Shown here in pieces: positions 1 to 64,000 of a stretch of 64,000 nucleotides of DNA. Source of the DNA: Alphaproteobacteria bacterium (GTDB taxonomy: Bacteria > Pseudomonadota > Alphaproteobacteria > CAAHEQ01 > UBA3637); the NCBI GenBank assembly GCA_045536135.1, contig JAZSNA010000003.1, positions 45,108 through 109,107 of the forward strand, written 5' to 3'. The notes beneath the pieces are model-generated. The model saw only the letters and a list, made by a program, of their open reading frames with translations. It was not told the origin of the DNA and ran no database searches. Numbering within the stretch: the stretch's first letter is position 1; the number at the start of each line of letters is the position of its first letter. The position numbers and the translations under genes were made by a program.

Positions 1-2
1 GG

Positions 3-425
3 AAAAATCCATACTGGCTTAAAACAGCGACGGGATCCTCACGCGATTTATTAGACCCCCAAATCCAGCGCGACCTGAAAGAACGCTATGCTAATGAAAA
101 CGCCAGAAAGTTTGATGAGGGTGTGGATTTAATTAAATTAAGAGCTACTCGACAAAAATCTGTTCTAGAACAAAATCTTTTAGAAGCGAAACAGGAAGCA
201 AAAAAATTACGAGATTCAATAGCTGAAGCAAAGGATCGTTTGGTAGAGTTGAAACTTCAAAAACAACTGAATATACAGGAAAAAGAGCTTAAACGCAAAG
301 AAGAAGGCCTATTTTTGGATCAAGCCCGAATAGACGTTGACACTGAGGACGAAATAGACCTCTTACGAGGCATTAACGGCATTGAGTTTGATTTATATCC
401 GATTTTCGAAATTCAATCAAATTAA
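3..425 (+). CDS. hypothetical coiled-coil protein, 5'-truncated at window edge
   Basis: Reading frame is open from position 3 to the stop at 425 with no upstream stop. The ORF track's Met at 123 is probably internal. The protein is rich in K/E heptad-like coiled-coil sequence. Confidence 0.35.
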   Translation, partial: KNPYWLKTATGSSRDLLDPQIQRDLKERYANENARKFDEGVDLIKLRATRQKSVLEQNLLEAKQEAKKLRDSIAEAKDRLVELKLQKQLNIQEKELKRKEEGLFLDQARIDVDTEDEIDLLRGINGIEFDLYPIFEIQSN

Positions 426-456
426 CAAAAATCTTATCAAGCAGGGATTGAAATTT

Positions 457-891
457 TTATTTCTTCAATCGCATGGCATTAGGAATCTGCTGAAAACCGA
501 ACTTTTTGTAAAATTTTGGCAAACATGGCTTCTTTGGATCATAGAACAAACTAACTGTGGCGAAGTTTTGCGATTTAACATACTTAATGATTTCTTTCAT
601 CAAGATCGTTCCAATACCTTGTCCATGATAATTTGGATGGACCACAACATCATAAATCATACACATTTCTGAATCATCTACGCATCTAGCAAAACCTACG
701 GTTTTTCTTCCATCCAATACAGACACCATAAAGGTTGATTGCTTTTTGACTACAGGCCATTGCTCCGGACGATAGTTCCCCCACTTCAACAAGGAATGGA
801 TTTCGTCTATATCTTTTGTGTTAATGCGTTTTCCAATCTTAACTATGTATGTCATACCACTTATTGTAGTAGATTTAAATTCTGAATGCAA
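457..891 (-). CDS. GNAT-family N-acetyltransferase
   Basis: 144 aa. Contains a GNAT motif-A-like segment HGQGIGTILM (Q/R-x-x-G-x-G/A), and its size is typical of GNAT enzymes. Confidence 0.6.
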   Translation of the reverse strand: MHSEFKSTTISGMTYIVKIGKRINTKDIDEIHSLLKWGNYRPEQWPVVKKQSTFMVSVLDGRKTVGFARCVDDSEMCMIYDVVVHPNYHGQGIGTILMKEIIKYVKSQNFATVSLFYDPKKPCLPKFYKKFGFQQIPNAMRLKK

Positions 892-940
892 GCAAAAACC
901 CGTAGATTTAATTTCTACGGGTTTGATAGAAACTGTATAA

Positions 941-1213
941 TTACTTTACAGCCTTTTTCAACAAAGCGCCGGCTTTGAATTTAGGAGCTTTGGATGCTGG
1001 AATTTTGATTTCTTTTCCAGTTGCAGGATTGCGACCTTTACGGGTGGCACGCTTAGCGACAGCAAATGTACCAAAACCAGTAATTTGGACGGCATCCCCT
1101 TTTTTCAAGGCTTTTGTGATGACTTCGATAGCGGCTCTTACTGCGCGATCAGCATCAGCCTTGGTTAATCCAGCTGTTTTAGCAATAGCTTCAACTAATT
1201 CTGTTTTATTCAT
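941..1213 (-). CDS. hup: DNA-binding protein HU
   Basis: 90 aa. MNKTELVEAIA...GFGTF.V..R.ARKGRNP.TG is the classic HU/IHF fold signature, with about 50 percent identity to E. coli HupB by eye. Confidence 0.85.
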   Translation of the reverse strand: MNKTELVEAIAKTAGLTKADADRAVRAAIEVITKALKKGDAVQITGFGTFAVAKRATRKGRNPATGKEIKIPASKAPKFKAGALLKKAVK

Positions 1214-1343
1214 TTTATTTTTCCTTTCTTTATATATATAAAGTTAAACGAAGGCTCATGATACCTTCGTTTACATTAGAGAGAAATTCTCAGAAAAAGT
1301 CAAATAAAAAGGAGAATTCATGTCTGAGAATTCTCCTTTTGTC

Positions 1344-3419
1344 TTATCTGGAACGAATTTTTTCTTCCATCTTGGCCTTAATCGCACTAGTCCACTTATT
1401 AAATTCCTCAGCTGGTAAATTGGCCACTGAAGGTTGATAATCAATGGAATATGTGATTTTACGATCAGGTGATTTATCATCCTTATATACATCTGTCAAT
1501 TCTACCCGAGAGACAGGAACATCTTTTTCTTTCTTAATGTCTGTAATAACGCTTCCTGCCGGATATTGTTCGGGAACCTCCAAACAGATATCACGATTAA
1601 CTGGCATTAACTCCGATGGATCTCTGAATTCGTGCTCTGAAACAGGTAAATTTAACAATTTGTCAGTATAGAATTGGAAATAGCATGGACGCTCATTTTT
1701 AATACCACAGGCAAATAAGACTTTCGGATGAACTTCGCCAAAAATACCAATTACACGACCTGTAGCATCAAGAATACTGGCTCTACGCAATGGATGAAGA
1801 AGTTTAGCAACAGGTTCCTGTGCCTCGTCAATTTTTGATTGGTAATCAAAATCAACATCTAATTTTCCAGAAATACCACTTACGATTCCCTTAAGATAAA
1901 GTGGAGTCGCTTGAATATCTTCATAAGAGAAATGACGAGGATATGCACAACCATTGACGATACCCCACAAAATTTTCTCCTCTGTACACACTCCATTTTC
2001 TGCTGTTTTATCGGGGTGAAAAACGCGTGTCCATTCATATGCTTTAACATCGCGATTTTTTACACGTAGGTTCTTTTCTACGGTTTCTACTGCTTGTATC
2101 AAACAGTTATTCTTCAACATTGAATACCCTTTATCTTGAGCATTTGTTATACCAACATGTGCGGCAAGAGGATCTGGTGGAGTTACTCCCATTCTTTCAT
2201 AATGTTGTGTAGAATATAAGCTGTCTGTAAAAATTTCATAGAACCCCTGATCTACAAGGTAATCATCAATTGCATCCTTGCGTTTTTCTGCTTCGGTTGC
2301 AGTCGTACCAATTGTCGCATTAGGTAATTCATTTGGTAGTGAATTATATCCAATTGATTTTCCTAACTCTTCATATAAGTCAACAGGATATTCAACATCC
2401 CAGATACGATGCATTGGAACTTTAAATTGTAAAGAGCCATCATCCTGCACTGTAGCTTTAAAACCGTATCTGCTTAAGCGATCAATAATTTCCTCTTTTG
2501 ATAACTCTCTATCTAAATATTCAGAAGCTCCAGCTGGAGTTAAAGAAAGCGTTCTATTTGGTAGTGCAACTTTTTGATTAAATTGTGAAGGAACTACATT
2601 TTTCCATCCAATTTGATCATACAAAAGGGCAGCACGTTCAACAGAGCGTTTAATAACGTCTAAATCTCCGCCACGCTCAAAACGTTGAGAAGCCAACGTT
2701 TGAATACCAAGCGCTTTACTTGCTTTTCTAATTCTGACCGGATCAAATAAAGCGGCTTCAAAAATAACACGCTTTGTATTTTCATCAACAGAGGCAACAT
2801 CACATCCCATAATACCTGCAAGTGTCAGAATTTTTTCATCATCAGCAATTACAATTATACCAGCAGGTAGCTCAATTTCACCTTTGCCAAATAACAAACT
2901 TGCCTTTTCACCTTGACGCGATTCACGAATATGAATTTTTCCTTTGATTTTGTCTGCATCATATACGTGTGCTGGCTGTCCTAATTCCAAATTTACCACA
3001 TTTGTTACATCAATGACAGGACATATTTCATTAACCCCACCAGTCTTTAACATGTGGGAATATTCAGAACCTAAATTCTTAACATCGGCTGGATTATCAT
3101 TACGAAATTCTGTTGCAGAGTACGCTATGCAACCATCGGTATCAATAGAAAACAAAGATGAATTATCGGTGTATGACATTTTTCCCATTGGAATTGGCTT
3201 CAAAGGAAAACCTGTTCGACCAGAAACTTCACGAGCAACACCCTCATAACTGTGATGATCTCCTCGATTCGCTAAAAGTTCAAAGGTAATAAGATTATCA
3301 TCACCTTCTTTATCAATTCTTTTGACTTCGAGACCAATATCCTCAAATAATTCCTTGCTCTCGGCTAAGGAATCTGGTAAATCAATATACTTCTTTAATG
3401 TATTTAAACTTATTTTCAT
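1344..3419 (-). CDS. pheT: phenylalanine--tRNA ligase beta subunit (short form, 691 aa)
   Basis: The PheT-like N-terminus (MKISLNTLKKYIDLP...ANRGD) sits immediately downstream of pheS, with 1-nt start/stop overlap typical of pheST operons. It is shorter than the E. coli enzyme. Confidence 0.8.
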   Translation of the reverse strand: MKISLNTLKKYIDLPDSLAESKELFEDIGLEVKRIDKEGDDNLITFELLANRGDHHSYEGVAREVSGRTGFPLKPIPMGKMSYTDNSSLFSIDTDGCIAYSATEFRNDNPADVKNLGSEYSHMLKTGGVNEICPVIDVTNVVNLELGQPAHVYDADKIKGKIHIRESRQGEKASLLFGKGEIELPAGIIVIADDEKILTLAGIMGCDVASVDENTKRVIFEAALFDPVRIRKASKALGIQTLASQRFERGGDLDVIKRSVERAALLYDQIGWKNVVPSQFNQKVALPNRTLSLTPAGASEYLDRELSKEEIIDRLSRYGFKATVQDDGSLQFKVPMHRIWDVEYPVDLYEELGKSIGYNSLPNELPNATIGTTATEAEKRKDAIDDYLVDQGFYEIFTDSLYSTQHYERMGVTPPDPLAAHVGITNAQDKGYSMLKNNCLIQAVETVEKNLRVKNRDVKAYEWTRVFHPDKTAENGVCTEEKILWGIVNGCAYPRHFSYEDIQATPLYLKGIVSGISGKLDVDFDYQSKIDEAQEPVAKLLHPLRRASILDATGRVIGIFGEVHPKVLFACGIKNERPCYFQFYTDKLLNLPVSEHEFRDPSELMPVNRDICLEVPEQYPAGSVITDIKKEKDVPVSRVELTDVYKDDKSPDRKITYSIDYQPSVANLPAEEFNKWTSAIKAKMEEKIRSR

Positions 3420-4513
3420 TAGTCTCTACCTCTAATATTTTTGAACACCTGTAAATTCATACCATAAAGCTGACGCATATTCGCCTTATAGAATTGAGAA
3501 ACCATTCTTGAAATACCAATTCCGAAAGCAAAACCGCTCACTTTTTCCGGATCGTATCCTAGCCCCTTAAACACTTTAGGGTGTACCATTCCGGCTCCAA
3601 CAACAGTCACCCAACCAGCACCATGACATGCTTGACAGCCTGCGCCACCGCAGTTTTTGCATGAAACATCAGCACCAATTGATGGTTCTGTATACGGATA
3701 AAATTTAGGCTTAAAACGCACTTTTCTGTCTTCTCCATAAATAGACTTCAAAAGGTATTCCAAAGTTCCTTTTAAGTGAGAAAGTTTCACCCCTTCACCA
3801 ACCCACAATCCTTCATATTGATGGAAGCAAGCTAAATGAGTCGTATCTACGGTCTCATTTCGATAAGTTCTTCCCGGTGATACAATTTTAATTGGTAGAG
3901 TTCCATTTTTATTTGCTTCTAAAATACGAGCCTGCACAGTTGTGGTATGTGAACGCATTAATAACCCACCATCTACCCAGAAAGTGTCTTGAGCATCACG
4001 AGCTGGATGGTGTTCAGGAACATTAAGTGTATCAAAATTATAATAAGCACTTTCGACTTCTGGTCCATCGACCACTGAAAAACCTAAACGGCGTAATAAT
4101 GATGTACACTTATGTTCTACCATTGTTAATGGGTGTAATGAACCAGGCTGTTGTCCGATTTCTGGAAGGGACAAATCCATGTGTTCACCGCTAATTCTAT
4201 CTTGAATAATCTTTTCAACAACGCCTTTCTTAGCATCCTCCAATGCTTTTTCAACAGATGCACGCATAGCGTTCAATTGTTGGCCAAATTCTTGACGTTT
4301 TTCTGGAGGGATGTTTCTAATTTGATCAGCTTGTTGCTTAAGCAAACTCTTCTTACCTAGATACTTAGAACGAAGCATATCCACGTCTTGTACGGATTTA
4401 GCCTGTGCCACATCTTGTTGTAAAAGTTCTAAAATGTTTTCCATTTCTACCTCTATAAGTTGCAACTTTTCTAATAACCTGGACAGTTTATCATACGTCC
4501 ATCCAAAAGTCAA
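3419..4513 (-). CDS. pheS: phenylalanine--tRNA ligase alpha subunit
   Basis: Class II aaRS motifs FRP.YFPFTEPS / GWVTVVGAGMVHP / GFAFGIGISR. It includes the C-x2-C-x5-C-x2-C insertion seen in many bacterial PheS proteins. Confidence 0.9.
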   Translation of the reverse strand: MTFGWTYDKLSRLLEKLQLIEVEMENILELLQQDVAQAKSVQDVDMLRSKYLGKKSLLKQQADQIRNIPPEKRQEFGQQLNAMRASVEKALEDAKKGVVEKIIQDRISGEHMDLSLPEIGQQPGSLHPLTMVEHKCTSLLRRLGFSVVDGPEVESAYYNFDTLNVPEHHPARDAQDTFWVDGGLLMRSHTTTVQARILEANKNGTLPIKIVSPGRTYRNETVDTTHLACFHQYEGLWVGEGVKLSHLKGTLEYLLKSIYGEDRKVRFKPKFYPYTEPSIGADVSCKNCGGAGCQACHGAGWVTVVGAGMVHPKVFKGLGYDPEKVSGFAFGIGISRMVSQFYKANMRQLYGMNLQVFKNIRGRD

Positions 4514-4578
4514 GTTTTATTTTTTTCTTGACAAACGATAACATTGTATGTTATTATTCCGAATGAGTTCAACTGACT

Positions 4579-4654
4579 GCCCAGATAGCTCAGTTGGTAG
4601 AGCAAGGGACTGAAAATCCCTGTGTCGGCGGTCCGATTCCGTCTCTGGGCACCA
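4579..4654 (+). tRNA. tRNA-Phe (anticodon GAA)
   Basis: 76-nt cloverleaf matching E. coli tRNA-Phe (gcccagatagctcagttggtagagc...ctGAAaatccc...ggtccgattcc...gggcacca). CCA is encoded, followed by a T-run. Confidence 0.9.
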
Positions 4655-4676
4655 TTTTTTTAGGAAGGGAAAAAAA

Positions 4677-5828
4677 ATGAAGAAAAAGTTCAACTTTGAT
4701 ATTTCTCCGAAGTTTATTGAGTACTTTAATAAGCGTGTTAAACAGGTTTTTTTCTACACAACCGAGGCTTGCCATTTGCGTTGTAAACAGTGTTTATATA
4801 AACCGAATTTATTTTTTCAAATGAAACAACGGAAAGAAATTCCTCTTAATGAGATGATAAAACTGGCAGAAGATTTTCACAAGCTTGGCGCGATAAAGGC
4901 AACTATTATGGGTGGCGAACCATCTAAATATGGGGACCCTGAGCACCGTGATTTATGTAAGTTTATCGCTGAGCTCAGAAAAATGGGCTACACGTACATA
5001 CGAATGGATACAAATGGACAATTTGAAGATGATATGTTGGCTTTGGATGGTATGAAGAAACTTGATGAAGTGTCCTTCAGTATTGATGGTTACTCTCCAG
5101 AAACAAACGACATATTACGTGGAGAAGGAGCTTTTGAAAAATGTAGGGATAATATTAAACGTGCCATTGAGCTAGGCTATACCGTGGATATTACTTCCTG
5201 TATTCACCCAGTTCTATTGAAGAAAGATAAAAAAGGACAGCTAAATATTGAGAAAATGATTTTATTCGCACAGGATTTAGGAGTTAGAAATATTAATTTC
5301 CATGTCTTGTTTAAACATGGTTTTCCTATGGATACTTGGACAGAAGATACAGCCGTAACACCTGAAAAATGGATTGTTGCACGTGATATCCTGGCAGATG
5401 CAGTTACCAAAAACAAGTATAAGATCCATGTGCGAATTCCATATCACTTTATTTCGCGAGAAGAATTCGATAAAAATCCAAAATATTACGGATATTGTCC
5501 TGCAAAATTAGGGGAAAGGTTGTTAGTACATCCAGACGGACAAATTAGAATTTGTTCTGGGTTGATTAGTTCAAAATACTGTGTAGCCCACTACTTTGAT
5601 GGAAAAATCATATGGGAAGAAGGGTATTTAAATGAATTGAATGATCATGATTTAAATAACCCTACTCCTTGCACAAACCAAAGCAAAGGAATGCAGTGCG
5701 GCAATTATTGTCCTTTATGCTTTTCTTTCAAACCTTATCAAAAAGAGTATGTTTGGAAAAACAAACTAAAGTGGGAAGAAACTAATGATCAGAAATGCAA
5801 CATTTTCGATAACAAATCGATGCAATAG
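4677..5828 (+). CDS. radical SAM enzyme with C-terminal SPASM/twitch-like Cys cluster
   Basis: Has the CHLRCKQC (CxxxCxxC) 4Fe-4S/SAM motif and GGEPS SAM-binding motif. The C-terminal third is Cys-rich (CPAKL...C...C...CTNQSKGMQCGNYCPLC), consistent with auxiliary clusters. Confidence 0.7.
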   Translation: MKKKFNFDISPKFIEYFNKRVKQVFFYTTEACHLRCKQCLYKPNLFFQMKQRKEIPLNEMIKLAEDFHKLGAIKATIMGGEPSKYGDPEHRDLCKFIAELRKMGYTYIRMDTNGQFEDDMLALDGMKKLDEVSFSIDGYSPETNDILRGEGAFEKCRDNIKRAIELGYTVDITSCIHPVLLKKDKKGQLNIEKMILFAQDLGVRNINFHVLFKHGFPMDTWTEDTAVTPEKWIVARDILADAVTKNKYKIHVRIPYHFISREEFDKNPKYYGYCPAKLGERLLVHPDGQIRICSGLISSKYCVAHYFDGKIIWEEGYLNELNDHDLNNPTPCTNQSKGMQCGNYCPLCFSFKPYQKEYVWKNKLKWEETNDQKCNIFDNKSMQ

Positions 5829-6723
5829 TCGCTGTAAAATATGCAATATATGGAAAACAACAGATTTTTCTGATGAGCTCTCATTGTCTCAAATCAAGAA
5901 ATTAATTTCTAAACCTTATTTTAATGATCTTGATACGATTAGTATTACTGGAGGCGAACCTTTTTTAAGAAAAGATTTAACAGAGATTATTAAACTGGCT
6001 AAGAATATATTACCTAAACTTAAACGCATATTTTTAAATACAAACGCAACGATTATTGAGCCAGTCCTCGATGTATGCAAATTATGCACTTCTCTCTTTT
6101 CAGAGACAATTTTGAGTATTTCTTTGGATGGGACTGAAACAGTTCATAATAGCTTAAGGGGTATAAATAATTATAAAAATGTTTTACTGTTAATTGACAG
6201 AGCTTCTTCAATAAAAGGATTGAAGGTTTCGCTGTCCATGACAATTTCTAAAGGAAATTGTAGTTATGACGAACTTCAACATGTCCATAAATTAGCTCAG
6301 AAATACAATACAATGTTCAGTTTTAGGTTTGCAGATATGTCAAAGACATATTATAAAAATGAAGATATAGATTTGTCTCTTTCTGAAGAGGAGAAGCATA
6401 TTGTATCTAAATACATTAGTGAAAATGGTTTAGACAATGAGTTTCTTGCAGTATTAAAGGAATATATAGAGACAAAGAAAGTTCCATTTATAGTTGATGA
6501 GAACGGGTGCAATCATTGTCTTGCAGGGAAGGAGTTCATCTTCATTCACCCAAATGGATCTGTTTCCCCTTGTTTATATAGTTCACAAAAAATAAATATA
6601 GATTCAAAGCCGCCTCAAGAAGTCGAGCTCGGAAAATTTGAAAGATGTCCATGTTGCACGGACTGTGCAATTTATCCAATTTTAGAATATAAAAAAAACT
6701 TAGAAAAGGAGCAAAAATGTTAA
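5785..6723 (+). CDS. radical SAM enzyme with SPASM-like domain (second of a tandem pair)
   Basis: Has the CNSRCKIC (CxxxCxxC) and ITGGEPF motifs, plus C-terminal CNHC...C...CPCCTDC. It overlaps the upstream rSAM gene by 44 nt in a different frame. Confidence 0.7.
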   Translation: MIRNATFSITNRCNSRCKICNIWKTTDFSDELSLSQIKKLISKPYFNDLDTISITGGEPFLRKDLTEIIKLAKNILPKLKRIFLNTNATIIEPVLDVCKLCTSLFSETILSISLDGTETVHNSLRGINNYKNVLLLIDRASSIKGLKVSLSMTISKGNCSYDELQHVHKLAQKYNTMFSFRFADMSKTYYKNEDIDLSLSEEEKHIVSKYISENGLDNEFLAVLKEYIETKKVPFIVDENGCNHCLAGKEFIFIHPNGSVSPCLYSSQKINIDSKPPQEVELGKFERCPCCTDCAIYPILEYKKNLEKEQKC

Positions 6724-7391
6724 ATAAAATAAAACAAATTCTATCGGAAAAACTAAAGTCCTCTTCGCATGATTTGACTCATACATATCGGGTTTACCGG
6801 AATTGTTTAAAAATCGCAGAAAGCGAGCCTGATATAACGGTTGATATGAACGTATTAACGGTGGCGGCTTTATTACATGATATTGCTCGACCTGATGAAG
6901 ATCTTCACCCTGAATTAAAAATTGATCACGCAATTTTAGGATCAGAAAAAGCCTATGAAATTTTGATTGGTTTGGGTGCTGAAGAAGCATTTTCAAAAAA
7001 AGTCTCTGACGCTATTAAAACACATCGTTTTAGAGGAGGATTAATACCAGAGTCGATTGAAGCAAAAATTTTATTTGACGCAGATAAGCTAGATATTATA
7101 GGAAACATTGGGATTGCTCGCTCTTACATGATCGCAGGAGAGCAAAAGCAAGATATTTACAATGATTGTGATATCAACGAGTATATTAAGTTAAATTTAG
7201 TTGGGGGTGTCGCCTCTGGTAAAATTATAGATCTAAAAAAACATACACCGAATATTGAATTTCTAACAAAGGACGTAAATATTCCTGATCGTATGTTCAC
7301 TAAAACTGGACGATCCTTAGCGCAGAAGCGAATTGAACGTATGAAACAGTTTTTTGAAATCTTGAAGCAAGAAATTGATGGGAATGCATAA
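6717..7391 (+). CDS. HD-domain phosphohydrolase
   Basis: An H...HD...D arrangement (THTYRV...LLHDIARPDE...FDADKLD) matches the HD superfamily metal-dependent phosphohydrolase fold. Confidence 0.6.
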   Translation: MLNKIKQILSEKLKSSSHDLTHTYRVYRNCLKIAESEPDITVDMNVLTVAALLHDIARPDEDLHPELKIDHAILGSEKAYEILIGLGAEEAFSKKVSDAIKTHRFRGGLIPESIEAKILFDADKLDIIGNIGIARSYMIAGEQKQDIYNDCDINEYIKLNLVGGVASGKIIDLKKHTPNIEFLTKDVNIPDRMFTKTGRSLAQKRIERMKQFFEILKQEIDGNA

Positions 7392-7393
7392 CA

Positions 7394-8341
7394 ATGGAAT
7401 ATACAAAAGAATTTAATGAGTTAAAAGGTAATTTTACGCAATTTATTACTCTTCAAAAGGGGTATAAATTAGAACCTACTTTACCATTAGATTCTAAGGT
7501 TGATCCGACTGTTTTTTTAATAGGATCTTGTACCAATGTCTTTAAACCGTATTTCTTATCAAATAGGATTGAAGATTCAGGTCATGCTTTAGTCCAATCA
7601 GGTATTAACACTAAACAGCTTTCTATCACTGATATGAGTCAGCCACAACGCTTTTATTCAACATATACTATTCTTGGACTCTTACAAAGTGTTAAAAAGT
7701 TTTCAACAATATTGGATGACTCTTACGAGTTTATAACAAAAATTGCAGGGCTTGACCCTACCAAAATAAGTTTGAAAGTTAACCCGAAAGATACCGATTT
7801 TATTAGCTGTATTTCAAAAAAATACCCCTTTTTTATGGGGGACGAAAATTGTGGAAGACACCATTTTGGAAAATACAACGGAATTCCGATACAAGGACGC
7901 CACATTTCTTTTTACTATAATAATCAAAATATTGCAACGAGTTCTGTTTATGAATATAACGGTGAAGCCTTAGGAGTGGAAACAACTACAACAGCACAAA
8001 GTTTAATTGCGGCAAGAAATGGATTCAAAAACACCATGGAAGCCTCTATTTTAAATGACAAGTATGTTGCAAAAACACCACAAGAATTTCATTATTATGA
8101 CTGTGTTACAGCAATTGCAGAATTAGTACATTCAGGTATTCGTCCAAATTCTTCTCATGTACCTGGTCGCATATTAAAAAAGTACTTTTATAGGATTGCC
8201 ACGTTGGAGAAAGAACTTGGTATATCCCCTTCATATACGAAAGAATTGGTAGATTTTTATATTGAAACATCTTATCCTCCAAAAATTGTTCAATCAAGGG
8301 CTATTCCTTCACAGGTTCGAGATACATGTCACCAAAGATAA
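7394..8341 (+). CDS. stand-alone alanyl-tRNA-synthetase catalytic-core homolog (class II aaRS-like)
   Basis: By-eye alignment to the E. coli AlaRS N-terminus: F.QFI..KGY......LP.D.KVDPTVFLIGSCTNVFKPYFL versus F.DFF.SKGH...[28 protein letters not shown]. Also FFMGDENCG versus FWQMGDTGPCGPC. There is no editing or C-Ala domain. Confidence 0.45.
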   Translation: MEYTKEFNELKGNFTQFITLQKGYKLEPTLPLDSKVDPTVFLIGSCTNVFKPYFLSNRIEDSGHALVQSGINTKQLSITDMSQPQRFYSTYTILGLLQSVKKFSTILDDSYEFITKIAGLDPTKISLKVNPKDTDFISCISKKYPFFMGDENCGRHHFGKYNGIPIQGRHISFYYNNQNIATSSVYEYNGEALGVETTTTAQSLIAARNGFKNTMEASILNDKYVAKTPQEFHYYDCVTAIAELVHSGIRPNSSHVPGRILKKYFYRIATLEKELGISPSYTKELVDFYIETSYPPKIVQSRAIPSQVRDTCHQR

Positions 8342-9222
8342 TTTCTGAAATAAGAAAAGAACCATATTATAACGATCTTACATCACGTGGATATGAATAT
8401 TTAGGATATGGCTATATGCATGTCATTTTTGAAAAAAGTGATGTAATTTATAAAATCGTTCGTTCAAAATTTAAGAATTTTGATAGAAAATATGATTATG
8501 AATTCGAAAAAAATGTTTTGGATATGATGAGACTACATGGTTTTCCAACACCTAACGTACTTAAAATCTATGAAAAAGGAGACTTCTTACCTGATTTTCT
8601 TGTTTTAGCAGAAGAAAAAATATCCGGAAGCGTTAAAAATGAAAAAACACTGAAAATTGAAAATATTGAACAGATTATAGCCAGCCAAGAAAAAGCTCAC
8701 GCAATAAAATTTCCCTTTTTTGGACAACTGTATGATAAAAATTTACAATTCGAAACATGGAATGAATATTTGCTATATCTTATAAAAAGGGCTGGTAAAG
8801 CCGCCTCAATTTTTAGTATAGAATTTGATGAAAATGCCATAAAGGATTATTTTTCTAATTATTATACGTATACAAAGGAACCGTGTTTTTTAATACTAGA
8901 TCCAAATGAAGAAAATTATATCTTTGATGATCATGATAAATTGTTAGGCATTATAGATATAGATCATCCTATCTCTTTTGACCCGCTCTATGAGTGCGCT
9001 GTTTGTTTGTATGCAAAAAAATATATTTTTGATATGATGCGGATAATTAAACCAAATTATTTTAATAATCATTTAGAAACAATAAAAAAATATGCTGTTA
9101 TTCATTCCTTGGCCGATATTCTTTTTTTATATGATAAAGATAAAGAATATTTTCATAATGAAATACAAACATGCGCAAAGAATGTAGTCAAGTTTCATAA
9201 ATTCTTAAAGAGCTTTACATGA
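8326..9222 (+). CDS. protein-kinase-like (APH/choline-kinase fold) phosphotransferase
   Basis: Brenner-like catalytic segment LILDPNEENYIF (D-x4-N) followed by IIDIDH (D-x-D metal-binding), as in aminoglycoside/Kdo/heptose kinases. Confidence 0.45.
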   Translation: MSPKIISEIRKEPYYNDLTSRGYEYLGYGYMHVIFEKSDVIYKIVRSKFKNFDRKYDYEFEKNVLDMMRLHGFPTPNVLKIYEKGDFLPDFLVLAEEKISGSVKNEKTLKIENIEQIIASQEKAHAIKFPFFGQLYDKNLQFETWNEYLLYLIKRAGKAASIFSIEFDENAIKDYFSNYYTYTKEPCFLILDPNEENYIFDDHDKLLGIIDIDHPISFDPLYECAVCLYAKKYIFDMMRIIKPNYFNNHLETIKKYAVIHSLADILFLYDKDKEYFHNEIQTCAKNVVKFHKFLKSFT

Positions 9223-9232
9223 AGGGAAAAAG

Positions 9233-10753
9233 TTGATGACAAAATTTTCTGTTAGAGTATCTGAATTTGAAAAAAGCTCTCTATCACAAAAACAAATAGA
9301 GAAAATGTTTTCAATTTTAGAAAAAAAAATAAAAAGATTCCAAAAAGTAAAATTCTCTCTAATTGAGGAAATGCAAAAAGAAAATTTGAGTTATCGATTG
9401 AAAACTATCGGAAAGAATTTTGTAATTGTAATTACGCGAGAACCATCAAATGCCGAGGAAATCTGTATAGGATATCCATTTCCAATTCATTCCAGATTAA
9501 ATAAACTTTCTTCCCCAGAGAAATTCAAAATAAAGTACTTTTTACGAGGCCAAATTCTTAGAAATGCACAAAAAAGTCACTTTATTAAAAAATTGCGCGA
9601 TTTAAAATTATCAGTCAATGTATCCGAGTTAAATTCTTTGAAAGAATTTTCCGAAAAATTATCAATCTGTATGAAAAAACTTAAGCCAGATGTTCTAAAT
9701 TATATTGATTTATACCATTTTTTGGGTGATTCTTTTCTCAGTACATATATGTTAGATGCTTTTGCACGCGATTATTCTATTCCCAAGAAAATAATATACA
9801 GCCAAAGCTATAAACACCTAAATGGATTTTACAATGCAAAGCCTTTAGAAAATCTCGGGCAATCACCAGGAAAAAGTATCTTCATATTCTCCGATTTATT
9901 GGATATAGATGATGCTTTTGTTCAAAATTCATTTTTTGACAGTCAAAAGGATGGATTATACATTATAAATAGTAGAAATTGTTTTTTTACCAAAGTAGAA
10001 AAAAATGTACATGTATTTTCTCTTAAAGGAAAAGAAGACGTCCTATTGACTCAAAATAATATTTTTGATTACATGAAGAATTGTATCAGACCTTTTGTAA
10101 AGAAGACTTCATTTCCGAATATAAATCCTTTACATAAGCAACCTTTAGGTAGGATTTATATTAATCCGTATTCTTCTCTAGCTCAAAAATCTTTAACAAT
10201 TGAGGAAATAAAAAAACTAATAGATCATATTCGGCTTATTATGCCAGAAATGGAAATTTATATTCCATATGGATATAATGATTACACAAAAAAATACACT
10301 CAAAAAATTAAGGAAAAAGTATCAAAAATCAATTTAATTGAAGATAATGGTATTTATGACTTATATAAGAGGATAAAAGATAACGGTATTGACCTTGTTA
10401 TTACTGTTGACACCGCTCTAACCCATATTCTAACAAAATATGGTATAAGAAACATAGTTTTATATAAGGATGGTTTTTGGGATCAAAAGTCGTTACAATC
10501 GTTAGTGGCAGAATCACCCATTGCTTTCTGTAGTCAATATTATTGGCAGTACCCGTTTATTTTGAAATGTGAAAATGACATAGAAAAGATATGTGAGTTA
10601 ATTGGTTTCTTTTACAGGATTTCAGAACGTCCTGTGATTCCAGATTTAGAACTCGAGCAATCCTGCTTCAGTCAAGCTACAAACAAAAGAATAAGAAAGA
10701 TTAGTAACAAACTGGGATGTAATAAGAAATTAACTCAAGAATTTTCTAGTTAG
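9233..10753 (+). CDS. hypothetical 506-aa protein with GT9 (heptosyltransferase)-like C-terminal segment
   Basis: DLVITVDTALTHILTKYGIRNIVLY resembles the GT9 donor-binding motif (lvi.nDSGpmHlAaAlg.P.valfG). The N-terminal ~350 aa has no recognisable motif. Confidence 0.3.
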   Translation: MMTKFSVRVSEFEKSSLSQKQIEKMFSILEKKIKRFQKVKFSLIEEMQKENLSYRLKTIGKNFVIVITREPSNAEEICIGYPFPIHSRLNKLSSPEKFKIKYFLRGQILRNAQKSHFIKKLRDLKLSVNVSELNSLKEFSEKLSICMKKLKPDVLNYIDLYHFLGDSFLSTYMLDAFARDYSIPKKIIYSQSYKHLNGFYNAKPLENLGQSPGKSIFIFSDLLDIDDAFVQNSFFDSQKDGLYIINSRNCFFTKVEKNVHVFSLKGKEDVLLTQNNIFDYMKNCIRPFVKKTSFPNINPLHKQPLGRIYINPYSSLAQKSLTIEEIKKLIDHIRLIMPEMEIYIPYGYNDYTKKYTQKIKEKVSKINLIEDNGIYDLYKRIKDNGIDLVITVDTALTHILTKYGIRNIVLYKDGFWDQKSLQSLVAESPIAFCSQYYWQYPFILKCENDIEKICELIGFFYRISERPVIPDLELEQSCFSQATNKRIRKISNKLGCNKKLTQEFSS

Positions 10754-11360
10754 ATTCTTTGTAGAGTTGTGGATTTAGGTTCGGGTCATTGTACATTTTA
10801 AAAGAATGATAAAGTTTTATTTGTTTTCTGCCCTCAACACACTCTTTAATAAGAGATTTGGTTGCTCTTATTAAATCTTTTTGTTGTTGGGATAGAACCT
10901 TTAATTTTGTTTTACATGACATTAGATGGTCAGCTGATACGTCTTTTCTGATTGTTTGTTCTTTCATATGATAAATTTTCAAATTTAAAATAGATAATCT
11001 ATCAATAATCATGCCTATAGTTTCTGTGTGTACAGGCACATTTTGTTTAATCTGAGTACAAATCAGAGGAACAAAAATCGTATCTATTTTTTCAAAATAA
11101 TTCGTGCGTTCTTGGTTTAGTACATCAATTTTTCGTTTGCATTCAACTAGTTTTTTATCGGAGATGTCTTTTCTTCTCACAATATCTTCCGTATGCCATA
11201 ATAAATAATTTGAAGCATGATTTGCTTTAACCGTAAGTAATAGACTGTTTCCACTATACTTGATCGCCTTTTGATATCCAATTTTATGCCAATGCTTAGT
11301 TAATTCCGTTTGTTTTAATACGATTGAATCTATTAATCTATATAATTTTTGCATATTCAT
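10746..11360 (-). CDS. hypothetical protein (only minus-strand gene in the island)
   Basis: 204-aa ORF convergent with the upstream operon (8-nt stop overlap). No motif recognised. It could be a regulator or immunity-type function. Confidence 0.3.
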   Translation of the reverse strand: MNMQKLYRLIDSIVLKQTELTKHWHKIGYQKAIKYSGNSLLLTVKANHASNYLLWHTEDIVRRKDISDKKLVECKRKIDVLNQERTNYFEKIDTIFVPLICTQIKQNVPVHTETIGMIIDRLSILNLKIYHMKEQTIRKDVSADHLMSCKTKLKVLSQQQKDLIRATKSLIKECVEGRKQIKLYHSFKMYNDPNLNPQLYKESN

Positions 11361-11452
11361 TTTATATTCCTTTTGATTTTATCAGTCTTAGATGAACAGT
11401 AACAAACAATTTAAAAAAAATCAACTTTTTTTAATGGTTTCGGCTAAACCTC

Positions 11453-11481
11453 TTGACAATAAAAGATAAAAAAAGTATTCT
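11453..11481 (+). promoter_or_regulatory. sigma70-like promoter TTGACA-17-TATTCT for the distal half of the island
   Basis: TTGACA at 11453-11458 and TATTCT at 11476-11481 with a 17-nt spacer. A strong AAAGGAGG RBS precedes the ATG at 11508. Confidence 0.4.
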
Positions 11482-11507
11482 TAAGGCAATAATCCAAAGG
11501 AGGAAAC

Positions 11508-12437
11508 ATGTCAATCTTTGCATTTAAACTTCGAAACCGTTTTATAAAACCATACGCAACCGGATATCTGCCCACACAGGATGGACATCAAATTTTTTAT
11601 CAAGAAGTTGGCAATCCAAAAGGGGAACCAGTCATAGTGTTTCATGGTGGCCCCGGAAGTCAATGCTATCCATTTTTTGCTTGCACATTTAATCTAAAAA
11701 AACAACGAGTTATCATGTTCGATCAACGCGGATGTGGCAAATCTAAATTCGATAAGCCGCTCTATAAAAATACTTCACAAAATACGATAAATGACGCTAT
11801 AAGACTTCTGGAACATTTAAATATTTCTGAAAAAATAGTTTGCACAGGAGGTTCTTGGGGGTCAACATTAGCGATATTATTTGCAGAAACATATCCTCAA
11901 AAAGTCAAAAAGATAATTGTAAATTGTATATTTTTAGGTCGAAAAAAAGATATAGAAAATATGACGCCGATTGCTTCATATTTTTACCCAGATGCTGTCG
12001 AAACCGTTAAGAAAGCTGCAAATGGAAAGGATTTGGATAGATATTATAGTGAATTGTTAGCTTCAAATAAAAGATCTGACCAAGAAAGGGCTGTCCAGTA
12101 CTATAAAAAACTTGAAAAAACAGCATGTGATGCCTCTTTGATAGTGGATTTTTCAAAAGGCGAAATATCCGATAAAGATATTTTGAAATTCCAAATTTTT
12201 ATGCACTATAAATACAATAATTATTTCTTGAAAGACAATCAATTACTAGTCAATGCTAAGAATATAAAAAATATTCCTACAGAAATTTATCAAAATCGCT
12301 TAGATTTCTGTTGTCCACCATATCAAGCTTATGAATTACATAAAGCTTTACCTAAAGCAAAATTCTATCTGATTCCTGATCGTGGACATGGAAGCGATAT
12401 GCTCTTTTATGAAATGTACAAAAATAATTTGGCGTAA
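11508..12437 (+). CDS. alpha/beta-hydrolase, proline iminopeptidase (S33)-like
   Basis: HGGPGS oxyanion motif and GGSWGS nucleophile elbow (G-x-S-x-G), with a C-terminal His, as in prolyl aminopeptidases. Confidence 0.55.
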   Translation: MSIFAFKLRNRFIKPYATGYLPTQDGHQIFYQEVGNPKGEPVIVFHGGPGSQCYPFFACTFNLKKQRVIMFDQRGCGKSKFDKPLYKNTSQNTINDAIRLLEHLNISEKIVCTGGSWGSTLAILFAETYPQKVKKIIVNCIFLGRKKDIENMTPIASYFYPDAVETVKKAANGKDLDRYYSELLASNKRSDQERAVQYYKKLEKTACDASLIVDFSKGEISDKDILKFQIFMHYKYNNYFLKDNQLLVNAKNIKNIPTEIYQNRLDFCCPPYQAYELHKALPKAKFYLIPDRGHGSDMLFYEMYKNNLA

Positions 12438-12452
12438 TTATAGGGGTTTTAC

Positions 12453-13370
12453 TTGAAGAAAAATAAAACATACAAAGAAATATGCCTTAGCGAATGTGAT
12501 AATGGGATAATTGGACATTTTTTATTGTGGGTTTATAAAAAATTTAATTATCCCCGTTTTTTATGGACACTTAAATTACGTTATTTAATTTTAGAGTATC
12601 TTGCGCGCAAATATGCCCTTTCTTCAATGGGAAAGCATTGTGAGATGCGAGCAAACTATATAAAAGAACTCTATAAAAATTGTAAAAAAGGACTATTTCC
12701 TAAAGGGCATTACACTTACAATAACGCTTTTACAAAGAAATATTTTTCATCTAAAAATAGGGGCTCTATTTTCCTAGTTATGGATGTTTTCTTTGATCAC
12801 AAAAAGAACGTTGAATACGGTAATTATTTATTAGAGGTTTTTGACCCTATTCATCGTCTAGACCTACAAAATTTTTACAAGAAATGGGATTCAAATGCTA
12901 AAAACATTAATTTTTATCTGTGGCTGGAAAAAAACTATCAGAGCTCACATATCCCGGAAATTGAATACTTAAGTGAATCTGAAAAAAGAAAGTGTGAACT
13001 TGTTAATCGTTTAGGAAAACTCTATGAAAAGAGAACAGGCAAACCTCTTACCACTGAACCGGATAAGGAATATATATTCATTTTGGATGATCAAAATCGA
13101 TTGTATGGAATTTATTCTTCAGAGCCTATTCGTCACACATCGCTATCATTAGGGAAACCAGTAATCTGCGTGGGTGATATTTCTGTTCGAAAAGGACAAC
13201 TTCTTAAAATATCTTTAGACAGTGGGCATTATCATCCAAAACTTCAGACATTAGTAGCTTTTAACAATTTTATTCAAATTCCAAAGAAAACAGTTATAGA
13301 ATTCTATGATGGTAATATGAAAACATCATCGACATGGAATGTAATCTCACATCAGATTGATATAGTTTGA
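12453..13370 (+). CDS. hypothetical protein
   Basis: 305-aa ORF with a TTG start and an AGGGG RBS. No recognisable motif. Confidence 0.3.
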   Translation: MKKNKTYKEICLSECDNGIIGHFLLWVYKKFNYPRFLWTLKLRYLILEYLARKYALSSMGKHCEMRANYIKELYKNCKKGLFPKGHYTYNNAFTKKYFSSKNRGSIFLVMDVFFDHKKNVEYGNYLLEVFDPIHRLDLQNFYKKWDSNAKNINFYLWLEKNYQSSHIPEIEYLSESEKRKCELVNRLGKLYEKRTGKPLTTEPDKEYIFILDDQNRLYGIYSSEPIRHTSLSLGKPVICVGDISVRKGQLLKISLDSGHYHPKLQTLVAFNNFIQIPKKTVIEFYDGNMKTSSTWNVISHQIDIV

Positions 13371-13428
13371 CTTATAAAACAAACTATTATATAATCTCCA
13401 TAGCTTTAATAGTAAAAGGAGAGTATTT

Positions 13429-14220
13429 ATGATTAGATATTACTGTAGTGGATTTGATATAAACAATGCTTTTGGACATGGTCTTGGGGCAATGTTTAAG
13501 TCTGAATTAAAAGACACAAAAAGCATTGTTTATATTCCTGGCGGCTATGATAAAATTGAAAAGGCAAAAACAAAGTATGTCCCGATTTTTACTGAGCATT
13601 TTAGAAACTCTGGAATTGAATTTGAAACAGTACACTTACTTACTCCTGAGTTAGGATCAAGACGGGCAAACGAGCTGTGTAAAAACGCCGATTTTATTAT
13701 GCTAATGGGAGGATGTCCATTCCAACAAAAGAAATTATGTGAAAAACTGGAGATCATGGACCAATTAAAAAACTACAATGGCATTATGTTAGGCCTCAGC
13801 GCGGGAGCGATGCTGATGTCGAAACATGTTATAGTTACGCCTTGCAGTGAGGAGTATCCAGATTTTCGTGTGGAAGATGGTTTAAATCTTGATAGTATAT
13901 CAATATTTCCACATAATAACACAACTCTACTTGAATATCCGGATAAACTAATATCAGGCGATGAAACATATAAAAAATCCGATTTGCTGACCGTATCCAA
14001 ACAATACGGCCCATTTTATTTATTACAAGATAATCCTAAACCAAATGGGACAACAGATGTAAGTGCAATAAAATCTTCCAATGGTAAATTAGAATTTTAT
14101 ACGGAAAACGATGGTAGAATTTGGCTGGTCGATAAAGATGTTCACCTGGTATGTGATCCTAAAAAATCACACCACAATAACGAATTATTGCGTTTTGCAG
14201 GGATAAAAGAAAGAGAATAA
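13429..14220 (+). CDS. peptidase S51 (peptidase E / cyanophycinase-like) family protein
   Basis: MLMGGCPF...GIMLGLSAGAMLM matches the S51 GG-x-F...G-x-S-A-G nucleophile region. Confidence 0.4.
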   Translation: MIRYYCSGFDINNAFGHGLGAMFKSELKDTKSIVYIPGGYDKIEKAKTKYVPIFTEHFRNSGIEFETVHLLTPELGSRRANELCKNADFIMLMGGCPFQQKKLCEKLEIMDQLKNYNGIMLGLSAGAMLMSKHVIVTPCSEEYPDFRVEDGLNLDSISIFPHNNTTLLEYPDKLISGDETYKKSDLLTVSKQYGPFYLLQDNPKPNGTTDVSAIKSSNGKLEFYTENDGRIWLVDKDVHLVCDPKKSHHNNELLRFAGIKERE

Positions 14221-14288
14221 AGATCCCCTTTCAATTTTGCTAATTAGACGTATTACCAAATTATGTCTGAGAATACAAACAAAATCTT

Positions 14289-14483
14289 TTAATTTGTACA
14301 TAAATCATCGTAAACCACATTGTTTCTATCAATTTGACGGACAGTTTCCGGGGTGTCATGCTCATAATCCGCATACACCGGTTCGTATAAAAGGCAAAAA
14401 TCACCGTTTATATTTGTCGTGCAACCGCTTAACGCGCTCAGGATCAGCCAGGCTATCCCGACTTCTTTTAGCTTTTTGAACAT
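14289..14483 (-). CDS. o-spanin (Rz1-like outer-membrane lipoprotein)
   Basis: 64 aa with a signal peptide and LSGC lipobox. It overlaps the Rz-like gene in another frame. Confidence 0.45.
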   Translation of the reverse strand: MFKKLKEVGIAWLILSALSGCTTNINGDFCLLYEPVYADYEHDTPETVRQIDRNNVVYDDLCTN

Positions 14484-14622
14484 TTTCTAAGGTTCCTTTC
14501 ATTGTTTTGACTTGTTCTTTGTGTTTTCCTTTTTGATAGCCCAGCAGGTATAAAATTGCTAAACCACCGCCGATAATCCAATATTTAGCTTTATTCCAAG
14601 CCGTTGTTATGAGTGTCCACAT
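14401..14622 (-). CDS. i-spanin (Rz-like)
   Basis: 73 aa with an N-terminal transmembrane helix and a charged coiled C-terminus. It lies directly after the holin. Confidence 0.45.
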   Translation of the reverse strand: MWTLITTAWNKAKYWIIGGGLAILYLLGYQKGKHKEQVKTMKGTLENVQKAKRSRDSLADPERVKRLHDKYKR

Positions 14623-14803
14623 TGTTTTTTCCTTTCTTTAACCCAATATCTCGTACTCCGCTTACGCCAAGCACAATACCTAGTCCCATCAGCAGATATT
14701 CCCAATCCACGTTTGGGACACTAAAAAACGGGACAACCACGCAATTGTGGAATATCCCGTAGCATAAAATCCAACCAATCGTTGGTATCCATTTCCGTTT
14801 CAT
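14591..14803 (-). CDS. holin (putative)
   Basis: 70 aa with two hydrophobic helices and a charged C-terminus (KKGKNN). It is positioned between the endolysin and the spanins. Confidence 0.4.
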   Translation of the reverse strand: MKRKWIPTIGWILCYGIFHNCVVVPFFSVPNVDWEYLLMGLGIVLGVSGVRDIGLKKGKNNVDTHNNGLE

Positions 14804-15216
14804 AGAAGTGCAATTCCTTTCTGAATGGTTTCGTTTGAATAAGGCTGTATGCCGTTTTCGTGCCTGATGATCGCCTTGATAAATACAGTCAAAGTGCCGA
14901 TTTCGGTCAAATCAACTTTACCATCCGGTGTGATACCGAGCTGAGCGGCCACACTTTGGATATAGGCTTGTGTTTGGTTTTCACTCGGCGGAGCGTATCG
15001 GCTGATTATCTTTCTTGGCGTATCTAAACCGTATAGTTTTTGGTAATTTAGCAAAAGTCTTGCCAACGCTCTGATACCATAAACGGCCGATATAAATACA
15101 CAAAAGGACGGATCTTGTTCTTTCCCGTCCTGTTTTAATCCTAGCCAATTTTCTCCCCATCTGATGTTTCCAGGGTTATTGTTTCGAATGCCTCTTGGCT
15201 GTCGTGTTTGGTTCAT
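14800..15216 (-). CDS. putative endolysin / peptidoglycan hydrolase (RNNNPGNIR-motif family)
   Basis: 138 aa with a conserved RGIRNNNPGNIRWG segment seen in phage lysis or virion-associated muralytic proteins. It sits immediately upstream of the holin. The assignment is largely positional. Confidence 0.3.
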   Translation of the reverse strand: MNQTRQPRGIRNNNPGNIRWGENWLGLKQDGKEQDPSFCVFISAVYGIRALARLLLNYQKLYGLDTPRKIISRYAPPSENQTQAYIQSVAAQLGITPDGKVDLTEIGTLTVFIKAIIRHENGIQPYSNETIQKGIALL

Positions 15217-15430
15217 GATGTAAACTCCATATCATTTCTCGTAAATCGTCAATTTTAGTTTCCAGTCGGGCGATATGCGTCTGAGTTGCATACTCTTTGG
15301 CCACCGCTACTTTGAATTCGTTTAACTCTCTTTCAACACTTTTGATTTCCCTCCGTTGTTCTCCCAGTTTATAAAAAAACCAACCAAAGGCTGGCACACA
15401 AATGATTTGTAGGAATTGTATCCAATCCAT
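15176..15430 (-). CDS. small membrane protein (holin/antiholin-like or moron)
   Basis: 84 aa with an N-terminal TM helix followed by a coiled coil. It lies between the J-like gene and the endolysin. Confidence 0.25.
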   Translation of the reverse strand: MDWIQFLQIICVPAFGWFFYKLGEQRREIKSVERELNEFKVAVAKEYATQTHIARLETKIDDLREMIWSLHHEPNTTAKRHSKQ

Positions 15431-15439
15431 GTTTTTCTC

Positions 15440-17662
15440 CTATTGATGTACTCGGCTATCTTCAATAACCGCTGTTATTTCTACCTTGGTGGAGCGTGGA
15501 TGTATGCCCGTTACACGTGCAAGTACACTCCATTTATCGGCGGTTCCAAAGGCAAAATGCGTTCGTTCTGCATCTGTGCCGGTTAAGATGTCAATGTCCG
15601 GTTCTTCCGATAAGATAACTTCGGTCGTCAATGCTCCGGGAGTGACGACAAAAGGTCCTGATAAAGACCCGTTTTTCTTTCGTAATGCCAAATAATGTGT
15701 TTGACCTTCTTCAAACTTGACCGGTTCGGACAGGCTTAGTGTCAGACCTTTCTTTTCCGTCACTTCTCCGCCTTGGCCCCATTTAGCCATATCGTGAGTG
15801 ATAGCGATCAGATCTCCATAACTCGGCACCAGTCCTTCCAGTTCTGTTGTGAAGTTGACAATACGTCTGCGGTATCGGTTGGCCAACGCCATATAAGTTG
15901 CTTCTCTTAATGCTTGGTCTTTGTTTGTGCATCCAAATAGCTCAACTGTCGCTGTTTTATCTGAAGATGAACCTTCAAAAGAGCCAACGACTTCGGAGGT
16001 TTTCCAAGTCTTTTCCGAAAAATACTGAACACAAACGCTGTCGGCTGTGTCTTCGGACGGCATCACATATTGTATAGATAGGCTGTTTTTTACAATATTT
16101 CGTGGTCCGAAAAGTGCTACAGGTATGTTTTTCGGCTCGTCCCGGACGAAACGAACAATACCACCTTGAATAAAAGGAATAGCTCGTCCAACTCGGGCTG
16201 TTCGGGATAAGGCTTCATAAACCGTCAGTTTGCTATCAAACACGCCGTTAAAGGTATCGCCTCGGCTGTTCCACGTCTGGTCAAGGTTATAAAGAGCTTG
16301 CAGATCTATGGATTTATCAGCAAGTCCGGCACCGTATGATGCTCTTAAGATATCTGCCAACACCCAAGCCACAGAACGGGTCGCTACCGGCGATGACCAC
16401 CCGGAAGTCGGAGACCAAGTAGGCAGTTTTCTTGTGACGATACAGTTGACCATACGTGACGAACGCTGTGATAAGTTATCGGTGGCACGCATCGTAATGG
16501 CAAGCAATGTCACATTCCCGTAGTCCTTATCCGATACGATGTAGCCTTTGGCTGAACCCCAACGAATTTCATGTCCGGCACGTGAAGATGTGTCTTTGGC
16601 ATCTAACCGGGTAGCTCGGACCTCATATCTGCCGGTTGTTACCGAATAGGTATAGGTTTGATACATAGCGTTATGGTTATTGCTTGTGATACTTTCTGTT
16701 CCAAGGGTTACCCAGTCACCCAGCGCTTTATCTTCATCATCTATTCGTCTGGCATCGATACGCCATTGAATGGTTTTATTGGCCATGGTTCCATTGTCGT
16801 TTGCGTAATAACAGCCTCGTTGAAATGCCACATCAATTTCAATTTTATTGATAACGCTTTCGGTCGGGTTTAACACAAACGGACCACAAATGGTATCCTT
16901 TAACAGTTCCTGACCGGCCACTTCATTGGAAGTTACCACATCTTCTTCAAAAAGCGTGTTTTTACCTCCGGGTGGAATGATTTGATAGGTTATTTCTTCA
17001 AATGAGCTGATCGGCGTGTCCTCAATTCGTATCTGTTCGACATTGTATTCGCCTTGACCTATGCAATGAAGCTGATAGACGTATTGCTCGTTGTTTGCAT
17101 ATTTATAATAAGGCTGACTGGCAAAATCCGGATATATCAGGTGGCGGCCGTAAATAACAGGGATTGGATTACCAAGGCGAGCCTGATTACCTTGCGCTTG
17201 TAAGGAATAAGTCGGACTTTGAGTCAGGCTTGATGTTGTCATTCCATTAAGCGATGCTTTAGGTGTTGGCACAAAGGTATTAATTAAAATTCCGCCACCG
17301 ACAGAAACAGCCGCCGCAGCAACGCCACCCCAAAAGGCACCATAAGCAGCTCCCACAGCACCGCCTGTATAAACAGTAGCAACAATTAAGGCCACCGTTA
17401 GAACAATTTGCAAAGGGTTTGAACTTTTGCCTCCACCACCCTGTGGCAGAGCTACAAAACTAACCACCGCTTTTTGATGTAGAGTAATGTTCCAGTCTTT
17501 TCTGAGTTTTGCCACACCATCAACCAAACAGACTGTTGGTCGGCTTAAATCAATTTTTTGCTCTTTAACGATTTGCCAAACGGTTTGTTTTCCGGGCAAG
17601 GCTTTGCTTATCCGTCCCTTGTTTGGATTAAACGGATTTGTTAGATAATTAAAATAAACCAT
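15440..17662 (-). CDS. tail tip / host-specificity protein (lambda J-like position)
   Basis: 740 aa, the last large tail gene after the K-like gene. It has a Gly/Ala-rich hydrophobic N-terminal segment. Confidence 0.5.
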   Translation of the reverse strand: MVYFNYLTNPFNPNKGRISKALPGKQTVWQIVKEQKIDLSRPTVCLVDGVAKLRKDWNITLHQKAVVSFVALPQGGGGKSSNPLQIVLTVALIVATVYTGGAVGAAYGAFWGGVAAAAVSVGGGILINTFVPTPKASLNGMTTSSLTQSPTYSLQAQGNQARLGNPIPVIYGRHLIYPDFASQPYYKYANNEQYVYQLHCIGQGEYNVEQIRIEDTPISSFEEITYQIIPPGGKNTLFEEDVVTSNEVAGQELLKDTICGPFVLNPTESVINKIEIDVAFQRGCYYANDNGTMANKTIQWRIDARRIDDEDKALGDWVTLGTESITSNNHNAMYQTYTYSVTTGRYEVRATRLDAKDTSSRAGHEIRWGSAKGYIVSDKDYGNVTLLAITMRATDNLSQRSSRMVNCIVTRKLPTWSPTSGWSSPVATRSVAWVLADILRASYGAGLADKSIDLQALYNLDQTWNSRGDTFNGVFDSKLTVYEALSRTARVGRAIPFIQGGIVRFVRDEPKNIPVALFGPRNIVKNSLSIQYVMPSEDTADSVCVQYFSEKTWKTSEVVGSFEGSSSDKTATVELFGCTNKDQALREATYMALANRYRRRIVNFTTELEGLVPSYGDLIAITHDMAKWGQGGEVTEKKGLTLSLSEPVKFEEGQTHYLALRKKNGSLSGPFVVTPGALTTEVILSEEPDIDILTGTDAERTHFAFGTADKWSVLARVTGIHPRSTKVEITAVIEDSRVHQ

Positions 17663-17666
17663 TGTT

Positions 17667-18071
17667 TTAACTTTCTTTCACTCGGTAATAACTGTCAAGG
17701 TACCAACCGCAGGTGTTTAATGAGCGGACATTTTGGAATACAACGCCGCTATCCCGAACACAGTGCAAAACACCACCGCCGTCTATGTCTAACCATAACC
17801 CGGCATGAACGGGATTTTTGGATTGTCTCATCAAAACAACATCTCCGTTGTGAGGTGCCGGCACTTCAATAAAGGCTTGAAATGCCAAATCCACCTTAAA
17901 GGCGTGCAGGACATCTCTTAAATTATTCGGATTAATGTTGACCGGTGGCACATCATGGCCAAACTCGTGCAACAGCACATAACGGACAAAGCCCCAACAA
18001 TCAAAACTGTCAGGGCCTTGTGCTCCGGCGATCCATGGTCGCCCGATATACTTTAATGCAAAATGTGTCAT
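17667..18071 (-). CDS. tail assembly protein with NlpC/P60 peptidase fold (lambda K-like)
   Basis: 134 aa with an FDCWGFV catalytic-Cys motif of NlpC/P60, plus downstream His. Position between the L-like and J-like genes. Confidence 0.5.
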   Translation of the reverse strand: MTHFALKYIGRPWIAGAQGPDSFDCWGFVRYVLLHEFGHDVPPVNINPNNLRDVLHAFKVDLAFQAFIEVPAPHNGDVVLMRQSKNPVHAGLWLDIDGGGVLHCVRDSGVVFQNVRSLNTCGWYLDSYYRVKES

Positions 18072-18610
18072 CTTGATAATCCCGGATACTTTTTAACGGT
18101 GTAGTTTTTTGCAGGAAACGACTTGTTGCCGATGTCCATCATTCGAGCTGTGGCCGATATTTTAGAAATATCCGCTGTAACTTCAGTAATAACCAATGTA
18201 ATCGGCGGATCCATTTGTGGCGTACTTAAATCGTTTGTCAGATATGGGCGATAGGTCATTTCTATCATATCCTGCGTTTCAACAGCTCTATCCAAGTATT
18301 TGATGATTTCTGTTGAAACGTTATCGATGGACAAAGTAATCTCCGGTACCGGTATAGCCTCAACTGGCGGCAATTCCAAATCAAATGCCAACGCCTGAAA
18401 CTCAACTTCATCTCCCGGATTAAGCGGAGCGGTGTCTTCAAGCCTACAGGTATAGTTCTTATTATCCCTGACAATACGAATGGCTGTTGGATTTCCTTTA
18501 TCGTCAACAAAAGCCGGATGCCTTAACTCCAAGGTGTGCAGTAAAACAACTTCACTTGGTGCCGATGCATAAGCCTCTTTAAGAGCTTCTGAGATAGTGT
18601 TATCTGTCAT
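18068..18610 (-). CDS. minor tail protein (lambda L-like)
   Basis: The N-terminus ASAPSEVVLLHTLEL resembles lambda L QSASVVLWEIDL. The start was moved to the ATG at 18610, which has an AGGAGG RBS. Confidence 0.4.
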   Translation of the reverse strand: MTDNTISEALKEAYASAPSEVVLLHTLELRHPAFVDDKGNPTAIRIVRDNKNYTCRLEDTAPLNPGDEVEFQALAFDLELPPVEAIPVPEITLSIDNVSTEIIKYLDRAVETQDMIEMTYRPYLTNDLSTPQMDPPITLVITEVTADISKISATARMMDIGNKSFPAKNYTVKKYPGLSR

Positions 18611-18618
18611 TAAACCTC

Positions 18619-20142
18619 CTAATATCCAACGGCAATCCACGAAATATTACCACGTCGGCGACCTGTTGAATCTGAATCCATATACCTAATTGTAAAAGCT
18701 GTCGTTGACGCACTCATAACTACTGCACAATAGTTTGTATCACTAGTGGCATTTGTCGGTTGTCCAAATGGGGTAATAACCACACTAATGACCGCAGAAG
18801 AAAAGGCTTTTGGAAAAGTAACTGAAAAGTCGGCATCAGAAGTAATGTTTATCCGTCCGCCTTGAGTAATTAAACCTGTTACACTATTCTTTTCCCAAAA
18901 GGATGTTGAGCTTTTAGAATAACTACCTGTTTTATTGTAAAGAGTGCTTGCCGCCACATTTCCTAAATTCAAATCAGCTTTATTTGTAAGTAGATTCCTT
19001 ATCTCTGTTGTATTTTCTTCTGACAATGGTCGGCTGATGTCTGCACATTTGATGTAAACCAGTTCATAATATGATTTAGGTCGGGTTTCATTCCCATAAC
19101 GAGGAGAACCGCAATTACTAATTTCTCCTATTGTTTTTAGTGCATTAAAGTCTGCACTTCCGGAGTGGTTTTCGGAATATGACCATACTGTTGCTGTGTC
19201 AGTTCCTGATTTTTTTGTTCTGTTGAGTGAACCATAGTGATAGTGTCCTTGAAATTGGTCATTTAAAACTGTTCCAAGATTATCTGTTGTACCACTTCGG
19301 GCATAGTTTTTCAAAAGTGGCAGAATAACTGTGTCATTATCAACCTTAACATATGAGGCACACATGCCATAGCTTGAAACTTGGCTGTCATAAGTGCTTT
19401 CAGTCGTAAAAACTAGATAATTCGTATCGACTAATTGTTCAAAAAAGTCCGGATATCTTGCTCGAGTAATCGTGTTTTTATACCATACAGGCTCATAACC
19501 ATCAGGAACTTTTGTATTTGCAGGAACACTTAACTTTGACCCCAATGGAGCCGGAGCACAGCTTTCTGCATAATATTTAGAAAGATTTGCCTGTTCCGTT
19601 GCCAATGCAATTTGTTTTGTTCCTTCCGATTTTACGTTATTAACCTGCGTACTCCCTGAGGAATTAATAGAACTTATTTGGGAAGTAGCTGTTGAGTTTA
19701 TTGTACTAACTTGTGTTGCTCCGTTATTTTTTATCGTAGAAACTTGGGCTGAAGCCTCTGTTTGTATGTTTGAAATGGCTGTGTCCGTAGATGTAGAAAT
19801 GTTGTTAAACACCTCAAGAGCCTGGTTTTTGATACCTAAAACATCCGTTTTTAATTGGGCAGTTTCTGTTTTAATGGTATTTGTCTGTGTTTTTAACTGA
19901 TTTGTAGCGTTTTTTGCCGCAATTGCCTCATCACGAGCCGCTTCTGCCTCAGCCACAACATCCGATACACCTCCAGTTATTTCAGTACGAACATCTTTTA
20001 ATTGTTTAGCAACTGTTGGAATATTTCCTTTTTCAGTTGGCACAGTTGTTTTATCGTCACCATGAATAATTAAATGCCATTTAGATCCGTCCGTTTCAGC
20101 CTGAGAAACAACGGCTTGTAATCTTTCTTCCATATTTGCCAT
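18619..20142 (-). CDS. tail fibre protein (paralog 3, 507 aa)
   Basis: Conserved N-terminus MANMEERLQAVVSQAETDGSKWH... shared with the two upstream paralogs. Central Ser/Thr-rich repeats (STIKNNGATQVSTINSTATSQISSINSSGSTQV). C-terminus ends ...IAVGY. Confidence 0.55.
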   Translation of the reverse strand: MANMEERLQAVVSQAETDGSKWHLIIHGDDKTTVPTEKGNIPTVAKQLKDVRTEITGGVSDVVAEAEAARDEAIAAKNATNQLKTQTNTIKTETAQLKTDVLGIKNQALEVFNNISTSTDTAISNIQTEASAQVSTIKNNGATQVSTINSTATSQISSINSSGSTQVNNVKSEGTKQIALATEQANLSKYYAESCAPAPLGSKLSVPANTKVPDGYEPVWYKNTITRARYPDFFEQLVDTNYLVFTTESTYDSQVSSYGMCASYVKVDNDTVILPLLKNYARSGTTDNLGTVLNDQFQGHYHYGSLNRTKKSGTDTATVWSYSENHSGSADFNALKTIGEISNCGSPRYGNETRPKSYYELVYIKCADISRPLSEENTTEIRNLLTNKADLNLGNVAASTLYNKTGSYSKSSTSFWEKNSVTGLITQGGRINITSDADFSVTFPKAFSSAVISVVITPFGQPTNATSDTNYCAVVMSASTTAFTIRYMDSDSTGRRRGNISWIAVGY

Positions 20143-20144
20143 TA

Positions 20145-20945
20145 TTAACTTCCTTTACAAGGGATAAATGTTAATTCTCCTGCCGTCAGCTTAACAACAT
20201 CACCTACATCAACTAAAAAAGATAAGCTATTGTATTCTTCCCAGTTTCCATAAGAACCATATTGTCTGAATACTGTAACGCCATTTATATAGCCAGTGAT
20301 GTTACTGTTGTAGACTGTGTTACGCATGAGTACCCAACCAATCTGTGAAATTGTTACGTCTGTATTCAAGGAAAGTATGGTTTTTTTTGACCAGTTTGGG
20401 CATAGCCAACGCATTAGTTGAATGATTGATGTTTTAGAAATGTTTGATAGTGATATATCTAATTTACTGCTTGTCGCATTTTCTGCTCGTTCTGCCTGTG
20501 CAGTTGCTTCGGCCACTTCTTCTATAGCAGCTGATTTTACGTTTGCAATCTGTGTTGTGCCTTCTATTTGAATATTGGAAATCCCTTGAGAAACGGCAGT
20601 TGATACGGAGTTGAACGTTGTCTGAGCCATGTTTTTGTAGTTTTCGGCCGTATTTCTAAATTCCTGTGTATCTGATTTTAACTGTTCTATTTCGGATTTG
20701 ATAACAAGAGCGTTATCTAGAACGGCACTTGTTTCGTTTTTTGCCTGCAAACAAGAGCCTAAATAATCAGCCGCACCATTAATCAACTCATTTCGCACAT
20801 CATTTAGCTGTTTTGATACAGACGGAATCTTGCCATTTTCAGTTGATACAGTTGTGGTATTATTTCCATGTATTATCGTATGCCAAAGCGAACCGTCTGT
20901 TTCAGCCTGAAACACAACGGCTTGAAGTCTTTCTTCCATATTCAT
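20145..20945 (-). CDS. tail fibre protein (paralog 2)
   Basis: Start trimmed to the internal MNMEERLQAVVFQAETDGSLWH (the track ORF extends upstream into the previous gene). The N-terminal ~150 aa are near-identical to paralog 1, and the C-terminus diverges. Confidence 0.5.
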   Translation of the reverse strand: MNMEERLQAVVFQAETDGSLWHTIIHGNNTTTVSTENGKIPSVSKQLNDVRNELINGAADYLGSCLQAKNETSAVLDNALVIKSEIEQLKSDTQEFRNTAENYKNMAQTTFNSVSTAVSQGISNIQIEGTTQIANVKSAAIEEVAEATAQAERAENATSSKLDISLSNISKTSIIQLMRWLCPNWSKKTILSLNTDVTISQIGWVLMRNTVYNSNITGYINGVTVFRQYGSYGNWEEYNSLSFLVDVGDVVKLTAGELTFIPCKGS

Positions 20946-20956
20946 CTTATAAATCC

Positions 20957-21793
20957 TTAATAACCTATTGCCATCCATCCAATTCCAAGTTGCCAATTGC
21001 AACCATTTTGAGCAATTCCACCAGTTAAAGTTACCGAATGAACTCCACATCCTGCATCGCTTCCATTATTAAAACCATAATAGAAAGTTGCTTGAGTTGA
21101 TATTACTGCCGTTGGAAAAGCTTCGGGGAACGTAAAACTAGCTTGACTATCGCCATTAACAACAATTTTTCCAAATTGAACGATAATTATTCTTACTGTG
21201 TTATCTGCTAAAATAGTTGGAAATTTAATAACTGTTCCATTATCATTAGATGTAAATTTGCAGGTTTTTAGTAAGCTATTCAAATTTATATTTGAACAAT
21301 CAATATTTAATTTACTGTCGACGGCATTTTCTGCTCTGTCTGCTTGTGCTGTTGCTTCTGCCACTTGTTCGGCGGCGGCCAGTTTTACCTGTGAAATTTG
21401 TGTGGATCCTTCTGTTTGGATATCAGCAATTCCTTGAGATACAGCGGATGACACCGAATTGAATGTCGTTTGAGCCATATTTTTATAGCTCTCGGCCGTA
21501 TTTCTAAACTCTTGGGTGTCGTTTTTTAGCTCTTCGATTTGAGATTTTATAACAAGTGCATTGTCCCGAAGCGCTGTCGTTTCTGTTTTAGCTTGCAAAC
21601 ATGAACCCAAATAATCAGCCGCTCCATTTATTAATTCATCTCTTACATCTTTTAGTTGTTTGGCAACAGACGGGACTTTTCCATTTTCCGTTAATACAGT
21701 TGTTGCGTTGTTTCCATGAATTATCGTATGCCAAAGGGAGCCGTCAGTCTCTGCCTGAGACACAACGGCTTGTAATCGTTCTTCCATATTCAT
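20957..21793 (-). CDS. tail fibre protein (paralog 1)
   Basis: MNMEERLQAVVSQAETDGSLWHTIIHGNN... N-terminus. C-terminus ends ...MAIGY, like paralog 3. Confidence 0.5.
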   Translation of the reverse strand: MNMEERLQAVVSQAETDGSLWHTIIHGNNATTVLTENGKVPSVAKQLKDVRDELINGAADYLGSCLQAKTETTALRDNALVIKSQIEELKNDTQEFRNTAESYKNMAQTTFNSVSSAVSQGIADIQTEGSTQISQVKLAAAEQVAEATAQADRAENAVDSKLNIDCSNINLNSLLKTCKFTSNDNGTVIKFPTILADNTVRIIIVQFGKIVVNGDSQASFTFPEAFPTAVISTQATFYYGFNNGSDAGCGVHSVTLTGGIAQNGCNWQLGIGWMAIGY

Positions 21794-21794
21794 G

Positions 21795-22277
21795 TTATAA
21801 ATCCTCTATTTGTTTTGTACAGGTCTCATGGACGTATTCGTGTAAGCGGTTAACTGCCAACACCAATTTATCGTAATCGCAGTCTAATAAAATGTTTAAT
21901 GCACCTTCAGACAAGGTCGGACGGTCTCGGATTTCCAGTTCAGAGGTTATTTCCCACAAATAGCCGTTTAGGAGTTTTGCCTCGAACTGTTGAGTAAAGC
22001 GAGCCTCTTGTTCCAGTAGTCCTAAACCACCAAGCAATGTGATGTAAAACCATTCGGCTCCTTCCTTTGCGTGGTATTTATACCATGCCTCGAAAAGAGA
22101 AAATTGCTCTCGGTTCATCACCCACCGCACCGAAATTTTAGACGGCGTTTGAGTATAACGCCGCCTTTGTCTTGCTGGACCTGATTCCATGTCGGTTCGC
22201 ACAATGGCTTCTCCGGGCTTAATTGCATATCCTTCCGTTGTCGGATAAGGCAGATGTTGAGGAAAATATACTGTCAT
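21795..22277 (-). CDS. minor tail protein (lambda M-like)
   Basis: EQFSLFEAWYKYHAKEGAEWFYITL resembles lambda M EATVLESFLEEHGGWKSFLWT. It lies immediately downstream of the tape measure gene. Confidence 0.4.
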   Translation of the reverse strand: MTVYFPQHLPYPTTEGYAIKPGEAIVRTDMESGPARQRRRYTQTPSKISVRWVMNREQFSLFEAWYKYHAKEGAEWFYITLLGGLGLLEQEARFTQQFEAKLLNGYLWEITSELEIRDRPTLSEGALNILLDCDYDKLVLAVNRLHEYVHETCTKQIEDL

Positions 22278-24892
22278 CGATAACTCCCAAATGCCGGATT
22301 AAGGGCATAACGTTGTTCCAAAATAGGCGATAAACCTTCGCCCTTAGATATGTTTTTACCAATTGTGCTTTCAATTTGCTCAACAATTACATCAATGGAC
22401 ACGTTTCCACTGGCATCTTTATTTGCCGTTGCTGAAGCCTTTGTGCCTGATGAGTTATTGTGAACATTAACATTAACATTGACGGGATTTTTTGAGTTTA
22501 ACTCTGTCCCGAGTGCGTCCATTTGTCCTTTTGTGAAGACGGTTTCTCCACGTTTTGCGATGATCGGGATTTCGTCTCCGACCAAACCGCCGGTATGATA
22601 GCGAGTAGCACCTTCAAAAACATCAGGACTAATCTGCCGAGAAGATAAAGTATCCGTACCAATTACACCTCCTGTATGAGCCATCGGCACGCCAAAGTAT
22701 CCCATTATCCCACTCATGATGGGTTTGATAACGGCATATTGAATGGCCATCCGGACCATACCTTCAACAATAGAATTAACAAAATCCGAAAAACTAGCTT
22801 TGCCTGTCATAACGAACTCGGTCAGAGTGTCTTCCATGGCGGTAAACGAGTTTTTTACAATGTTCTCGGTTGCTTTTGCCATGTCGGTTACATCAGCATA
22901 CGAGCTTTGCAAGCTGCGAGTGAGACCGTCTTTCCAATTGGTTGAGTTTTTCAAGGCGGCATCACTTGCTTTTTTGACCATATCATCATAAACACGATTA
23001 ACATCAGCTTTGAAATCTTCATACCCGGCCTTAGTGCTATCAAGGTTCGCCAAAGCATTATCACGCCATTCGGCCGCTTTTTGCATAGCCTGATCATATG
23101 GCTCTTGTAATTCAAAGACTTTCTTTTTTATGTCCTCTATGTTTTTCTCATAGGCTGAAGTATCAACTGTCGGCAGTTGTTCTGTCTGTTGTTCCAGTTC
23201 TTTTTTAGGTCGAAGCTCCGGATTGTTGATGTATTCCAGTTCCTTTCGGGCATCCCAAGCATCTTGTCGAGCTGCTTTTAATAACAGGAGTTTTTCCTGA
23301 ATGGCATCGGCTTGTGGCTTGAAGTCCGGATATTCCGCTGCCAGCTCCCAAACCTTTTTCTCATATTCATCAAGGTTATACTTTGATTCAGAGAGGATTT
23401 CAGCCAAATCGTTTGCAAAAATCTCGTATTCATCAAGCATAAAGTTCGGAGCATGACGTTTGAAAAACGAGATGCCGCCGGTGTTTTTTAGCTCTTTTTC
23501 AAGGTCTTTGACGTTCTTTTCTGCGATTTTTAGCTTGTGCGACCATTCGGCAATGGCTTGGTTCTTCGACAGAGTATTCATATAAGTCGAAGTTTCCTTG
23601 ACGGTTTCTGCCATTTGGTCTTTGAGTTTTTGCAATGTGTCGGCATGATCATTGGCGGCTCGCTTTGCCACATCATGACTATCCACGAGCTTATAAAGAC
23701 CATAAGCCAGTGCTAAAACAAGGCCGGCAGGACCACCAAGAAGAGCCAATGCACCTTTCAAAACATTGGCCGCTACAGTTGTTGCATACATCTGAACGGC
23801 GGCCAGTTTAGAAACCTGCCACATCATACGAAGACCGAGTGTCGCCGTTGCTCCAGCTGTCCCAGTTCCTAAAAGTGCGGCATTTAAGGATAAAACTGAA
23901 CCTTTAAGAAGTGTCCAAGTTTTGATAATAGCGGCAGAACCCAAACGAACAGTTAAGAGCGTGATAATCGGTTCGATATTATTTGCCAAGGCAAAAAAGG
24001 CTTTGCCTGCCACATTTACAGCCGTTGCCAAAGCTCCACCGATAGATTTTGCGGTACTGTTTGAACCGGATACAAGCGTGTTAAATTGTTCCAACACACC
24101 TTTAATGGCATCATTTAGTCCGCTTTCACCAATGGTTCGGGCAACTTTTGCCATGGCATCTTCAATGTTTGACATCGTTCCGCCCATGGTGTTCATCTGT
24201 TCAGCCATAGCTCCACCGAAGTTAATGTTTCCGATAGATCGCAAATATCGTTCGATTTCGGTCGCATTTTTAGCCACTTCTGTTGTAACGCCTTGGAAGA
24301 TGAACTTAACCGTTTCACCTTCAACTTTGGCTTTGATACCAAAGGTTTTCAGTCTTTCAAACTCGCCAACGGTTGCAGAAGTTACTGCAGAAACAAACTC
24401 CAAGATGTTCTTACCAAAGGCTGATGCCGTATTACCATAAGAGGTTAAGGCTTCCATTGAGGGTTCCAAGCCCATCGCCTTTAATCGGATAAAGCTATCA
24501 ACGATTTCATCAAGTTGATACGGGGTTGATGTGGCAAAGTCTTCAATTAAAGAAAATGCTTCCTTTGCCGCTTTTGCAGATCCGGTCACAGTTTTTAATG
24601 ATCCGGATAACCTTTCAAATTCGGCATTAACTCCGACAATTGACTTAAATGTTGAGGTTAAACCACGTAAACCGAGGTAGGCTCCGGCAAGACCTGCCGC
24701 TTGTTTTAGTACGCCATTAAAGGTTTTGGCCGTTTCATTTATGACTTTCAGGTTGTCATTGGCCGGTGTGATGACATTTGTAATCTGACGAAAAGCCTTT
24801 GTGCCGTCCGTCCCAATGGACTTAAACTCCTGACGGACTTTATCACCGCCAACTGCCTCAAGTCTGATGGATAGTTTCTTTGCTGCTCCCAT
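22274..24892 (-). CDS. tail tape measure protein (lambda H-like)
   Basis: 872 aa, Ala/Gly/Lys-rich and largely helical. It follows the G/GT chaperone pair. Confidence 0.8.
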   Translation of the reverse strand: MGAAKKLSIRLEAVGGDKVRQEFKSIGTDGTKAFRQITNVITPANDNLKVINETAKTFNGVLKQAAGLAGAYLGLRGLTSTFKSIVGVNAEFERLSGSLKTVTGSAKAAKEAFSLIEDFATSTPYQLDEIVDSFIRLKAMGLEPSMEALTSYGNTASAFGKNILEFVSAVTSATVGEFERLKTFGIKAKVEGETVKFIFQGVTTEVAKNATEIERYLRSIGNINFGGAMAEQMNTMGGTMSNIEDAMAKVARTIGESGLNDAIKGVLEQFNTLVSGSNSTAKSIGGALATAVNVAGKAFFALANNIEPIITLLTVRLGSAAIIKTWTLLKGSVLSLNAALLGTGTAGATATLGLRMMWQVSKLAAVQMYATTVAANVLKGALALLGGPAGLVLALAYGLYKLVDSHDVAKRAANDHADTLQKLKDQMAETVKETSTYMNTLSKNQAIAEWSHKLKIAEKNVKDLEKELKNTGGISFFKRHAPNFMLDEYEIFANDLAEILSESKYNLDEYEKKVWELAAEYPDFKPQADAIQEKLLLLKAARQDAWDARKELEYINNPELRPKKELEQQTEQLPTVDTSAYEKNIEDIKKKVFELQEPYDQAMQKAAEWRDNALANLDSTKAGYEDFKADVNRVYDDMVKKASDAALKNSTNWKDGLTRSLQSSYADVTDMAKATENIVKNSFTAMEDTLTEFVMTGKASFSDFVNSIVEGMVRMAIQYAVIKPIMSGIMGYFGVPMAHTGGVIGTDTLSSRQISPDVFEGATRYHTGGLVGDEIPIIAKRGETVFTKGQMDALGTELNSKNPVNVNVNVHNNSSGTKASATANKDASGNVSIDVIVEQIESTIGKNISKGEGLSPILEQRYALNPAFGSYR

Positions 24893-25582
24893 GTATTCCT
24901 TCTTTCATGCCATGTATGGCTGTGGGTAAGAGTTCTGTCATTATTGCCATATCAAATCCAAGGTTTTGAGCAATTTCAAAGGCTGTTTTCAAATCCGGCT
25001 CAGGAAGTTTAAGCAAAACCTCCCAAGCCTGATAACCTTCCGCTGTTTTTAAGCTTGTTTCGATGTATCGGCACTTGTGGATTGGGCAGTTTGTTTTTTC
25101 GCCACATCCTTGGCAGTAGGTTCGTCCGTCTCCGAAGTGCCATTTTGAGCGGACGTAAAGGCGTTTTTTTCGGCCTCTAAAATCTCTTGAATGCCACAGT
25201 ATTGTTGACGGAAGTTTTCTGCCACCACCCAAAAGTTTGAAAATAACTCTTCAATCTTTTCAGGTGTAAGCGGTGCTTTTTCATCACTTTCTGCTTCCAA
25301 AACACCGTCCCATTCTATGATGCCGGCCAACGCTAAACCGAGGATTAGGTTCTGATCGGCGAAGGCTTCACGTTTTGAAACATCTTCCAAATTCGGAATT
25401 GACGGATCTTGGATACCGTTTTCTTTATTGCTTTTATAAAGTTTGGCCGTTTCAGATACTCGGTTGTTCATGAAGGCTTTTGCTTCATAAAACACAGCCG
25501 AAGTACAAGGTTTTACTTTAACTTTTACACCGGATCCAAGCTCTAACCAGTAAGGTTCTTTTTGAATTTTAAGTTTTAACAT
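24858..25582 (-). CDS. tail assembly chaperone GT (programmed -1 frameshift fusion, ~240 aa)
   Basis: The -1 frame ORF (24858-25232) overlaps G. The A_AAA_AAC heptamer sits in the correct zero-frame phase, and the predicted junction is ...EAEK-KKRLYVRSKWH.... Confidence 0.5.
25049..25582 (-). CDS. tail assembly chaperone G
   Basis: 177 aa, lying immediately upstream of the tape measure gene and downstream of the major tail gene. It overlaps a -1 frame ORF. Confidence 0.6.
   Translation of the reverse strand: MLKLKIQKEPYWLELGSGVKVKVKPCTSAVFYEAKAFMNNRVSETAKLYKSNKENGIQDPSIPNLEDVSKREAFADQNLILGLALAGIIEWDGVLEAESDEKAPLTPEKIEELFSNFWVVAENFRQQYCGIQEILEAEKNAFTSAQNGTSETDEPTAKDVAKKQTAQSTSADTSKQA
25163..25169 (-). 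promoter_or_regulatory. slippery heptamer A_AAA_AAC for the G/GT -1 ribosomal frameshift
   Basis: Minus-strand GAA AAA AAC GCC decodes E-K-N-A of G (residues 138-141). Codons AAA and AAC are in P/A-site phase. Confidence 0.55.
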
Positions 25583-26523
25583 TAGTATGCCTCCACATCA
25601 TTAACGAGTGAAACAGTAATCATTTTGCCAAGTGTAGGGTCTTTAGCTCCTTGGAAATCATAGGAACATTCAACACCACCTGGACCATTAACGGAGCGTT
25701 TTGGTTTAGGCAGATAAACCTCATGACAGGTAATAACCAGTTTTTGAGTGTCGGATATTTGATATCCCAGTTCTAAATCAACCGGAGTACCGGCACGAGC
25801 CTTATCCATCAAAGCGTTGTCACCATACCTGACCGAAATCGAACCGGACAAAGAGGCAACGCCCAAGTCAATGGCTTCTACTTTTCCGTCATTTCGGATT
25901 GTTTCAATCTTTTCAAGGTTGTTTGAGTAAGTGACACTTGCCGATGTAATATTGGCCAATGCTTTACCTTCAGACTTGATGAAGCCTTGGAATTGAGAAA
26001 AACGGGTATAAGAAAGCACATCGGGACTTGCCGCAATAGTTGTGTTTGAGGCTGTTTCACCTTGAGCCAATAAGGACACCGTTACTTGGGCTTCACCGGA
26101 TCGGGCGAAGTTAAAGGCGATGCTGTCAGCCTTGACACCCAAGAAACGGATAAACTCCGGAACTTCGGGCAAGCCAACTTCTAACGTATAACTGGGCAGA
26201 GAAACTTTACCGCTTTCATACGTATGCGTAAATGCACTACCATCTTCGGCAGTTGTCGGTGTCCCAAAGATAGCCTTGAGCCAAATACCGATGTTTCTTA
26301 AATCTACCGGCACAGCCAGTTCGCCACCGACATTAATCACATCTTGGAACGGTGTTGTCGGGTCTCGGCCCAAACCCAGCACGTTTGATGAAATCAAGCC
26401 TTGTTCACTATCTATGGTGCTTGATGCAAACGGCACTTGTGTATATTTACCGTCAGAAAGCGTGCCGTAGGTACTTTCTTCAGCAATTAATAGTTTTGAG
26501 TTCCATCCATAAGCTCTTGCCAT
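25582..26523 (-). CDS. major tail protein (lambda V-like position)
   Basis: 313 aa. It lies between the U-like and G genes. Confidence 0.5.
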   Translation of the reverse strand: MARAYGWNSKLLIAEESTYGTLSDGKYTQVPFASSTIDSEQGLISSNVLGLGRDPTTPFQDVINVGGELAVPVDLRNIGIWLKAIFGTPTTAEDGSAFTHTYESGKVSLPSYTLEVGLPEVPEFIRFLGVKADSIAFNFARSGEAQVTVSLLAQGETASNTTIAASPDVLSYTRFSQFQGFIKSEGKALANITSASVTYSNNLEKIETIRNDGKVEAIDLGVASLSGSISVRYGDNALMDKARAGTPVDLELGYQISDTQKLVITCHEVYLPKPKRSVNGPGGVECSYDFQGAKDPTLGKMITVSLVNDVEAY

Positions 26524-26536
26524 TTTGGAATTCCTT

Positions 26537-26962
26537 TCATTTTAATGCATTTGTTGTTGAATACTGTAAAACCACAGGGATAATGGCCGCCTTGATCAAC
26601 GGAGCACCTTCGATATACTCCTCAATAATTTCAGGCGGTTTAGGATAAACAAAGTCCGTCAAACCGGTCAGGTTTACATCTGATGAGAGCAACTCACCAA
26701 TTTTTTCGAGGAGTTCATCCAAGAGCTTATCTCTGTCTTCGGATTTAACCGCTTGGACAATGACCTCGACTTCGGCCTCGTGATTAAACAAACAAATTGG
26801 CGGAGACAGAAGTATTTCCGGAACACCTTGCTTGCCGTCTCGCATAATTACAAGACCTGATGCCGGTATTTTTTGCGGAGCGATTTCGTTCCTTTTAACC
26901 ACAACATCTAGTGTTTTAAGCCTTGCAAATAAGGCATTTAGTATCATTTCTCGTTTAGTCAT
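26537..26962 (-). CDS. tail terminator (lambda U-like position)
   Basis: Trimmed to the internal MTKREMILNALF start, about 141 aa. Position is upstream of the major tail gene. Confidence 0.35.
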   Translation of the reverse strand: MTKREMILNALFARLKTLDVVVKRNEIAPQKIPASGLVIMRDGKQGVPEILLSPPICLFNHEAEVEVIVQAVKSEDRDKLLDELLEKIGELLSSDVNLTGLTDFVYPKPPEIIEEYIEGAPLIKAAIIPVVLQYSTTNALK

Positions 26963-27530
26963 CTTCACTCCAATTCTGAACGATGAGTGACGGGAGTTTT
27001 TCCTGCCACTTTTTGCTTTCTGTTTCAAAGTTGATGATTTTGGGCATCTTGACCTGAGGGACAAGAATAAAGGCGATGATCGTCTTTTTCCGTTGTTCAT
27101 GGACCAAGAACGAAGCATCTCGTGAACGATAAACGAACCGAAGTCGGACACCTTTAGACCTCTCATAAAGTGCCGGTGTCATCCGCTTTCCATAGGCTCT
27201 TTTCTTAATTGCCGTTGTTGGGACGGCAAGCCAAAAGCCATTGGGCGAGCGAATGACACTTGCAAATTCAAAGCCTTCCATAATTTTAGGTGCTTTGGTA
27301 TAAACGACACCTGCGGCAGAGATACTTTTCTTAGATTTAGGATAGGTATCACCACGCCAAGTATTGGCCAACCGATTACCTAAACCGGCGGATTTGATTT
27401 GATTTCTCATCGTGGTTTTTAGCCCATCGGTCGCTTGCCTGATACCGTTTGTGACAGCTTCAGCTCCCGACCGATAATGCTCTTCCATATATTCTTCCAA
27501 GTTTCCCTCTAATGCCGCTTTTAGTCGCAT
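26955..27530 (-). CDS. tail completion protein (lambda Z-like position)
   Basis: Start moved to the ATG at 27530, which has a GGAGG RBS, giving about 191 aa (lambda Z is 192 aa). Confidence 0.35.
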   Translation of the reverse strand: MRLKAALEGNLEEYMEEHYRSGAEAVTNGIRQATDGLKTTMRNQIKSAGLGNRLANTWRGDTYPKSKKSISAAGVVYTKAPKIMEGFEFASVIRSPNGFWLAVPTTAIKKRAYGKRMTPALYERSKGVRLRFVYRSRDASFLVHEQRKKTIIAFILVPQVKMPKIINFETESKKWQEKLPSLIVQNWSEDD

Positions 27531-27820
27531 GATACCTCCGCACGCCACACAAGTCGGTGTTGTTCTCGTCTTGGGTCGGACATAACCCGATATGTCGCAC
27601 CGCCACATTCAAATGTGTCGCCAACAGCCAAATCAGGTGCATCAGAAACCCTTACTCTGATTAAAGTTGTGGGAGAAATGGTATTCGCAAAACCAACTTC
27701 TCCCATTTCATCAGGTGCAAAGACTAAGATCGGAACGGTCTTACCGTTATACTCCGCCGGTTGCCCCAGTCTCAGGAACAGACTGTCCACCGCTTTGTTT
27801 ATCATCGGGTTTATTGTCAT
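27521..27820 (-). CDS. head-tail joining protein (lambda FII-like position)
   Basis: 99 aa with a small beta-rich sequence. Assignment is by position. Confidence 0.35.
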   Translation of the reverse strand: MTINPMINKAVDSLFLRLGQPAEYNGKTVPILVFAPDEMGEVGFANTISPTTLIRVRVSDAPDLAVGDTFECGGATYRVMSDPRREQHRLVWRAEVSCD

Positions 27821-28025
27821 TGTTTGCTCCTTGCTTTTCTTCAGGTTTTACTTGAGGTTTTTGGGGTAGCGTTTGAGGTGCCGGAGCCTTTTTAACTCTT
27901 TCGGCAAACCCCAAAGAGATCAAACGTTTTGCTTCCTCATCAGAAACTTCACACTCTTGCCCAGGAGCGAACTCCTGAGCTTTTCCAACCACAAGCGTAA
28001 TTAACGCCTTTACTTTTACTGCCAT
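27747..28025 (-). CDS. hypothetical head protein (lambda FI position)
   Basis: 92 aa with a Pro/Lys/Gln-rich C-terminal tail. It lies immediately downstream of the major capsid gene. Confidence 0.25.
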   Translation of the reverse strand: MAVKVKALITLVVGKAQEFAPGQECEVSDEEAKRLISLGFAERVKKAPAPQTLPQKPQVKPEEKQGANNDNKPDDKQSGGQSVPETGATGGV

Positions 28026-28034
28026 GAAAACCTC

Positions 28035-29063
28035 CTAGCCAATGGTTGCACACAATACCGCATTCGGACGGTATGGAACGACTAATGGTGCTGACTGCAA
28101 CAATAACCAACGAACGGAAGGATCTTCTTCCAACCAAGACTTGGTAAAGTAACGAGTAGCTGTCCAGTTTGCTTTTTCGTCGTGGATTGCACCATAGCAA
28201 CGTGTTCCGTCTAAGCCATCACGAGAACCGAGGATGACAGTTTTTGAAGGCAATAAGTTTGTGGTTTGACCGGCATCATTGATATAACTGTCATTATAAA
28301 CATAGATATCAAAGTCACCGATAGTCCCAACATAACGAGCCTTGCTGTCTTTACCACGAGTAATCGGGTCAGCATTTAAGGTGTTGTTGGTGCCTCTGCG
28401 GTAATCCAAATACTTTTCAACCGTTGAATTTGAACGGAAGATTTTCCAAGCATCAGGATCCATAACCACTGTTTTTGCAACCACACCGGCCTTGTTTTGA
28501 ATTTCAGATGCCCAGTCCTCAAGGTTATCAAGAGGTTTAACACCAGATGTGGCCCATGTGTTGGAACCAACCAAGGCCTTAGTCAAACTGGCATCACGCC
28601 CAAATGAAACTGTCGTGGACGGATAACCATCGCCCGAAACAATAGTTTGTCCGGTTCTTAAGATTTCAGCGGCCATGACTTCTTCACGACGAGTGAGGTT
28701 TTCCAACTGGTCCTGTAAAGTTGTGGCCAAAGCTCTTTCATAACGTTGAGCATTTGATAAGTTGCCACCGATAACTTCGCCGGCCAAACGCTTGAATGGA
28801 ATGTTTGCATCAAAACGGCGTTTGTCTTTAACATAGGCCGGTTTGAATGATTTGGTTGTGTAACCTTTATTGTCGACCACTTTACCAGGAAGCAAAGGAG
28901 ACACAAACGGCGTGATGCGAGGTTTACTGTCTGTCACATCAAAGTAGATTTCCTCTTTTTCAGAGGTTTGGACATTCGGGAAGAATGTATCCAATAAGAA
29001 AGATGAAGGGGTTGGTAAGTTTTCAACGACCTTCGATAAAACATGAGTAGAAAAAATATCCAT
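28035..29063 (-). CDS. major capsid protein (lambda E-like)
   Basis: 342 aa (lambda E is 341 aa). It is preceded by a 112-aa D-like gene and an S49 protease gene. Confidence 0.65.
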   Translation of the reverse strand: MDIFSTHVLSKVVENLPTPSSFLLDTFFPNVQTSEKEEIYFDVTDSKPRITPFVSPLLPGKVVDNKGYTTKSFKPAYVKDKRRFDANIPFKRLAGEVIGGNLSNAQRYERALATTLQDQLENLTRREEVMAAEILRTGQTIVSGDGYPSTTVSFGRDASLTKALVGSNTWATSGVKPLDNLEDWASEIQNKAGVVAKTVVMDPDAWKIFRSNSTVEKYLDYRRGTNNTLNADPITRGKDSKARYVGTIGDFDIYVYNDSYINDAGQTTNLLPSKTVILGSRDGLDGTRCYGAIHDEKANWTATRYFTKSWLEEDPSVRWLLLQSAPLVVPYRPNAVLCATIG

Positions 29064-29065
29064 GG

Positions 29066-29404
29066 TTAAGCTCCTTGGTTAGTTTTTACAAAAATGCTTT
29101 TATCTCTGAGCTTATCTGTCAGAGTTGCCACATCAACAGAGGCTTTCAAAGCTGATGCGTTAAATTCGCCGGTTAAATAAATAACAGCTTGTTTATCTTC
29201 ACTTGATGCATCAACAGTTTCAGCTAAAACAGCCTCAGGGTTATCAGAGCAGATGGTGTATTTACCGTCTGATTTGCTTAAGATTGTGCCTTTTTCATAG
29301 GAACCACCTGTAATGGTTGCTAAGATGCCAACCCTTGGAAATTCGCCTGCGAGTAAGTTATCGGCCGTTGAAGTTCCTAAATCCTTAAATCCTTGTACAG
29401 TCAT
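29066..29404 (-). CDS. head decoration protein (lambda D-like)
   Basis: 112 aa (lambda D is 110 aa). It lies directly upstream of the E-like gene. Confidence 0.45.
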   Translation of the reverse strand: MTVQGFKDLGTSTADNLLAGEFPRVGILATITGGSYEKGTILSKSDGKYTICSDNPEAVLAETVDASSEDKQAVIYLTGEFNASALKASVDVATLTDKLRDKSIFVKTNQGA

Positions 29405-30516
29405 TATTTGCCCTCCATAGTATATGATGCAATACGAGCAGCGACCATATCCGGTGTTTCTTCCTGTTCTTCAACAGAAGGCGAAATGTTCGGATTTGGC
29501 ACGCTTGCCATGGCTTTTTCAAAGTCAGTTGATTTTTGGGCTGTCGGAATGGTTCCTAACACCGCCAAAATGTCAGAAGCTGACATATCTGTTTTTGCGA
29601 GTAACATCTGAGCCGTTTCTTCTTTGCCTTTTACAAGCTCGGAAGCAAACACTTGGCTCATGCGTTCACGCTCGGCCATCTTAATATCCTCGGCCGAAAA
29701 GGTGGGTTTTTGTTCATTCATGAATGATTTCTCCATTGGGTTAAGGTCTGACACCAATTCCTCAAATGAGGACAAGCCGTCCGCCAGACCGATACTGACG
29801 GCTTTTTGCCCAACAAACACATCTCCACCACCGAAGTTTTCAATAACTTCCTTCGGGGAGATATCTCTGTTAAGTGCAACTTTATTGATAAAAACATCAG
29901 CCAACGCATCAACGTGTTCTTGAATTTTGGCTTTACCTTCTTCGGTTTCCACGTTCGGACGTTTATTTGGACTTTGCGATGAAACAATCTCTATGGTTTT
30001 ATTTTCATCGTCCTTTTCAAAAATGGAAACGACACCGATTGAGCCGATGACCGCCGTATCGGTTGCATAAATCTTGTCACAGGCTGAGGCGATCCAGTAA
30101 GCACCAGAGCAACAATAACCGGATGCATAAGCAATAATTGGCTTTGTGCCACGAGCCTTATAAATCATATCGGCAACTTCCGAACAGCCGTTCACTTCGC
30201 CACCCGGACTGTCAACATCAAGCAAAATAGCCTGAACAGTTGGGTCTTTGAGTGCTTTATTAAAATCTTGAGCAAAAAGCTCATAAGAGGTGGCACCGCA
30301 AATGCGAGTGAAAAGGTTCGCATACCTGAATAATGGCCCGGTTACCCTGATAACAGCAACGCCGTCTCTTATTGAAACGGCGTTTGTGTTTTTCATCTCT
30401 TTACCTAATTGACTGGCGACTGCTTCAGGGCTTTTGTTGTTCTGCCTCGCTATCGTCATCATCGTCTGCAACATCTCGGGCGTTATTGCCCAAACTGTCT
30501 TGTTTAATAGTTTCAT
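29404..30516 (-). CDS. prohead protease/scaffold, peptidase S49 (lambda C-like)
   Basis: SppA-type motif SPGGEV...ASGYCCSGAYWIASACD with nucleophile Ser and Lys. Position between the portal and D genes. Confidence 0.65.
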   Translation of the reverse strand: MKLLNKTVWAITPEMLQTMMTIARQNNKSPEAVASQLGKEMKNTNAVSIRDGVAVIRVTGPLFRYANLFTRICGATSYELFAQDFNKALKDPTVQAILLDVDSPGGEVNGCSEVADMIYKARGTKPIIAYASGYCCSGAYWIASACDKIYATDTAVIGSIGVVSIFEKDDENKTIEIVSSQSPNKRPNVETEEGKAKIQEHVDALADVFINKVALNRDISPKEVIENFGGGDVFVGQKAVSIGLADGLSSFEELVSDLNPMEKSFMNEQKPTFSAEDIKMAERERMSQVFASELVKGKEETAQMLLAKTDMSASDILAVLGTIPTAQKSTDFEKAMASVPNPNISPSVEEQEETPDMVAARIASYTMEGK

Positions 30517-31933
30517 GGTTTTCTCCTAATGTTAAACCTAATTCGGCAAGTTTGGCTTTTTCTCTTGCTCTTTGCTCTAAAACTTCTTCCCAGTCTAAGC
30601 CTTGACCGGCACATTCAGCCTCTAAGGTTGAAAGTCCTATCTCCATTCGGATTTGGCAGGCTTGGGCTTCCTTAACCGGATCAACCCAACCACGACCCGG
30701 ACCGATCCACTTACATCTTGTGTATGCATAGCGGTTCTCATAAAAGTCAGGAGCATCAACTAATCCTTTATTAACGACTTCTTCTAGCCATAGTTCATAA
30801 ACCGGTGTTGCCCAGTAATCGGACAGCCATTGACGGCGACCGTTGAAATATCGCCAAGCTTCTAACAAGGCAGAACGGGCGGATGAGTAATTGGTCTTTG
30901 AGAAGTCTTTTAACAGCAACTCATACGGAATGTTTAATCCGGTTCCGATGTGTCGGAGCAAGTTTTCAACGAAAGCACCATATGCCGAGTTCGGGCGAGA
31001 CGGGGTAAATGGGGCGACCTTATCTCCGGGGAATATCGGAATAATCGAACCACCCTCTAACTTGACCTGCCAATCTTTTTTGGCATTCAAGTATTCATCG
31101 CTTGAACCACCGAACAGTTCGTTTAAGCCTTCATTATCCATCGGCGTTTCAATAAATGCGGCAATCATTGCATTCACAATGGCGGCCTGCAGTTCTGACC
31201 GCTCATAATGATCGAGCATTTTGAACATCGGCATAATGGCACTTAGGACAGGCTTTCCACGATTTTGACCAATTCGGCTGATATCGTGAACGTGTAGAAC
31301 TCGTCTTCGGCCAAAAGGAGTAAAAGCCGAAATACGCTCCCAAGACGCAGTTCCTGTCCAATAATCGCCCGGATGGTCTTTTTGAATGTGATAGGCAATG
31401 GGGGCTCCATACTTATCAATTTCAATACCACCTCGGAGTGTTTTGGTATCGCTGACATTGTTGGGGTTTGATAATCTGTCAGGCTCTACCAACTGTATGG
31501 CCGTTGAAAAAGGTCTGTCTTTCAACCATAACGGCAAAGCCAAAGCCTCGCCATTGATAAGGCAGGACTTGAAAACTTGTGTCGTTAGGCCATGAAAGTT
31601 TAACTTCTTGGCGGCATCGCAGTTAAATGTTTCAGCCCATGAACGCCAAAGACCTTCCACCTTTGCTTGCCATTCTTCTTCCCATTCTTTGGTTTTACCT
31701 AATGCTTTATAATCCGGCTTGACCGACAAACGAAACCCTGTACCGACAATGTTATCGGATAAGGTTTGCATGGCACCCGAAGCCACACCATGGTTACGGG
31801 CCAAATCCCTTGAACGGGCAACAATTGTATTTAATTCCGGTAATAGGTCGCTGTCCGCCGACCCACGTCCGGGGAGCCAAGAAGCAATCTCTCTTAAAGA
31901 GTGCGAGGCTGATTTATGTGATGTGTCTGTCAT
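30425..31933 (-). CDS. portal protein (lambda B-like)
   Basis: 502 aa. It lies between the W-like and C-like genes, and overlaps the C start as in lambda. Confidence 0.65.
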   Translation of the reverse strand: MTDTSHKSASHSLREIASWLPGRGSADSDLLPELNTIVARSRDLARNHGVASGAMQTLSDNIVGTGFRLSVKPDYKALGKTKEWEEEWQAKVEGLWRSWAETFNCDAAKKLNFHGLTTQVFKSCLINGEALALPLWLKDRPFSTAIQLVEPDRLSNPNNVSDTKTLRGGIEIDKYGAPIAYHIQKDHPGDYWTGTASWERISAFTPFGRRRVLHVHDISRIGQNRGKPVLSAIMPMFKMLDHYERSELQAAIVNAMIAAFIETPMDNEGLNELFGGSSDEYLNAKKDWQVKLEGGSIIPIFPGDKVAPFTPSRPNSAYGAFVENLLRHIGTGLNIPYELLLKDFSKTNYSSARSALLEAWRYFNGRRQWLSDYWATPVYELWLEEVVNKGLVDAPDFYENRYAYTRCKWIGPGRGWVDPVKEAQACQIRMEIGLSTLEAECAGQGLDWEEVLEQRAREKAKLAELGLTLGENHETIKQDSLGNNARDVADDDDDSEAEQQKP

Positions 31934-32172
31934 TAGAATGCCACCTTTATCATACGTCTGCGAGAGGTTGTCGTTTTACCTTCGGCCACCGCAATTTGAG
32001 ATTTTAGACTTGAGATATAACTTTCCAAAGCCGCTCGTGAGGTTTGGTTGTAGGTCACCGAACCGAAATTGCCGACATTGACCGAAACTTCCTTGGCTCC
32101 GATGAGCAGTTTATGGTAGGCTTCTTCTGCCTCAGCCAATCGTGTTTTGAGTAATTCTTTATCTATAACCAT
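31933..32172 (-). CDS. head-tail joining protein (lambda W-like)
   Basis: 79 aa, helical. It lies between the TerL and portal genes. Confidence 0.35.
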   Translation of the reverse strand: MVIDKELLKTRLAEAEEAYHKLLIGAKEVSVNVGNFGSVTYNQTSRAALESYISSLKSQIAVAEGKTTTSRRRMIKVAF

Positions 32173-34106
32173 GGATTATCCACCTTTGTTGGTTGCATTT
32201 GAATAAATCGTTTTTTCTTTTGAACCGGAACAGCCGAGCTTTTGGCCGGAATAACGGCTTCTAACTCTTGCCATGCCTTTTCACTTAATCGGTCTAGGCC
32301 ATAAATTGCAGCTCCGGCACGAGCATAAACTCGGCAGTCCAACGCTTCGTTTCGTCTTGCCGGATCCTTTTCCCATATGGGTTTTGGATAGCCATTGCTG
32401 ATTTTCACGACCTGACGTTCAGCGGTCAGCTGTTTGAAGTATTCCTCCGAGTATTGGGGGAAATGGCATCGTCCGAAATCCGTTGCATTTTCACCAATGC
32501 GTTCCATCTTCAACCACCGGTAAAGTTCGGTCTTAACAACCGGACCCGATACGTTCCAAACCTTCAGGCCTTTCTTTTTCGTGTCGGCCTTAGAGGTTGA
32601 CAAGAGCATTGCGGTGTCTCGGCTTTGACCTTTAATCGCCACAACTGTATGAGGCTGACTGGCTCTTGCACCGGAACCACCCCAAACAGCTTGGTTAAAG
32701 TTTTTGACGAAGTTATAAACGTCTTGGGTTGCATAACCGGAGTCAACGCACATCACCCGAATGGGCATCGTGATACCGCTTTCGTGTGGGTAGTCCTTAT
32801 GAAGCACATTTTGTAATTGCCGCCATACGTCAGGTTTTGCCGTATCGCCGTCAAGAACAAAATACTCCACCGACCAACTTTGCTTTTGTCGTCCCCAAGC
32901 CACAACCTCGCATTCGATACGGTCTTTTTGAATATCCACACCGGCGGTCAGGAATAGGCCACCGCTTGGAACCGTTCCAATCGGGTATGTTTCCCTTGTT
33001 TCATACAGGCGTTGCCATTCAGGTGCATCACTTTCTTGTTCAAAGGTTTCACCCAAGATGGTGTTTTGAAAACCTTGTATTAAACTCGGGTTTTTCTTGG
33101 TCTTTTCGTAGATGTCCACACATTCTTTCCACGACAACCACCCAACCGGAGAGTAAAGCGATGACAAGTGAAATCCTGCCGTTATACCATCGCTTTGGGC
33201 AGTTGCCTGCCAATGGCCATTTGCCAGCATCTGCGTTTTATAATGCTCGCCGATGAGTTTATTACAATGTTCGCACTCATAATAAACATTATCGCCTTCA
33301 GCTCGTATCTGTGACCATTCCAACTTTTGAAATCCGCCACAATAAGGGCAAGGCACGACATAGTATCGTTTATCGGAGTTTTCAAACTCACGCTCTATAT
33401 TTGATAAACCCTTGATGGTTGGGGTTGATACCAAGAATATCTTTTTGCGTTTGTTAAAAGTTGCGGTTCTTCGCTCGGCCAAAAGAATTGGATCACCTTC
33501 GCCGTCAATGTCCTGAGGGTAGCCGTCCACTTCGTCCATAAACAGGTAACGAGCCGGCATGGAACGAAGTCCAACGGCCGAGTTTGCACCGGTCATCACA
33601 AGTACGCCGCCTTGAAAGTCTTTTGACAGCATTGTGTTGCCTTTATCCCGAGAGCGAGGTGAACTGACCAGATTTTTTAACGCCGGACAGTCCTCGATCA
33701 ACGGGTCAATACGTTGACGAGAGTTACGCTTGGCCATTTCCACAGTTGGCGACACCGCCATTATTGGACCGGGAGCCTTGTGCATGATATATCCGATCCA
33801 GTTATTGCCGCATTCGGTTCCGCCGATTTGGGCTCCTTTCATAAAGACAACTTTCTGTATCGGGCTCTTGGGCGATAAACAGTCCATAATCTCTCTTAAA
33901 TAAGGCGTTCTTGATGTTCGCCAACGTCCGGGTTCGGATGCCGATTTACTGGACAGGACACGATATTCATCGGCCCAGTCTGACACCGACATATATGAAT
34001 CCGGTTCAACACCACGAAAAAACTCGCCTTCAATATAATCTGCCGCATCAAAGTTCTCGGTCGATAACGTCCTTGCTTTCTGATAAGAGTTTTCGGATAT
34101 ATTCAT
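32163..34106 (-). CDS. terminase large subunit (lambda A-like)
   Basis: 647 aa with Walker-B-like YLFMDEVD and C-terminal nuclease-like acidic residues. It follows the Nu1-like gene. Confidence 0.75.
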   Translation of the reverse strand: MNISENSYQKARTLSTENFDAADYIEGEFFRGVEPDSYMSVSDWADEYRVLSSKSASEPGRWRTSRTPYLREIMDCLSPKSPIQKVVFMKGAQIGGTECGNNWIGYIMHKAPGPIMAVSPTVEMAKRNSRQRIDPLIEDCPALKNLVSSPRSRDKGNTMLSKDFQGGVLVMTGANSAVGLRSMPARYLFMDEVDGYPQDIDGEGDPILLAERRTATFNKRKKIFLVSTPTIKGLSNIEREFENSDKRYYVVPCPYCGGFQKLEWSQIRAEGDNVYYECEHCNKLIGEHYKTQMLANGHWQATAQSDGITAGFHLSSLYSPVGWLSWKECVDIYEKTKKNPSLIQGFQNTILGETFEQESDAPEWQRLYETRETYPIGTVPSGGLFLTAGVDIQKDRIECEVVAWGRQKQSWSVEYFVLDGDTAKPDVWRQLQNVLHKDYPHESGITMPIRVMCVDSGYATQDVYNFVKNFNQAVWGGSGARASQPHTVVAIKGQSRDTAMLLSTSKADTKKKGLKVWNVSGPVVKTELYRWLKMERIGENATDFGRCHFPQYSEEYFKQLTAERQVVKISNGYPKPIWEKDPARRNEALDCRVYARAGAAIYGLDRLSEKAWQELEAVIPAKSSAVPVQKKKRFIQMQPTKVDNPWL

Positions 34107-34563
34107 CTAACACCACCACCGTTTTGTGTTCGTCTGTTTCCAATGCCGCCGCAATGAGAGCTCCGTACCTTGTTGGAAACGAAACGAACAAATCTCTTAA
34201 TGATCTGCCTAGGTTGAATGCGTGTAATCCTGCCTTTTTGCGGTCAATTGTTTCTCCTGTAATCATTTTGAGCTTTGCCTTGGCAAGCATAGCTCGATAA
34301 TAAATGTCTGCCGTTTTTGCTTGTTGAAAGTTTGACATCCCGTTTTTGGGCATGCCACCGCCGTCAGATGTTTCAAATAATGGATCAGCTTTTCTGCTTT
34401 TGGCTGGGTCAGTGTTCATGAACCATTCCTTATTGGCTTCCTCCACATCAATTTTCCCATCAGGCGTTTTATGTATGCGACCGGAGTTAACGGCTGTCTG
34501 AACTGCATTAAGTCGAACCCCACGCATTCGGGCATATTCCCGAAGTGAAACCTTTTGTCCCAT
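34048..34563 (-). CDS. terminase small subunit (lambda Nu1-like)
   Basis: 171 aa with an N-terminal HTH (SLREYARMRGVRLNAVQTAVNSG). It is the first gene of the late operon. Confidence 0.5.
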   Translation of the reverse strand: MGQKVSLREYARMRGVRLNAVQTAVNSGRIHKTPDGKIDVEEANKEWFMNTDPAKSRKADPLFETSDGGGMPKNGMSNFQQAKTADIYYRAMLAKAKLKMITGETIDRKKAGLHAFNLGRSLRDLFVSFPTRYGALIAAALETDEHKTVVVLDEYIRKLLSESKDVIDREL

Positions 34564-34659
34564 TTATTTTCCCTTTTATGCAACAATTAACTGGATATAA
34601 TTGTAAATCCAAGCATTCATTGTGTTGTGTTAAACCTAATCAATGAAAGGACTTATAAG

Positions 34660-35019
34660 ATGACAACACAAAAAAACAAAACCAAATCAACAGAAGTTAT
34701 AACCTTTGAAGACTTGGGCAATAAACTGACCCAAACCCTCAACGACATAACATCACCGGATATGGACATTAAAAACACTTCCAAGCAATTCAAAACGGCA
34801 ATGATGGCCGTCATGCTGACAAAGGAAGAAGGCGTTACCATAAAGGAACTAGCCGATAAACTCGGTTGGAAAGAAAACTCCGTCCGAGGGGCCATGTCAG
34901 TCTTGGCAAGTAAGCAAGTCGGAGCCACACTTACGTCTGAAAAGAAAGACGGGGTTCGCAGATACCGACTGATCGCTATCGCACCCGAGGTTGATGAAAC
35001 TCCCGAAACAATCCAGTAA
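34660..35019 (+). CDS. hypothetical protein (possible winged-helix)
   Basis: Start taken at MTTQKNK with an AAAGGA RBS. It is convergent with the GmrSD-like gene and shares a bidirectional terminator with it. Confidence 0.3.
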   Translation: MTTQKNKTKSTEVITFEDLGNKLTQTLNDITSPDMDIKNTSKQFKTAMMAVMLTKEEGVTIKELADKLGWKENSVRGAMSVLASKQVGATLTSEKKDGVRRYRLIAIAPEVDETPETIQ

Positions 35020-35020
35020 C

Positions 35021-35056
35021 AAAAAAGGTGCGGTTAACTGCCGCACCTTTGTTTTT
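35021..35056. terminator. bidirectional rho-independent terminator
   Basis: aaaggtgcgg-ttaactg-ccgcaccttt is a perfect 10-bp stem flanked by an A-run on the 5' side and a T-run on the 3' side. It sits between convergent genes. Confidence 0.6.
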
Positions 35057-37115
35057 AACCATCTAATTGTTCATTTAACGCTTGCGATATGATTGATATA
35101 ACATAATCAATTTTAGTTACATCATCAATATGTATTCCGACTTCTCCTGTTCCCCATCGTCCTTTGCCTTTATAATCAACGCACATTCCTTCGGGGTCAT
35201 GTATTTTATCAAAATCAATATTGACATTTATGAATAAAGCATTTTTTTGAGGAACGATATCAACAAAATTTGTATCAGCTTTATATGCAATATATAACTT
35301 TGTATATTCTCTTTTGACCGAGGAATCTAAGTTCATTATTTTTTTATCAAGCTCATTATATAAACTTAATGTTTCTTCTGAAAAACTGTCGGAATAAATA
35401 TCAAAAGTGTATTCACTTCTTTTTTTTAATGGTTTTTCTTTATATTGCTGTAGTACTTCTTCTGATACAGAAGGGAATTTCCAAATTTGAATAGCATTTT
35501 TAGATAGAATTTCTGCTCTTTCTTTAATTTTGTCAGCATTCCATTCAGTTTGATTGCGAATGTAAGAATTTAAACGCAAACCAGTATCAGAAAATCCGCC
35601 CTTCATAGTCAATTTATCATTAAACGATCTATCACTCATTTCTGAATTATAGGCAGTTAGTGTTAAATTTCCTATGGTGTGGAGATATTGTGTATGAATT
35701 GCTTGCCAATCTTTACCAAGAGCTTCCTTCCACCCATTACGTAAATTTTCATTTTCAGGCATTACGTGTTCTATTGTAAATGATCCAAGATCAAGTTTTT
35801 CCTTGTTGTCGTATCTTTCAAGTTTGCCAAGTATGTATTGACGGATACGCATGTGATAAATATCTTTTTCTACAAAGCGTTGAGAAAATTCCTCATTTTT
35901 GGGAAACTCTTTATAAGAATCAAGCAAAATGTAATTTGCACATATCGAATTTACGTAATCATTTGCATTAATTTTATTCCTCATTACTGCAAACGTTTTA
36001 TTTAATGAGTTTGTAGGAATTTCACAAATTGCTCGTCTAAACACATAGCTTTCTGTAAAACGTAATATTTTTATAAAATCTTCTCTTGTTATCTTATCAT
36101 TGTTGTAATCATTGTAGACATACATAAGGAATGGATATGCAACTTCCATTCGTAAAAGTCTTATGTCTGCAAAAATTTCATTTAATTCATTATCATTTGT
36201 TTCAGAAAAAATAATGTTTGTATAGCATTTAGCGTAATTATAGATATCGTCACAGTGCTCCATATTTGTTATATTCAGACTTTGATGATATTTCTTAAAT
36301 TCTTCGTAAACATTACCTTCTTTGGGAATTCTTGAAATTTTCATAGTGATGTAGTCTCTGAAAAAACGATCCATTAGTTCCGATTGTTTTTCGTAATTAA
36401 ATAATTTTTCAGTAGGCATCCACTTTTTGTTATATAAATCTGTTTGTTCTTGGTTGCTTAATCCCATTAAAATGTAATTTCGGATTAAATCTGATTGAGA
36501 TAAATCAAGTCCTGTTGAGTTTAAGCTCTCAAAAATAGACTGAGGATTGTCTGAAGACGGGTCGAGAATAATATTAACAATTTGCAGTTTCGCAATTGCA
36601 TTTTCTATTTGTTCTTGTGTTAAATCAGAAGAACTAATTTGTCTTGAGAAAAAGTTATAGGCATCTAATACACGAGAGTTTTTAACATCATCGATTGGAA
36701 CATTTTCTATTAATTTTATAAGAACGTCTTTATCATTGTATGTTAAAGCAAGCTTATATTTATCGTTTTCGTTTTCTGTATCATTTTTTAAGAATTTTCT
36801 TGTGATACTGCTTTTAATTCCCTGTGAGGTTAAATAATCACGAAGTGCAGTCAGTAAAATCGTTAATGTGGTTAAACGCTGTTGACCATCAATAACCATG
36901 AATTTAGATGTACCAGAGATAGATGCACTTTCAATAACACAAACAATAGAACCAATAAAATGGCCTTTTTTATTATGCTTTTCTAGGAAAACAATATCTT
37001 CCCACAATTTACTACATTGTTCTTCTTTCCAACTATACATACGTTGATATAATGGGACAATAAATTGGGTATCGCCATTGAAAATTTTTAGTACGTTTCC
37101 GTCTTCTGCCTTCAT
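35055..37115 (-). CDS. GmrSD-family (DUF262 + DUF1524) type IV modification-dependent restriction endonuclease
   Basis: N-terminal DUF262 signatures PLYQRMYSW and VIDGQQRLTTL, and a C-terminal His-Me/DUF1524-like FTIEHVMPENENL...H..GNLTL. The start is probably the ATG at 37115 (GAGGA RBS). Confidence 0.6.
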   Translation of the reverse strand: MKAEDGNVLKIFNGDTQFIVPLYQRMYSWKEEQCSKLWEDIVFLEKHNKKGHFIGSIVCVIESASISGTSKFMVIDGQQRLTTLTILLTALRDYLTSQGIKSSITRKFLKNDTENENDKYKLALTYNDKDVLIKLIENVPIDDVKNSRVLDAYNFFSRQISSSDLTQEQIENAIAKLQIVNIILDPSSDNPQSIFESLNSTGLDLSQSDLIRNYILMGLSNQEQTDLYNKKWMPTEKLFNYEKQSELMDRFFRDYITMKISRIPKEGNVYEEFKKYHQSLNITNMEHCDDIYNYAKCYTNIIFSETNDNELNEIFADIRLLRMEVAYPFLMYVYNDYNNDKITREDFIKILRFTESYVFRRAICEIPTNSLNKTFAVMRNKINANDYVNSICANYILLDSYKEFPKNEEFSQRFVEKDIYHMRIRQYILGKLERYDNKEKLDLGSFTIEHVMPENENLRNGWKEALGKDWQAIHTQYLHTIGNLTLTAYNSEMSDRSFNDKLTMKGGFSDTGLRLNSYIRNQTEWNADKIKERAEILSKNAIQIWKFPSVSEEVLQQYKEKPLKKRSEYTFDIYSDSFSEETLSLYNELDKKIMNLDSSVKREYTKLYIAYKADTNFVDIVPQKNALFINVNIDFDKIHDPEGMCVDYKGKGRWGTGEVGIHIDDVTKIDYVISIISQALNEQLDG

Positions 37116-37219
37116 GAAAATCCTCACTTTTGATATAAAACTTTTAGTATTCTATGAAATGCCAAAATAAAAAGCAACAAAAATTAAGTTTTTTGTTACT
37201 TCAATGCCACAATTTGACA

Positions 37220-37417
37220 TTATTCGACTTCAAACCATTCCATACAGGTCATCAGCAGGTGGTCGTAATTCCCGGAAGTCGCTTCAGCATAAAACTTATC
37301 TCGTTCTTCCTTAGATAAACCGGCTTGTCTCATAGCACGCAGGCAAATTCCTAAAATGCTGAATGCGTTTCCGTTTTGACCGATTAACTCGACTGTGATA
37401 TCAGGATATTTGGGCAT
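37220..37417 (-). CDS. hypothetical small protein
   Basis: Internal start MPKYPDITVE with a GGAGGAG RBS, about 65 aa. Confidence 0.25.
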   Translation of the reverse strand: MPKYPDITVELIGQNGNAFSILGICLRAMRQAGLSKEERDKFYAEATSGNYDHLLMTCMEWFEVE

Positions 37418-37775
37418 GTTTCTCCTCCAGTTCTTTAAGTTCTTGCATAATAAGTTCTCTTTCTTTGAAACCTTCTTGGCCGATATTAATGATAGCACCG
37501 CCTTCTTCCATAGAAATAAAGCAGACCATTAAATTGATGTCGTCTGCTTTTAGTTTCTCTTCAAATTCAATAATTCTTTCTCGTATTTTTTCTAGCCTGT
37601 CTTCAGCAACTGCCGTATATTTCTTTTTGTATTTTTGCTCGAATGGTTGGTAACCGTAGTAATCTCCGTTAATTTTGAAAACCGCTGTATCCACAAACGC
37701 TCTTTCTTTATCAAGAAGTTGTGCGGCGGTTTTAATTTTTGCCAAATACTGTTCCGATAATGCTTTCTTTTTCAT
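37401..37775 (-). CDS. hypothetical coiled-coil protein
   Basis: 124-aa ORF with a K/E-rich helical sequence. Confidence 0.3.
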   Translation of the reverse strand: MKKKALSEQYLAKIKTAAQLLDKERAFVDTAVFKINGDYYGYQPFEQKYKKKYTAVAEDRLEKIRERIIEFEEKLKADDINLMVCFISMEEGGAIINIGQEGFKERELIMQELKELEEKHAQIS

Positions 37776-37776
37776 T

Positions 37777-38271
37777 TTAGTTCTCCTTCCAAACTGGTTC
37801 TAAATCGCCACTTTCTAAATCGGCAGTGTATCCTTTGAAGTTTTTCAAATCTTCTTGTGAGCTAAGGCTAACCCCACCGATGGACTTGATAACGATACCG
37901 TAGGTTTTTGTTAACTTGGCTAAATCCTTTGCAAAATTCTCATACCTGCGTGTGGCCTTGGTAGGTTTGTAGGCATCCGCATCGACATAGTAATTGAAAT
38001 CCCTATGCAGGCGGTCTTTCGTCATTTTTCTCTTAAAGGCCTTGATAAATGTTTCTAAGTCGCAACTGATTTCTTCGGCGAACTCGTCTGCGGTATGGCG
38101 ACCCCATCGGCTGTCCATTAAGCCCAAAGTCTCTTGAGGGGTAAAACCGGCTTTGGTTTGGATAATCTTAAAGGCGGCATCCCATATCTCTGCCATATTG
38201 TCTTTACCGGTGTAGCCTTTGGCTGTTCCCCAAAATCCCCATTCTTTATTTTGTGTTTGTAATGTTGTCAT
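37777..38271 (-). CDS. hypothetical protein
   Basis: 164 aa with a GGAAAGGA RBS. The 73-bp repeat copy 1 lies immediately upstream. Confidence 0.35.
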   Translation of the reverse strand: MTTLQTQNKEWGFWGTAKGYTGKDNMAEIWDAAFKIIQTKAGFTPQETLGLMDSRWGRHTADEFAEEISCDLETFIKAFKRKMTKDRLHRDFNYYVDADAYKPTKATRRYENFAKDLAKLTKTYGIVIKSIGGVSLSSQEDLKNFKGYTADLESGDLEPVWKEN

Positions 38272-38299
38272 CGTTCATTCCTTTCCATCTTAAGTTTTG

Positions 38300-38372
38300 C
38301 TAGGCTATCCTTGCCTTTGCTTACACTTATAGTATTGCTTGGAATTCGAATTATATCCAGTTAATTCTGCAT
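38300..38372. repeat. 73-bp direct repeat, copy 1 (promoter-region element)
   Basis: About 85 percent identical to 39051-39123. It contains ttgcttggaattcgaa and ccagttaattctgcat, and lies immediately 5' of a minus-strand gene start. Confidence 0.55.
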
Positions 38373-38411
38373 TTATTTTGAAAATAAGTGCTTGTTTTTC
38401 AATAATTTTTA

Positions 38412-38708
38412 TCATTTTATCGTTATTTCAAACCTTGTGGCTTCACTTTCCGGTTTTTTCAGCAAAACGCCATGCTTTTCAAGGACTGTGGCGATTTCAT
38501 CTACATCACCGGACCATGCTAAATAACATTCGCCGTATTTCATTAAAGATTCATTATCCTGTGCGTGGTAAAAAACCACCTTGGCTTTATCCATTGGAAC
38601 GGCCGCCCAAGCACAACTTTGGCAGCATTTGAAGTTCTGTCGTGCGAAATACCCCAGTTTGCGTAACTCTTTAAAGGCGTTGTTTAAGTTTTCTTTATTG
38701 TAAAACAT
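38412..38708 (-). CDS. hypothetical protein
   Basis: 98-aa ORF with a Cys-containing segment CCQSCAW. Confidence 0.3.
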   Translation of the reverse strand: MFYNKENLNNAFKELRKLGYFARQNFKCCQSCAWAAVPMDKAKVVFYHAQDNESLMKYGECYLAWSGDVDEIATVLEKHGVLLKKPESEATRFEITIK

Positions 38709-38718
38709 GGTAACCTCC

Positions 38719-39024
38719 TTATTGTTTAATCCCTAAGTAGCGGCAGTAAGTGGAGCCTGACGGGTCGGCGTAAAGCGTTTTGTGGCCCTTGCAGGTTAAG
38801 GCGATGACCTGTCGCATCCCGTCGTCATCGTAGCCGCCTTTGCCGGTTAAAAACCCGTAATCGGCCATTGGGTTTTCACAGATGGCTTTGTAGGTTTCTT
38901 CGTCTAAGCGGATGGTTTCGGCGACCTTAACTTCGATTGCTTCGTTGCCGTATCTTTTGGTTAACTCCATGACTTCTTCTAAGTCACTCGGTTTGCGTAC
39001 TAAGTAGGTTTTAACTGTTTTCAT
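38719..39024 (-). CDS. hypothetical protein
   Basis: 101 aa with an AAGGAG RBS. Repeat copy 2 lies immediately upstream. Confidence 0.3.
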   Translation of the reverse strand: MKTVKTYLVRKPSDLEEVMELTKRYGNEAIEVKVAETIRLDEETYKAICENPMADYGFLTGKGGYDDDGMRQVIALTCKGHKTLYADPSGSTYCRYLGIKQ

Positions 39025-39050
39025 TTTAAGCTCCTTTTGTTATTGTTTTT

Positions 39051-39123
39051 CTAGGCTTTCTCTGCCTTTCCTTACAATTACATTGTTGCTTGGAATTCGA
39101 AATTTATCCAGTTAATTCTGCAT
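39051..39123. repeat. 73-bp direct repeat, copy 2
   Basis: See copy 1. It lies between the ParB-MTase stop and the next gene start. Confidence 0.55.
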
Positions 39124-40372
39124 CATTTTCGGTTATTTCTGCTTTATTTTCAATAAGTTGGGCTTTGTTGCCGGTATATTCCTCCCAACGCCTGATAATG
39201 ACGTCGCAAAACTTCGGATCTAGCTCAATTAATCGGGCAGAACGACCCGTTTTTTCGCACGCAATCAGCGTCGAGCCGGAGCCTCCGAAACCATCTAAAA
39301 CGATATTCCCGATTTTAGAGCTGTTATTTATGGCTCTTTCCACCAGTTCAACCGGCTTCATTGTTGGGTGTAAGTCGTTTTTGACCGGTTTATTGTATTC
39401 CCAAACGTCTGCCTGATCCCGGTCACCACACCAATGATGCTTTTGTTCGGCGTTCCAACCGTAAAGAATAGGCTCATATTGTCGCTGATAGTCGGCTCGG
39501 CCAAGGGTAAAGGTGTTCTTTTTCCAAATGATGAAGGTCGACCACTTGCCACCGGCATTGATGAACGAGTTATAAAGGGTATGCAGTTCAGATGAACTCA
39601 TGCACACATAGGCGGCACCTTTACAATACATCATCATATTGGATAAGCTATCCGTCAGAAACTGAGCAAAACCTTCGCCAAGGTTATCGTTCATAATCTT
39701 TCGGCCACCGAGTGAACCGGCATGATAGCGAATGCTGTCTTTCATGGTGGAGCCATAGTTCACGTTATAAGGTGGGTCTGTGAAAATCATATCGGCGACT
39801 TCGTCCTGCATTAGCTTTTTAACGTCATCAATCATAGTGGTATCCCCACAAATCAGACGGTGTCTGCCCAGTTGCCAAATATCGCCACGCTTTGTGACAG
39901 CTTCCTCGGGTGCTTCCGGAACTTCGTCATCATCGGTGTTACCGGACGACTTTTCCTCACCGAACAGTTGAATTTCGTTTAGTTCGTCCGGATTAAACCC
40001 AAGCAGGTTCAAATCAAAGTCCAGTTCTGAGAGTTCTTCCATTTCAAGGTGGAGCATCTCTTCATCCCATCCGGCATTTAGAGCAATCTTGTTGTCGGCA
40101 ATGACCAAGGCCCGGCGTTGAGTTTCGGTTAAGTGAGGCAACCTGATGACCGGAACCTCTGTCATACCAAGACGTTGTGCGGCCATAAGGCGACCATGAC
40201 CGGCGATTATAACATCATCATCTCCAATCAGGATTGGGTTTGTGAAACCGAACTCCTTAATGCTTGCCACAATTTGGGCGATTTGTTCATCGTTATGTGT
40301 CCGAGAGTTTCGGGCATATGGGATGAGCTTTTCGGTCGGATATTTTTCATTAAATTCCATGTAATTCTCCAT
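39104..40372 (-). CDS. ParB-like nuclease domain / DNA methyltransferase fusion (N6-A or N4-C MTase)
   Basis: The N-terminal ParB/Srx-like region has an IAGHGR motif. The C-terminus has an IFTDPPYNVNY (DPPY) catalytic motif and an FGGSGST SAM-binding motif. Confidence 0.7.
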   Translation of the reverse strand: MENYMEFNEKYPTEKLIPYARNSRTHNDEQIAQIVASIKEFGFTNPILIGDDDVIIAGHGRLMAAQRLGMTEVPVIRLPHLTETQRRALVIADNKIALNAGWDEEMLHLEMEELSELDFDLNLLGFNPDELNEIQLFGEEKSSGNTDDDEVPEAPEEAVTKRGDIWQLGRHRLICGDTTMIDDVKKLMQDEVADMIFTDPPYNVNYGSTMKDSIRYHAGSLGGRKIMNDNLGEGFAQFLTDSLSNMMMYCKGAAYVCMSSSELHTLYNSFINAGGKWSTFIIWKKNTFTLGRADYQRQYEPILYGWNAEQKHHWCGDRDQADVWEYNKPVKNDLHPTMKPVELVERAINNSSKIGNIVLDGFGGSGSTLIACEKTGRSARLIELDPKFCDVIIRRWEEYTGNKAQLIENKAEITENDAELTG

Positions 40373-40385
40373 AAAAAATACAAAG

Positions 40386-40421
40386 TGACCAGCCAGATTT
40401 TGAAATGACCAGCCAGAAAAA
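40386..40421. repeat. direct repeat TGACCAGCCAGA x2 immediately upstream of the ParB-MTase start (operator-like)
   Basis: The 12-mer occurs at 40386-40397 and 40410-40421, with a degenerate third copy gtgaccagtaaag at about 40468. Confidence 0.45.
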
Positions 40422-40573
40422 ACAAGACACCCTCAAACCCCAGTAAATACAATGGTTTCCGAGTATGGGTGACCAGTAAAGAAAAAGGTGTTTCGCTAGA
40501 AAAATCGGGCGGCTTGCGTCCCCGCATACGAACAGAGCCCAGGAAGGACCCGTTGCCCCGGAGCTGTCCAAGA

Positions 40574-40945
40574 TAGTATCTCGTTAGTATGATACTAACC
40601 ACCCAAACGGGCCAAAACCCGAGAGAGTATGTTGACAGTATGATACTATCCGTCAAATCCGGCTCAAAACCTCGATACCGTCTTGATAGTATGATACTAT
40701 CTGCCTATTGTGACGGGACGGTCGGGCTATGGTTTATCATAGCGAACATATATGCAAATCTATGCGAATATATGTCCGATATATGTGCAATATAGGGCGA
40801 TATTCCGTCAGAATAGCCCATATATATGTCTTATATGTGAGGCAACACCGACATATAATGTTATATGTTCGCATAGTATGATAATATCCGGCAATTCTGC
40901 CCAAAAGTTGGGATTATATGTCGTTAGTATGATATGTTCCGGCAA
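40574..40945. repeat. iteron array: five copies of near-palindromic TAGTATGATACTA, plus ATATGT-rich repeats
   Basis: Copies at 40584-40600, 40636-40650, 40685-40701, 40872-40894 and 40924-40945. An identical 14-mer tcgttagtatgata occurs at 40581 and 40921. Interspersed are atatgt/catatat repeats at 40741-40870. Confidence 0.6.
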
Positions 40946-40955
40946 ATTCGGGGGA

Positions 40956-41957
40956 TTATACCAAACCATTTCGGCATAAACGGGCGAAAACTGGCTTTGT
41001 TAAGTCCAATTCTTCAGCCAGTTCAATCGGGGTTTTGGCCACCGAGATGGCGGTATTTGTCTCGACACCTGACTTGATGGTCTTCACAACTGCACTTGGC
41101 AGTTCGGCTCGGCCAATACAGGAGGAGAGATAGACAAAGCACTCGTCGTTATCTTCCAAATAACGAAGAGCTAAACGGCGAGCATAGATGTTCAGTGTTA
41201 CATCTGCCTTGCTGCCGTCTTTAGTCCAAGGCGAGCCACCACCGATCGGACAGGCAGTAGAGTAAAAATCGCAGGCCAATTTGCGACCGGTAATGCCGCA
41301 GTCTGCGATGGAGGAATGCAATTTGAAACTTCCGGTGCCGTTAACTATGATGTTGTCAGGCTTTTCTCCGAGTGTTTCAATGATAAAATCTGTTAAATCT
41401 TCCGGTTCTTTCATCGGAATGGCAACGACAGCCGTTTCAATTCGGCCGTAGTCGTTTAAGGTTATCTGTGTTTTAATGTCAATGCCAAGGTTTTTGCTTT
41501 GACGAGCCTTAATATAAAGGGCATTGTTAAGGGTACGAGCGAGATAAAGCTCTCGGTTTATCAGGCCTTCACCTTTACAGGCGTAACCGACAAATACACC
41601 TTGGTCGCCCCAACCATTGGCTACTACGCCTTGGTTGATGTCTGCTGACTGCTGACCGATGAGGTTGATGACTTCGATTTTTCGAACATCTATGGCATTT
41701 TGTCCCCACATTTCGGCATATTTTTCATCATAACCGATATCTCTCAGGGCATTTTTAACGAACTCTTTGACATCTGACAGGACAACTTTTCCTTTGATTT
41801 CGCCTCCTAAAACGACGGTGTTGTCTTTGACCATAACCTCAACGGCATATTTGACGTCCGGGTCTTGGGCGATCATGCGGTCAAGGATATAACTGGAAAT
41901 ATAGTCGGCCGTTTTGTCCGGATGTCCGAGCGAAACGAACTCTGCTGTTTTTTTCAT
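40956..41957 (-). CDS. metK: S-adenosylmethionine synthetase (MetK) homolog, compact 333-aa phage-encoded form
   Basis: Aligns by eye along its whole length to E. coli MetK: GHPDKTADYIS..ILD......DP, GGEI, QSADINQGV, GWGDQGVFVGYA, DCGITGRKL, and a GGG loop. Confidence 0.65.
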   Translation of the reverse strand: MKKTAEFVSLGHPDKTADYISSYILDRMIAQDPDVKYAVEVMVKDNTVVLGGEIKGKVVLSDVKEFVKNALRDIGYDEKYAEMWGQNAIDVRKIEVINLIGQQSADINQGVVANGWGDQGVFVGYACKGEGLINRELYLARTLNNALYIKARQSKNLGIDIKTQITLNDYGRIETAVVAIPMKEPEDLTDFIIETLGEKPDNIIVNGTGSFKLHSSIADCGITGRKLACDFYSTACPIGGGSPWTKDGSKADVTLNIYARRLALRYLEDNDECFVYLSSCIGRAELPSAVVKTIKSGVETNTAISVAKTPIELAEELDLTKPVFARLCRNGLV

Positions 41958-42074
41958 CTTTTCTCCTTTTTGCTTATAAAAAAAGGCCCGACAGATGAAC
42001 TGCCGAGCCGGATGCTATATGTAAAAATGTATAAACGGGACGATTACGTAGAACCATCCCGATTATACCCTTAT

Positions 42075-42503
42075 TTATAGCGATTTCTTTTGAAAGTGTC
42101 CACTCATTTTTTGCACTCTGCATTTTTCCTTTCCTTTTAGGTAAAACTCAATCTTTACAATGGCTTTATCATACTTGAGCATTAACCTTGTTCTGCAAAG
42201 GCCAAATTCTCGGCATAAAATTTTCCAAGGAATTCGGTTGGCCCGTTTCCAAACAAGGCGGCGTTCATCAATCTCTAAAAGTGGTATCCATTCTAAAGTG
42301 ACAGTCTCCCATAAACTGACCTGTGCCTGAGTTGGACGAGGCCGAACCGGTCGGCGGTCCATCAGGGCCATTTCTTGCGGCGTGTATATAATCTCGGGCA
42401 TCAAACACCGATATCTGGAAGAACGGACAGGCGGCAACAACCGATCCACATAGGCGGCCGTTTCCAAGTTTGCTTTGATTTCTGCGATGGTCTTAGGTTT
42501 CAT
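42075..42503 (-). CDS. hypothetical protein with putative HTH
   Basis: 142 aa. IPWKILCREFGLCRTRLMLKY resembles an HTH segment. Confidence 0.3.
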   Translation of the reverse strand: MKPKTIAEIKANLETAAYVDRLLPPVRSSRYRCLMPEIIYTPQEMALMDRRPVRPRPTQAQVSLWETVTLEWIPLLEIDERRLVWKRANRIPWKILCREFGLCRTRLMLKYDKAIVKIEFYLKGKEKCRVQKMSGHFQKKSL

Positions 42504-43161
42504 CCGGCACCACCTTTACTTTGCTAAGCACATCATGACAGATGTCCGACATGGTCTCCATCTCTGAGTAGACAAGACCGTTTTCCTTGCAAAACCATTT
42601 CCGGACGGCTTTACGCCAGTCAACGGCAATGTATTTCTTGCCGTTCATCCAACCACGTTCTTCGTTCCACCGAACGAAGGCAACTGGGTCAATTGTATAT
42701 CCACTTCGTTTGCAGTATTCAGCCACTTCTTCAATGCTTGGAGCACCGACATATCCGGACTTATCCACATTTTCCGTCTCTTTATTTTTATTATTTTTAA
42801 TAAAAACATTTTCAGACTCTTCTCCTTTATCCTTCTCCTTATCAGGTTTTTCGTTGGCGGAATTTGGAGGTGGTTCTGAAACCTTAAGGTTTTCTTTTTC
42901 CTTTTTCGGACGACCACCTTTAGAGCCGCCAGCCTTACGTTTTTCGCAGGTTTCAAAATATTTGCGATTGTTTTCATCAATGCCTGCTTGCAAAAAATTA
43001 AAACGGTCTTGAACTTTTTCCGATAAATTTTTTGTAATTTTTCCGTACAGAGCGTATTCACAAAGAGCCTTAATTAAATTCGCACATTCACAATTTGTGA
43101 AATTATACACAGAAGCAAGGAACTCCGCCGGATAAAACACGAATGACGTTTTTCTATCCAT
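42493..43161 (-). CDS. hypothetical protein (possible replication/regulatory function)
   Basis: 222 aa with a low-complexity K/E-rich linker between two globular halves. No firm motif. Confidence 0.25.
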   Translation of the reverse strand: MDRKTSFVFYPAEFLASVYNFTNCECANLIKALCEYALYGKITKNLSEKVQDRFNFLQAGIDENNRKYFETCEKRKAGGSKGGRPKKEKENLKVSEPPPNSANEKPDKEKDKGEESENVFIKNNKNKETENVDKSGYVGAPSIEEVAEYCKRSGYTIDPVAFVRWNEERGWMNGKKYIAVDWRKAVRKWFCKENGLVYSEMETMSDICHDVLSKVKVVPDET

Positions 43162-43399
43162 TTTTAGGTCCTTTCATCGTATCCATTGTTTTGATACGAA
43201 TAATCCCTTGCACCCAACGTAGGGCAAGAACAGCTCGTTGGTAGTCTTTTGTCTTTTCTTTATGCTTCAAGGAATAGTAAATAACTTCGTCCTTTAAGCG
43301 GCTTTCAAACTCTCTCAACTGTTTGAAAGACAGAGATACCATCGCATCTGCAGGAATTTCTTTAATAACTTCAAAAACTGTATCTTTTGGTTTGATCAT
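43154..43399 (-). CDS. hypothetical protein
   Basis: 81 aa with an AAGGAG RBS. A conserved hairpin and a 40-bp repeat lie upstream. Confidence 0.3.
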   Translation of the reverse strand: MIKPKDTVFEVIKEIPADAMVSLSFKQLREFESRLKDEVIYYSLKHKEKTKDYQRAVLALRWVQGIIRIKTMDTMKGPKNG

Positions 43400-43477
43400 T
43401 TTTTCTCCTTTTGTTAATGTTGATACAAAAGGTAAATTCCCGATAAAGTCGAAATGTGCCGAAAAAAAATAATTTTT

Positions 43478-43987
43478 TTATTTTTTTATCTTTCCTCGTT
43501 TTATTCGTTCATCAATATCTTTCAAAACAGTATGTGAAATTCTTAGCTTATTCCTAGCATTTCTAACGGTTTCTCCATTTAAAATAAGGTCTACAAATTG
43601 ATTTTGTTTGTCTGATAAAAATTTTCTTTTTTCTTCAAATTCGATTTTATTTTCAATGTCTGCCAGCGAAAACGTATCTTCAAGTTCAAAACCTTCCTTT
43701 TCAAACATACTATTTAATGACTCTTTATTAAAAAAACCCGACTGCTTTTCTCGCAATCGGGTTCGTCCTAGGTGCATGGCTTTAGATTTAATCGCCATAA
43801 AAAGTGTATCATTTGGAATTTCAGGACCTCGCTTTCTAATAAACTCCAAATAAAATAAAACTAGATCCTGAACGATGTCTTCACGTTCTTGATAATCAAA
43901 AAGTCCTGTTGAGTAAATATAATGCAGATGTATTTTAATATAGGTCACCACATTTTGGGGCAAACCTTTGAATAAATATTGAGCCAT
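43478..43987 (-). CDS. sigma-70 family (ECF-like) sigma factor, phage-encoded
   Basis: A region-2-like segment DIVQDLVLFYLEF and a C-terminal region-4-like HTH (LSDKQNQFVDLILNGETVRNARNKLRISHTVLK). Confidence 0.4.
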   Translation of the reverse strand: MAQYLFKGLPQNVVTYIKIHLHYIYSTGLFDYQEREDIVQDLVLFYLEFIRKRGPEIPNDTLFMAIKSKAMHLGRTRLREKQSGFFNKESLNSMFEKEGFELEDTFSLADIENKIEFEEKRKFLSDKQNQFVDLILNGETVRNARNKLRISHTVLKDIDERIKRGKIKK

Positions 43988-44143
43988 TTTGAAACCTTTT
44001 GTTAATGATTAATACAAAAGGCCATATATTCATAAGTCGTGGTTTGTTCAATAAATCGTTGAAAGAAACGAAAAAAAATATACCTATGTGTATATGAAGG
44101 ACATACATAGGTATAATTAGACTTTAGTTTTGGATTTTTGGAC

Positions 44144-45850
44144 TCATTTAAATCCAAGTTCACGACGTTGTTCTGCCCAAGAATATGGGAAACGCTCTCT
44201 TAATAATCTTCTTAATGTGAGTAGTTTAGGCTGACGACCTTCTAAAATAGCCATAATAATATCGGGTGCAAGGGTTGTAAGACGAATGATTTGACCAAGA
44301 TAACTATGATTGCATCGTTCGTGTTTAGATAACTCTGCCAACGACCATTTTCTTGTTTCCATTTTCTCTTTTAAATAAAATGCTTGAGTTACTGCATTAA
44401 ATAGTTTTTCATCTCGAGCAGGAAGTTCTTTTGTTGGATTTGTTGGCTCTACAATTTTAACACTTCCCCGTTTACGTCCAAAAGTTACTTCATATTTTAG
44501 AATTAGGCTTTTTTTACAGTAATTAGGATTTTCTCCTATTAGTTGATTTTCATAAATCTGAGCCCCATAAGGTTTTAACTTTATTTCTATATAATCTTTA
44601 TGCAAAATAACTTTTTCTAAAATTTCTGCGATAAAATCATGAACGGTTGCCGGTTCAAAATACTGAAAAACTTCTCCAATATCATTGACTAAATCAAAAG
44701 CTGTACTGGCAGTGTAGTTCGGATTGACTTCTTCTAATTGACGAGCCAGTTCTTTTATTATTTCTGGTGACTTAAATATCTGCTGTATTTTACCGATAAC
44801 AAATGTATCTAGCTCTCCAGCTGGAACACTTCCTATTTTACACGGTTTATATTTAACGCCTTCTTTTACACCTTTTAGAGCAGAATAGTATTCGTAATAT
44901 TTATTGCCATGTTTACTGCGTGTGGGAATCATTGTACCACAACACTCACATTCAAGCAGACCTTTTAATAGGCTATGCTTTATAGAACGAGACGGTCTAA
45001 AGGCATTCTTCAAATTATCGTGCTTTAAATTTATTGTTCGATCCCATAATTCTTGAGTAATAATAGCTTCGTGCTGTCCTTCATACAATTCACCTTTATA
45101 AGGCATTTTTCCAAGATAAATAGGATTGTTTAAAATGTTATTTATCATCGAGTGATTAAACTCATCATTATTCTTTAATGTTCCATCCTTATTTCGTCGT
45201 TCTTTAGGTTTATAACCTCGATTGTTTACATTATGCGTTGTAGCCGCTTCCGACCTTGTACGGATATAATCTTCAAATATAAATCGAATTATTTCAGCTT
45301 CAGAAGGCTCGATAATCAGTTTCTTGTTTTTAAGGGTATATCCCAAAGGGACAGAACCTCCAGTCCACATTCCTTTTTTTCGACTTGCGGCGATTTTATC
45401 ACGTACACGTTCTGCACCCAGTTCTCTTTCAAATTGAGCAAAGGATAATAAAATATTTAGAGTCAACTTACCCATGGAATCGCAAGTATTAAAATGTTGT
45501 GTGACAGATACAAATGAACAGTTATGCTTTTCAAAAGTTTTAACAAGTTGTGCAAAATCAAGAAGTGAACGGGTAAGTCGGTCTATTTTATAAACAACAA
45601 TCATATCTACTTTTCCAGCCTCAACATCTTCAATAAGTCGTTTTAAAGCAGGGCGTTTTAAACTGCCACCACTAAAACCACCATCGTCATAATGTTCTGG
45701 GATTGTTATCCAACCTTGGTGTTTCAGACTTTTAACATAGTTCTCACCGGCTTCTCGTTGAGCTTCTAAGGTATTAAATTCTTTTTCAAGTCCTTCATCT
45801 GTTGACTTTCTTGTGTAAATTGCACATCGTATCTGTTTTTGTGTTTCCAT
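44144..45850 (-). CDS. large serine recombinase (phage integrase)
   Basis: N-terminal resolvase domain with catalytic Ser (CAIYTRKSTDEG...) and GKVDMIVVYKIDRLTRS, followed by a long recombinase domain with a Cys-x2-Cys zinc ribbon. Start set at METQKQ, which has an AAGGAG RBS. Confidence 0.85.
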   Translation of the reverse strand: METQKQIRCAIYTRKSTDEGLEKEFNTLEAQREAGENYVKSLKHQGWITIPEHYDDGGFSGGSLKRPALKRLIEDVEAGKVDMIVVYKIDRLTRSLLDFAQLVKTFEKHNCSFVSVTQHFNTCDSMGKLTLNILLSFAQFERELGAERVRDKIAASRKKGMWTGGSVPLGYTLKNKKLIIEPSEAEIIRFIFEDYIRTRSEAATTHNVNNRGYKPKERRNKDGTLKNNDEFNHSMINNILNNPIYLGKMPYKGELYEGQHEAIITQELWDRTINLKHDNLKNAFRPSRSIKHSLLKGLLECECCGTMIPTRSKHGNKYYEYYSALKGVKEGVKYKPCKIGSVPAGELDTFVIGKIQQIFKSPEIIKELARQLEEVNPNYTASTAFDLVNDIGEVFQYFEPATVHDFIAEILEKVILHKDYIEIKLKPYGAQIYENQLIGENPNYCKKSLILKYEVTFGRKRGSVKIVEPTNPTKELPARDEKLFNAVTQAFYLKEKMETRKWSLAELSKHERCNHSYLGQIIRLTTLAPDIIMAILEGRQPKLLTLRRLLRERFPYSWAEQRRELGFK

Positions 45851-45851
45851 T

Positions 45852-46262
45852 TTATTCTCCTTGTTTATCAATACCAAAAAAATATCTGCCAGATATTTTT
45901 CTACCGGTTATTTTTTTTGCAATTGCTGATAGGCTTGGGTACTTCATCCCATTGTATTCAAAGCCATCATTTAGAATAATGACCGAATGTTCAACCTGTT
46001 GGTATTCACGAATAATTCGTGTACCGGTTGGCGGAAGGTTCTTTCTTCCATCCGGAGGGACATACATCTGTGCAATAAGTTTTTGTTGTGCCTTTGGTAA
46101 ACCTCCGTAAGCAAGCTCTTGTATTCGATAAGCTATTCGGGAAACAAAAAACTCTTTATTTTGAGAGATCGTTGGTTCTGTAAAATATTCTTTCCACATT
46201 TCTTGTAGCTCTGGTAAAGATTTATTCTTTAATAAAGCTATTTCAACTACGACCGATTTCAT
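45852..46262 (-). CDS. DUF2924-like protein (conserved partner gene upstream of large serine recombinases)
   Basis: 136 aa. YPSLSAIAKKITGRKISGRYFFG matches my recollection of the DUF2924 hallmark. It abuts the recombinase start. Confidence 0.4.
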   Translation of the reverse strand: MKSVVVEIALLKNKSLPELQEMWKEYFTEPTISQNKEFFVSRIAYRIQELAYGGLPKAQQKLIAQMYVPPDGRKNLPPTGTRIIREYQQVEHSVIILNDGFEYNGMKYPSLSAIAKKITGRKISGRYFFGIDKQGE

Positions 46263-46420
46263 TGTGTACCTCCATTATTTTCGTTTTCGTGATCACAATG
46301 AATGCTTGGATTTTTTATTTTATCCAGTCTTTTCTGAATAATTTCACCACTTTCTTGCATTTCCAAATATCTTAGGATATCGGGCATAATTATTTTAATT
46401 AATTTTTCTACTTGGGTCAT
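46259..46420 (-). CDS. hypothetical small protein
   Basis: Internal Met start (MTQVEKLIK...) about 53 aa. A 40-bp repeat lies 20 bp upstream. Confidence 0.25.
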   Translation of the reverse strand: MTQVEKLIKIIMPDILRYLEMQESGEIIQKRLDKIKNPSIHCDHENENNGGTQ

Positions 46421-46786
46421 TTTTGACCTCCTTTCGAAATGGTAAATTCCCAGAGAAGTCAAAATGTGCCGAAAAAAATTAAAAAAATCTCGTTGTCGGT
46501 ATATCGTATTGAAAAACAACAAAAAAATATTTATAAGGCTAGTTGTCAGTGAATAAAAACAAACCTCTCTTGAGTGGATGGGAAAATTGGACATCATATA
46601 ATTTTATGGAAATTTATAAAAATCAATGTGTTTTTGACCAAGTTGCCAAAAGAAAATGACCACTTGCTCAAGGTATACTTTTACGGCAAAGGTATATGTA
46701 TAAGTTGATTTGATAGCAGAAGACAGCTTGATTTATGAAAATGTGAGAGGAGAGGATGTTGGCTGTTATTGGGCTTTCGCAGGGTA

Positions 46787-46816
46787 TAAAAAAAGCGGAC
46801 ACTTAATAGTATCCGC
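46787..46816 (-). terminator. rho-independent terminator downstream of tRNA-Pro
   Basis: On the minus strand: gcgga-tactattaagtg-tccgc followed by TTTTTTT. Confidence 0.4.
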
Positions 46817-46832
46817 ATTTATTTTTTCTAAT

Positions 46833-46909
46833 TGGTCGGGGTGACACGACTTGAACGTGCGACACCTTGCTCCCAAAGCAAGTACTCTACCAGGCTGAGC
46901 TACACCCCG
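46833..46909 (-). tRNA. tRNA-Pro (anticodon UGG)
   Basis: 77-nt cloverleaf on the minus strand: cggggtgtagctcagcctggtagagtacttgctTTGGGAgcaag...ggttcaag...caccccgacca. CCA is encoded. Confidence 0.85.
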
Positions 46910-46962
46910 AAAGACATATTTTATATATATGACACATTATCATCTTTTTTGCAAGAAAAAAA

Positions 46963-47823
46963 TTATCTTGTATGCAAGTTATTTAATTTGAATGGGTTTT
47001 CGTGATATTTCACAATATTTTTGGGATGTATATTTTGATAAAAATTTTCAGCCTCTTTAAAATTGCGACCGAGTTGTTCGACAGAGTGAGCATCATCGCT
47101 GATAATAATCGGAATATTTTGTTGTTTTATGTTGGATAAAATCCGATAACTGGGATACGGCTCATAGCAATAACTTTTATAATATCCGGTATTAATTTCG
47201 CAAGTCGTCATACAATCTCGCAAGACCTGAACTGTCTGTTCTTCATCATCAATAAATTGTTCGTCACCGCCCAAGCCCACTTTTTTGGGCAAATCCAAAT
47301 GAGCAACGATATCAAAAAAACCGCTTTTGAGGGCCTGTCGAACATTTGTGTAATATTGATGTATCAACATATTTTGTTCCTTTTTTTCCATACGTTTGAC
47401 ATCGTGAAAATTTAATAAATGATTCTTGTGCACCATAAAATGACAAGAACCAATCAAATAATCCGGTTTTAAAATTTCAACAGCTTTTTGAAAAGATTCA
47501 ATCCAAGCCATAGATCCGAAAAAATCCACTTCCATTCCTTTTAATATTTTTATATCGGTTTGTTCCCGTACCCGATCTATTTCTTCATAGTGGTTTTTAA
47601 ATTTTTCAATCGCTTGATTAAAATTTTCGGAAAATATATTTTCATATCCGCCACGCACGGCAAATGAATACATTTTTTGAGAAGTAATGGTCGGATAAAC
47701 AATAAAATGGTTAGAAAATCCGAGTTGTCCCCAATTCAATTTTTCAGCCTGCTCCACCATTTGAGCAACGGTATTTTTGCCATCAAATCCGCGAGTATGT
47801 GTGTGATATGAAAAATCTTGCAT
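46963..47823 (-). CDS. PHP-family phosphoesterase (histidinol-phosphatase-like)
   Basis: N-terminal Y-H-T-H-T His cluster and further His/Asp metal ligands typical of PHP domains. Confidence 0.5.
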   Translation of the reverse strand: MQDFSYHTHTRGFDGKNTVAQMVEQAEKLNWGQLGFSNHFIVYPTITSQKMYSFAVRGGYENIFSENFNQAIEKFKNHYEEIDRVREQTDIKILKGMEVDFFGSMAWIESFQKAVEILKPDYLIGSCHFMVHKNHLLNFHDVKRMEKKEQNMLIHQYYTNVRQALKSGFFDIVAHLDLPKKVGLGGDEQFIDDEEQTVQVLRDCMTTCEINTGYYKSYCYEPYPSYRILSNIKQQNIPIIISDDAHSVEQLGRNFKEAENFYQNIHPKNIVKYHENPFKLNNLHTR

Positions 47824-48177
47824 TATTTCCCCCTTTCAATCACAGTTTTTTACACTACCATAAAAAGGGGGAAAAGTCAATCATTCCAATTCCATTGCTT
47901 TTGTTTTAAATTCGTCTTTTTCTTTTGAAGATAAAAACATTGGAACAATTGTCAATATTTTTAAAATATATGCTAATATCTTTCCCATAATTATACCGCC
48001 TTTGCACCGTTGAAATTTAAAGCTAAAACATTTAAGAATGATTTGATTTTTTTCATAAAATCATCATCTTTGGGTGTCGGGGTTAAGGCACATATTGCAC
48101 TGGACAAGGCAATAACCGAAGAAATTACAATTAAAATTTGTTCCATATTATTAATAATAAAATCCATTTTATACCTC

Positions 48178-48468
48178 CTAAATTATGTTTTTAAAAAATA
48201 TCTCGCTTAAAGTTAAACAAATCGAGCTAAATGCAGCGGCTAAACCAATTGAAACAACCGTCTTTATAGGTGCTATTTCATTACGGGTTATAAAATTGGC
48301 CTCCATTTTTTGAATAATCGTATTGGAAAATTTAAGAAAATCGTTATGAAGCCTATTCACTTGACGATTACTGTTGTTTAAACCTTTTTTGAGTTCAACA
48401 ATCTGATTTTCCAACGCGGAAAATTGTGCCATCAATTTCCCGACCTCCAATTCAAAATCAGTCATCAT
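48178..48468 (-). CDS. hypothetical protein with C-terminal TM helix
   Basis: 96 aa, coiled coil plus a hydrophobic C-terminus. Follows TerL. Confidence 0.25.
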   Translation of the reverse strand: MMTDFELEVGKLMAQFSALENQIVELKKGLNNSNRQVNRLHNDFLKFSNTIIQKMEANFITRNEIAPIKTVVSIGLAAAFSSICLTLSEIFFKNII

Positions 48469-48778
48469 TTCCTCCTTTGTAAAAAATAAAGCTTCCGACT
48501 TGATCTATTGGGATTAAACCAATAGACCAATCCGGAAACTCATCTGTTTTATGAAATCTGATTTTTCTTTTTTCCTTTTTTCCCATCAGATATTTTTGAG
48601 CAATCCGATAACACATTTGATATCGTTGATCATTCGGAATCTCTGATATATCATCATCAACATCAACCAAATCGACAATCGCTTCCGCTTCCGATAAGGA
48701 CGGTTGATATTTATATATCGCCAAAGCTAATTCTTTTATTTGCATCTCCTTCTCTGCCCCTTTTTCATATTTTGACAT
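48458..48778 (-). CDS. hypothetical protein
   Basis: 106-aa ORF overlapping the TerL stop. Confidence 0.25.
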   Translation of the reverse strand: MSKYEKGAEKEMQIKELALAIYKYQPSLSEAEAIVDLVDVDDDISEIPNDQRYQMCYRIAQKYLMGKKEKRKIRFHKTDEFPDWSIGLIPIDQVGSFIFYKGGNDD

Positions 48779-50213
48779 CGTCCAGTGAAAGTGTCGGATT
48801 TAATGCGCCGTATCTCCAATCAATCTTGTTTTGCTTTGTCAATGAGGTCTTTTTAAAGCGAACAATCCCAGACAATAAACATCCGGCAACTGCGTCAAGT
48901 CCGTCATCATGGGACGAGTTATTAACGGGTATCCATTCTTGCATTTCTTCAATAAATTTTGTCTGATAAACGCTTTCATGAACCCATAAAGCGCCTTGAG
49001 ACAATATCGCATCAAAAGCATCTGTGATTCGTACTTCCTTACATGAACGACTATGTTCTTCCTTCACGGCACAAACAATTCCGTTTTTACGAATTTCGTT
49101 ACGCAACAGTTCGGGTAAAAAACGACCGATACCATTAACCTCGATTGATATTTGAGGAATGTAATTTCGCTTAATAAACTCCACAACCATTCGGCATTGT
49201 CTTTGGGCACTTTGTGCGATATCATCAATTTCTAAATAAGATATTTCGTGCAAAAAATATCGCCCATCGTCATCCGAAAAAACACATGCCACCACACTAT
49301 AATCCCCCTTTTCTTTTTTTCCGAACGCCGGATCCCACCACGCTTGCACACCCACCATTTTACACCCATTGATTTTAAGTTCAGATGTTCGATTTGTTTC
49401 GATATACTCTATTGGAGAGGTATATTTTTTTAATTTGGAAACATCTAGTCTGGGTAAAGTCATATGAGTTGCCTCCAAAAGCATTTGGCTTTTAAATTTG
49501 GCCTCACCCGACCGGAGTCTGATTTTTTCTATTTTTTCCAAATCGAATCTTTCCGGCCACCATGATTGTCCCATTTGGTTAAAAATCGGTATTTTTAAAC
49601 TTTTAAAACCCCGTAAAAAACCGTCTGTATCATAAATAGTATCGAATGTATGTGGCGTGCCGACAAAAAGCATCATGCCGCCGGGGACCAATACAAAATC
49701 CAATTCAGATAACTTCGCCCTTAAGTCGTTTCTTTTGGCTTGTGTCGCAGAAGTTTTGGGGACTTCCACATCATCACAAATCACTAAATCCGCCCGAGCA
49801 CCCGTAATGTTGGCACCTAATCCCCGCCCCATTACCGATGGATCACGTAATTCCATTAACCGTTTAATCGTGAACCGATCCGAAGCCCATTGGTCTTTTT
49901 CGTCCGGCTTCATCCCAATACAAAGGGGATGCTTTTCAATAATTCGTTTAATATTTCGAACCATTTTTTTGGATAATTCATAATCCGCTGATAATACTAA
50001 AATCCGTGTATCGGGATATCGATATAAAATCCATGCGCAAAAAAGACCGACGATGGTTGACTTTCCAGAATTTCGAAAAGCCATTAGCAATGTATTTTTT
50101 TCTTTTTTATTCCACTGTTTTTCCAAAAATTCAGAAATAAGTACATGATGTTTTGGAACTTTCAAACCTTGTATTTCATCCCATATCCAAATAAAATCAA
50201 TCAAATTCATCAT
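48765..50213 (-). CDS. terminase large subunit
   Basis: Walker A AFRNSGKST, Walker B LVICDDVE, and a C-terminal RNaseH-like nuclease region with conserved Asp residues. 482 aa. Confidence 0.65.
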   Translation of the reverse strand: MMNLIDFIWIWDEIQGLKVPKHHVLISEFLEKQWNKKEKNTLLMAFRNSGKSTIVGLFCAWILYRYPDTRILVLSADYELSKKMVRNIKRIIEKHPLCIGMKPDEKDQWASDRFTIKRLMELRDPSVMGRGLGANITGARADLVICDDVEVPKTSATQAKRNDLRAKLSELDFVLVPGGMMLFVGTPHTFDTIYDTDGFLRGFKSLKIPIFNQMGQSWWPERFDLEKIEKIRLRSGEAKFKSQMLLEATHMTLPRLDVSKLKKYTSPIEYIETNRTSELKINGCKMVGVQAWWDPAFGKKEKGDYSVVACVFSDDDGRYFLHEISYLEIDDIAQSAQRQCRMVVEFIKRNYIPQISIEVNGIGRFLPELLRNEIRKNGIVCAVKEEHSRSCKEVRITDAFDAILSQGALWVHESVYQTKFIEEMQEWIPVNNSSHDDGLDAVAGCLLSGIVRFKKTSLTKQNKIDWRYGALNPTLSLDDVKI

Positions 50214-50487
50214 TTATTTCATCCTTTAAATCTTTTGTGGCTATGTGTGCTTTTTTTATCAATTCCAGCAAATTATCATTTTCATCCGTTTCGGCAAAAG
50301 ACATTAATTTCAAGCACATCATTAAATGTTGTAAAGTTGATTTACAGGCCATTTGATAAGATTGAATATCTTTTATATTTTCCGGATACGGTAAGTTGAT
50401 TAAATCATCATATTGTTTCAATACTTGCTTGATTTTTGAATAAATATCATCACGACGAATTAATGTTGAATTCATTATTTCAACCAA
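50197..50487 (-). CDS. hypothetical protein
   Basis: 96 aa. It occupies the TerS/small-gene position upstream of TerL. Confidence 0.2.
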   Translation of the reverse strand: MVEIMNSTLIRRDDIYSKIKQVLKQYDDLINLPYPENIKDIQSYQMACKSTLQHLMMCLKLMSFAETDENDNLLELIKKAHIATKDLKDEINDEFD

Positions 50488-50804
50488 CCCATCGATTTTA
50501 ACAGGTTCTTTTGATAATTCTTTTTATCTTTTTTTATCTTTAATTTTTTTTCCTGTATTTCCGTATCATTTTTGCGATTATATTCACGATCCATTTCATC
50601 TTGAACCGCCAGCGCCGAGCCAGACAAAGGGCTTATTCCCGCCGAGCCCAATTTAGCACGATAACCTGCTTTTTCGCCTTTTAATAAGTTTTGATTATTT
50701 TTTATTGTTTCTTGTAATGATTTTATTTCTTCTTTTGAATTATCGGAAAATAAATGATTAACAATTAATTTTCCGGTTGAATTTAAACTTGCCATTTTAT
50801 TCAC
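50475..50804 (-). CDS. hypothetical protein
   Basis: 109-aa ORF, K-rich. Confidence 0.2.
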   Translation of the reverse strand: MNKMASLNSTGKLIVNHLFSDNSKEEIKSLQETIKNNQNLLKGEKAGYRAKLGSAGISPLSGSALAVQDEMDREYNRKNDTEIQEKKLKIKKDKKNYQKNLLKSMGWLK

Positions 50805-52707
50805 TCACTTTCAGTTGAACTTGAACAGATACCAATTTAAAAGCTCTGGGATCATCACTTTTGATTTCCCATAAAGGACTGAGACCGTCTTTATTCCACC
50901 CCAAAGCATAAACACAAACATCTTGGTTGCGGTGTTGAGGCAATGTATCCATATAATATTTGGCAGATAATTTGGGTAAAATAATCTGTTGGAAACCACT
51001 GCCGACATCAATAACAACCGATTGTGTATCAATAACCCGAAGTTTGATATTCACCAACCTGACGGAACGCATCGGCATTGTTCCGTTTGAATTTTCAATA
51101 TACGGCGGTAATGGGATAATTTGATGAGCATAGGGTAAGCCCACTATTAACGAAGAACACAATCGATTTAATAAAATATGACTTTCTTCAATATCCATCA
51201 TAACATTTTCATATCCGTCCGTAATCACTTTAACACGATATCCGATTAACGGTGTCATATCGGACCAAACCTTTGTTTTTTCCTCGCTTTCACCAATCAA
51301 GGAACAATCTGTATATACCCGATCATCAAACACTTCCAAATATGTTTTATCCCCTCTTAAAACCAAGACATATGTATCATCTCCGATAATACAAACAGAT
51401 AAAAACTTACCCAAAGTTTCTTGAATACTCCAAGCTAAAACTTCCTCGGTTCTGTAATTAGTCAAAGTCGCCATTTGCCCGTTTTCCATCACAACATAGA
51501 CAATTCTTTTTCGGCCATCATAAGCCATATCAATCGGATAATTGATTAAATCATCGGCTAAAATTGATATATTTTTAGCTTGATAAGCCTGTTCTAAATC
51601 CTCGAATAAAAATTCACGAATTTCTTTCCCGTTGGACGATACAAATAATGTCGCACCGGATACATCCATCGGCGGGATATAACGATTTGTCGGCGAACCG
51701 ATTTTCGTTTGTCTTTTTAATTGAATTTCTTTTGGGGTTAAAGGATCTCCGGACACCATCCATTCACCACCGGAAGTAAATACCTGTAAGTGTCGCCCCG
51801 GGACAACGCATCGAATGGCATTAACCTGATCGGATAAAATTGAAAAGTCTATCGCCTCATCATCCAAACCCGTACCAATATCAAAATTCATAATCGAAAA
51901 AGTTTTTGACAACCATAAATTATTGGGCAAATCTCTGGAACCTCCGATAACCAATCGACCTTGGAAAAAAGTGACAGTCACCGGATAACCACGAATTGTG
52001 GAAAAGGCAGGTTCTCCATAATTCATCACATTTTGATGACCTTTTGTCGGTGCTTTAAGAATACTTCCTTTGGCTTCCTTTGACGAAGAAACTGATTTTA
52101 TCTTGACATATCCGTCATCCACCTTAAATATTAATCCGACATGTTCGTTAACGAATAAGTCATGAGATGATGTTATTGTTATTTCTCCGGAAGTCCCTGA
52201 TAAAGTAATAGTTGAATTATTTGTCGTAAATTTATGATAAGGTTGATAAATAATTCCTTCTTTTGAAATATCATATACCCAATCCGTCAATAAAAAGCTT
52301 TCATCTTTTTGCCTTAAAATCATCTTTGGCGGATAATTCGGATGCACCATTAATAATGTATCGGCAGACTGTGTCCAAGCAATTTGTTCAATATCATTTC
52401 CGTCCCATGGCACAGATAATGAAGATAAAAATTCTTGATTTTTATAAATATCAATCCGTTTATGGCATAGGACAAATAAATAATTTTGTTGTGTATTAAA
52501 ACTAAATTCAATCAACCGCTTTGCATCATTTATTTCAGATAAAAATCGTGTTCCGCTTCGTCTTTGTATTCCACCAATCGGATCTATAATAACATTTCGA
52601 AGTTCTTGTGCTCCATTTTGATACGATCTTAAATCTGATCGTCCAAAGACATGTTTTGAAATATATCCGGCTGTAAAGTTTGTTTGATTTTGTTTTAAAG
52701 TTGTCAT
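50797..52707 (-). CDS. tail tubular protein B-like (T7 gp12 position)
   Basis: 636 aa, large and beta-rich. Assignment is purely positional (second gene after capsid). Confidence 0.25.
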   Translation of the reverse strand: MTTLKQNQTNFTAGYISKHVFGRSDLRSYQNGAQELRNVIIDPIGGIQRRSGTRFLSEINDAKRLIEFSFNTQQNYLFVLCHKRIDIYKNQEFLSSLSVPWDGNDIEQIAWTQSADTLLMVHPNYPPKMILRQKDESFLLTDWVYDISKEGIIYQPYHKFTTNNSTITLSGTSGEITITSSHDLFVNEHVGLIFKVDDGYVKIKSVSSSKEAKGSILKAPTKGHQNVMNYGEPAFSTIRGYPVTVTFFQGRLVIGGSRDLPNNLWLSKTFSIMNFDIGTGLDDEAIDFSILSDQVNAIRCVVPGRHLQVFTSGGEWMVSGDPLTPKEIQLKRQTKIGSPTNRYIPPMDVSGATLFVSSNGKEIREFLFEDLEQAYQAKNISILADDLINYPIDMAYDGRKRIVYVVMENGQMATLTNYRTEEVLAWSIQETLGKFLSVCIIGDDTYVLVLRGDKTYLEVFDDRVYTDCSLIGESEEKTKVWSDMTPLIGYRVKVITDGYENVMMDIEESHILLNRLCSSLIVGLPYAHQIIPLPPYIENSNGTMPMRSVRLVNIKLRVIDTQSVVIDVGSGFQQIILPKLSAKYYMDTLPQHRNQDVCVYALGWNKDGLSPLWEIKSDDPRAFKLVSVQVQLKVSE

Positions 52708-53249
52708 GAGCGAACTCCGATTAAAGAAAAGTCATTGATACGAATAGGTGTATTTTGTTGTGAATCAATTAATTTGGCCTGATTTAATAAACTTTGATAA
52801 TTTTTTTCCAAAAATTCCGTCCGAGAAGTACTTTCAGTCAACGGCAAACAAAATTCAAAAGCCAATTTCGAAACCAATAAGTCTTCAAAAAAAGGCGGAA
52901 ATTCGTCCTCTTCCACTTGATGAATATAAGTTAATTTAGGCATTGGATCGTTGGTGTGAATTGTTTTATGATAGATTCGATAATCCGATTTTTCCAAAGA
53001 TAAAGCTCTTAAAAAATCAAGAGGCAACTGATATACAAAACTATATCCCGACATCGGTTTTTCGTCCAATCGATTTAGGGAAGCAATAGATGTGGCAAAA
53101 TGCCATGGATAAATAGAGAGTAAGGTATTTTTAGATGAAGCATAAAGTTGTTGAGCAATTTCAGATTCTGTTGTTCCTTCGTTAAAGGATGATATTGTTT
53201 TTGCCCCAATTTTAACAAAGGCTTTTGAACAAATTGATAATTTAGACAT
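52704..53249 (-). CDS. tail tubular protein A-like (T7 gp11 position)
   Basis: Start set at MSKLSICSK with a CAGGAG RBS, about 181 aa (T7 gp11 is 196 aa). Positional. Confidence 0.25.
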   Translation of the reverse strand: MSKLSICSKAFVKIGAKTISSFNEGTTESEIAQQLYASSKNTLLSIYPWHFATSIASLNRLDEKPMSGYSFVYQLPLDFLRALSLEKSDYRIYHKTIHTNDPMPKLTYIHQVEEDEFPPFFEDLLVSKLAFEFCLPLTESTSRTEFLEKNYQSLLNQAKLIDSQQNTPIRINDFSLIGVRS

Positions 53250-53260
53250 AAATAACTCCT

Positions 53261-53300
53261 GAATAAAAAAAGGGGGTAAGGCAGAACCCTGCCTCACCCC
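53261..53300 (-). terminator. rho-independent terminator after the capsid gene
   Basis: On the minus strand: ggggtgaggcag-ggttc-tgccttaccccc followed by TTTTTTT. Confidence 0.45.
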
Positions 53301-53338
53301 GCAAAAAAGGAAAGAAAATAAAAAAATCAGATTATCGG

Positions 53339-54178
53339 TTAGGCATTGTCTGCAACTGTAATCGCAACAACACCTTTCGGATCGATTAAGCAAGCTCCTT
53401 GGCTCATCATGTTGTTAACAAAATGAGCGGCCCGATCGCCATGCCATGTAATATCTGTTTTGATATCCATACCAACCCCTAATCCAACGGCTGTTTTATG
53501 ATAAATAAAACATTTGCGTTTACCGTCTTCAACTGGTAATCCGGTATGCATGATGAAATTAATTCCCATCCATTTTCTGGATTCACATCCAGCTAAATAC
53601 GGTGTATTATCTCCAACATAATCTGCGCTTGAAAATTCCGGCAAGCTCAATAAAACATTCCATTGTTTCGGGCCAACCAAAGCATAACGTTCACCATCAT
53701 CCGGAATATCATTTTCATTTAATTTTTCAAAAGCACTTAAAATATTTTCTTTTGACAATACGGCACTTCCGTCTCCGATAATTTGTTCGCTATCACTTAA
53801 TGTATTTAAAGCGTTGATTACCAATTCATCCGTTTTACGCCCCAAGGCATAAGCACCGGCGGTCGCAATTGCTTTGCGTTCGTCATGTGCAATTTTAATT
53901 TCATCTAGTGAATCAATCCAATCGCCGGCATAATAATCTGCCAAGCTACATTCAATCGGTTCATGGATTAAACTCATCAACGGCACTGTTCCATTCCGAG
54001 CTTCCTTTTGTCCGGCCGTTCCCTTTCCAATTTTTTGGAAAGTTGTACTGGCTCCCCGAACATTATTTTTAACACGAACGGTTGATTTTAATTTTGAACC
54101 CATTTGTTGATAAGCATTACAAACTTCGGCTTGAAAATGCTTAACAAAAGAAATATCAACTTCTGTTGATGTTGTCAT
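53339..54178 (-). CDS. major capsid protein (putative)
   Basis: 279 aa, lying between scaffold-like and tail-tube-like genes. A strong terminator follows it, as is typical after major capsid genes. Confidence 0.4.
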   Translation of the reverse strand: MTTSTEVDISFVKHFQAEVCNAYQQMGSKLKSTVRVKNNVRGASTTFQKIGKGTAGQKEARNGTVPLMSLIHEPIECSLADYYAGDWIDSLDEIKIAHDERKAIATAGAYALGRKTDELVINALNTLSDSEQIIGDGSAVLSKENILSAFEKLNENDIPDDGERYALVGPKQWNVLLSLPEFSSADYVGDNTPYLAGCESRKWMGINFIMHTGLPVEDGKRKCFIYHKTAVGLGVGMDIKTDITWHGDRAAHFVNNMMSQGACLIDPKGVVAITVADNA

Positions 54179-54294
54179 TTTATTCTCCTATAAAAAATAA
54201 ATTTAAAGGGTTATGGGAAACCGATCCCGCCCATAAATACCATAAAAATCAGGTTGATTTTATTCAATTATCTGACGAAAAATTTTTTTCTGTT

Positions 54295-55032
54295 TTAGGG
54301 ATAAAGACGTTTAAACCCATCTGCAACTTTTTTAACAATATCCGGATCTTGATCTTTCCAATATTTCGGATCTCGCATTATTTTCTTTAATCCGTCTTCA
54401 TCTAAAACTTCTGTATCAGAAGATATTTTATTCAAAACTTTCGGTTCGTTTGAATTCATCATCTGATACATACACATTACACCGTCATATGTCGTCGATA
54501 ACGCATCAACAACTTCCGCCGGCAATTTACTTTGCGCCCACGATAAAATCTGTGGTGCAACTGAATTAAAATTTTCTTTTGAACCAAAAAATTGGTACAA
54601 CGCTTGTCTTTGTTTATCGGCTTCAAATTCCATTGCCAACTCATTGATAATTGGCAAAACTTTTTCGCCCGCTAAATCATATACGGCTTGAAGCTGTTTA
54701 TTTGTAAAGCCTAATTGACGCAATTTTTCATTAACTTCTTTATCAACTTCCAACATCGGATGAGATGGGATAATTTTGTATTCATCGGCATTTTCCGGCA
54801 CACCGATTGCCCGATAAAAAGATTTAATCTCCTCTTCCGAGGAGTTTTCATTAGGAATATTCATTGATGTTGACATCTTTTTTTCCAAATTCAAATAAGA
54901 ATTTAACAATGCATCAACATTTATTTCACCGGTTTGATTATTTAAAAATTTTTCCGGTATTTGTTTTTTTTCTGTTAGAATATTTTCAGTCATTTTTTTC
55001 CTTTCTGATAGAACGATTAACAATGCATTCAA
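54295..55032 (-). CDS. scaffolding protein (putative)
   Basis: 245 aa, acidic and helical. It lies between the portal and capsid genes. Confidence 0.3.
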   Translation of the reverse strand: MNALLIVLSERKKMTENILTEKKQIPEKFLNNQTGEINVDALLNSYLNLEKKMSTSMNIPNENSSEEEIKSFYRAIGVPENADEYKIIPSHPMLEVDKEVNEKLRQLGFTNKQLQAVYDLAGEKVLPIINELAMEFEADKQRQALYQFFGSKENFNSVAPQILSWAQSKLPAEVVDALSTTYDGVMCMYQMMNSNEPKVLNKISSDTEVLDEDGLKKIMRDPKYWKDQDPDIVKKVADGFKRLYP

Positions 55033-55249
55033 TTAATCGGACAAGATCTCTTTGTCCTTCCAAATGTCGGAGTTCATTATCCGATGATGATGGTGATAAG
55101 CTTTTATATATTGTCATTTTTTTCAAAACTTCTAAAACTTTTTTTCCCCGATTTGATGTAAAAACAACCGCAAAATCATCCGATAAATCCGTTATCAAAT
55201 TTGTTTCCGTTTTTCCATTTAAAAAACCCCATGTCATTTTTACCTCCAA
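54986..55249 (-). CDS. hypothetical protein
   Basis: 87-aa ORF. Confidence 0.2.
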   Translation of the reverse strand: MEVKMTWGFLNGKTETNLITDLSDDFAVVFTSNRGKKVLEVLKKMTIYKSLSPSSSDNELRHLEGQRDLVRLIECIVNRSIRKEKND

Positions 55250-56658
55250 TCTTTAAACAATCGCAAAGGAATATTCATTTTTTGAGCCAAATATTGAACA
55301 ATATCTTTTGAATTTAAAAATGTTGTCATTTCCGGCTCGATGGCATTTAAACAATTCAAAAAATTAATCATTTGATTTGCCTCTGTTTGAGTCTGTCCAT
55401 GGACAAGCGGAGATTTAAAATTGATATCGATAACATGATTTTCACAAATAATTTGCGGTATCAGACCTCGATTTTTCAAAATTAACAGAGCCCGTTCAAT
55501 TAAAGGGTTTAATAGTTCAATTTGAAGTCTGGAATAAACAGCCCCCAAAATACGAGCCATCTCGGTATTTCTGGTTAAAACTTCTGTTGCTGTCATCTTA
55601 TTATCGTATATTTTCCCCAATTTATCCGCCAACAAGCTGTGTTGAATTCGGCTTCTTAAATCATTTAAAACAATTTGAGAAACATCAAAATTACCCGCAG
55701 CCTCCAACGGAATAAGCCCCTTTGATCCCACTGCTTTTGGTATAATCGTTCCAGGGATAAGTTTAATATTGGATGGATTTAAAACACCATCATCTTCTGC
55801 TTGCCAAATACCCGTCACGGCAATTGTCGCATTTTTTAATATCAATTCAACAACTTTGTTAACCGTTTTAATATCGGGTAAGGCCTTCATAACCGGAGAA
55901 CGACCATACACCTCTTTGGGTAATTTTTGCCAGCGAAAAACAATAAACGGCGATTGTTCAAAATATCCCCTTTTTAATATCGGGAAACTTTCTTTTTCAA
56001 ACAGTTGACTATTTTGACTGTCTATAAAAACCGTATATTCGTATCCGGTTTTCATTTGTGGAATTAAAGCTTCTATAACGGATATTTTCTCGTCTTCACT
56101 CTTTTCTTTTATCGGCAAATTAACTTCCCCGAAACGATATTGAATTTCGGAAATTGTCATTTGTGTCTGACGGAAAACCGTATCAAGCCGACCGGTTAAA
56201 CCTTGTTCCAAATAAACTTCAAATAATGGAATAGCCGTAAAATTAAACGCACTTTGAGCCCCTATTTTATTTTGTTCGAACAACAGACATGCCGTTCCCA
56301 TTGTAATCAAATCCAAGAAACATTGATGTATCTCAACCGTAAAATTTGAATAATTAAAATGAGACGACAAAATATTCGATATCATTTCCAATTCAGAATT
56401 AAAATGTTCATCTGATGCATTTTGTACTGTTAAATCAAACCACTTTGTCCATGTCGGTGTTAATTCAGATAATAAAGATGCGGCCAATTGATCGACACAA
56501 TCCGGAGCCGTTCCGTCAAATAAACGATCAGATACTTTTTCACCACCAATGACACTATTGGGCATTGTAAATTCATAACATTCTCGCCATAAATTTTCCT
56601 TCAAAGATCGTTTTTCTTTGGCTTTGATAAAAAGTTGATATAATTCTTTTGTGCCCAT
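55240..56658 (-). CDS. portal (head-to-tail connector) protein, T7 gp8-like
   Basis: The N-terminus YQLFIKAKEKRSLKENLWRECYEFTMPN resembles T7 gp8 YERLKNDRAPYETRAQNCAQYTIPSL, and DQLAASLLSELTP resembles NNLASKLMLALFP. Confidence 0.5.
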   Translation of the reverse strand: MGTKELYQLFIKAKEKRSLKENLWRECYEFTMPNSVIGGEKVSDRLFDGTAPDCVDQLAASLLSELTPTWTKWFDLTVQNASDEHFNSELEMISNILSSHFNYSNFTVEIHQCFLDLITMGTACLLFEQNKIGAQSAFNFTAIPLFEVYLEQGLTGRLDTVFRQTQMTISEIQYRFGEVNLPIKEKSEDEKISVIEALIPQMKTGYEYTVFIDSQNSQLFEKESFPILKRGYFEQSPFIVFRWQKLPKEVYGRSPVMKALPDIKTVNKVVELILKNATIAVTGIWQAEDDGVLNPSNIKLIPGTIIPKAVGSKGLIPLEAAGNFDVSQIVLNDLRSRIQHSLLADKLGKIYDNKMTATEVLTRNTEMARILGAVYSRLQIELLNPLIERALLILKNRGLIPQIICENHVIDINFKSPLVHGQTQTEANQMINFLNCLNAIEPEMTTFLNSKDIVQYLAQKMNIPLRLFKDWR

Positions 56659-56659
56659 A

Positions 56660-56860
56660 CTACTCTCCTAATAATTTCTTTCGTTTTATTATCGAGTTTT
56701 CACCCAAAATCCCCTTCATTGAAGTTTGAACGGTCTGTAATCCGGCATGCCGAGCTAAATAGCTTTTATCTTCTTTTTCTGTCGGCAGACTTTGAGTTTT
56801 ATCGACAACTTCATTTTGAAGTCCTATAATTTCTTTTACCTTTTTCATAATTTCTCCCAT
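56660..56860 (-). CDS. hypothetical protein
   Basis: 66-aa ORF. Confidence 0.2.
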   Translation of the reverse strand: MGEIMKKVKEIIGLQNEVVDKTQSLPTEKEDKSYLARHAGLQTVQTSMKGILGENSIIKRKKLLGE

Positions 56861-56929
56861 AAAAAAAACGGGACACTTTTATCCCGTCTTGTTTATATCT
56901 ATAACAAATTTTAAATCAAAAGTCAAGGA

Positions 56930-57319
56930 TTATTTTCCTATTTCTCTTAAAAAATATTTAAATAGCTGAAAAGGCGTTAAAATTCCATATCGACGAATCC
57001 CTAAAATTCGTTTAACAACACCGACACAAGTCAAAATTGACGGATAAAAACAAGAATCATTTAAATCATTTATCCAAAAATGAAAAACACGATATCCCCT
57101 TTCAATCATTATATTTTCAATATTATTGACATGTATTTCCATAACATCAATACACCCGGCCAAGGGGTCTATTAAAATATAGCGATGATTATCCGGCAAA
57201 ATAATCATAGTGTGATAAAAACCCCTTTTTAAAAGCTTCATCCATCGGAAATGCGGTTGCCCTCCAAAGGCAATTATCGCATATTTATATCTTTTTGAAA
57301 AATTTTTATTTATATTCAT
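56930..57319 (-). CDS. hypothetical protein
   Basis: 129-aa ORF. Confidence 0.25.
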   Translation of the reverse strand: MNINKNFSKRYKYAIIAFGGQPHFRWMKLLKRGFYHTMIILPDNHRYILIDPLAGCIDVMEIHVNNIENIMIERGYRVFHFWINDLNDSCFYPSILTCVGVVKRILGIRRYGILTPFQLFKYFLREIGK

Positions 57320-57336
57320 TCTATTAAAAGTTGTTT

Positions 57337-57699
57337 TTATATTTGGTGTATTATTTTTTTAACAAAAAGCAATTTTCCCAATATTTGAATTGCCTCATTC
57401 CAAATTCGACACTGTTTCATACTTGATCCGAATTTAACATGTGGCGGCAATTGTTTTTGACCATAATAATTCAAAATTTCAAGATGTTCTTTTTTTATTT
57501 TATTTTTTATAAATAATTGTTTTATATAAAATAAAATATCGACATATTCGCATGGTCGTTGAAATGGTCCGGAAGTCCGTCTGCCTAAATCCTTTGGACT
57601 TTCACGACACGAACAACACCAAAACCATGCCTCTTCTGTATTTTCAAAAAGTTCTATCGGACGCAAATCCATATTATCAAAATCAATATTTTTTTTCAT
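57337..57699 (-). CDS. hypothetical Cys-rich protein
   Basis: Start at MKKNIDF with a GGGGG RBS. It is divergent from the repressor gene. Confidence 0.3.
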   Translation of the reverse strand: MKKNIDFDNMDLRPIELFENTEEAWFWCCSCRESPKDLGRRTSGPFQRPCEYVDILFYIKQLFIKNKIKKEHLEILNYYGQKQLPPHVKFGSSMKQCRIWNEAIQILGKLLFVKKIIHQI

Positions 57700-57833
57700 C
57701 TTTAACCCCCATATATCTTGACATATAATCATATTCAATACACGTGTCAATAGAAAAAATAAAAAAATATGATTTTTTTCCTATTGATTTTTGTTTTTTC
57801 CTATTATATCATCCAAATAAAGAAAGGATAAGA

Positions 57834-58430
57834 ATGTCATTATCGTACTTTGAAATTTGGCGTGGAATTGATCGCCTTGCTCAAAACAAGGGATTATCTC
57901 CTTCAGGATTGGCAATTAAGGCCGGATTGGACCCGACATCTTTTAATAAAAGCAAACGAATCGGACCGGACGGAAAACGCAGATGGTTATCCATGGAAAG
58001 CTTGAACAAGGTTTTATCAGCCACCCATACCTCTTTTTTGGAATTTATTTCGCTGTGCGGACAAGAAGCTTTATCCTCTCAATCTTTACCCTTAATCGTC
58101 ACAAAAGATTTATTAACATATACAGACGAAAAAGGATACTTTATTCCATCAGACAACATTGATACTTTTGATATACCGATGGCTTTACCGAACGACTGTT
58201 ATGCCGTGGAACTTTCCCAAGGGATATACAACTATCAACCCGGCGATATATTAATTGTCAATCCTCAAACAGAAATTCGTCGGGGAGATCGTATTATCAT
58301 CAAGCACGGCGATACGATTTCCATTGATAAGTTTATCCGTCAAACTAAAAATACCCTGGAAACGGAAAACGAAAATATTGATATTGACACTGTTGATTGG
58401 ATGACACGGATTATTTGGGTCAGACAATAA
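57834..58430 (+). CDS. LexA/CI-like repressor (peptidase S24 family)
   Basis: N-terminal HTH-like region (LAQNKGLSPSGLAIKAGLD) and a C-terminal S24 beta-barrel segment (GDILIVNPQTEIRRGDRIIIKHGDTISIDKF). Start set at MSLSYFEIW with an AAAGGA RBS. Confidence 0.5.
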   Translation: MSLSYFEIWRGIDRLAQNKGLSPSGLAIKAGLDPTSFNKSKRIGPDGKRRWLSMESLNKVLSATHTSFLEFISLCGQEALSSQSLPLIVTKDLLTYTDEKGYFIPSDNIDTFDIPMALPNDCYAVELSQGIYNYQPGDILIVNPQTEIRRGDRIIIKHGDTISIDKFIRQTKNTLETENENIDIDTVDWMTRIIWVRQ

Positions 58431-58432
58431 AC

Positions 58433-58915
58433 TTATCCCTTGACAACCCGATATTTTTTACCGATCTTGCGAACACGTTCTTTGAATTCTGGGAATATTT
58501 TTTTGTCGTATTTATGATTCCACTTTAAAAGTTCCCAAAAAAGCTTCCAGTTATCTTTATATTTTGAGCTTTCCTTTCCGATTTTCTTACGATAAGAACG
58601 GCGAATAATACGGAAATGTCGAACCCAAACATTCCGATGAACAATAATAATCTCATCGGCTTGTTTTAAAAAATCTTCAATCCACTCACTGCAATAAGCC
58701 CCTTCCACAATCCAATGTTCGTTTTCATCCAGGAACTTTTGCACCATTTGAGTTCGTTCGTCGACCGCTCGTTCCATCATAATTCCATCTGTTTCGGAAT
58801 TAACCCAAAACAATTCATCTAAATCCAATCTGGGCAATTTTTTTTCTTTTTCAATTTTTTTTGAATAAGTTGTCTTTCCGCTTCCGGAAGCTCCACCAAT
58901 GTAAATTTTACTCAT
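58433..58915 (-). CDS. P-loop NTPase / nucleotide-kinase-like protein
   Basis: Walker A GGASGSGKTT at the N-terminus. 160 aa. Confidence 0.45.
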   Translation of the reverse strand: MSKIYIGGASGSGKTTYSKKIEKEKKLPRLDLDELFWVNSETDGIMMERAVDERTQMVQKFLDENEHWIVEGAYCSEWIEDFLKQADEIIIVHRNVWVRHFRIIRRSYRKKIGKESSKYKDNWKLFWELLKWNHKYDKKIFPEFKERVRKIGKKYRVVKG

Positions 58916-59696
58916 AACACATCTCTTTCAAAACTCGTTCAGGGTCAATCCGAATGCCATTCCAATCAATTGCCAAATGCAAATGAGGCCCCGTTGACAT
59001 TCCGGTTGAACCGACCGTTCCGACAACAGAACCCTGTTTTATTTTTTGCCCCGGCTTCACCAAAATATCCGTCATATGAGAATAACTGGAAGTCAAACCG
59101 CTCCCATGATCGACAATCACGGTTGCCCCTGTATAAAATAAATCTTTTTCAGCCAAAAGCACCTCTCCATCAGCAATAACCGATATTTCTGTTCCCTTTG
59201 GAGAAGCAATATCCAATCCGCTGTGATATGATTTTTCAACACCATTATATGTCCTTTTTTTCCCAAAAGGACTACTAATCCGCCCCTTAATCGGCCAAAT
59301 AAAACATAACGGAACTGCTTGAAATTTTTTATTATCTCGAGCTGTTTTAATCAAATAATTTTCATTTTCCACTCTTTTCTGATTTTCTTTCGATAAATGA
59401 ACTCTGTCATCTGGAACACCTTTTATTTCTTCGGTTTTCCAATCGTATTTCATTGGTCTTATCATATATTTTTTTGTTTTTGTCTTCAAAACAATATCTT
59501 TAAAACGATCTCGATGTATCCCGACAATAAAGTTTCCATCTTTATCCCGATAAAGTTCCTCATTTTCAAAAAAAATCGGTTCATCTGATTTTCCGTAAAA
59601 CAAATCCCCTTGGAATGCCCGATAATCCAAAGCATTTACACAAACAGGTAATACCCAAGTTAAAAAGATAAAAAATTTCAACATTATCAAACCCAA
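58908..59696 (-). CDS. M23-family metallopeptidase (LytM-like) with signal peptide
   Basis: HxxxD (HSGLD) and HxH (HLHLAID) zinc-binding motifs, with an N-terminal hydrophobic signal sequence. Confidence 0.65.
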   Translation of the reverse strand: MGLIMLKFFIFLTWVLPVCVNALDYRAFQGDLFYGKSDEPIFFENEELYRDKDGNFIVGIHRDRFKDIVLKTKTKKYMIRPMKYDWKTEEIKGVPDDRVHLSKENQKRVENENYLIKTARDNKKFQAVPLCFIWPIKGRISSPFGKKRTYNGVEKSYHSGLDIASPKGTEISVIADGEVLLAEKDLFYTGATVIVDHGSGLTSSYSHMTDILVKPGQKIKQGSVVGTVGSTGMSTGPHLHLAIDWNGIRIDPERVLKEMCYE

Positions 59697-59909
59697 TTTT
59701 ATTTTTTCATTAAGCTTTATAATTTATTTTTTGTAAAAAAACAACAAAAAAACAAACAAACCTCTTGACAAAGCGACAAAAATCGGGTAAAAGTCTTTCA
59801 TCCGCAAATCTCCTGCCGGTTTAACGGAGCCGGCTATGCCTTGAAAAGCAATTCGGAATGGGTTCGCATTGATTGATCTTGGCCGACATATCCAAAGGGA
59901 GGATTATAT

Positions 59910-60254
59910 ATGTCATTTTATGAACACGTGTTTATTGCACGGCAAGATTTAACCCCCTCTGATGTTGATAAATTAGCTGACAAATATGCTGATATTATCA
60001 CAAAAGAAGGCGGAAAAATCACTAAACGTGAAAATTGGGGTCTTCGGACACTTGCTTATCGCATTAACAAAAATAAAAAAGGTTTCTATGTCTTATTTAA
60101 TATCGACGCTTCACCGAAAGCTGTTGCCGAAATGGAACGGTTGGAAAAAATAGACGAAGATATTTTAAGAATTTTAACCATCAAAGTTAAAGAATTAAAC
60201 AACAAGCCGTCTCCCATGATGGCCAAAGGCAAAAAATCGGAAGGAGAAGCATAA
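59910..60254 (+). CDS. rpsF: 30S ribosomal protein S6
   Basis: [14 protein letters not shown]...[12 protein letters not shown]...YVLFN aligns with the S6 family. Confidence 0.9.
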
Positions 60255-60481
60255 TGGCTTACGAAGCACAATTATTCTTTCCAAAAAGCAATTCTTTGGG
60301 CAATCAAACAATTGACTACAAAGATATTGACTTATTGAAAAAATTCATCTCTGAACGGGGTAAAATCATTCCGTCCAGAATTTCTATGACACCAGTCAAA
60401 AAACAACGTGAATTAGCCACTGCAATTAAACGGGCTCGTTTCTTGGCTCTTTTACCCTATGTTGATAAAGGGGAGGTCTAA
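60254..60481 (+). CDS. rpsR: 30S ribosomal protein S18
   Basis: [24 protein letters not shown]...[21 protein letters not shown]. Confidence 0.9.
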
Positions 60482-60483
60482 TC

Positions 60484-61011
60484 ATGGAAGTTATCTTATT
60501 ACAACAAATAAATAAACTCGGAAAAATCGGGGATGTTGTTAAAGTCAAAACCGGTTATGCCCGTAACTATTTGTTACCTCAAAAAAAGGCATTGCGTTCA
60601 ACAAAAGAAAACTTAGCTGTTTTTGAAGCTCAAAAAGCAGAGTTGGAAGCCAAACATATTGAATTAAAGAACAATGCATTAGCCTTGGCTCAAAAATTAC
60701 AAGGTCTTTCCGTTTCTTTAATTCGGCAAGCATCGGAAGCCGGTGTTTTATACGGTTCTGTCACAGCACGTGATATCTATGATGCCGTTAAGAAAGCCGG
60801 TTTGGATATTGAACGTAGCCATATTGTTTTAAATCAACCGATTAAAAATATTGGTGTGTACGAAATTGAATTGAATCTTCATCCGGAAGTATCTCAATCC
60901 ATTCGTGCAATTGTCGCTCGTTCTGCCGAAGAAAACATTCGTCTTGAAACAGAGGCCGTAAAAGCTGAACAAGCAGCGGAAACAGAAAATTCCGAAAAGG
61001 AGGTGGCATAA
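60484..61011 (+). CDS. rplI: 50S ribosomal protein L9
   Basis: [36 protein letters not shown] is the classic L9 N-domain. Confidence 0.9.
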
Positions 61012-61217
61012 TGGTTGAAGTTCTCGTTCGGGATAACAATGTTGATCAAGCCATGCGTGTATTAAAGAAAAAAATGCAACGTGAAGGCTTAATCCGTGAA
61101 CAAAAACTCCGTCAATCTTTTGAAAAACCTTGTGAAAAACGGAAACGCGAAAAACAAGAAGGGATACGTCGCACACATAAAGCAGAACGTGCCCGTCGGA
61201 TGAAAAACGGATTCTAA
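61011..61217 (+). CDS. rpsU: 30S ribosomal protein S21-like
   Basis: 68 aa. ...[25 protein letters not shown] resembles S21 [26 protein letters not shown]. Confidence 0.55.
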
Positions 61218-61220
61218 CAC

Positions 61221-61255
61221 AAAAAAACCGCCTGAATTCGGGCGGTTTTTTATTT
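61221..61255 (+). terminator. rho-independent terminator
   Basis: aaaaaaaccgcc-tgaattcg-ggcggtttttt. Confidence 0.6.
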
Positions 61256-61261
61256 TATATC

Positions 61262-61289
61262 TTGACAAGATAGAAAAAATGTATAAACT
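61262..61289 (+). promoter_or_regulatory. putative sigma70 promoter TTGACA-16-TAAACT upstream of the valS leader
   Basis: TTGACA at 61262-61267, with TAAACT 16 nt downstream. Confidence 0.3.
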
Positions 61290-61383
61290 GTTGAGCATGT
61301 TTAAAAAAGTAGTCAATGTTGTCGTGCGTCAGGTCGTGGTCAATTGATCACGCGGGATAAGTTGATTAAAAAATCAAAAAAAG

Positions 61384-61409
61384 TCCCGCTTAAAACAGCG
61401 GGATTTTTT
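61384..61409 (+). terminator. leader terminator / attenuator hairpin 22 nt upstream of valS
   Basis: tcccgc-ttaaaaca-gcggga followed by TTTTTT. An upstream gcggga at 61352-61357 could form an alternative antiterminator pairing. Confidence 0.4.
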
Positions 61410-61430
61410 AATATAAAGAAAGGGAATATT

Positions 61431-64000
61431 ATGCTAGATAAAACATTTAATCCAACAACTGTTGAAGGGATTATTTCTCAAAAATGGGAAGACAAAAAAC
61501 TATTTGCTTGTCAGCCCAATTCAAATAAACCACCCTTTTCTGTCATCATTCCGCCACCGAATGTCACAGGTAATCTTCACATCGGACATGCATTAAATAA
61601 CTCGGTGCAAGATTTACTGTGTCGTTTTAAGCGAATGAAAGGATTTGATGTTTTATGGCAACCGGGGATGGACCATGCCGGAATAGCGACTCAAATGGTT
61701 GTTGAACGGCAATTGGCAAAATCCGGAATATCCCGCCACGATTTAGGTCGTGAAAAATTCATTGAAAAAGTATGGGAATGGAAAGCCGAATCGGGCGGAC
61801 AAATTTTTAAACAACTCCGTCGTTTGGGTGCCTCTTGCGATTGGGACCGTGAACGTTTTACGATGGATGAAGGATTATCTCGTGCCGTTTTAAAAATATT
61901 CGTCAAAATGTATAAAGACGGTTTAATTTATAAAGACAAAAGACTGGTCAATTGGGATTCTAAACTTCAAACCGCTATTTCCGATTTAGAAGTTATTGAA
62001 AAAGAAACAATCGGCAAAATGTGGTACTTTAAATATGTTGTGGAAGAAAATCCCAACGAATTCATCATGATCGGGACAACCCGTCCGGAAACATTATTTG
62101 GTGATACGGCGGTTGCAGTAAACGCCGAAGACGAACGATACAAACATTTAATTGGAAAGAATGTTTTAATACCGATTATCAACAAACCAATCCCCGTTGT
62201 TGCCGACATCCATGCGGATCCGACAAAAGGAACCGGTGCGGTTAAAATTACACCAGCTCATGATTTTAACGACTTTGAAGTGGGCAAACGCCATAATTTA
62301 CCAATGGTAAACATTTTGACCAAAGAAGCTAAACTCAACGAGAACGTTCCTGAAAAGTATCAAGGAATGACACCGATACAGGCTCGTGATTTAGTGCTTG
62401 AAGATATAAAAGCTTTGGGCTTATATGACCATGAGGAAGATAATCCGATGGTTATCCCATACGGTGATCGGAGTGACGTTATTATTGAGCCTTGGTTAAC
62501 AGATCAATGGTTCGTTGACGCTCCAAAATTAGCGGTTAAGGCGATTGAAGCCGTTAAAGAAGGCGATATGCAATTTGTCCCGCAAAACTGGGAAAATACT
62601 TATTTTGAATGGATGAATAACATTCAACCTTGGTGTATTTCCAGACAACTTTGGTGGGGACATCAAGTTCCGGTTTGGTATGGTCCGGACGGTGCACAAT
62701 TCTGTGAAGAAACGGAACAAGAAGCCTTACAAGCAGCTCAAAACCACTATGGTCATCCAACCGAATTAAAGCGAGATACCGATGTTTTAGATACTTGGTT
62801 TTCTTCCGGATTGTGGGCGTTTTCTACATTAGGTTGGCCGGATGACACAGTGGAATTATCCAGATATTATCCGACTTCCGTTTTAGTGACGGCTTTTGAT
62901 ATTATATTCTTTTGGGTTGCTCGCATGATGATGATGTCAATGTATGCGATGGGACAAGTTCCATTCCGTCAATGTTATATTCATGGCCTTGTCCGTGATG
63001 AGCAAGGACGAAAAATGTCAAAATCAAAAGGCAACGGCATTGATCCGCTTGAAATGTGTGATAAATATGGGACAGATGCCCTCCGCTTTGCCCTATTAAT
63101 TCAAGCCGGCCACGGTCGTGATGTTTTGATGTCCGATAACCGAGTTGAAGCTTATCGTAACTTTACTACAAAGATTTGGAATGCGGCCCGCTTTTGTGAG
63201 ATGAATTCCTGTCAAACGGATGCTGATTTTGATATTTCTTCGGTCGAAAGTCCAATTTCCAAATGGATATTATCTAAATTACAAAAAGTATCCGTCTCTG
63301 TATCCGATTCGATTGATAATTTTTCGTTTAATGAAGCATCCAACACGATTTATCATTTTATTTGGGATGAATTCTGCAACACATACTTGGAACTGATAAA
63401 ACCGATATTATTTGATGAGAATTCGTCTCAAAAATCAGAGATTCAACATATAACGGCATTTGTTTTTGAAAATATTTTAAAAATATTACAACCGTTTATG
63501 CCCTTTATCAGTGAAGAACTTTGGTCTAAAACAAAAGACCGTGCCAACATGATTATGGAAGAAAGTTGGCCAGAGTTCAATCAATTTAACTTTGAAAAAG
63601 AAGAATCTGATTTGGATTGGGTTTTAAGCTTAACTTCCCTTATTCGCTCTACCCGTTCGGATGTTCATATTCCGCCGGCTTCCAGAATTACCTTGGAAAT
63701 CAAAGATATTTCTGCGGATAAAAAAGATTTGATTGCTGATTTTACAACAACCATCAAGTCTTTATGCCGAATTGAGGAAATCTGTTTTGTATCCGAAACA
63801 ACACCCGAATCGGCTAGTTGTGTTTTTGAAGGCATATCTTTATCAATTCCACTGTCCGGATTAATCGATTTATCTTCGGAAAAAGAAAAAATAAATAAAG
63901 AAATTGAGAATTTGTCTTCCTTTATCACTCGGAACCAAGCGATGCTAAACAATCCGGACTTTGTATCAAAAGCACCAGAAAAGGTTGTCAGCGATAAAAG
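61431..64000 (+). CDS. valS: valine--tRNA ligase, 3'-truncated at window edge
   Basis: HIGH motif PPPNVTGNLHIGHALN and KMSKS motif GRKMSKSKGN. The frame is open to the end of the window. Confidence 0.9.
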   Translation, partial: MLDKTFNPTTVEGIISQKWEDKKLFACQPNSNKPPFSVIIPPPNVTGNLHIGHALNNSVQDLLCRFKRMKGFDVLWQPGMDHAGIATQMVVERQLAKSGISRHDLGREKFIEKVWEWKAESGGQIFKQLRRLGASCDWDRERFTMDEGLSRAVLKIFVKMYKDGLIYKDKRLVNWDSKLQTAISDLEVIEKETIGKMWYFKYVVEENPNEFIMIGTTRPETLFGDTAVAVNAEDERYKHLIGKNVLIPIINKPIPVVADIHADPTKGTGAVKITPAHDFNDFEVGKRHNLPMVNILTKEAKLNENVPEKYQGMTPIQARDLVLEDIKALGLYDHEEDNPMVIPYGDRSDVIIEPWLTDQWFVDAPKLAVKAIEAVKEGDMQFVPQNWENTYFEWMNNIQPWCISRQLWWGHQVPVWYGPDGAQFCEETEQEALQAAQNHYGHPTELKRDTDVLDTWFSSGLWAFSTLGWPDDTVELSRYYPTSVLVTAFDIIFFWVARMMMMSMYAMGQVPFRQCYIHGLVRDEQGRKMSKSKGNGIDPLEMCDKYGTDALRFALLIQAGHGRDVLMSDNRVEAYRNFTTKIWNAARFCEMNSCQTDADFDISSVESPISKWILSKLQKVSVSVSDSIDNFSFNEASNTIYHFIWDEFCNTYLELIKPILFDENSSQKSEIQHITAFVFENILKILQPFMPFISEELWSKTKDRANMIMEESWPEFNQFNFEKEESDLDWVLSLTSLIRSTRSDVHIPPASRITLEIKDISADKKDLIADFTTTIKSLCRIEEICFVSETTPESASCVFEGISLSIPLSGLIDLSSEKEKINKEIENLSSFITRNQAMLNNPDFVSKAPEKVVSDK

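Follow-up and report, generated by a model that had tools for sequence, protein, structure and literature searches.

What has become of an alanyl-tRNA synthetase (AlaRS) when only its catalytic core is encoded, as a single gene of a radical SAM operon? The question is raised by positions 7394-8341 (+) of a 64,000-nucleotide stretch of DNA (the window), where an earlier note had read a free-standing paralog of the AlaRS catalytic core, only one third as large as the full enzyme and placed in an island together with radical SAM enzymes. The open reading frame is real: it begins with an ATG consistent with the starts of its orthologues and encodes 315 residues, in keeping with the size claimed, and its dN/dS of 0.16 against a 75% identical orthologue indicates purifying selection. 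The product, named AlaL here, is shown below to be a functional (that is, selected) stand-alone descendant of the AlaRS aminoacylation domain with the first tRNA-recognition helices, and not to be an alanyl-tRNA synthetase.

From the single protein sequence, kinship with AlaRS is suggested weakly. The Pfam family tRNA-synt_2c matches AlaL with an E value of 3.4e-4 and 19.7 bits (cut-off 30.3), TIGR00344 of NCBIfam scores 16.4 (cut-off 457), and the PDB match in a phmmer search is AlaRS 9jdn at E 0.05. The homology becomes decisive because relatives were added: a four-sequence profile of AlaL relatives matches AlaRS at 1.4e-5, and the 181-sequence family aligned by hhalign to residues 1-461 of E. 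coli AlaRS gives a probability of 98.8% and an E value of 5.5e-17 over 268 colinear columns. An AlphaFold2 model, computed from 42 family sequences without templates, has a pLDDT of 90.8 and a pTM of 0.88 (pLDDT 57 with four input sequences). Searched with Foldseek, it retrieves AlaRS 1riq (E 1e-13, TM 0.75), and all of its top 19 matches are AlaRS, so that the paralogy proposed earlier holds in both profile and structure. GlyQ, the nearest subclass relative, was considered as the origin of AlaL and ruled out; its profile similarity is not significant (hhalign E 0.049) and its Foldseek E value is approximately 5e-7, against 1e-13 for AlaRS.

AlaL has the class II aminoacylation fold of the AlaRS type and is colinear with residues 3-326 of the E. 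coli enzyme, where the alignment stops. With the AlaRS catalytic fragment (PDB 9jc7, 1riq, 3hxu) it shares the motifs DPT...FK, Q-x-C-x-R (in most of the family) and AD...P.N..GR.LKKY. In contrast to AlaRS, it has no editing or C-Ala domain, and its tRNA-recognition domain is reduced to the first three helices, to approximately AlaRS residue 326; the earlier statement that all three were missing thus stands for editing and C-Ala, and tRNA recognition is partly retained. The segment DPTVFLIGSCTNVFKPYFL had been paired rightly with a 20-residue segment of AlaRS. The segment FFMGDENCG had been taken as the counterpart of AlaRS FWQMGDTGPCG, probably mistakenly, as in both the profile alignment and the model it forms the strand before FWQMG, whose preferred counterpart is RHHFG (residues 155-159).

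The fold is kept and the active site is rewired. In AlaRS numbering, the window AlaL replaces R69, W170, E183, E209, N212, V214, D235, G237 and G239, and the conservation of alanine- and ATP-binding residues that the earlier note had proposed to check is not found. The motif-2 Arg, which contacts the α-phosphate, is Asn72 (R69); across the family this position is R in 77%, K in 17% and N in 4%. The motif-3 Arg, which stacks on adenine in an ATP-bound AlaRS structure (PMC12143591), is Ser203 (R242) here, T or S family-wide and Arg in no member. Around the alanine pocket N212 becomes T182, V214 becomes S184, D235 becomes E196, G237 becomes T198 and W170 becomes H156, with G239 replaced by Thr200. 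Most of the family keeps the pocket residues of AlaRS: the F90 equivalent is F or Y, 64% of members have N at the N212 equivalent, and at the D235 position 73% have E and 22% have D. The window clade departs, at N72, T182, S184, T198 and T200, from residues common to AlaRS, the AlaRS-like transferase AcmF and the remaining family members, losses that leave its catalysis, donor and acceptor all uncertain. Several polar pocket residues are nonetheless near-invariant across approximately 180 AlaL sequences (Q68 100%, D37 99%, K51 97%, R169 94%, D236 97%, and E or D at 196), a pattern that would fit catalysis or precise substrate binding alike.

AlaL defines a rare, unnamed family of approximately 200 clusters at 50% identity, found in Patescibacteria, Bacilli/Mollicutes-like gut bacteria, Alphaproteobacteria and high-GC bacteria. 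As neither Pfam nor NCBIfam has a model of it, annotation at present overlooks the family, and its members are named just ‘hypothetical protein’. The window clade comprises seven sequences.

The gene lies in a cassette bounded by a tRNA gene and a prophage tail module, with the following features.

4579-4654, + strand: tRNA-Phe (GAA), found by ARAGORN and Rfam; left boundary of the cassette and likely its integration site
4677-5828, + strand: radical SAM enzyme 1, 383 aa (Pfam Radical_SAM, 1e-16)
5785-6723, + strand: radical SAM enzyme 2, 312 aa, MoaA-like, with a faint SPASM/twitch end (Pfam Radical_SAM, 1.4e-17)
6717-7391, + strand: HD-domain phosphohydrolase, 224 aa (Pfam HD, 4.1e-14)
7394-8341, + strand: AlaL, stand-alone AlaRS catalytic-core paralog with a rewired active site, 315 aa
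8326-9222, + strand: APH-type small-molecule kinase-like protein, 298 aa (Pfam APH, 2.8e-4, under the cut-off)
9233-10753, + strand: 506-aa protein with a weak GT9 (heptosyltransferase-like) C-terminal domain (Pfam Glyco_transf_9, 5.8e-4, residues 308-412, below the cut-off)
10746-11360, − strand: DUF4254 protein, 204 aa (Pfam DUF4254, 5.6e-50), convergent with the upstream operon
11508-12437, + strand: α/β-hydrolase, prolyl aminopeptidase-like, 309 aa (Pfam Abhydrolase_1, 2e-25)
12453-13370, + strand: 305-aa protein with no Pfam, NCBIfam, PHROG or PADLOC match
13429-14220, + strand: peptidase S51 (PepE/cyanophycinase/MccG family), 263 aa (Pfam Peptidase_S51, 2e-9)

The operon with two radical SAM genes and the island setting, both claimed earlier, are borne out: the G+C content of the cassette region is 29-36%, compared with 40-47% in the prophage genes directly downstream (14-34 kb) and 36-38% on the pheST side, pheST itself being probably housekeeping. 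Eight genes within 4677-14220 are common to the window and a second locus, L001, at 40-79% identity: radical SAM 1 (79%), radical SAM 2 (51%), HD (69%), AlaL, the kinase, S51, the GT9-like protein (42%) and DUF4254 (45%). The hydrolase at 11508-12437 and the 305-aa protein have no counterpart in L001. The tRNA-Phe is absent from L001 and present in the related contigs L004 and L005, where it precedes a shorter AlaL–kinase cassette, a distribution that fits an integration site; a role as a cassette-borne substrate tRNA was ruled out on the same distribution.

Of the enzymes upstream of AlaL, radical SAM 1 has weak best NCBIfam matches to ScmF and MoaA, radical SAM 2 matches MoaA at 6.9e-20 and the HD protein matches the phosphohydrolase PRK10119 at 1.1e-21, the latter two under their cut-offs. 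Directly 3′ of AlaL in all four window-clade loci compared stands the kinase-like gene, whose start overlaps the AlaL stop by 16 nucleotides and whose motifs K37, E61, D192-x4-N197 and D211 are invariant in four of four orthologues. The hydrolase matches pro_imino_pep_1 of NCBIfam at 1.6e-68 with 231 bits, slightly under the cut-off of 259.75. Upstream of the operon, Rfam elements such as a T-box or riboswitch are absent both from the window and from eight Bacilli-type loci, so that RNA gives no hint as to the amino acid; a promoter and terminator scan gave no excess over the shuffled expectation.

The association with radical SAM enzymes recurs across the family, together with phosphatases (HD or His_Phos) and S51 (MccG-type) or S66 (MccF-type) peptidases. 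In a second clade, from Patescibacteria, Bacilli and Alphaproteobacteria, most loci combine AlaL with a 713-aa radical SAM–His_Phos fusion and S51, and S51 adjoins AlaL in most loci of two clades. The GG motif, the GxSxG Ser124 and His162 are invariant in nine of nine AlaL-linked S51 proteins. The largest clade carries an S66 MccF-like peptidase and an AsnA-like protein in 9 of 14 loci each, an Acetyltransf_3 GNAT and a dimeric GlyRS, often in two copies per locus, in 6 of 14 each, and also B12 radical SAM enzymes and methyltransferases. One high-GC member adjoins an NRPS cluster. In every clade the stop of AlaL and the start of the gene that follows it overlap; that gene encodes an APH-like kinase, a radical SAM–His_Phos fusion or a B12 radical SAM enzyme.

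These neighbours matter because S51, S66 and GNAT make up three of the four families of immunity enzyme against toxic aminoacyl-nucleotides in the MccG paper, which describes MccG (S51), MccF (S66), MccE2 (GNAT) and the phosphoramidase MccH (PMC9239234). The S51, S66 and Acetyltransf_3 GNAT families of microcin C systems, in which MccB performs synthesis and MccE2, MccF, MccG and MccH confer immunity, are thus also found in AlaL loci. By family membership, the window gene at 13429-14220 is of the MccG type, with its GxSxG Ser and His intact, and the S66 and GNAT families occur in the largest clade. Among the ten cassette proteins, Pfam and NCBIfam gave no match to MccB (ThiF-like), an MccA precursor or an exporter, and no precursor peptide, exporter or dedicated extra aminoacyl-tRNA synthetase was found in the window cassette. 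In contrast to microcin C, the linkage-forming enzyme of AlaL loci would be derived from AlaRS.

The closest precedent for such a protein appears, from its published description, to be AcmF, an AlaRS-like aminoacyl-tRNA-dependent transferase of ascamycin biosynthesis (Zheng et al. 2024, ACS Catal 14:3533; review PMC12945691) with a length of 370 aa (PMC4257720). AcmF is the sole characterised AlaRS-derived truncation; it activates no amino acids, has lost most of the residues that bind ATP but kept Arg93, has the replacement D232E and holds a nucleoside sulfamate in its adenylate site (PMC12945691). An AlaRS-derived enzyme of this kind, which the earlier note had thought unusual, is therefore already on record. 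Like AcmF, AlaL is a truncated AlaRS derivative of similar size that has lost ATP- and alanine-activating residues and has E at the D235 position; in AlaL this residue is E196, and no motif-3 Arg is present. The stretch from the N212 to the D235 equivalent is shortened to a similar degree in both: the spacing of E216-Q219-E232 in AcmF is 13 residues, that of D179-N182-E196 in AlaL is 14, and that in AlaRS is 23. For most AlaL members, the pocket residues and the missing motif-3 Arg appear to match the AcmF description, and reuse of the adenylate pocket for a nucleoside, as in AcmF, is proposed for AlaL by analogy.

The likeness has limits. AcmF keeps its tRNA-recognition domain, of which the window AlaL has only three helices, and has the motif-2 Arg93 and a Gln at the N212 position, where the window protein has N72 and T182. 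Gln at position 182 (the N212 equivalent) is in no AlaL family member, and AcmF is not among the family matches. The ascamycin cluster combines its AlaRS-like transferase with an extra aminoacyl-tRNA synthetase, a de-aminoacylating hydrolase and a B12 radical SAM enzyme (PMC4257720); the extra synthetase is a trait shared with the largest AlaL clade, whereas the S51/S66 peptidases, radical SAM–His_Phos fusions and APH-like kinase of AlaL loci are unlike the partners of AcmF.

Our preferred reading, to which we give a probability of roughly 0.4, is that AlaL forms or binds an aminoacyl-nucleoside as one component of a pathway to a nucleotide-derived toxin; aminoacyl-nucleoside chemistry is more likely for it than tRNA charging. 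AlaL would retain the AlaRS pocket as a nucleoside- or aminoacyl-binding site and would make or handle a toxic aminoacyl-nucleoside or -nucleotide from a remodelled nucleotide. A nucleotide would be tailored by the two MoaA-like radical SAM enzymes and the HD phosphohydrolase, and the resulting nucleoside held at the AlaRS adenylate site of AlaL, where an amino acid would be coupled to it. The donor would most likely arrive already activated, for instance as an aminoacyl-tRNA in the manner of AcmF, instead of being generated by ATP activation on AlaL, although the aminoacyl-tRNA idea is weakened by the loss of most of the tRNA-recognition domain that AcmF keeps. The product may then be decorated or inactivated by the translationally coupled APH-type kinase and the GT9-like/DUF4254 pair, a pair that would suit a function in the cell envelope just as well. 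Cleavage of the aminoacyl bond, for self-protection or activation, could fall to the S51 (MccG-type) peptidase and the prolyl-aminopeptidase-like hydrolase. The product would serve either as a weapon against competing cells or, carried by the prophage, as a toxin of defence or abortive infection. The toxin-pathway reading is weakened because the window clade is only 20-27% identical to the clades with the strongest genomic context. Taken further, and tentatively, AlaL may mark an MccB-independent, hitherto unrecognised route to aminoacyl-nucleoside or -nucleotide poisons, its rewired pocket forging or holding the bond on a radical SAM-remodelled nucleotide, and may here travel as prophage cargo serving as a weapon or abortive-infection device. 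The divergence of the window clade, with no motif-2 or motif-3 Arg, a pocket lined by Thr and Ser and an obligate kinase partner, would suggest a new substrate or chemistry.

The same pocket could belong to a protein that catalyses nothing. A pseudo-synthetase, acting as a HisZ-like binding or specificity subunit for the enzyme of the next gene or as an immunity decoy that sequesters an aminoacyl-nucleotide toxin, would account for the replacement of nearly all AlaRS catalytic residues in the window protein and for the stop/start overlap with the next gene in all clades, though that gene varies. The near-invariant polar residues speak for a working pocket without separating catalysis from binding, and purifying selection fits a catalytic and a non-catalytic protein; we regard this reading as doubtful. 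Less plausible, and in our view unlikely, is the tRNA-independent, ATP-dependent amino-acid ligase that the earlier note had envisaged, forming an aminoacyl-adenylate and passing it to a small-molecule or carrier acceptor, as do AsnA, PoxA/EpmA and the amino-acid:carrier-protein ligases. Truncated class II paralogs often act in this way, the class II core fold of AlaL is complete, and most members keep an acidic D235 position, the aromatic residue that stacks on adenine, the motif-2 Arg and the N212 equivalent; the invariant, family-specific Arg169 could in principle stand in for a lost phosphate-binding Arg. The adenine-stacking motif-3 Arg is, however, T or S throughout the family, and the window AlaL, with Asn at the position of the α-phosphate contact and Thr or Ser at N212, V214, G237 and G239, conserves neither the ATP nor the alanine residues, which leaves the ligase claim unsupported for it. 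The precedent of AcmF, which performs no amino-acid activation, also argues against it (PMC12945691).

The composition of the cassette allows a third reading, a prophage lysogenic-conversion module for LPS or envelope glycan in which AlaL adds an amino acid to a sugar alongside the GT9-like transferase, DUF4254 and a WaaP-like kinase. The presence of the GT9-like domain and of DUF4254, the reported tie of the DUF4254 family to ADP-heptose heptosyltransferases (PMC9425974), the adjoining prophage tail genes and a host that is probably a proteobacterium all suit it. The GT9-like protein and DUF4254 are, however, confined to the window clade, AlaL is partnered across the family by radical SAM enzymes, phosphatases, S51/S66 peptidases, GNATs and aminoacyl-tRNA synthetase copies, and the GT9 and APH matches are under the Pfam cut-offs; we consider this reading very improbable.

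Whichever role AlaL plays, its architecture places it beside AsnA, EpmA/PoxA, HisZ, the amino-acid:carrier-protein ligases and GlyQ, which are likewise stand-alone class II cores of approximately 300 aa outside tRNA charging; AsnA-like proteins are even encoded beside AlaL in the largest clade. Other truncated class II paralogs come from AsnRS, LysRS, HisRS and SerRS, unlike AlaL. To our knowledge, AlaRS is the most architecturally conserved synthetase, and the only free-standing derivatives of it that we know of are the editing-domain AlaX proteins and, since 2024, AcmF. The AlaL family indicates that the AlaRS catalytic core was recruited repeatedly outside translation, and its pairing with MccG/MccF/MccE2-type enzymes, spare GlyRS and radical SAM enzymes offers a genome-mining handle on new synthetase-targeting nucleoside antibiotics or nucleotide-based conflict systems. 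GlyRS and AspRS would be the foremost candidate targets, in view of the duplicated GlyRS genes and of the preference of S51 and S66 enzymes for Asp.

Mobile elements and defence collections yielded few relatives. Scans of IMG/VR gave no AlaL relative, none was found in plasmids, and in BFVD giant-virus AlaRS were the sole matches. PHROGs had nothing for AlaL, the kinase-like protein, the GT9-like protein, DUF4254 or S51, and PADLOC-DB v2 gave no match for the window AlaL, the kinase-like protein or any S51 partner. Reference phages gave four partial AlaL matches (approximately 40% of the query), all in unannotated Listeria phage records. In PADLOC, the radical SAM proteins show a generic weak similarity to pVip, and the AlaL of locus L009 has one weak match, to a restriction-enzyme model (E 2.9e-4).

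The open reading frame (ORF) at 7394–8341 of the plus strand, which encodes the AlaL protein (our label for the family of stand-alone alanyl-tRNA synthetase (AlaRS) catalytic-core paralogues), was borne out, with an ATG start and 315 encoded residues; the opposite strand carries stops throughout. The ORF is a member of a tight plus-strand gene run.

Genes of the cassette and its left border, in window coordinates
4579–4654, tRNA-Phe, on the left side of the cassette with pheT and pheS
4677–5828, plus strand, radical SAM 1, gene run (Pfam/NCBIfam)
5785–6723, plus strand, radical SAM 2, gene run (Pfam/NCBIfam)
6717–7391, plus strand, HD protein, gene run (Pfam/NCBIfam)
7394–8341, plus strand, AlaL, the 315-residue ORF
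8326–9222, plus strand, APH-like (kinase-like) protein, with a 16-nt overlap with the AlaL stop
9233–10753, plus strand, GT9-like protein, end of the gene run
10746–11360, DUF4254 gene, convergent with the upstream run
between the DUF4254 gene and the S51 peptidase, prolyl-aminopeptidase-like hydrolase
after that hydrolase and before the S51 peptidase, 305-residue unknown protein
13429–14220, S51 peptidase

The term ‘island’, used in the earlier note, is a fair one because G+C content is low (29–36% over 4–14 kb versus 40–47% in the prophage structural genes), tRNA-Phe and pheST lie on the left, and a lambda-like prophage, tail genes nearest, lies on the right. The GT9-like protein, whose gene forms a convergent pair with the DUF4254 gene (9233–11360), has approximately 300 N-terminal residues without a family match; to our knowledge, linkage to heptosyltransferases is the only thing known of DUF4254 so far.

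Searches with the single window sequence were only suggestive of AlaRS (Pfam tRNA-synt_2c, E = 3.4e-4, under the cut-off; TIGR00344, E = 2e-3; AlaRS in the PDB, E = 0.05). With the protein alone as query, a word-indexed search over 5.8 billion proteins found just four relatives; a profile search found 46, and exhaustive phmmer over 1.84 billion representatives found 200 at E ≤ 1e-3, nearly all of the last being 300–420 residues long. The family of 181 sequences aligned by hhalign with residues 1–461 of E. coli AlaRS at 98.8% probability (E = 5.5e-17), with AlaL 5–277 matching AlaRS 3–326 over 268 colinear columns, and with E. coli GlyQ at E = 0.049. An AlphaFold2 model, obtained without templates from a 42-sequence alignment of family members only (pLDDT 90.8, pTM 0.88), retrieved AlaRS as all of its top 19 PDB matches in Foldseek (best match 1riq, E = 1.1e-13, TM 0.75), followed by GlyRS-α at E of about 5e-7. 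The homology proposed in the earlier note is thus upheld, and to AlaRS specifically. Its second motif, FFMGDENCG, is probably mis-assigned, as that segment falls one strand ahead of the AlaRS FWQMG strand; in both the profile alignment and the model, the counterpart of FWQMG is RHHFG.

Ligand roles have been described for Arg68, Phe89, Arg232, Val204 and Asp225 of the 9JC7 enzyme (PMC12143591), which correspond to R69, F90, R242, V214 and D235 of E. coli AlaRS.

Active-site positions: AlaRS residue (E. coli literature numbering, verified on sequence), window residue, family
R69, Asn72, R 77%, K 17%, N 4%
F90, Tyr91, F/Y
W170, His156, H 87%, W 12%
E183, Ser172, N 76%
E209, Asn179, D 59%
N212, Thr182, N 64%
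V214, Ser184, I/V
D235, Glu196, E 73%, D 22%
G237, Thr198, G/A
G239, Thr200, G 78%
R242, Ser203, T/S, never R

Near-invariant and specific to AlaL are Q68 (100%), D37, K51, D133, G159, R169 (94%) and D236, and the N72 signature is common to a seven-sequence clade that includes the window protein. The window AlaL is a working protein, with a dN/dS of 0.16 against its 75% identical orthologue in contig L004, indicative of purifying selection. Judged by its residues, it is not a canonical alanine-activating enzyme.

Gene context was compared across metagenomic contigs carrying AlaL relatives (prefixed L), which are partly redundant (L001 = L002, L003 = L011, L004 = L005, L024 ~ L033 ~ L035, L025 ~ L034). 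In all clades the AlaL stop overlaps the start of the next gene. L001/L002, which belong to an alphaproteobacterial MAG from ruminant gut, have the same set of eight genes as the window, the eighth being S51, in a cassette adjoining phage capsid genes. Identity to L001 is 51% for radical SAM 2, 69% for HD, 40% for AlaL, 40% for the kinase-like protein, 42% for the GT9-like protein and 45% for DUF4254. Radical SAM 1 (4677–5828; L001 7270–8391) is 79% identical, compared with 40–69% for the other genes, which would reflect uneven constraint or a recent exchange of this gene. L004/L005 and L022 hold only AlaL and the kinase-like gene, whose product retains the Lys, Glu, D-x4-N and Asp motifs. In L004 (1784–3742) this pair directly follows the same pheS/tRNA-Phe junction as in the window (4579–9222), without both radical SAM genes and the HD gene; the two cassette halves are therefore separable modules, and the differing content points to tRNA-Phe as a likely insertion site whose cargo varies.

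Patescibacteria, Erysipelotrichaceae, ‘Mycoplasma sp. CAG:611’, Tenericutes MAGs and Christensenellaceae harbour a second clade, as does an alphaproteobacterium from goat colon. In most of its loci S51 and an approximately 713-residue radical SAM–His_Phos fusion flank AlaL; some loci also contain a B12 radical SAM enzyme, an MBL hydrolase, a RelA/SpoT–TGS protein of 480 residues or a radical SAM enzyme resembling RlmN/Cfr. The last, a 283-residue methyltransferase (L009 11111–11962, L021 13783–14667) whose RlmN match starts at about model position 70, adjoins the trio of AlaL, radical SAM–His_Phos and S51; the L009 locus also adjoins an integrase and tRNA-Ser. A decayed copy of the system is seen in a Tenericutes MAG (L014 9929–11970), with AlaL broken into ORFs of 187 and 126 residues, the fusion gene shrunk to a 95-residue remnant and S51 intact.

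The largest clade, with the signature R72/N182/E196, has an AsnA-like truncated class II protein and an S66 MccF-like peptidase each near AlaL in 9 of its 14 loci, and an Acetyltransf_3 GNAT in 6. Dimeric GlyRS is likewise present in 6 of 14, often twice per locus, and is fused in L023. Other neighbours are methyltransferases, B12 and other radical SAM enzymes, the RelA/SpoT–TGS protein and dCTP-deaminase-like pairs. Two full-length dimeric GlyRS genes lie less than 6 kb apart in L024 (10947–12320 and 15333–16703), and such pairs, also found in L029, L033 and L035, flank an S66 peptidase and a methyltransferase; this arrangement looks like a resistant or dedicated synthetase copy. The truncated RelA/SpoT (HD, synthetase and TGS, approximately 480 residues, without C-terminal regulatory domains) stands beside AlaL in two separate clades (L024 7462–8895, L031 7458–8921, L010 2450–3892, L017, L019 and L020), which hints that these clusters include a pyrophosphokinase step or a means of sensing tRNA-CCA. 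Paired dCTP-deaminase-like genes adjoin AlaL upstream in L025, L028 (for example, 6024–6602) and L034, and downstream in L032, the only one of the four with an S66 peptidase; the upstream sub-type also has PurD, a metallophosphoesterase and a methyltransferase, with DUF6271 in L025 and L034. A high-GC member adjoins a multi-module NRPS cluster (L039 9165–21008) with condensation, adenylation and PCP domains and a TubC_N docking domain, and is also flanked by an FmdA/AmdA amidase and an M42 peptidase.

Spare synthetase genes are a classic feature of self-resistance or supply. In the ascamycin pathway, AcmD, an additional AlaRS, is a product-resistant supplier of Ala-tRNA (PMC12945691, PMC4257720), the AlaRS-like AcmF transfers alanine from Ala-tRNA to a nucleoside sulfamate sitting in the former adenylate site (PMC12945691), and the hydrolase AcmE takes it off again (PMC12945691, PMC4257720); a B12 radical SAM enzyme is also in the cluster (PMC4257720). 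AcmF is without most ATP-binding residues and carries D232E (PMC12945691); the AlaL family similarly prefers Glu at the D235 equivalent, has lost the motif 3 Arg and shows comparable shortening of the hairpin that joins the equivalents of N212 and D235. MccG (S51), MccF (S66), MccE2-type GNATs and the phosphoramidase MccH detoxify aminoacyl-nucleotide antibiotics (PMC9239234). Because of the Mcc-type partners, the spare synthetases and the AcmF-like residue pattern, we infer that AlaL proteins may handle aminoacyl-nucleoside or aminoacyl-nucleotide chemistry. Their substrates would be nucleotides that radical SAM enzymes and phosphatases have remodelled, and the aminoacyl bond would be cleaved by the S51 or S66 partners. 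The duplicated GlyRS genes point to Gly as the amino acid; taken with the AsnA-like neighbour, the preference of PepE/MccG for Asp speaks for Asp/Asn.

The evidence proper consists of fold, residue pattern and gene association, from which we infer all further steps, and transfer of function to the window protein from clades 20–27% identical to it is uncertain. As divergence is greatest in the window clade, a binding-only role there, HisZ-like or as a decoy, is a serious rival to aminoacyl-nucleotide chemistry, and the GT9-like/DUF4254 pair leaves room for a cassette acting in envelope modification.

No model in Pfam, NCBIfam, PHROG or PADLOC covers the AlaL family, and its members are named ‘hypothetical protein’ in source records. 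AcmF was the only truncated AlaRS-like enzyme found in the literature search. No member was found in reference plasmids or in either of two viral-contig scans, and reference phages gave four weak partial matches, all in unannotated records. We would place AlaL among the truncated aminoacyl-tRNA synthetase paralogues that have been put to use in conflict pathways or in making nucleoside natural products; the family is an unannotated, taxonomically broad and testable handle for genome mining.

Two different prophages lie in tandem in the window (14800–46000 and 48700–59700). The first, lambda-like, encodes a J-like tail protein (15440–17662), tape measure (22274–24892), portal (30425–31933) and terminase gpA (32163–34106), and ends near a large serine recombinase (44144–45877) and tRNA-Pro (46833–46909); the second, T7-like, encodes a terminase (48765–50213), nozzle (50797–52707) and head–tail connector (55240–56658). 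Prophage cargo (35055–37127, 39104–40372 and 40956–41957) includes a GmrSD-type restriction enzyme, a fusion of ParB with an N6/N4 DNA methylase, and a divergent gene resembling S-adenosylmethionine synthetase that scores weakly in Pfam, the last a curious find near a radical SAM cassette.

What the first reader, a model, noticed from the sequence alone, without database searches (positions are those of the whole stretch)
14230..46600. Compact lambda-syntenic prophage that uses a large serine recombinase plus DUF2924 partner, integrated between an island and tRNA-Pro
Head and tail genes follow the lambda order almost gene for gene, and sizes match (E 342 vs 341 aa, D 112 vs 110, H 872 vs 853). 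The integration module, however, is a Gram-positive-style large serine recombinase with its typical small upstream partner. The lysis cassette is at the distal end of the late operon rather than before Nu1. GC is clearly higher than the host flanks, indicating recent acquisition. The element is only about 32 kb. No recognisable CI/Cro or O/P replication genes were found in the early region, which is instead filled with a sigma factor, MTase, MetK and defence genes.
Basis: partly seen in the sequence, partly recalled or inferred. Interest (0 to 1): 0.5.

Follow-up and report, generated by a model that had tools for sequence, protein, structure and literature searches.

The report
Gut-bacterium prophage inserted behind tRNA-Pro
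This is a real, apparently intact 32.6-kb lambda-like prophage of an uncultured gut alphaproteobacterium, and its large serine integrase inserts it a few bases after the end of a tRNA-Pro gene, a target type that is rare for serine integrases but turns out to be the rule for this whole phage family.

Summary
Window ~14241-46828 is one 32.6-kb prophage, with all but one gene on the minus strand. The head module is homologous to lambda (Nu1-A-W-B-C-D-E). The tail is a siphovirus tail in lambda-like order, and lysis genes sit at the far end.

The DUF2924 gene and the large serine recombinase (LSR) belong to the phage. The order DUF2924-LSR-sigma-like-DUF6291-DUF6362-MetK-ParB/MTase-TerS-TerL recurs in more than 60 metagenomic or MAG loci, almost all labelled as gut or rumen Alphaproteobacteria. 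So "Gram-positive-style" is misleading; Wolbachia WO phages also place a recombinase gene directly after a DUF2924 gene.

The new point is the integration site. The same integration module (98.5-99.9% nt) follows different tRNA-Pro genes in hosts whose rplM genes are only 75-83% identical. The tRNAs vary along their whole length. Invariant phage DNA, a terminator hairpin, starts 3-5 nt after CCA. In 39 of 69 related loci a same-strand tRNA sits in this position (about 0.6 expected), and the isotype tracks the recombinase clade.

No empty attB or attP was recovered, and no recognised repressor or replication gene was found. Only a lone antisense DUF3489 HTH gene is a regulator candidate. GmrSD is a recent insertion. 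I rate this a new variant of a known kind, of moderate interest.

The parts
46833..46909 (-). Host tRNA-Pro(TGG). Its 3' end forms the host half of the right-hand attachment junction.
   Evidence: ARAGORN and Rfam. The tRNA sequence differs between hosts along its whole length, with compensating acceptor-stem changes, so it is host DNA.
46828..46833 (-). Right junction. The hexamer AATTAG (minus strand) is shared with the left junction, and the crossover is inferred to lie inside it, probably at AG (46829-46828).
   Evidence: Invariant phage DNA starts 3-5 nt after ...CCGACCA in 14 lysogens. The shared 11-mer was found.
46795..46816 (-). Phage-borne hairpin flanked by an A-tract and a T-tract (an intrinsic terminator). 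After integration it sits directly behind the tRNA.
   Evidence: Terminator scan. Fold energy is -15.3 kcal/mol, z = -5.2. The equivalent phage hairpin follows tRNA-Pro, Glu, fMet and Lys genes in relatives.
46259..46420 (-). Conserved 53-aa small ORF, the first gene of the integration operon.
   Evidence: Called as a gene in L086-L092. Conserved in relatives. No family match.
45852..46262 (-). DUF2924 protein (136 aa), a predicted DNA-binding partner. Its stop codon lies 1 nt before the recombinase start codon.
44144..45850 (-). Large serine recombinase (568 aa), the integrase.
   Evidence: Pfam Resolvase, Recombinase and Zn_ribbon_recom. PDB matches to TP901-1 integrase (E=3e-24), a 500-aa integrase entry (9iu2) and the 'Resolvase homolog YokA' recombinase entries (9dxh, 9dxd). 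The invariant YTRKS motif is seen in alignment A5.
42075..43987 (-). Early genes: sigma-like 169 aa (43478-43987), orf81 (43154-43399), DUF6291 protein (42493-43161), DUF6362 protein (42075-42503).
40956..41957 (-). Short S-adenosylmethionine synthetase homologue (333 aa).
   Evidence: Pfam S-AdoMet_synt N, M and C domains; phrog_1569.
40373..40955 (.). 583-bp non-coding gap. It holds five copies of the palindrome TAGTATCATACTA (spacings 51, 51, 187 and 51 nt), an AT-rich CATATAT stretch, and two GGCTGGTCA repeats before the methylase gene. It is a candidate origin or operator region.
   Evidence: The palindromes are conserved in L086 but absent from L001 and L105.
39104..40372 (-). ParB-N domain fused to an N6/N4 DNA methyltransferase.
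   Evidence: Pfam, phrog_498, PADLOC MTase_II.
37220..39024 (-). Five small conserved early ORFs of 101, 98 (DUF6891), 164, 124 and 92 aa.
   Evidence: Conserved in relatives.
35055..37127 (-). GmrSD-type (DUF262/DUF1524) type IV restriction-like gene, a recently inserted cargo gene.
   Evidence: Pfam GmrSD_N/C. PADLOC Orf5/HEC-06/mREase_IV. GC 0.30. Absent from L002, L086 and L087, which are 92-96% identical on both sides.
34627..35019 (+). DUF3489 HTH-like protein, the only conserved antisense gene. It is a candidate lysogeny or late-gene regulator.
   Evidence: Pfam DUF3489, E=3e-18, plus weak HTH hits. The same gene is in the same place and orientation in L086 and L087.
28035..34563 (-). 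Lambda-type packaging and head module: TerS 34048-34563, TerL 32163-34106, W-like 31933-32172, portal 30425-31933, S49 protease/scaffold 29404-30516, decoration D 29066-29404, major capsid E 28035-29063.
   Evidence: GpA_ATPase and GpA_nuclease are recorded on the L086 homologue.
15440..28025 (-). Connector and siphovirus tail module: head-tail connectors and tail terminator 26537-28025; tube 25582-26523; G/GT chaperone 24858-25582 with slippery A AAA AAC near 25169; tape measure 22274-24892; phrog_384 protein 21795-22277; three paralogous fibre genes 18619-21793; DUF1833 18068-18640; NlpC/P60 17667-18071; J-like tip protein 15440-17662.
14289..15430 (-). Lysis cassette: 84-aa membrane protein, endolysin 14800-15216, 70-aa two-TM holin-like protein, 73-aa i-spanin-like protein, 64-aa lipoprotein o-spanin-like protein.
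   Evidence: phrog_873 endolysin. Small ORFs read. The functions of the small proteins are inferred from sequence features only.
14240..14245 (-). Left junction: AATTAG (minus strand), between the phage arm ...GGTAATACGTCT and host DNA CAAAATTGAAAGGGG (the end of the S51 peptidase gene region).
   Evidence: The host gene ends at 14220 and the last phage ORF at 14289. The junction is identical in conspecific lysogens L184-L186.

Best explanation
Window ~14241-46828 is a complete, probably functional temperate siphovirus prophage of an uncultured gut alphaproteobacterium. It belongs to a large, undescribed family whose members share one genome plan: small ORF, DUF2924, LSR, early genes (sigma-like, DUF6291, DUF6362, MetK-like, ParB-methylase), lambda-type terminase and head, siphovirus tail, then lysis.

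Integration is carried out by the LSR. Its chromosomal site consists of the last ~20 bp of a tRNA-Pro gene plus a few bases downstream. Strand exchange occurs within the 6 nt that start at the final A of CCA. The tRNA therefore stays intact without any duplicated tRNA segment, and the phage places its own terminator hairpin behind it.

Shown: the gene content, the synteny, the position of the host/phage boundary, and the family-wide association with tRNA genes. Inferred: the exact crossover dinucleotide (AG), the role of DUF2924 as a DNA-binding cofactor of the integrase, cos-type packaging, and which genes control lysogeny and replication. For lysogeny control the candidates are DUF3489 and the sigma-like protein. 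For replication the candidates are the DUF6291 and DUF6362 proteins and the palindrome array.
For: - Gene annotation. The G/GT slippery site is in the right place. No interrupted structural ORFs were seen.
- The LSR belongs to the phage. The same gene order is found in L001, L002, L009, L011-L021 and in most of L104-L183.
- Boundary at the tRNA. Five host contexts (L086, L087, L088/89, L090 and the window) lose similarity to each other exactly at the tRNA 5' end. The tRNA bodies differ, with compensating acceptor-stem changes and even different anticodons (TGG, CGG, GGG). The sequence from 3-5 nt after CCA onward is invariant phage DNA.
- Recent mobility. Integration modules are 98.5-99.9% identical in hosts whose rplM genes are 75-83% identical.
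- Family trait. In 39 of 69 loci a same-strand tRNA ends 470-800 nt upstream of DUF2924, against about 0.6 expected. The counts are Met 16, Pro 12, Glu 6, Lys 3, Ala 1, Val 1, and all recombinases at least 65% identical to the window's that have a tRNA sit at tRNA-Pro.
- The same phage hairpin follows tRNA-Glu and tRNA-fMet genes in different clades.
- The two junctions share only AATTAG, and no long direct repeat spans the element's two ends. This is what a serine integrase would leave.
Against: - No empty attB and no attP (excised or virion form) was recovered. The crossover point and the activity of the phage are therefore inferred.
- The left junction is pinned only to 14221-14288 by ORFs, plus the shared hexamer.
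- No recognised repressor, Cro, replication initiator or recombination directionality factor was found.
- Thirty of the 69 loci with at least 800 nt of upstream sequence lack a tRNA within 1 kb. These include L106-L111, whose recombinases are 68-82% identical to the window's and whose flanks carry only tRNA-Pro-like fragments. tRNA targeting is therefore not universal in the family.
- The integration module has been exchanged between otherwise 95%-identical phages (L002).
Confidence: 0.8

Rival explanations
1. It is a defective or domesticated prophage (a gene-transfer-agent-like or cryptic element) that can no longer replicate or excise. The structural genes are kept, but the phage is not active.
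For: No recognisable repressor, Cro, replication or excision-factor genes. No attP or virion-type contig was found. All conspecific contigs recovered are occupied at the same site.
Against: All head, tail and lysis ORFs are intact, and the G/GT frameshift site is preserved. Nearly identical integration modules occur in hosts 75-83% identical in rplM. Active mosaicism is visible: fibre cassettes and integration modules have been swapped, and GmrSD has been gained. The early genes are conserved across dozens of relatives, which argues for function.
Confidence: 0.12
2. The DUF2924-recombinase-sigma-like block (43162-46828) is a separate small integrative element lying beside an integrase-less prophage.
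For: Its GC is 0.335 against 0.435 for the rest. In L002 this block is only 57% aa / 70% nt identical while the rest is 95%.
Against: The block is always found in the same place and orientation, directly followed by the same early genes, in more than 60 loci. There is no second integrase and no internal junction. The phage-derived terminator and junction lie outside it, at the tRNA. A 46-nt element upstream of its operon is repeated upstream of the next early operon.
Confidence: 0.04
3. The tRNA-Pro gene is carried by the phage as cargo at the genome end, and integration happens elsewhere.
For: Similarity between lysogens extends through the tRNA and stops at its 5' end.
Against: The tRNA differs between lysogens at many positions, with paired acceptor-stem changes and three different anticodons. 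The adjacent phage DNA is 96-99% identical across the same loci. The same phage hairpin sits behind different tRNA isotypes.
Confidence: 0.02

Closest known systems
Bacteriophage lambda (head and packaging module, tail gene order)
   Same: The order TerS-TerL(GpA)-W-portal-S49 protease-D-E has Pfam or PHROG matches to the lambda families. A G/GT frameshift site, the tape measure, an NlpC/P60 K-like protein and a J-like tip protein follow in lambda order.
   Different: There is no CI/Cro/N/O/P region and no tyrosine integrase or Xis. The lysis genes lie after J rather than before Nu1. The tail tube is Phage_tube_2, a DUF1833 protein sits in the L position, and three fibre genes lie between the M-like and L-like genes. 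Nearly all genes are on one strand.
Wolbachia phage WO / proposed Symbioviridae
   Same: Both have alphaproteobacterial hosts, an LSR as integrase, a DUF2924 gene directly upstream of the recombinase (PMC10299305), and a lambda-like head. WO TerL is among the best phage-database hits, at about 52% aa.
   Different: There is no nucleotide similarity to any deposited phage. No baseplate, PAAR or contractile-tail genes and no eukaryotic association module are present; this is a siphovirus-type tail. The WO genomics paper never mentions tRNA (PMC9203015).
Characterised phage large serine integrases (TP901-1, Bxb1, phiC31, SPbeta SprA)
   Same: The domain set is the same (Resolvase, Recombinase, zinc ribbon), with significant sequence matches to solved structures. 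The junctions share only a few bases.
   Different: These integrases are generally described as targeting sites inside protein-coding genes (my own knowledge). The largest LSR survey scored only protein-coding target genes and never mentions tRNA (PMC10083194). This enzyme has an extra ~100-aa C-terminal region (phrog_14161) and a fixed DUF2924 partner.
Serine recombinases known to use tRNA genes: filamentous phage phiRSM1 (tRNA-Ser) and Mycobacterium AICEs (tRNA-Leu)
   Same: In both cases a serine recombinase uses the 3' end of a tRNA gene. The literature calls this rare (PMC3218068; PMC3816273).
   Different: The phiRSM enzyme is a small resolvase/invertase-type protein, and its attP carries a 13-nt copy of the tRNA end. 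Here a 568-aa LSR leaves only ~6 shared nt and no tRNA duplication. The trait spans a whole tailed-phage family and at least six tRNA isotypes.

Membership tests
Large serine recombinase (phage serine integrase) | N-terminal resolvase-type catalytic domain with the nucleophilic serine | tested here: met
   Pfam Resolvase, E=1.3e-36. TP901-1 catalytic domain, E=3e-24. YTRKS is invariant in 8 family members.
Large serine recombinase (phage serine integrase) | C-terminal Recombinase domain plus zinc-ribbon domain | tested here: met
   PF07508, E=6.7e-17, and PF13408, E=2.2e-6 at 28.4 bits against a cutoff of 25.3.
Large serine recombinase (phage serine integrase) | Short attachment sites with a tiny common core and no long flanking direct repeats | tested here: met
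   The two junctions share only the hexamer AATTAG within an 11-nt near-match. No long repeat spanning the element's two ends was listed.
Large serine recombinase (phage serine integrase) | Separate recombination directionality factor for excision | tested here: inconclusive
   No known RDF family was matched. DUF2924 is a candidate accessory protein but is co-transcribed with the integrase.
Lambda-like siphovirus (structural module) | Lambda-type head genes: GpA terminase, portal B, protease C, D, E | tested here: met
   D is marginal (HDPD 29.9 bits against a cutoff of 29.1).
Lambda-like siphovirus (structural module) | Lambda-type tail proteins V, M and L | tested here: not met
   The tube protein is Phage_tube_2. 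The L position holds a DUF1833 protein and the M position holds phrog_384. H, K and J equivalents are present.
Lambdoid regulatory and replication plan | CI/Cro switch, O/P replication genes, tyrosine Int/Xis | tested here: not met
   No such family was found in any ORF of 34563-46600.
Symbioviridae (phage WO-like) | LSR together with baseplate/PAAR and contractile-tail modules, and nucleotide homology to WO | tested here: not met
   The LSR is present, but the tail genes are siphovirus-type. There is no nucleotide match to any deposited phage. The defining traits are taken from PMC9203015.
tRNA-end-targeting integrative elements | Host/element boundary at the 3' end of a tRNA gene, reproducible across independent hosts | tested here: met
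tRNA-end-targeting integrative elements | Element carries a copy of the tRNA 3' segment that restores the gene (the classical tyrosine-integrase mode) | tested here: not met
   There is no tRNA fragment at the left end. The tRNA 3' strand co-varies with the host 5' strand.

The most novel reading that the evidence does not exclude
This LSR clade may have evolved a swappable reading head for the ends of tRNA genes. At least six isotypes are used while the phage-side arm stays nearly constant. The always-coupled DUF2924 protein has a SAP-like helical part and a RAMA-like sheet, and RAMA domains are associated with adenine methylation. It could be the cofactor that either recognises the tRNA-gene arm or senses the methylation state set by the phage's own ParB-methylase/SAM-synthetase pair, and so sets the direction of recombination. 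Either role would be a new control principle for serine integrases, and the clade would be a natural set of related integrases with different, highly conserved landing sites.
Probability: 0.15. Interest if true: 0.75.

Novelty: new variant of a known kind. Interest (0 to 1): 0.45.

Why it matters
Prophages with serine integrases are well known, so the element as first described is ordinary. Three things add value.

(1) It is a well-bounded reference example of a widespread phage family of uncultured gut and rumen Alphaproteobacteria. The family has no close counterpart in deposited phage genomes.

(2) Integration a few bases behind tRNA genes, with no duplicated tRNA segment and with a phage-supplied terminator, is described as rare for serine recombinases. 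The largest LSR survey did not consider it. Here it is a family-wide rule, and tRNA specificity tracks the recombinase clade. That makes the evolution of serine-integrase target choice directly testable, and it could supply related integrases with distinct, conserved landing sites.

(3) The early region lacks every textbook regulator and replication gene, so the family is a place to look for alternative lysogeny and replication control.

Tried and rejected
- Genome-collection scan with the PHP protein to the right of the tRNA: no relatives.
- Exact look-ups of PHP, S51, o-spanin and i-spanin: not on record.
- A second viral-contig scan with a two-sequence J alignment returned only the three loci already known, because the patterns chosen were poor.
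- Pattern search for the predicted attP in viral contigs, and for the phage-side left arm in metagenome contigs: no hits. Neither attP nor an empty attB could be shown.
- Contigs with an identical endolysin (L094-L100) have a different lysis-end sequence. They could not be used to pin the window's left arm.
- Conspecific contigs found through the S51 homologue (L184-L186) are all lysogens with the identical junction, so they add no resolution.
- NCBIfam on ten early proteins: nothing.
- PDB sequence search for the sigma-like protein and for the DUF6291 and DUF2924 profiles: nothing significant.
- Rfam: only the two tRNAs.
- I looked for dyad symmetry in the inferred attB (CCCC-N4-AATT on both arms). 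It is suggestive by eye, but it places the centre 1-2 nt away from the AG inferred from the junction comparison, so I do not rely on it.
- The idea that L106-L111 contain an intact attP was rejected, because their upstream DNA is host sequence with tRNA-Pro fragments and no lysis genes.

Full report
**What is in the window.**
- Between the end of a host peptidase S51 gene (13429-14220, plus strand) and a tRNA-Pro(TGG) gene (46833-46909, minus strand) lies a block in which every substantial ORF but one is on the minus strand.
- Read in the direction of transcription, the block starts next to the tRNA.
- The order is: a 53-aa ORF; a DUF2924 protein (45852-46262); a 568-aa large serine recombinase (44144-45850; Resolvase, Recombinase and Zn_ribbon_recom domains); a weakly sigma-like protein; an 81-aa ORF; a DUF6291 protein; a DUF6362 protein; a short SAM-synthetase homologue.
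- Then comes a 583-bp non-coding gap, a ParB-N/DNA-methyltransferase fusion, five small ORFs, and a GmrSD-type gene.
- Next is the lambda-type packaging and head set. It comprises TerS, GpA-type TerL, a W-position ORF, the portal, an S49 protease, the decoration protein D and the major capsid protein E.
- After that come connectors, a tail tube protein, a G/GT chaperone pair, an 872-aa tape measure, a phrog_384 protein, three paralogous fibre genes, a DUF1833 protein, an NlpC/P60 protein and a J-like tip protein.
- The block ends with a lysis cassette: an 84-aa membrane protein, an endolysin, a holin-like protein and two spanin-like proteins.
- A slippery A AAA AAC heptamer lies in the overlap of the two chaperone frames, and no structural gene is interrupted.
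One caveat applies: only the head module and parts of the tail (H, K, J) are homologous to lambda. The rest of the tail is lambda-like in order only.

**Does the recombinase belong to the phage?**
- The integration block has host-like GC (0.335 against 0.435 for the structural genes).
- One relative (L002) is 95-96% identical to the window from the DUF6291 gene to TerL, yet only 57% identical in the recombinase.
- Synteny settles the question. In IMG/VR contigs (L001, L002, L009, L011-L021) and in most of the 80 genome loci found with a recombinase alignment (L104-L183), DUF2924 and the recombinase are followed in the same orientation by the same early genes and then by TerS/TerL.
- The block is thus a conserved, if exchangeable, module of one phage family.
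- The GmrSD gene is different. It is absent from L002, L086 and L087, which match the window closely (92-96%) on both sides of it, and it has a GC of 0.30. It is a recent cargo insertion.

**Host.**
- The window's housekeeping genes (pheST, rpsF, rplI) looked alphaproteobacterial to me by eye.
- Nearly all genome records that carry relatives of the recombinase are MAGs labelled Alphaproteobacteria, Rhodospirillales, 'Azospirillum' or Rickettsiales. They come from human, rabbit, deer, sheep and cattle gut or rumen.
- A few records labelled Lactobacillales, Holdemanella or Bacteroidaceae are probably binning errors.
- Contigs of the same species as the window, carrying the same island from pheS to the S51 gene at about 90% nt, come from human gut samples, including Hadza samples.
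- 'Gram-positive-style' is therefore not apt. A recombinase gene directly after a DUF2924 gene has also been noted in Wolbachia phage WO (PMC10299305), and WO TerL is among the best hits in the deposited-phage collection at about 52% aa. No deposited phage matches at the nucleotide level.

**The integration site.**
- The exact DUF2924 protein occurs on at least 21 public contigs.
- Four independent host contexts besides the window's own (L086, L087, L088/89, L090) lose similarity to the window exactly at the 5' end of a tRNA-Pro gene.
- In the alignment the tRNAs differ at many positions along their whole length. These include paired changes in the acceptor stem (CGGGGTG...CACCCCG, CGGGGCG...CGCCCCG, CGGAATG...CATTCCG), and the anticodon is GGG in L090. 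The tRNA is therefore host DNA.
- From 3-5 nt after ...CCGACCA onward, all copies carry the same sequence, AAAAAATAAATGCGGATACTATTAAGTGTCCGCTTTTTTT.
- That sequence is a strong hairpin flanked by an A-tract and a T-tract. The phage thus supplies a new terminator for the tRNA.
- The host rplM genes of three of these contigs are only 75-83% identical to each other. Their integration modules are 98.5-99.9% identical to each other and to the window's. This is evidence for recent movement between well-separated hosts.
- At the other end, the junction must lie in the 68 bp between the S51 stop codon and the last lysis ORF.
- The only sequence this stretch shares with the right junction is AATTAG[A/C]AAAA. 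This places the exchange inside AATTAG (46833-46828 and 14245-14240).
- Lysogens with an identical phage arm differ in the three bases before AG (ATT, TTA, TTT). AG is therefore the most likely crossover dinucleotide, but this step is inference.
- A 6-nt common core, with no tRNA fragment at the far end, fits a serine integrase. It does not fit the classical tyrosine-integrase mode, in which the element carries a copy of the tRNA 3' segment.

**A family-wide rule.**
- Among the 69 genome loci with at least 800 nt upstream of DUF2924, 39 have a same-strand tRNA ending 470-800 nt upstream. The window's distance is 571 nt, identical to L104.
- From the density of the remaining tRNAs in the same loci, about 0.6 would be expected.
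- The isotypes are Met 16 (both initiator and CAT-anticodon elongator-type genes), Pro 12, Glu 6, Lys 3, Ala 1 and Val 1.
- Among loci that have a tRNA, all recombinases at least 65% identical to the window's sit at tRNA-Pro. More distant clades sit at other isotypes.
- The layout repeats across isotypes: CCA, then 4-6 variable bases, then a phage A-tract/hairpin/T-tract. The very same hairpin, AAAAGAGGAAGTTTATACTTCCTCTTTTTTT, follows tRNA-Glu genes in one clade and tRNA-fMet genes in another.
- Exceptions exist. L106-L111 (68-82% identical recombinases) have no tRNA. They are flanked by host DNA containing tRNA-Pro 3' fragments such as TGGTCGGATTGAC, and L106 holds two family prophages head to head. 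A few distant members have a tRNA downstream of the recombinase instead.

**Comparison with what is known.**
[quoted passage not shown] It cites the small resolvase-type enzyme of filamentous phage phiRSM1 (tRNA-Ser) and reports a group of Mycobacterium AICEs (tRNA-Leu) (PMC3218068; PMC3816273).
- The largest LSR survey defined targets as disrupted protein-coding genes and never mentions tRNA (PMC10083194).
- The WO phage genomics paper does not mention tRNA either (PMC9203015).
- I found no description of this phage family. That is absence of evidence within the searchable library, not proof of novelty.
- On the membership tests, the recombinase is a bona fide LSR. The phage is lambda-like in its head but not in regulation, replication or several tail proteins. 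It is not a WO-like (Symbioviridae) phage, because it lacks baseplate, PAAR and contractile-tail genes and shows no nucleotide match to deposited phages.

**How it most likely works, and what remains open.**
- The integration mechanism is the best-supported part.
- DUF2924 is always immediately upstream of the recombinase; in the window its stop codon is 1 nt from the recombinase start codon. It has thousands of homologues.
- The AF2 model (pLDDT 79) shows a helical N-terminal part and a small sheet.
- I therefore read DUF2924 as a DNA-binding cofactor of the integrase. Whether it aids site choice or directionality is unknown.
- Lysogeny control and replication are unresolved. No CI/Cro, antirepressor, O/P, primase, helicase or known directionality factor was detected.
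- Candidate regulators and replication functions are these:
  - the only antisense gene, a DUF3489 HTH-like protein just upstream of TerS, conserved in relatives;
  - the sigma-like protein, on weak evidence only;
  - the DUF6291 protein, one homologue of which carries a DnaD-like domain, although its structure search was uninformative;
  - a non-coding region with five TAGTATCATACTA palindromes (spacings of 51, 51, 187 and 51 nt) around an AT-rich stretch. This region is not conserved in more distant relatives.

**Verdict.**
- The most interesting feature was missed. The tRNA-Pro gene is the integrase's target, and this is the rule for a large, undescribed phage family of gut Alphaproteobacteria.
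- Novelty: new variant of a known kind. Interest: moderate (0.45).

Noticed in passing
window 48178-58430: A second, ~10-kb phage-like cluster lies on the other side of tRNA-Pro and the PHP gene. It has a large terminase (48765-50213), two tail proteins matching PHROG 'tail protein'/'tail tubular protein' families (50797-53393), a major head protein (53339-54178), a putative scaffold, a portal/adaptor (55240-56658) and an opposite-strand CI/LexA-like repressor (57744-58430). The gene set looks podovirus-like to me. No integrase was seen, so it may be a remnant or a small satellite-like element.
   Followed up: partly
window 40373-40955: A non-coding gap holds five copies of the palindrome TAGTATCATACTA (spacings 51, 51, 187 and 51 nt) flanking an AT-rich CATATAT-repeat stretch, plus two GGCTGGTCA repeats just before the ParB-methylase gene. 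The palindromes are conserved in the 95%-identical relative L086 but absent from L001 and L105. The region could be an origin, a ParB-type binding array or operators.
   Followed up: partly
window 43427-43472 and 46437-46482; also 38336-38377, 39087-39128, 46303-46344: A 46-nt element (85% identical copies) sits just upstream of both the integration operon and the next early operon. It may be a shared promoter or operator. A separate 42-nt repeat occurs three times.
   Followed up: no
window 18619-21793: Three consecutive fibre genes share a ~150-aa N-terminal module (MNMEERLQAVV...) with different C-terminal parts. In the conspecific strain L184 this cassette is replaced by different genes and the tape measure is only ~71% identical, although the prophage sits at the same site.
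   Followed up: partly
window 4677-14220: A low-GC (0.316) block lies next to tRNA-Phe. It encodes two radical-SAM proteins, an HD protein, a glycosyltransferase-9-like protein, a hydrolase and the S51 peptidase. It looks like an island, but it is conserved in order in conspecific contigs L184 and L185. No integrase was seen.
   Followed up: partly
L106 8100-9600; L107 8770-9130: L106 holds two family prophages head to head, with their DUF2924 ends about 0.9 kb apart. L107's flank contains several fragments of tRNA-Pro: a 3' half on the minus strand and two GAGGTCGCTGGTTCG pieces. These look like scars of repeated integration events.
   Followed up: partly
L100 1288-1839, L101 1025-1576: In some close relatives an ankyrin-repeat gene (183 aa) is inserted between the J-like gene and the lysis cassette. 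L087's host flank also encodes Fic and MORN-repeat proteins.
   Followed up: no
L104, L150, L155 (MAG CASEYR01): One MAG carries three different recombinases of this family on three contigs (100%, 44% and 46% identical to the window's). The first sits at tRNA-Pro and the second at tRNA-Ala. This suggests polylysogeny by family members with different tRNA targets.
   Followed up: no
L105, L112, L141, L147, L149, L154, L158, L170: Records labelled Lactobacillales, Holdemanella, Bacteroidaceae, Selenomonadaceae, Lactobacillus johnsonii, Clostridia or Ruminococcus gnavus carry this otherwise alphaproteobacterial module. Contig mis-binning seems the likely cause.
   Followed up: no
window 1344-3419: The host PheT homologue is only 691 aa, whereas the PheT on the related contig L087 is 786 aa.
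   Followed up: no

What the first reader, a model, noticed from the sequence alone, without database searches (positions are those of the whole stretch)
18619..21793. Three tandem tail-fibre paralogs sharing a conserved N-terminal anchor but divergent C-termini, inserted between the M-like and L-like genes
All three begin MNMEERLQAVV(S/F)QAETDGS(L/K)WH(T/L)IIHG..TTV.TE.G.IP.V.KQL.DVR.E. Paralogs 1 and 2 stay near-identical for about 150 aa and then diverge. Paralog 3 adds long Ser/Thr-rich repeats. Paralogs 1 and 3 end with the same W(M/I)A(I/V)GY tail. This looks like a receptor-binding-domain diversification cassette (multiple fibres, or a reservoir for recombinational host-range switching). 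Its location inside the tail-tip assembly block (M | fibres | L K J) is atypical, since lambda side fibres follow J. The nucleotide-level N-terminal repeats (about 450 bp at up to roughly 90 percent identity) are also assembly and recombination hazards.
Basis: seen in the sequence. Interest (0 to 1): 0.6.

Follow-up and report, generated by a model that had tools for sequence, protein, structure and literature searches.

The report
Three tail fibres sharing one anchor
A prophage of an uncultured gut alphaproteobacterium carries three intact, side-by-side tail-fibre genes with the same short attachment end and different host-binding tips, which is an ordinary phage host-range strategy seen here in a poorly studied phage group.

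Summary
The three tandem paralogues are real: minus strand, 20957-21793, 20145-20945 and 18619-20142. All are intact, each has its own ribosome-binding site, and they sit between the M-like and L-like tail-tip genes.

They share a ~58-aa N-terminal module (69-88% aa identity). Behind it is a long predicted helix with coiled-coil character, then different tips. Fibres 1 and 3 end in the lectin-fold "foot" of R-pyocin, AP22 gp53 and RcGTA fibres. Fibre 2 ends in an unannotated small beta-sandwich.

It is 78% over 450 nt, at most 85% in any 60-nt block, and the longest exact run is 17 nt. Synonymous divergence is saturated (dS >1, dN/dS about 0.05-0.16). These are old duplicates under purifying selection, not an assembly or recombination hazard.

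The M | fibre | L placement is normal for this clade. It occurs in nearly all of about 80 related loci, with 1-4 anchor-bearing fibre genes, and the same slot holds a fibre gene in cultured phages JWX and BcepGomr.

Comparison with close relatives shows recurring breakpoints at domain junctions. Both tip types occur on short and long shafts, so tips are exchanged between phages as modules.

Best reading: a multivalent set of homotrimeric receptor-binding fibres. This is a new member of a known kind, of modest interest.

The parts
22274..24892 (-). Tape measure protein (872 aa), immediately upstream of the module
   Evidence: ORF. Orthologues carry Pfam TMP_3 and Tape_meas_lam_C.
21795..22277 (-). 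M-like protein (160 aa), the presumed distal tail protein. The fibre cassette starts 1 nt after its stop codon.
   Evidence: phrog_384 at E 4e-39. Homologous to D3 orf21 and JWX gp22 in the same position after the tape measure gene. No PDB sequence match. The distal-tail-protein role is inferred from position only.
20957..21793 (-). Fibre paralogue 1 (278 aa): anchor aa 1-58, long helix to ~165, variable neck 166-202, lectin-fold foot 203-278
   Evidence: Pfam Gp53-like_C at 30.3 bits against a cutoff of 24.9. R2 pyocin fibre 6CT8/6CL6 at E 1e-6 and AP22 gp53 4MTM at E 0.035, weak. GAGGA Shine-Dalgarno site. The 90% cluster has 15 members, 14 of them 276-278 aa.
21620..21793 (-). N-terminal anchor module of paralogue 1 (aa 1-58)
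   Evidence: Alignment A4. The profile finds 253 clusters; among the 150 listed hits nearly all match at about residues 1-58.
20145..20945 (-). Fibre paralogue 2 (266 aa): anchor 1-58, single long helix 43-159, linker, helix 171-181, beta-sandwich head 189-263
20148..20450 (-). Head domain of paralogue 2 (aa 166-266; WLCPxW...F(I/M)PCKG type)
   Evidence: The same domain ends both 266-aa and 499-aa fibres in other phages. The breakpoint with relatives lies at 20476-20485.
18619..20142 (-). Fibre paralogue 3 (507 aa): anchor 1-59, helix with six 11-residue repeats, conserved middle domain 191-300, variable segment 301-346, neck, lectin-fold foot 422-507
   Evidence: Pfam Gp53-like_C at 48.1 bits. 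Foldseek to 6CL5/6CXB/6CL6/6CT8/4MTM at E 7e-8 to 5e-6. P0121 is 100% identical and comes from an NCBI contig of 111 kb.
19591..19788 (-). Six 11-residue (hendecad) Ser/Thr-rich repeats in the shaft of paralogue 3 (aa 119-184)
   Evidence: Autocorrelation peaks at lags 11 and 22. Relatives carry a different number of repeats (P0170).
18622..18879 (-). Foot (Gp53-like_C / H-type-lectin fold) of paralogue 3
   Evidence: pLDDT about 90; H_lectin hit in 16 of 30 homologues.
18068..18610 (-). L-like minor tail protein (DUF1833). The cassette ends 8 nt before its ATG.
   Evidence: Pfam DUF1833 at E 8e-38 and phrog_396. AGGAGG Shine-Dalgarno site before the ATG at 18610. Similarity to relatives resumes exactly at 18611.
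17667..18071 (-). K-like NlpC/P60 tail protein
   Evidence: Pfam NLPC_P60 at E 2e-10.
15440..17662 (-). gpI-gpJ fusion tip protein (740 aa) lacking lambda J's C-terminal fibre and receptor-binding part
   Evidence: PDB 8IYK_I (gpI) at E 2e-6 for aa 59-178. 8IYK_J at E 6e-8 for aa 340-661, aligned to lambda J 171-524. Pfam FNIII-A_GpJ and Phage-tail_3.

Best explanation
The three genes encode three different side fibres of one lambda/D3-like siphovirus prophage. All three are made from the late tail operon.

Each fibre has three parts. The first is a shared ~58-residue N-terminal docking module (helix, beta-hairpin, start of a long helix). The second is a long shaft predicted as a single continuous helix with coiled-coil character; I infer it trimerises into a coiled coil. 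The third is its own distal receptor-binding tip: a lectin-fold 'foot' on fibres 1 and 3, and a small beta-sandwich on fibre 2.

The shared module plugs each fibre into the same site on the tail tip. The site is not identified. The M-like ring (as for lambda Stf) and the J-like protein (as for RcGTA) are the two precedents.

The J-like protein here lacks a receptor-binding C-terminus. The fibres therefore probably provide primary host recognition, most likely of surface glycans or LPS.

Over evolutionary time, tips (with neck, and sometimes an accompanying small ORF) are swapped between phages at the shaft/tip junction, and whole genes are duplicated or lost. Related prophages consequently carry 1-4 such fibres.

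Shown: the gene anatomy, the homologies, conservation, copy-number variation and mosaic breakpoints.

Inferred: trimerisation, co-assembly on virions, the docking partner and the ligand.
For: - Anatomy and intactness. Each gene has its own Shine-Dalgarno site, gaps between genes are 1-11 nt, and no terminator or promoter enrichment was found.
- Foot homology by sequence: Pfam above the curated cutoff and PDB hits to R-pyocin fibres and AP22 gp53.
- Foot homology by fold: plus H-lectin hits. R-pyocin feet bind core LPS (PMC6363177). The RcGTA fibre has the same foot (PMC7296036).
- The N-terminal module behaves as a docking module:
  - It is conserved among the paralogues with dN 0.06-0.22 against dS 1.3-1.4.
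  - It lies immediately after the M gene in about 70 of 83 loci, including Betaproteobacteria and Magnetospirillum.
  - It was found in 253 protein clusters. Among the 150 listed hits nearly all match at about residues 1-58, on proteins of about 30 to over 1000 aa (many short ones are fragments). Three of ten long hits scanned carried recognisable domains: endosialidase-chaperone, GDSL esterase and RCC1.
  - Distant members hit phrog_4549 'tail fiber protein'.
- Fold: the AF2 model of P2 has a helix-hairpin N-terminus and a single 117-residue helix, at pLDDT 88.
- Copy number of 1-4 in relatives.
- Recurrent breakpoints at window 20476-85, 19237-44 and 18611.
- Both head types occur on both shaft types, 83/96 and 60/52.
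- The J-like protein is truncated relative to lambda J.
Against: - There is no direct evidence that any of the three proteins is in virions, or that all three are present on one particle.
- Oligomeric state was not modelled.
- The docking partner is unknown. The M-like and L-like proteins have no solved homologue detectable by sequence.
- Fibre 2's head has no recognisable homologue, so its receptor-binding role rests on position and architecture only.
- The middle domain of fibre 3 could not be modelled (pLDDT below 50).
- The host is uncultured, so no host-range data exist.
Confidence: 0.75

Rival explanations
1. Silent-cassette reservoir. Only one fibre is used at a time, and the other copies are spare receptor-binding cassettes that are recombined into the expressed gene through the shared 5' repeats.
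For: There are tandem direct repeats of the 5' ends, and the tips are clearly modular across phages.
Against: - All copies are full-length with their own Shine-Dalgarno site and start codon.
- All are under strong purifying selection with dS above 1, and all are intact in relatives.
- The longest exact identity between copies is 15-17 nt. By my own knowledge this is below what efficient RecA recombination needs.
- Orthologues are closer to each other than paralogues are, so there is no sign of recent gene conversion.
- No invertase-type inverted repeats or DGR template repeats were found.
Confidence: 0.06
2. One composite (branched or hetero-oligomeric) fibre. The three proteins are subunits of a single complex, for example with paralogue 3 as the primary fibre and paralogues 1 and 2 attached to it, or as mixed trimers of paralogues 1 and 2.
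For: - P1 and P2 have gap-free shafts of equal length at 79-88% identity, so mixed coiled coils are sterically conceivable.
- Branched multi-RBP complexes are well known (PMC11414711, PMC6872550).
- Sister lineages have one anchor-bearing protein followed by anchor-less putative binding proteins.
Against: - In known branched systems the secondary binding proteins carry a different docking peptide. Here all copies carry the same N-terminal module.
- Copy number varies from 1 to 4 with any combination of heads, so no copy depends on another.
- The heads of P1 and P2 are different domain types: P1's is a Gp53-like_C lectin-fold foot by Pfam and PDB sequence match, P2's is a modelled beta-sandwich.
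- The P3 shaft is longer, with extra repeats.
Confidence: 0.1
3. Not tail fibres. These are coiled-coil lectin proteins that decorate another part of the virion (head or neck fibres, whiskers), or they are morons with a non-structural role.
For: There is no virion data. Morons do occur inside this tail operon in relatives, for example Fic, AbiE and HipA.
Against: - The slot directly after M holds an anchor-bearing gene in about 70 of 83 loci.
- The genes are translationally packed within the tail-tip genes.
- The C-terminal feet are homologous to bona fide tail-fibre tips.
- PHROG hits are to tail fibre families.
- The same slot in JWX and BcepGomr holds annotated tail fibres.
Confidence: 0.05
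4. Assembly artefact. The tandem copies come from a mis-assembled or duplicated repeat.
For: The window comes from a metagenome-assembled genome. One database protein, P0025, looks like a chimeric assembly.
Against: - The copies differ by 15-50% at the nucleotide level and have different 3' halves.
- The same arrangement was recovered independently from many samples and assemblers.
Confidence: 0.01

Closest known systems
RcGTA tail fibre Rcc00171 (Rhodobacter capsulatus gene transfer agent; PMC7296036)
   Same: - It is an alphaproteobacterial siphovirus-type tail with distal tail protein, hub, NlpC/P60 peptidase and J-like 'megatron'.
- The fibre has an N-terminal helical rod, a middle domain and a C-terminal foot. 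The paper reports the foot as homologous to R1-pyocin 6CXB and AP22 gp53 4MTM, the same structures that P1 and P3 match.
- The receptor is presumed to be a sugar.
   Different: - RcGTA has a single fibre gene, encoded away from the main cluster, and the fibre docks on the megatron.
- Here there are 1-4 tandem genes inside the tail-tip operon, with a longer helical shaft.
- No direct sequence comparison with Rcc00171 was possible.
R1/R2 pyocin fibres (6CL5, 6CL6, 6CT8, 6CXB) and Acinetobacter phage AP22 gp53 (4MTM); Pfam PF21882
   Same: The C-terminal lectin-fold foot matches by sequence and by predicted fold. The pyocin feet determine subtype specificity by binding core LPS (PMC6363177, PMC6116203).
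   Different: Those fibres belong to contractile tails or tailocins, have different N-termini and shafts, and occur as one fibre gene plus a chaperone. Fibre 2 here lacks this domain.
Fibre gene in the M-L slot of Achromobacter phage JWX (gp23-gp24) and Burkholderia phage BcepGomr (gp18-gp19)
   Same: The gene order is the same: tape measure | M-like | small ORF + 'tail fiber protein' | DUF1833 L-like | NlpC/P60 K-like | J. The J proteins are 38-39% identical to the window's.
   Different: - Those phages have a single fibre with a Collar domain.
- They lack the N-terminal module described here, tested with an HMM built from 362 sequences with filters off.
- Their M protein is about 360 aa and their J protein is full length.
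Ur-lambda side tail fibre Stf (PMC12617516)
   Same: These are side fibres additional to the J tip. Their N-terminal domains anchor at the gpV/gpM junction and contact gpM. This makes a fibre gene placed next to M structurally sensible.
   Different: - The Stf N-domain is a six-stranded beta-sheet that forms a dodecameric collar. The module here is predicted as helix-hairpin-helix.
- stf lies after J and is accompanied by tfa.
- Stf has a T4 gp37-like tip that binds OmpC.
Multi-RBP phages with conserved N-terminal anchors and exchangeable C-termini (Ackermannviridae TSP1-4, Klebsiella KP32-type dual RBPs; PMC11414711, PMC6872550)
   Same: Several receptor-binding proteins are carried per virion to widen or hedge host range. 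N-terminal structural parts are conserved, and the specificity domains are swapped horizontally.
   Different: Those systems are branched: secondary binding proteins dock on a primary one through distinct domains. Here every copy carries the same anchor, which implies parallel attachment or competition for the same sites. Those are myo- and podoviruses, not a lambda-like siphovirus.

Membership tests
Gp53-like_C / R-pyocin 'foot' receptor-binding domain (PF21882) | Sequence match above Pfam's curated cutoff (24.9 bits) | tested here: met
   P1 scores 30.3 bits (aa 203-278) and P3 scores 48.1 bits (aa 422-507). P2 has no hit.
Gp53-like_C / R-pyocin 'foot' receptor-binding domain (PF21882) | Lectin-type beta fold superposable on 6CXB / 4MTM | tested here: met
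   The P3 C-terminal model has pLDDT about 90. Foldseek gives E 7e-8 to 5e-6 at probability 1.0 to 6CL5, 6CXB, 6CL6, 6CT8 and 4MTM. Weaker hits go to H-type lectins. The P1 foot was not modelled.
Gp53-like_C / R-pyocin 'foot' receptor-binding domain (PF21882) | Binds LPS or another surface glycan of the target cell | not testable with these tools
   This needs binding assays, and the host is uncultured.
Lambda Stf-type side tail fibre | N-terminal six-stranded beta-sheet collar domain (Stf 1-94) | tested here: not met
   The AF2 model of P2 shows helix 3-26, hairpin 32-41 and helix from 43. There is no PDB sequence hit to Stf.
Lambda Stf-type side tail fibre | Gene located downstream of J, with a tfa chaperone gene | tested here: not met
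   The genes lie between M and L. Lysis genes follow J.
Branched multi-RBP complex (Ackermannviridae / KP32 type) | A primary binding protein with a branching domain, plus secondary binding proteins with a different docking peptide | tested here: not met
   All three proteins carry the same N-terminal module. Relatives function with a single copy.
Phage Tail Collar domain (PF07484), for the middle domain of fibre 3 | Profile match to Collar | tested here: not met
   No Pfam hit at E up to 10 for the isolated domain, or at E up to 1 for 30 homologues. hhalign against the Collar segment of P0113 gives probability 0.1. Only a weak BLASTP hint to JWX gp24 at E 0.028.
Programmed tail-fibre switching (DGR, or Gin/Cin-type invertible segment) | Template/variable repeat pair with a reverse transcriptase, or inverted repeats flanking alternative 3' ends with an invertase | tested here: not met
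   No second copy of any fibre segment exists elsewhere in the 64 kb. Inverted repeats in the locus are only 20-27 nt at 70-81%. The only recombinase I identified is the large serine recombinase at 44144-45877; only the larger ORFs were scanned.
RcGTA-type tail fibre (Rcc00171) | Attachment to the fibre-binding domain of the J-like megatron protein | not tested
   The Rcc00171 sequence and the megatron fibre-binding domain were not available for comparison. This needs multimer modelling or cryo-EM.

The most novel reading that the evidence does not exclude
The ~58-aa N-terminal module may be an undescribed, clade-wide docking domain. It has no Pfam family and no PHROG match for the window's copies.

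On this reading it defines a universal 'plug-in' slot next to the M gene in a large group of uncultivated lambda/D3-like prophages of Alpha- and Betaproteobacteria.

In the gut alphaproteobacterial lineage, up to four different fibres would compete for the same sites. That would give mosaic or stochastically mixed virions, a form of bet-hedging.

In sister lineages, one anchor-bearing coiled-coil protein would instead act as an adaptor for anchor-less binding proteins, such as RCC1 propellers or a second paralogue family.
Probability: 0.35. Interest if true: 0.5.

Novelty: new member of a known kind. Interest (0 to 1): 0.3.

Why it matters
Hosts of these prophages are uncultured gut Alphaproteobacteria from human, ruminant and rabbit gut metagenomes, and their phage-host recognition has not been studied.

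The locus is a clean natural example of modular receptor-binding proteins. It has a fixed anchor, a fixed junction motif (K-L/V-D/N-x-D/S-L-S-N-I/L/M) and interchangeable tips. That could guide annotation: the anchor and fibre 2's head currently have no family, and homologues are labelled 'hypothetical'. It could also guide chimeric fibre design.

It does not change how we understand phage host-range evolution.

Tried and rejected
- **Near-identical phages.** Megablast of 9.5 kb against 50,697 phage records gave no match. tblastn with P3 and with two distant anchor proteins found only one human-faecal metagenome record.
- **Collar domain in P3's middle region.** I suspected this from motifs such as PDGY..P, YPDFF, QGHxH and ETRPK..Y..YIK. 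Pfam and hhalign do not support it, so I dropped it to a lead.
- **Structure of P3 aa 185-507.** The middle domain was unusable (pLDDT below 50).
- **Pfam PF26208 as the anchor's family.** The database precomputed it for one homologue, but it was not reproduced.
- **The 108-120-aa ORF after the long fibre in L001, L013 and L014.** I suspected a tail-fibre assembly chaperone. It has no Pfam or PHROG hit, so this stays unproven.
- **Anchor homology in JWX gp23/gp24 and BcepGomr gp18/gp19.** None was found.
- **Source contig of the window.** An exact look-up in the contig index was not on record.
- **My greedy ORF census.** It under-counts in high-GC loci. I rely on the phmmer census instead.
- **Domain parsing.** It dropped some long fibres, including P3 itself, so those counts are lower bounds.
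Full report
**What is there**

All genes of the region lie on the minus strand and form the end of a lambda-like late operon. In transcription order they are:
- tail tube, 25582-26523
- two overlapping ORFs at 24858-25582 in the position of the G/GT tail chaperone (no family hit)
- tape measure, 22274-24892
- M-like protein, 21795-22277
- the three paralogues
- L-like DUF1833 protein, 18068-18610
- K-like NlpC/P60 protein, 17667-18071
- a 740-aa tip protein, 15440-17662
- an endolysin-like gene (14800-15216) and small downstream ORFs that are probably the lysis genes

The paralogues are P1 20957-21793 (278 aa), P2 20145-20945 (266 aa) and P3 18619-20142 (507 aa). The mechanical ORF of P2 runs up to 21050. 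Its real start is the MNMEERL codon at 20945, which has an AAGGA Shine-Dalgarno site and matches the 266-267-aa orthologues. Each gene has its own Shine-Dalgarno site. Gaps between genes are 1-11 nt, and the promoter/terminator scan shows nothing above background.

**Checking the observation**

The shared N-terminus, the shared W(M/I)A(I/V)GY end of P1 and P3, and the extra Ser/Thr-rich stretch of P3 are all real.
- P1/P2 are 88% identical over aa 1-58, 79% over 59-165, and 69% overall.
- P1/P3 are 72% identical over the first 58 aa and 39% overall.
- At the DNA level P1/P2 are 83% identical over the first 150 nt and 78% over 450 nt. Pairs with P3 are 75-76% and 54-60%.
- No 60-nt block exceeds 85%, and the longest exact runs are 15-17 nt.
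- Synonymous sites are saturated between copies (dS 1.3-2.0) while dN is 0.06-0.22.

So these are old duplicates kept similar by purifying selection. They are not recent repeats, and they are not a realistic assembly or homologous-recombination hazard.

The Ser/Thr-rich stretch of P3 is six 11-residue repeats (aa ~119-184) inside the helical shaft. The repeats are visible at the protein level only.

**What the proteins are**

The C-terminal ~80 residues of P1 and P3 match Pfam Gp53-like_C above its curated cutoff. By sequence they match the tips of R1/R2 pyocin fibres; P1 also matches AP22 gp53, though only weakly (4MTM, E 0.035). The AF2 model of the P3 C-terminus (pLDDT about 90) superposes on 6CL5/6CXB/6CL6/6CT8/4MTM at E 7e-8 to 5e-6, and more weakly on H-type lectins. 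Sixteen of 30 homologues also hit Pfam H_lectin. In R pyocins this 'foot' binds core LPS and sets subtype specificity (PMC6363177, PMC6116203). The alphaproteobacterial gene transfer agent RcGTA has a fibre with the same foot (PMC7296036).

The P2 model (pLDDT 88) has these elements:
- a helix at 3-26
- a beta-hairpin at 32-41
- one uninterrupted helix at 43-159
- a linker
- a short helix
- an ~80-residue beta-sandwich

The middle domain of P3 (aa 191-400) looked collar-like to me. Pfam and hhalign did not support this, and AF2 could not model it.

The 740-aa tip protein is a gpI-gpJ fusion. It stops about where lambda J's distal fibre begins. The phage therefore probably relies on the side fibres for recognition; this is an inference.

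**The shared N-terminus is a docking module**

A census of 83 loci was anchored on the M-like gene or on fibre homologues. An ORF with this module lies immediately downstream of M in about 70 of them. These include prophages of Cupriavidus, Dechloromonas, Polynucleobacter and Magnetospirillum.

A profile of the three window copies finds 253 clusters among 1.84 billion representatives. Among the 150 listed hits nearly all match at about residues 1-58, on proteins from fragments of a few dozen residues to over 1000 aa. Of ten long hits scanned against Pfam, three carried recognisable C-terminal domains: an endosialidase-chaperone domain, a GDSL esterase and RCC1 propellers. Distant members weakly hit PHROG 4549 'tail fiber protein'.

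This is the signature of an N-terminal anchor for exchangeable receptor-binding proteins. What it docks to is not shown. There are two precedents:
- Ur-lambda Stf N-domains clasp the gpV/gpM junction (PMC12617516). That would fit the gene's position next to M.
- The RcGTA fibre binds the J-like megatron protein.

**The location is not atypical for this clade**

Every related gut-alphaproteobacterial locus has the fibres between M and L. The cultured phages Achromobacter JWX and Burkholderia BcepGomr have a small ORF plus an annotated tail fibre in the same slot, but without this anchor. Pseudomonas phage D3 has M directly followed by L.

**Diversification**

In the window's lineage every fibre gene carries the anchor, and copy number varies:
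- one copy: L019, L039-41
- two copies: L002-4, L016, L026, L031-32
- three copies: the window, L001, L005-9, L013, L018, L020-23, L030
- four copies: L010, L014

The two closest relatives have M proteins 99% identical to the window's, yet one has three fibre genes and the other has four.

Nucleotide comparison with close relatives shows collinearity at 89-94% that stops at recurring points. The first is window 20476-20485, about P2 residue 155, just before the conserved neck motif. The second is 19237-19244, about P3 residue 300, just after DQFQGHYH. Collinearity resumes exactly at the L gene, at 18611.

Both head types occur on both the short (~270 aa) and long (~500 aa) scaffolds. The lectin foot splits 83 short to 96 long, and the P2-type head splits 60 to 52; these counts are lower bounds. 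Within orthologous sets the heads are well conserved, for example the P1 foot at 96%. The neck and the P3 301-400 segment vary most. Diversity therefore comes from module swapping rather than point hypermutation.

There is no sign of a programmed switch. No fibre segment is repeated elsewhere in the 64 kb, and there are no meaningful inverted repeats.

**Sister designs**

Other members of the clade have a single anchor-bearing coiled-coil protein (212-356 aa) followed by anchor-less genes. Betaproteobacterial prophages have two RCC1 beta-propeller proteins there (L055). One gut locus (L024) has a second paralogue family with its own shared N-terminus. This suggests, but does not show, that the anchor protein can also act as an adaptor.

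**Verdict**

The 'diversification cassette / multiple fibres' reading is supported. The 'atypical location', 'recombination reservoir' and 'assembly hazard' parts are not.

The most likely mechanism is three co-expressed fibres, probably homotrimers, that use one docking module and different tips, two of them lectin-type. This is a well-known phage strategy. The new elements are the unannotated anchor family, an unannotated head domain, and the parallel rather than branched arrangement on a lambda-like siphovirus of uncultured gut Alphaproteobacteria.

Noticed in passing
window 35055-37127 (-), within the low-GC stretch about 34000-38000: A GmrSD-family type IV restriction enzyme (GmrSD_N, GmrSD_C, DUF5655) sits inside the prophage in a 33-37% GC island, against 43-47% GC for the flanking structural genes. 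It is probably a defence moron.
   Followed up: partly
window 48765-56658 (-): A second phage-like region of podovirus type lies beyond tRNA-Pro (46833-46909). It has a T7-type terminase (48765-50213), a nozzle protein (50797-52707) and a head-tail connector (55240-56658). The two prophages are therefore adjacent.
   Followed up: partly
window 43427-46482: A large serine recombinase (44144-45877) is flanked by 46-nt direct repeats at 43427-43472 and 46437-46482 (85% identical), next to tRNA-Pro. It is the likely integration module, but the attachment sites were not defined.
   Followed up: no
window 15440-17662 (-): The tip protein is a fusion of a lambda gpI-like region (aa 59-178) with a gpJ-like region (aa 340-661, aligned to lambda J 171-524). 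It lacks lambda J's distal fibre and receptor-binding end.
   Followed up: partly
window 18610 / 18640: The L-like gene most likely starts at the ATG at 18610, which is preceded by AGGAGG. The GTG at 18640 would overlap fibre 3. Similarity to relatives also resumes at 18611.
   Followed up: yes
window 40568-40669, and 38294-38408 / 39045-39159: There is a tandem 51-nt repeat containing the palindrome-like AGTATGATACTA, and a 115-nt direct repeat pair (79% identical) in the early region of the prophage. These may be operator- or iteron-like sites.
   Followed up: no
window 39104-41957 (-): The prophage encodes a ParB-N6/N4 DNA methylase fusion (39104-40372) and a divergent S-adenosylmethionine synthetase-like protein (40956-41957).
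   Followed up: no
window 4677-13370 (+): The host flank next to the prophage has very low GC (29-33%). At least one of its genes is glycosyltransferase-like (a weak GT9 heptosyltransferase hit at 9233-10753), so it may be a surface-glycan locus beside a phage whose fibres carry lectin tips.
   Followed up: no
L055 9525-13522; also L043-L062, L075, L080: In betaproteobacterial prophages, one 212-aa anchor-bearing coiled-coil protein is followed by two ~550-aa RCC1 beta-propeller proteins before the L gene. This may be an adaptor-plus-propeller receptor-binding complex.
   Followed up: partly
L024 9492-14890: In one gut alphaproteobacterial locus, a single 356-aa anchor protein is followed by a second paralogue family (257, 184 and 474 aa) that shares a different N-terminus (KLKNxxGDYLxPYTxNIP...AGxV). 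Small 71-77-aa ORFs lie among them.
   Followed up: partly
L001 13149-13475; L013 12620-12982; L014 (120-aa ORF before L): Where the long fibre carries a different head (NGNWYR...GRLEQGG type), a 108-120-aa ORF is inserted before the L gene. The window lacks this ORF. It may be a head-specific assembly chaperone, but it has no Pfam or PHROG hit.
   Followed up: partly
L001 14073-16057; L002 2906-4543; L008 1573-3175; L003 14899-16894: Relatives carry defence or toxin morons inside or beside the tail operon: PH_gly_zipper and Fic between L/K/J, AbiEi/AbiEii between the chaperone and tape measure genes, HipA, and a CBASS-like SMODS/patatin pair downstream.
   Followed up: no
protein P0025 (388 aa, from a 2.1-kb ENA contig): This database protein joins the N-terminal half of the S49 prohead protease to a fibre starting at MEERLQAVV. 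It is most likely a chimeric metagenome assembly or a deletion variant.
   Followed up: no
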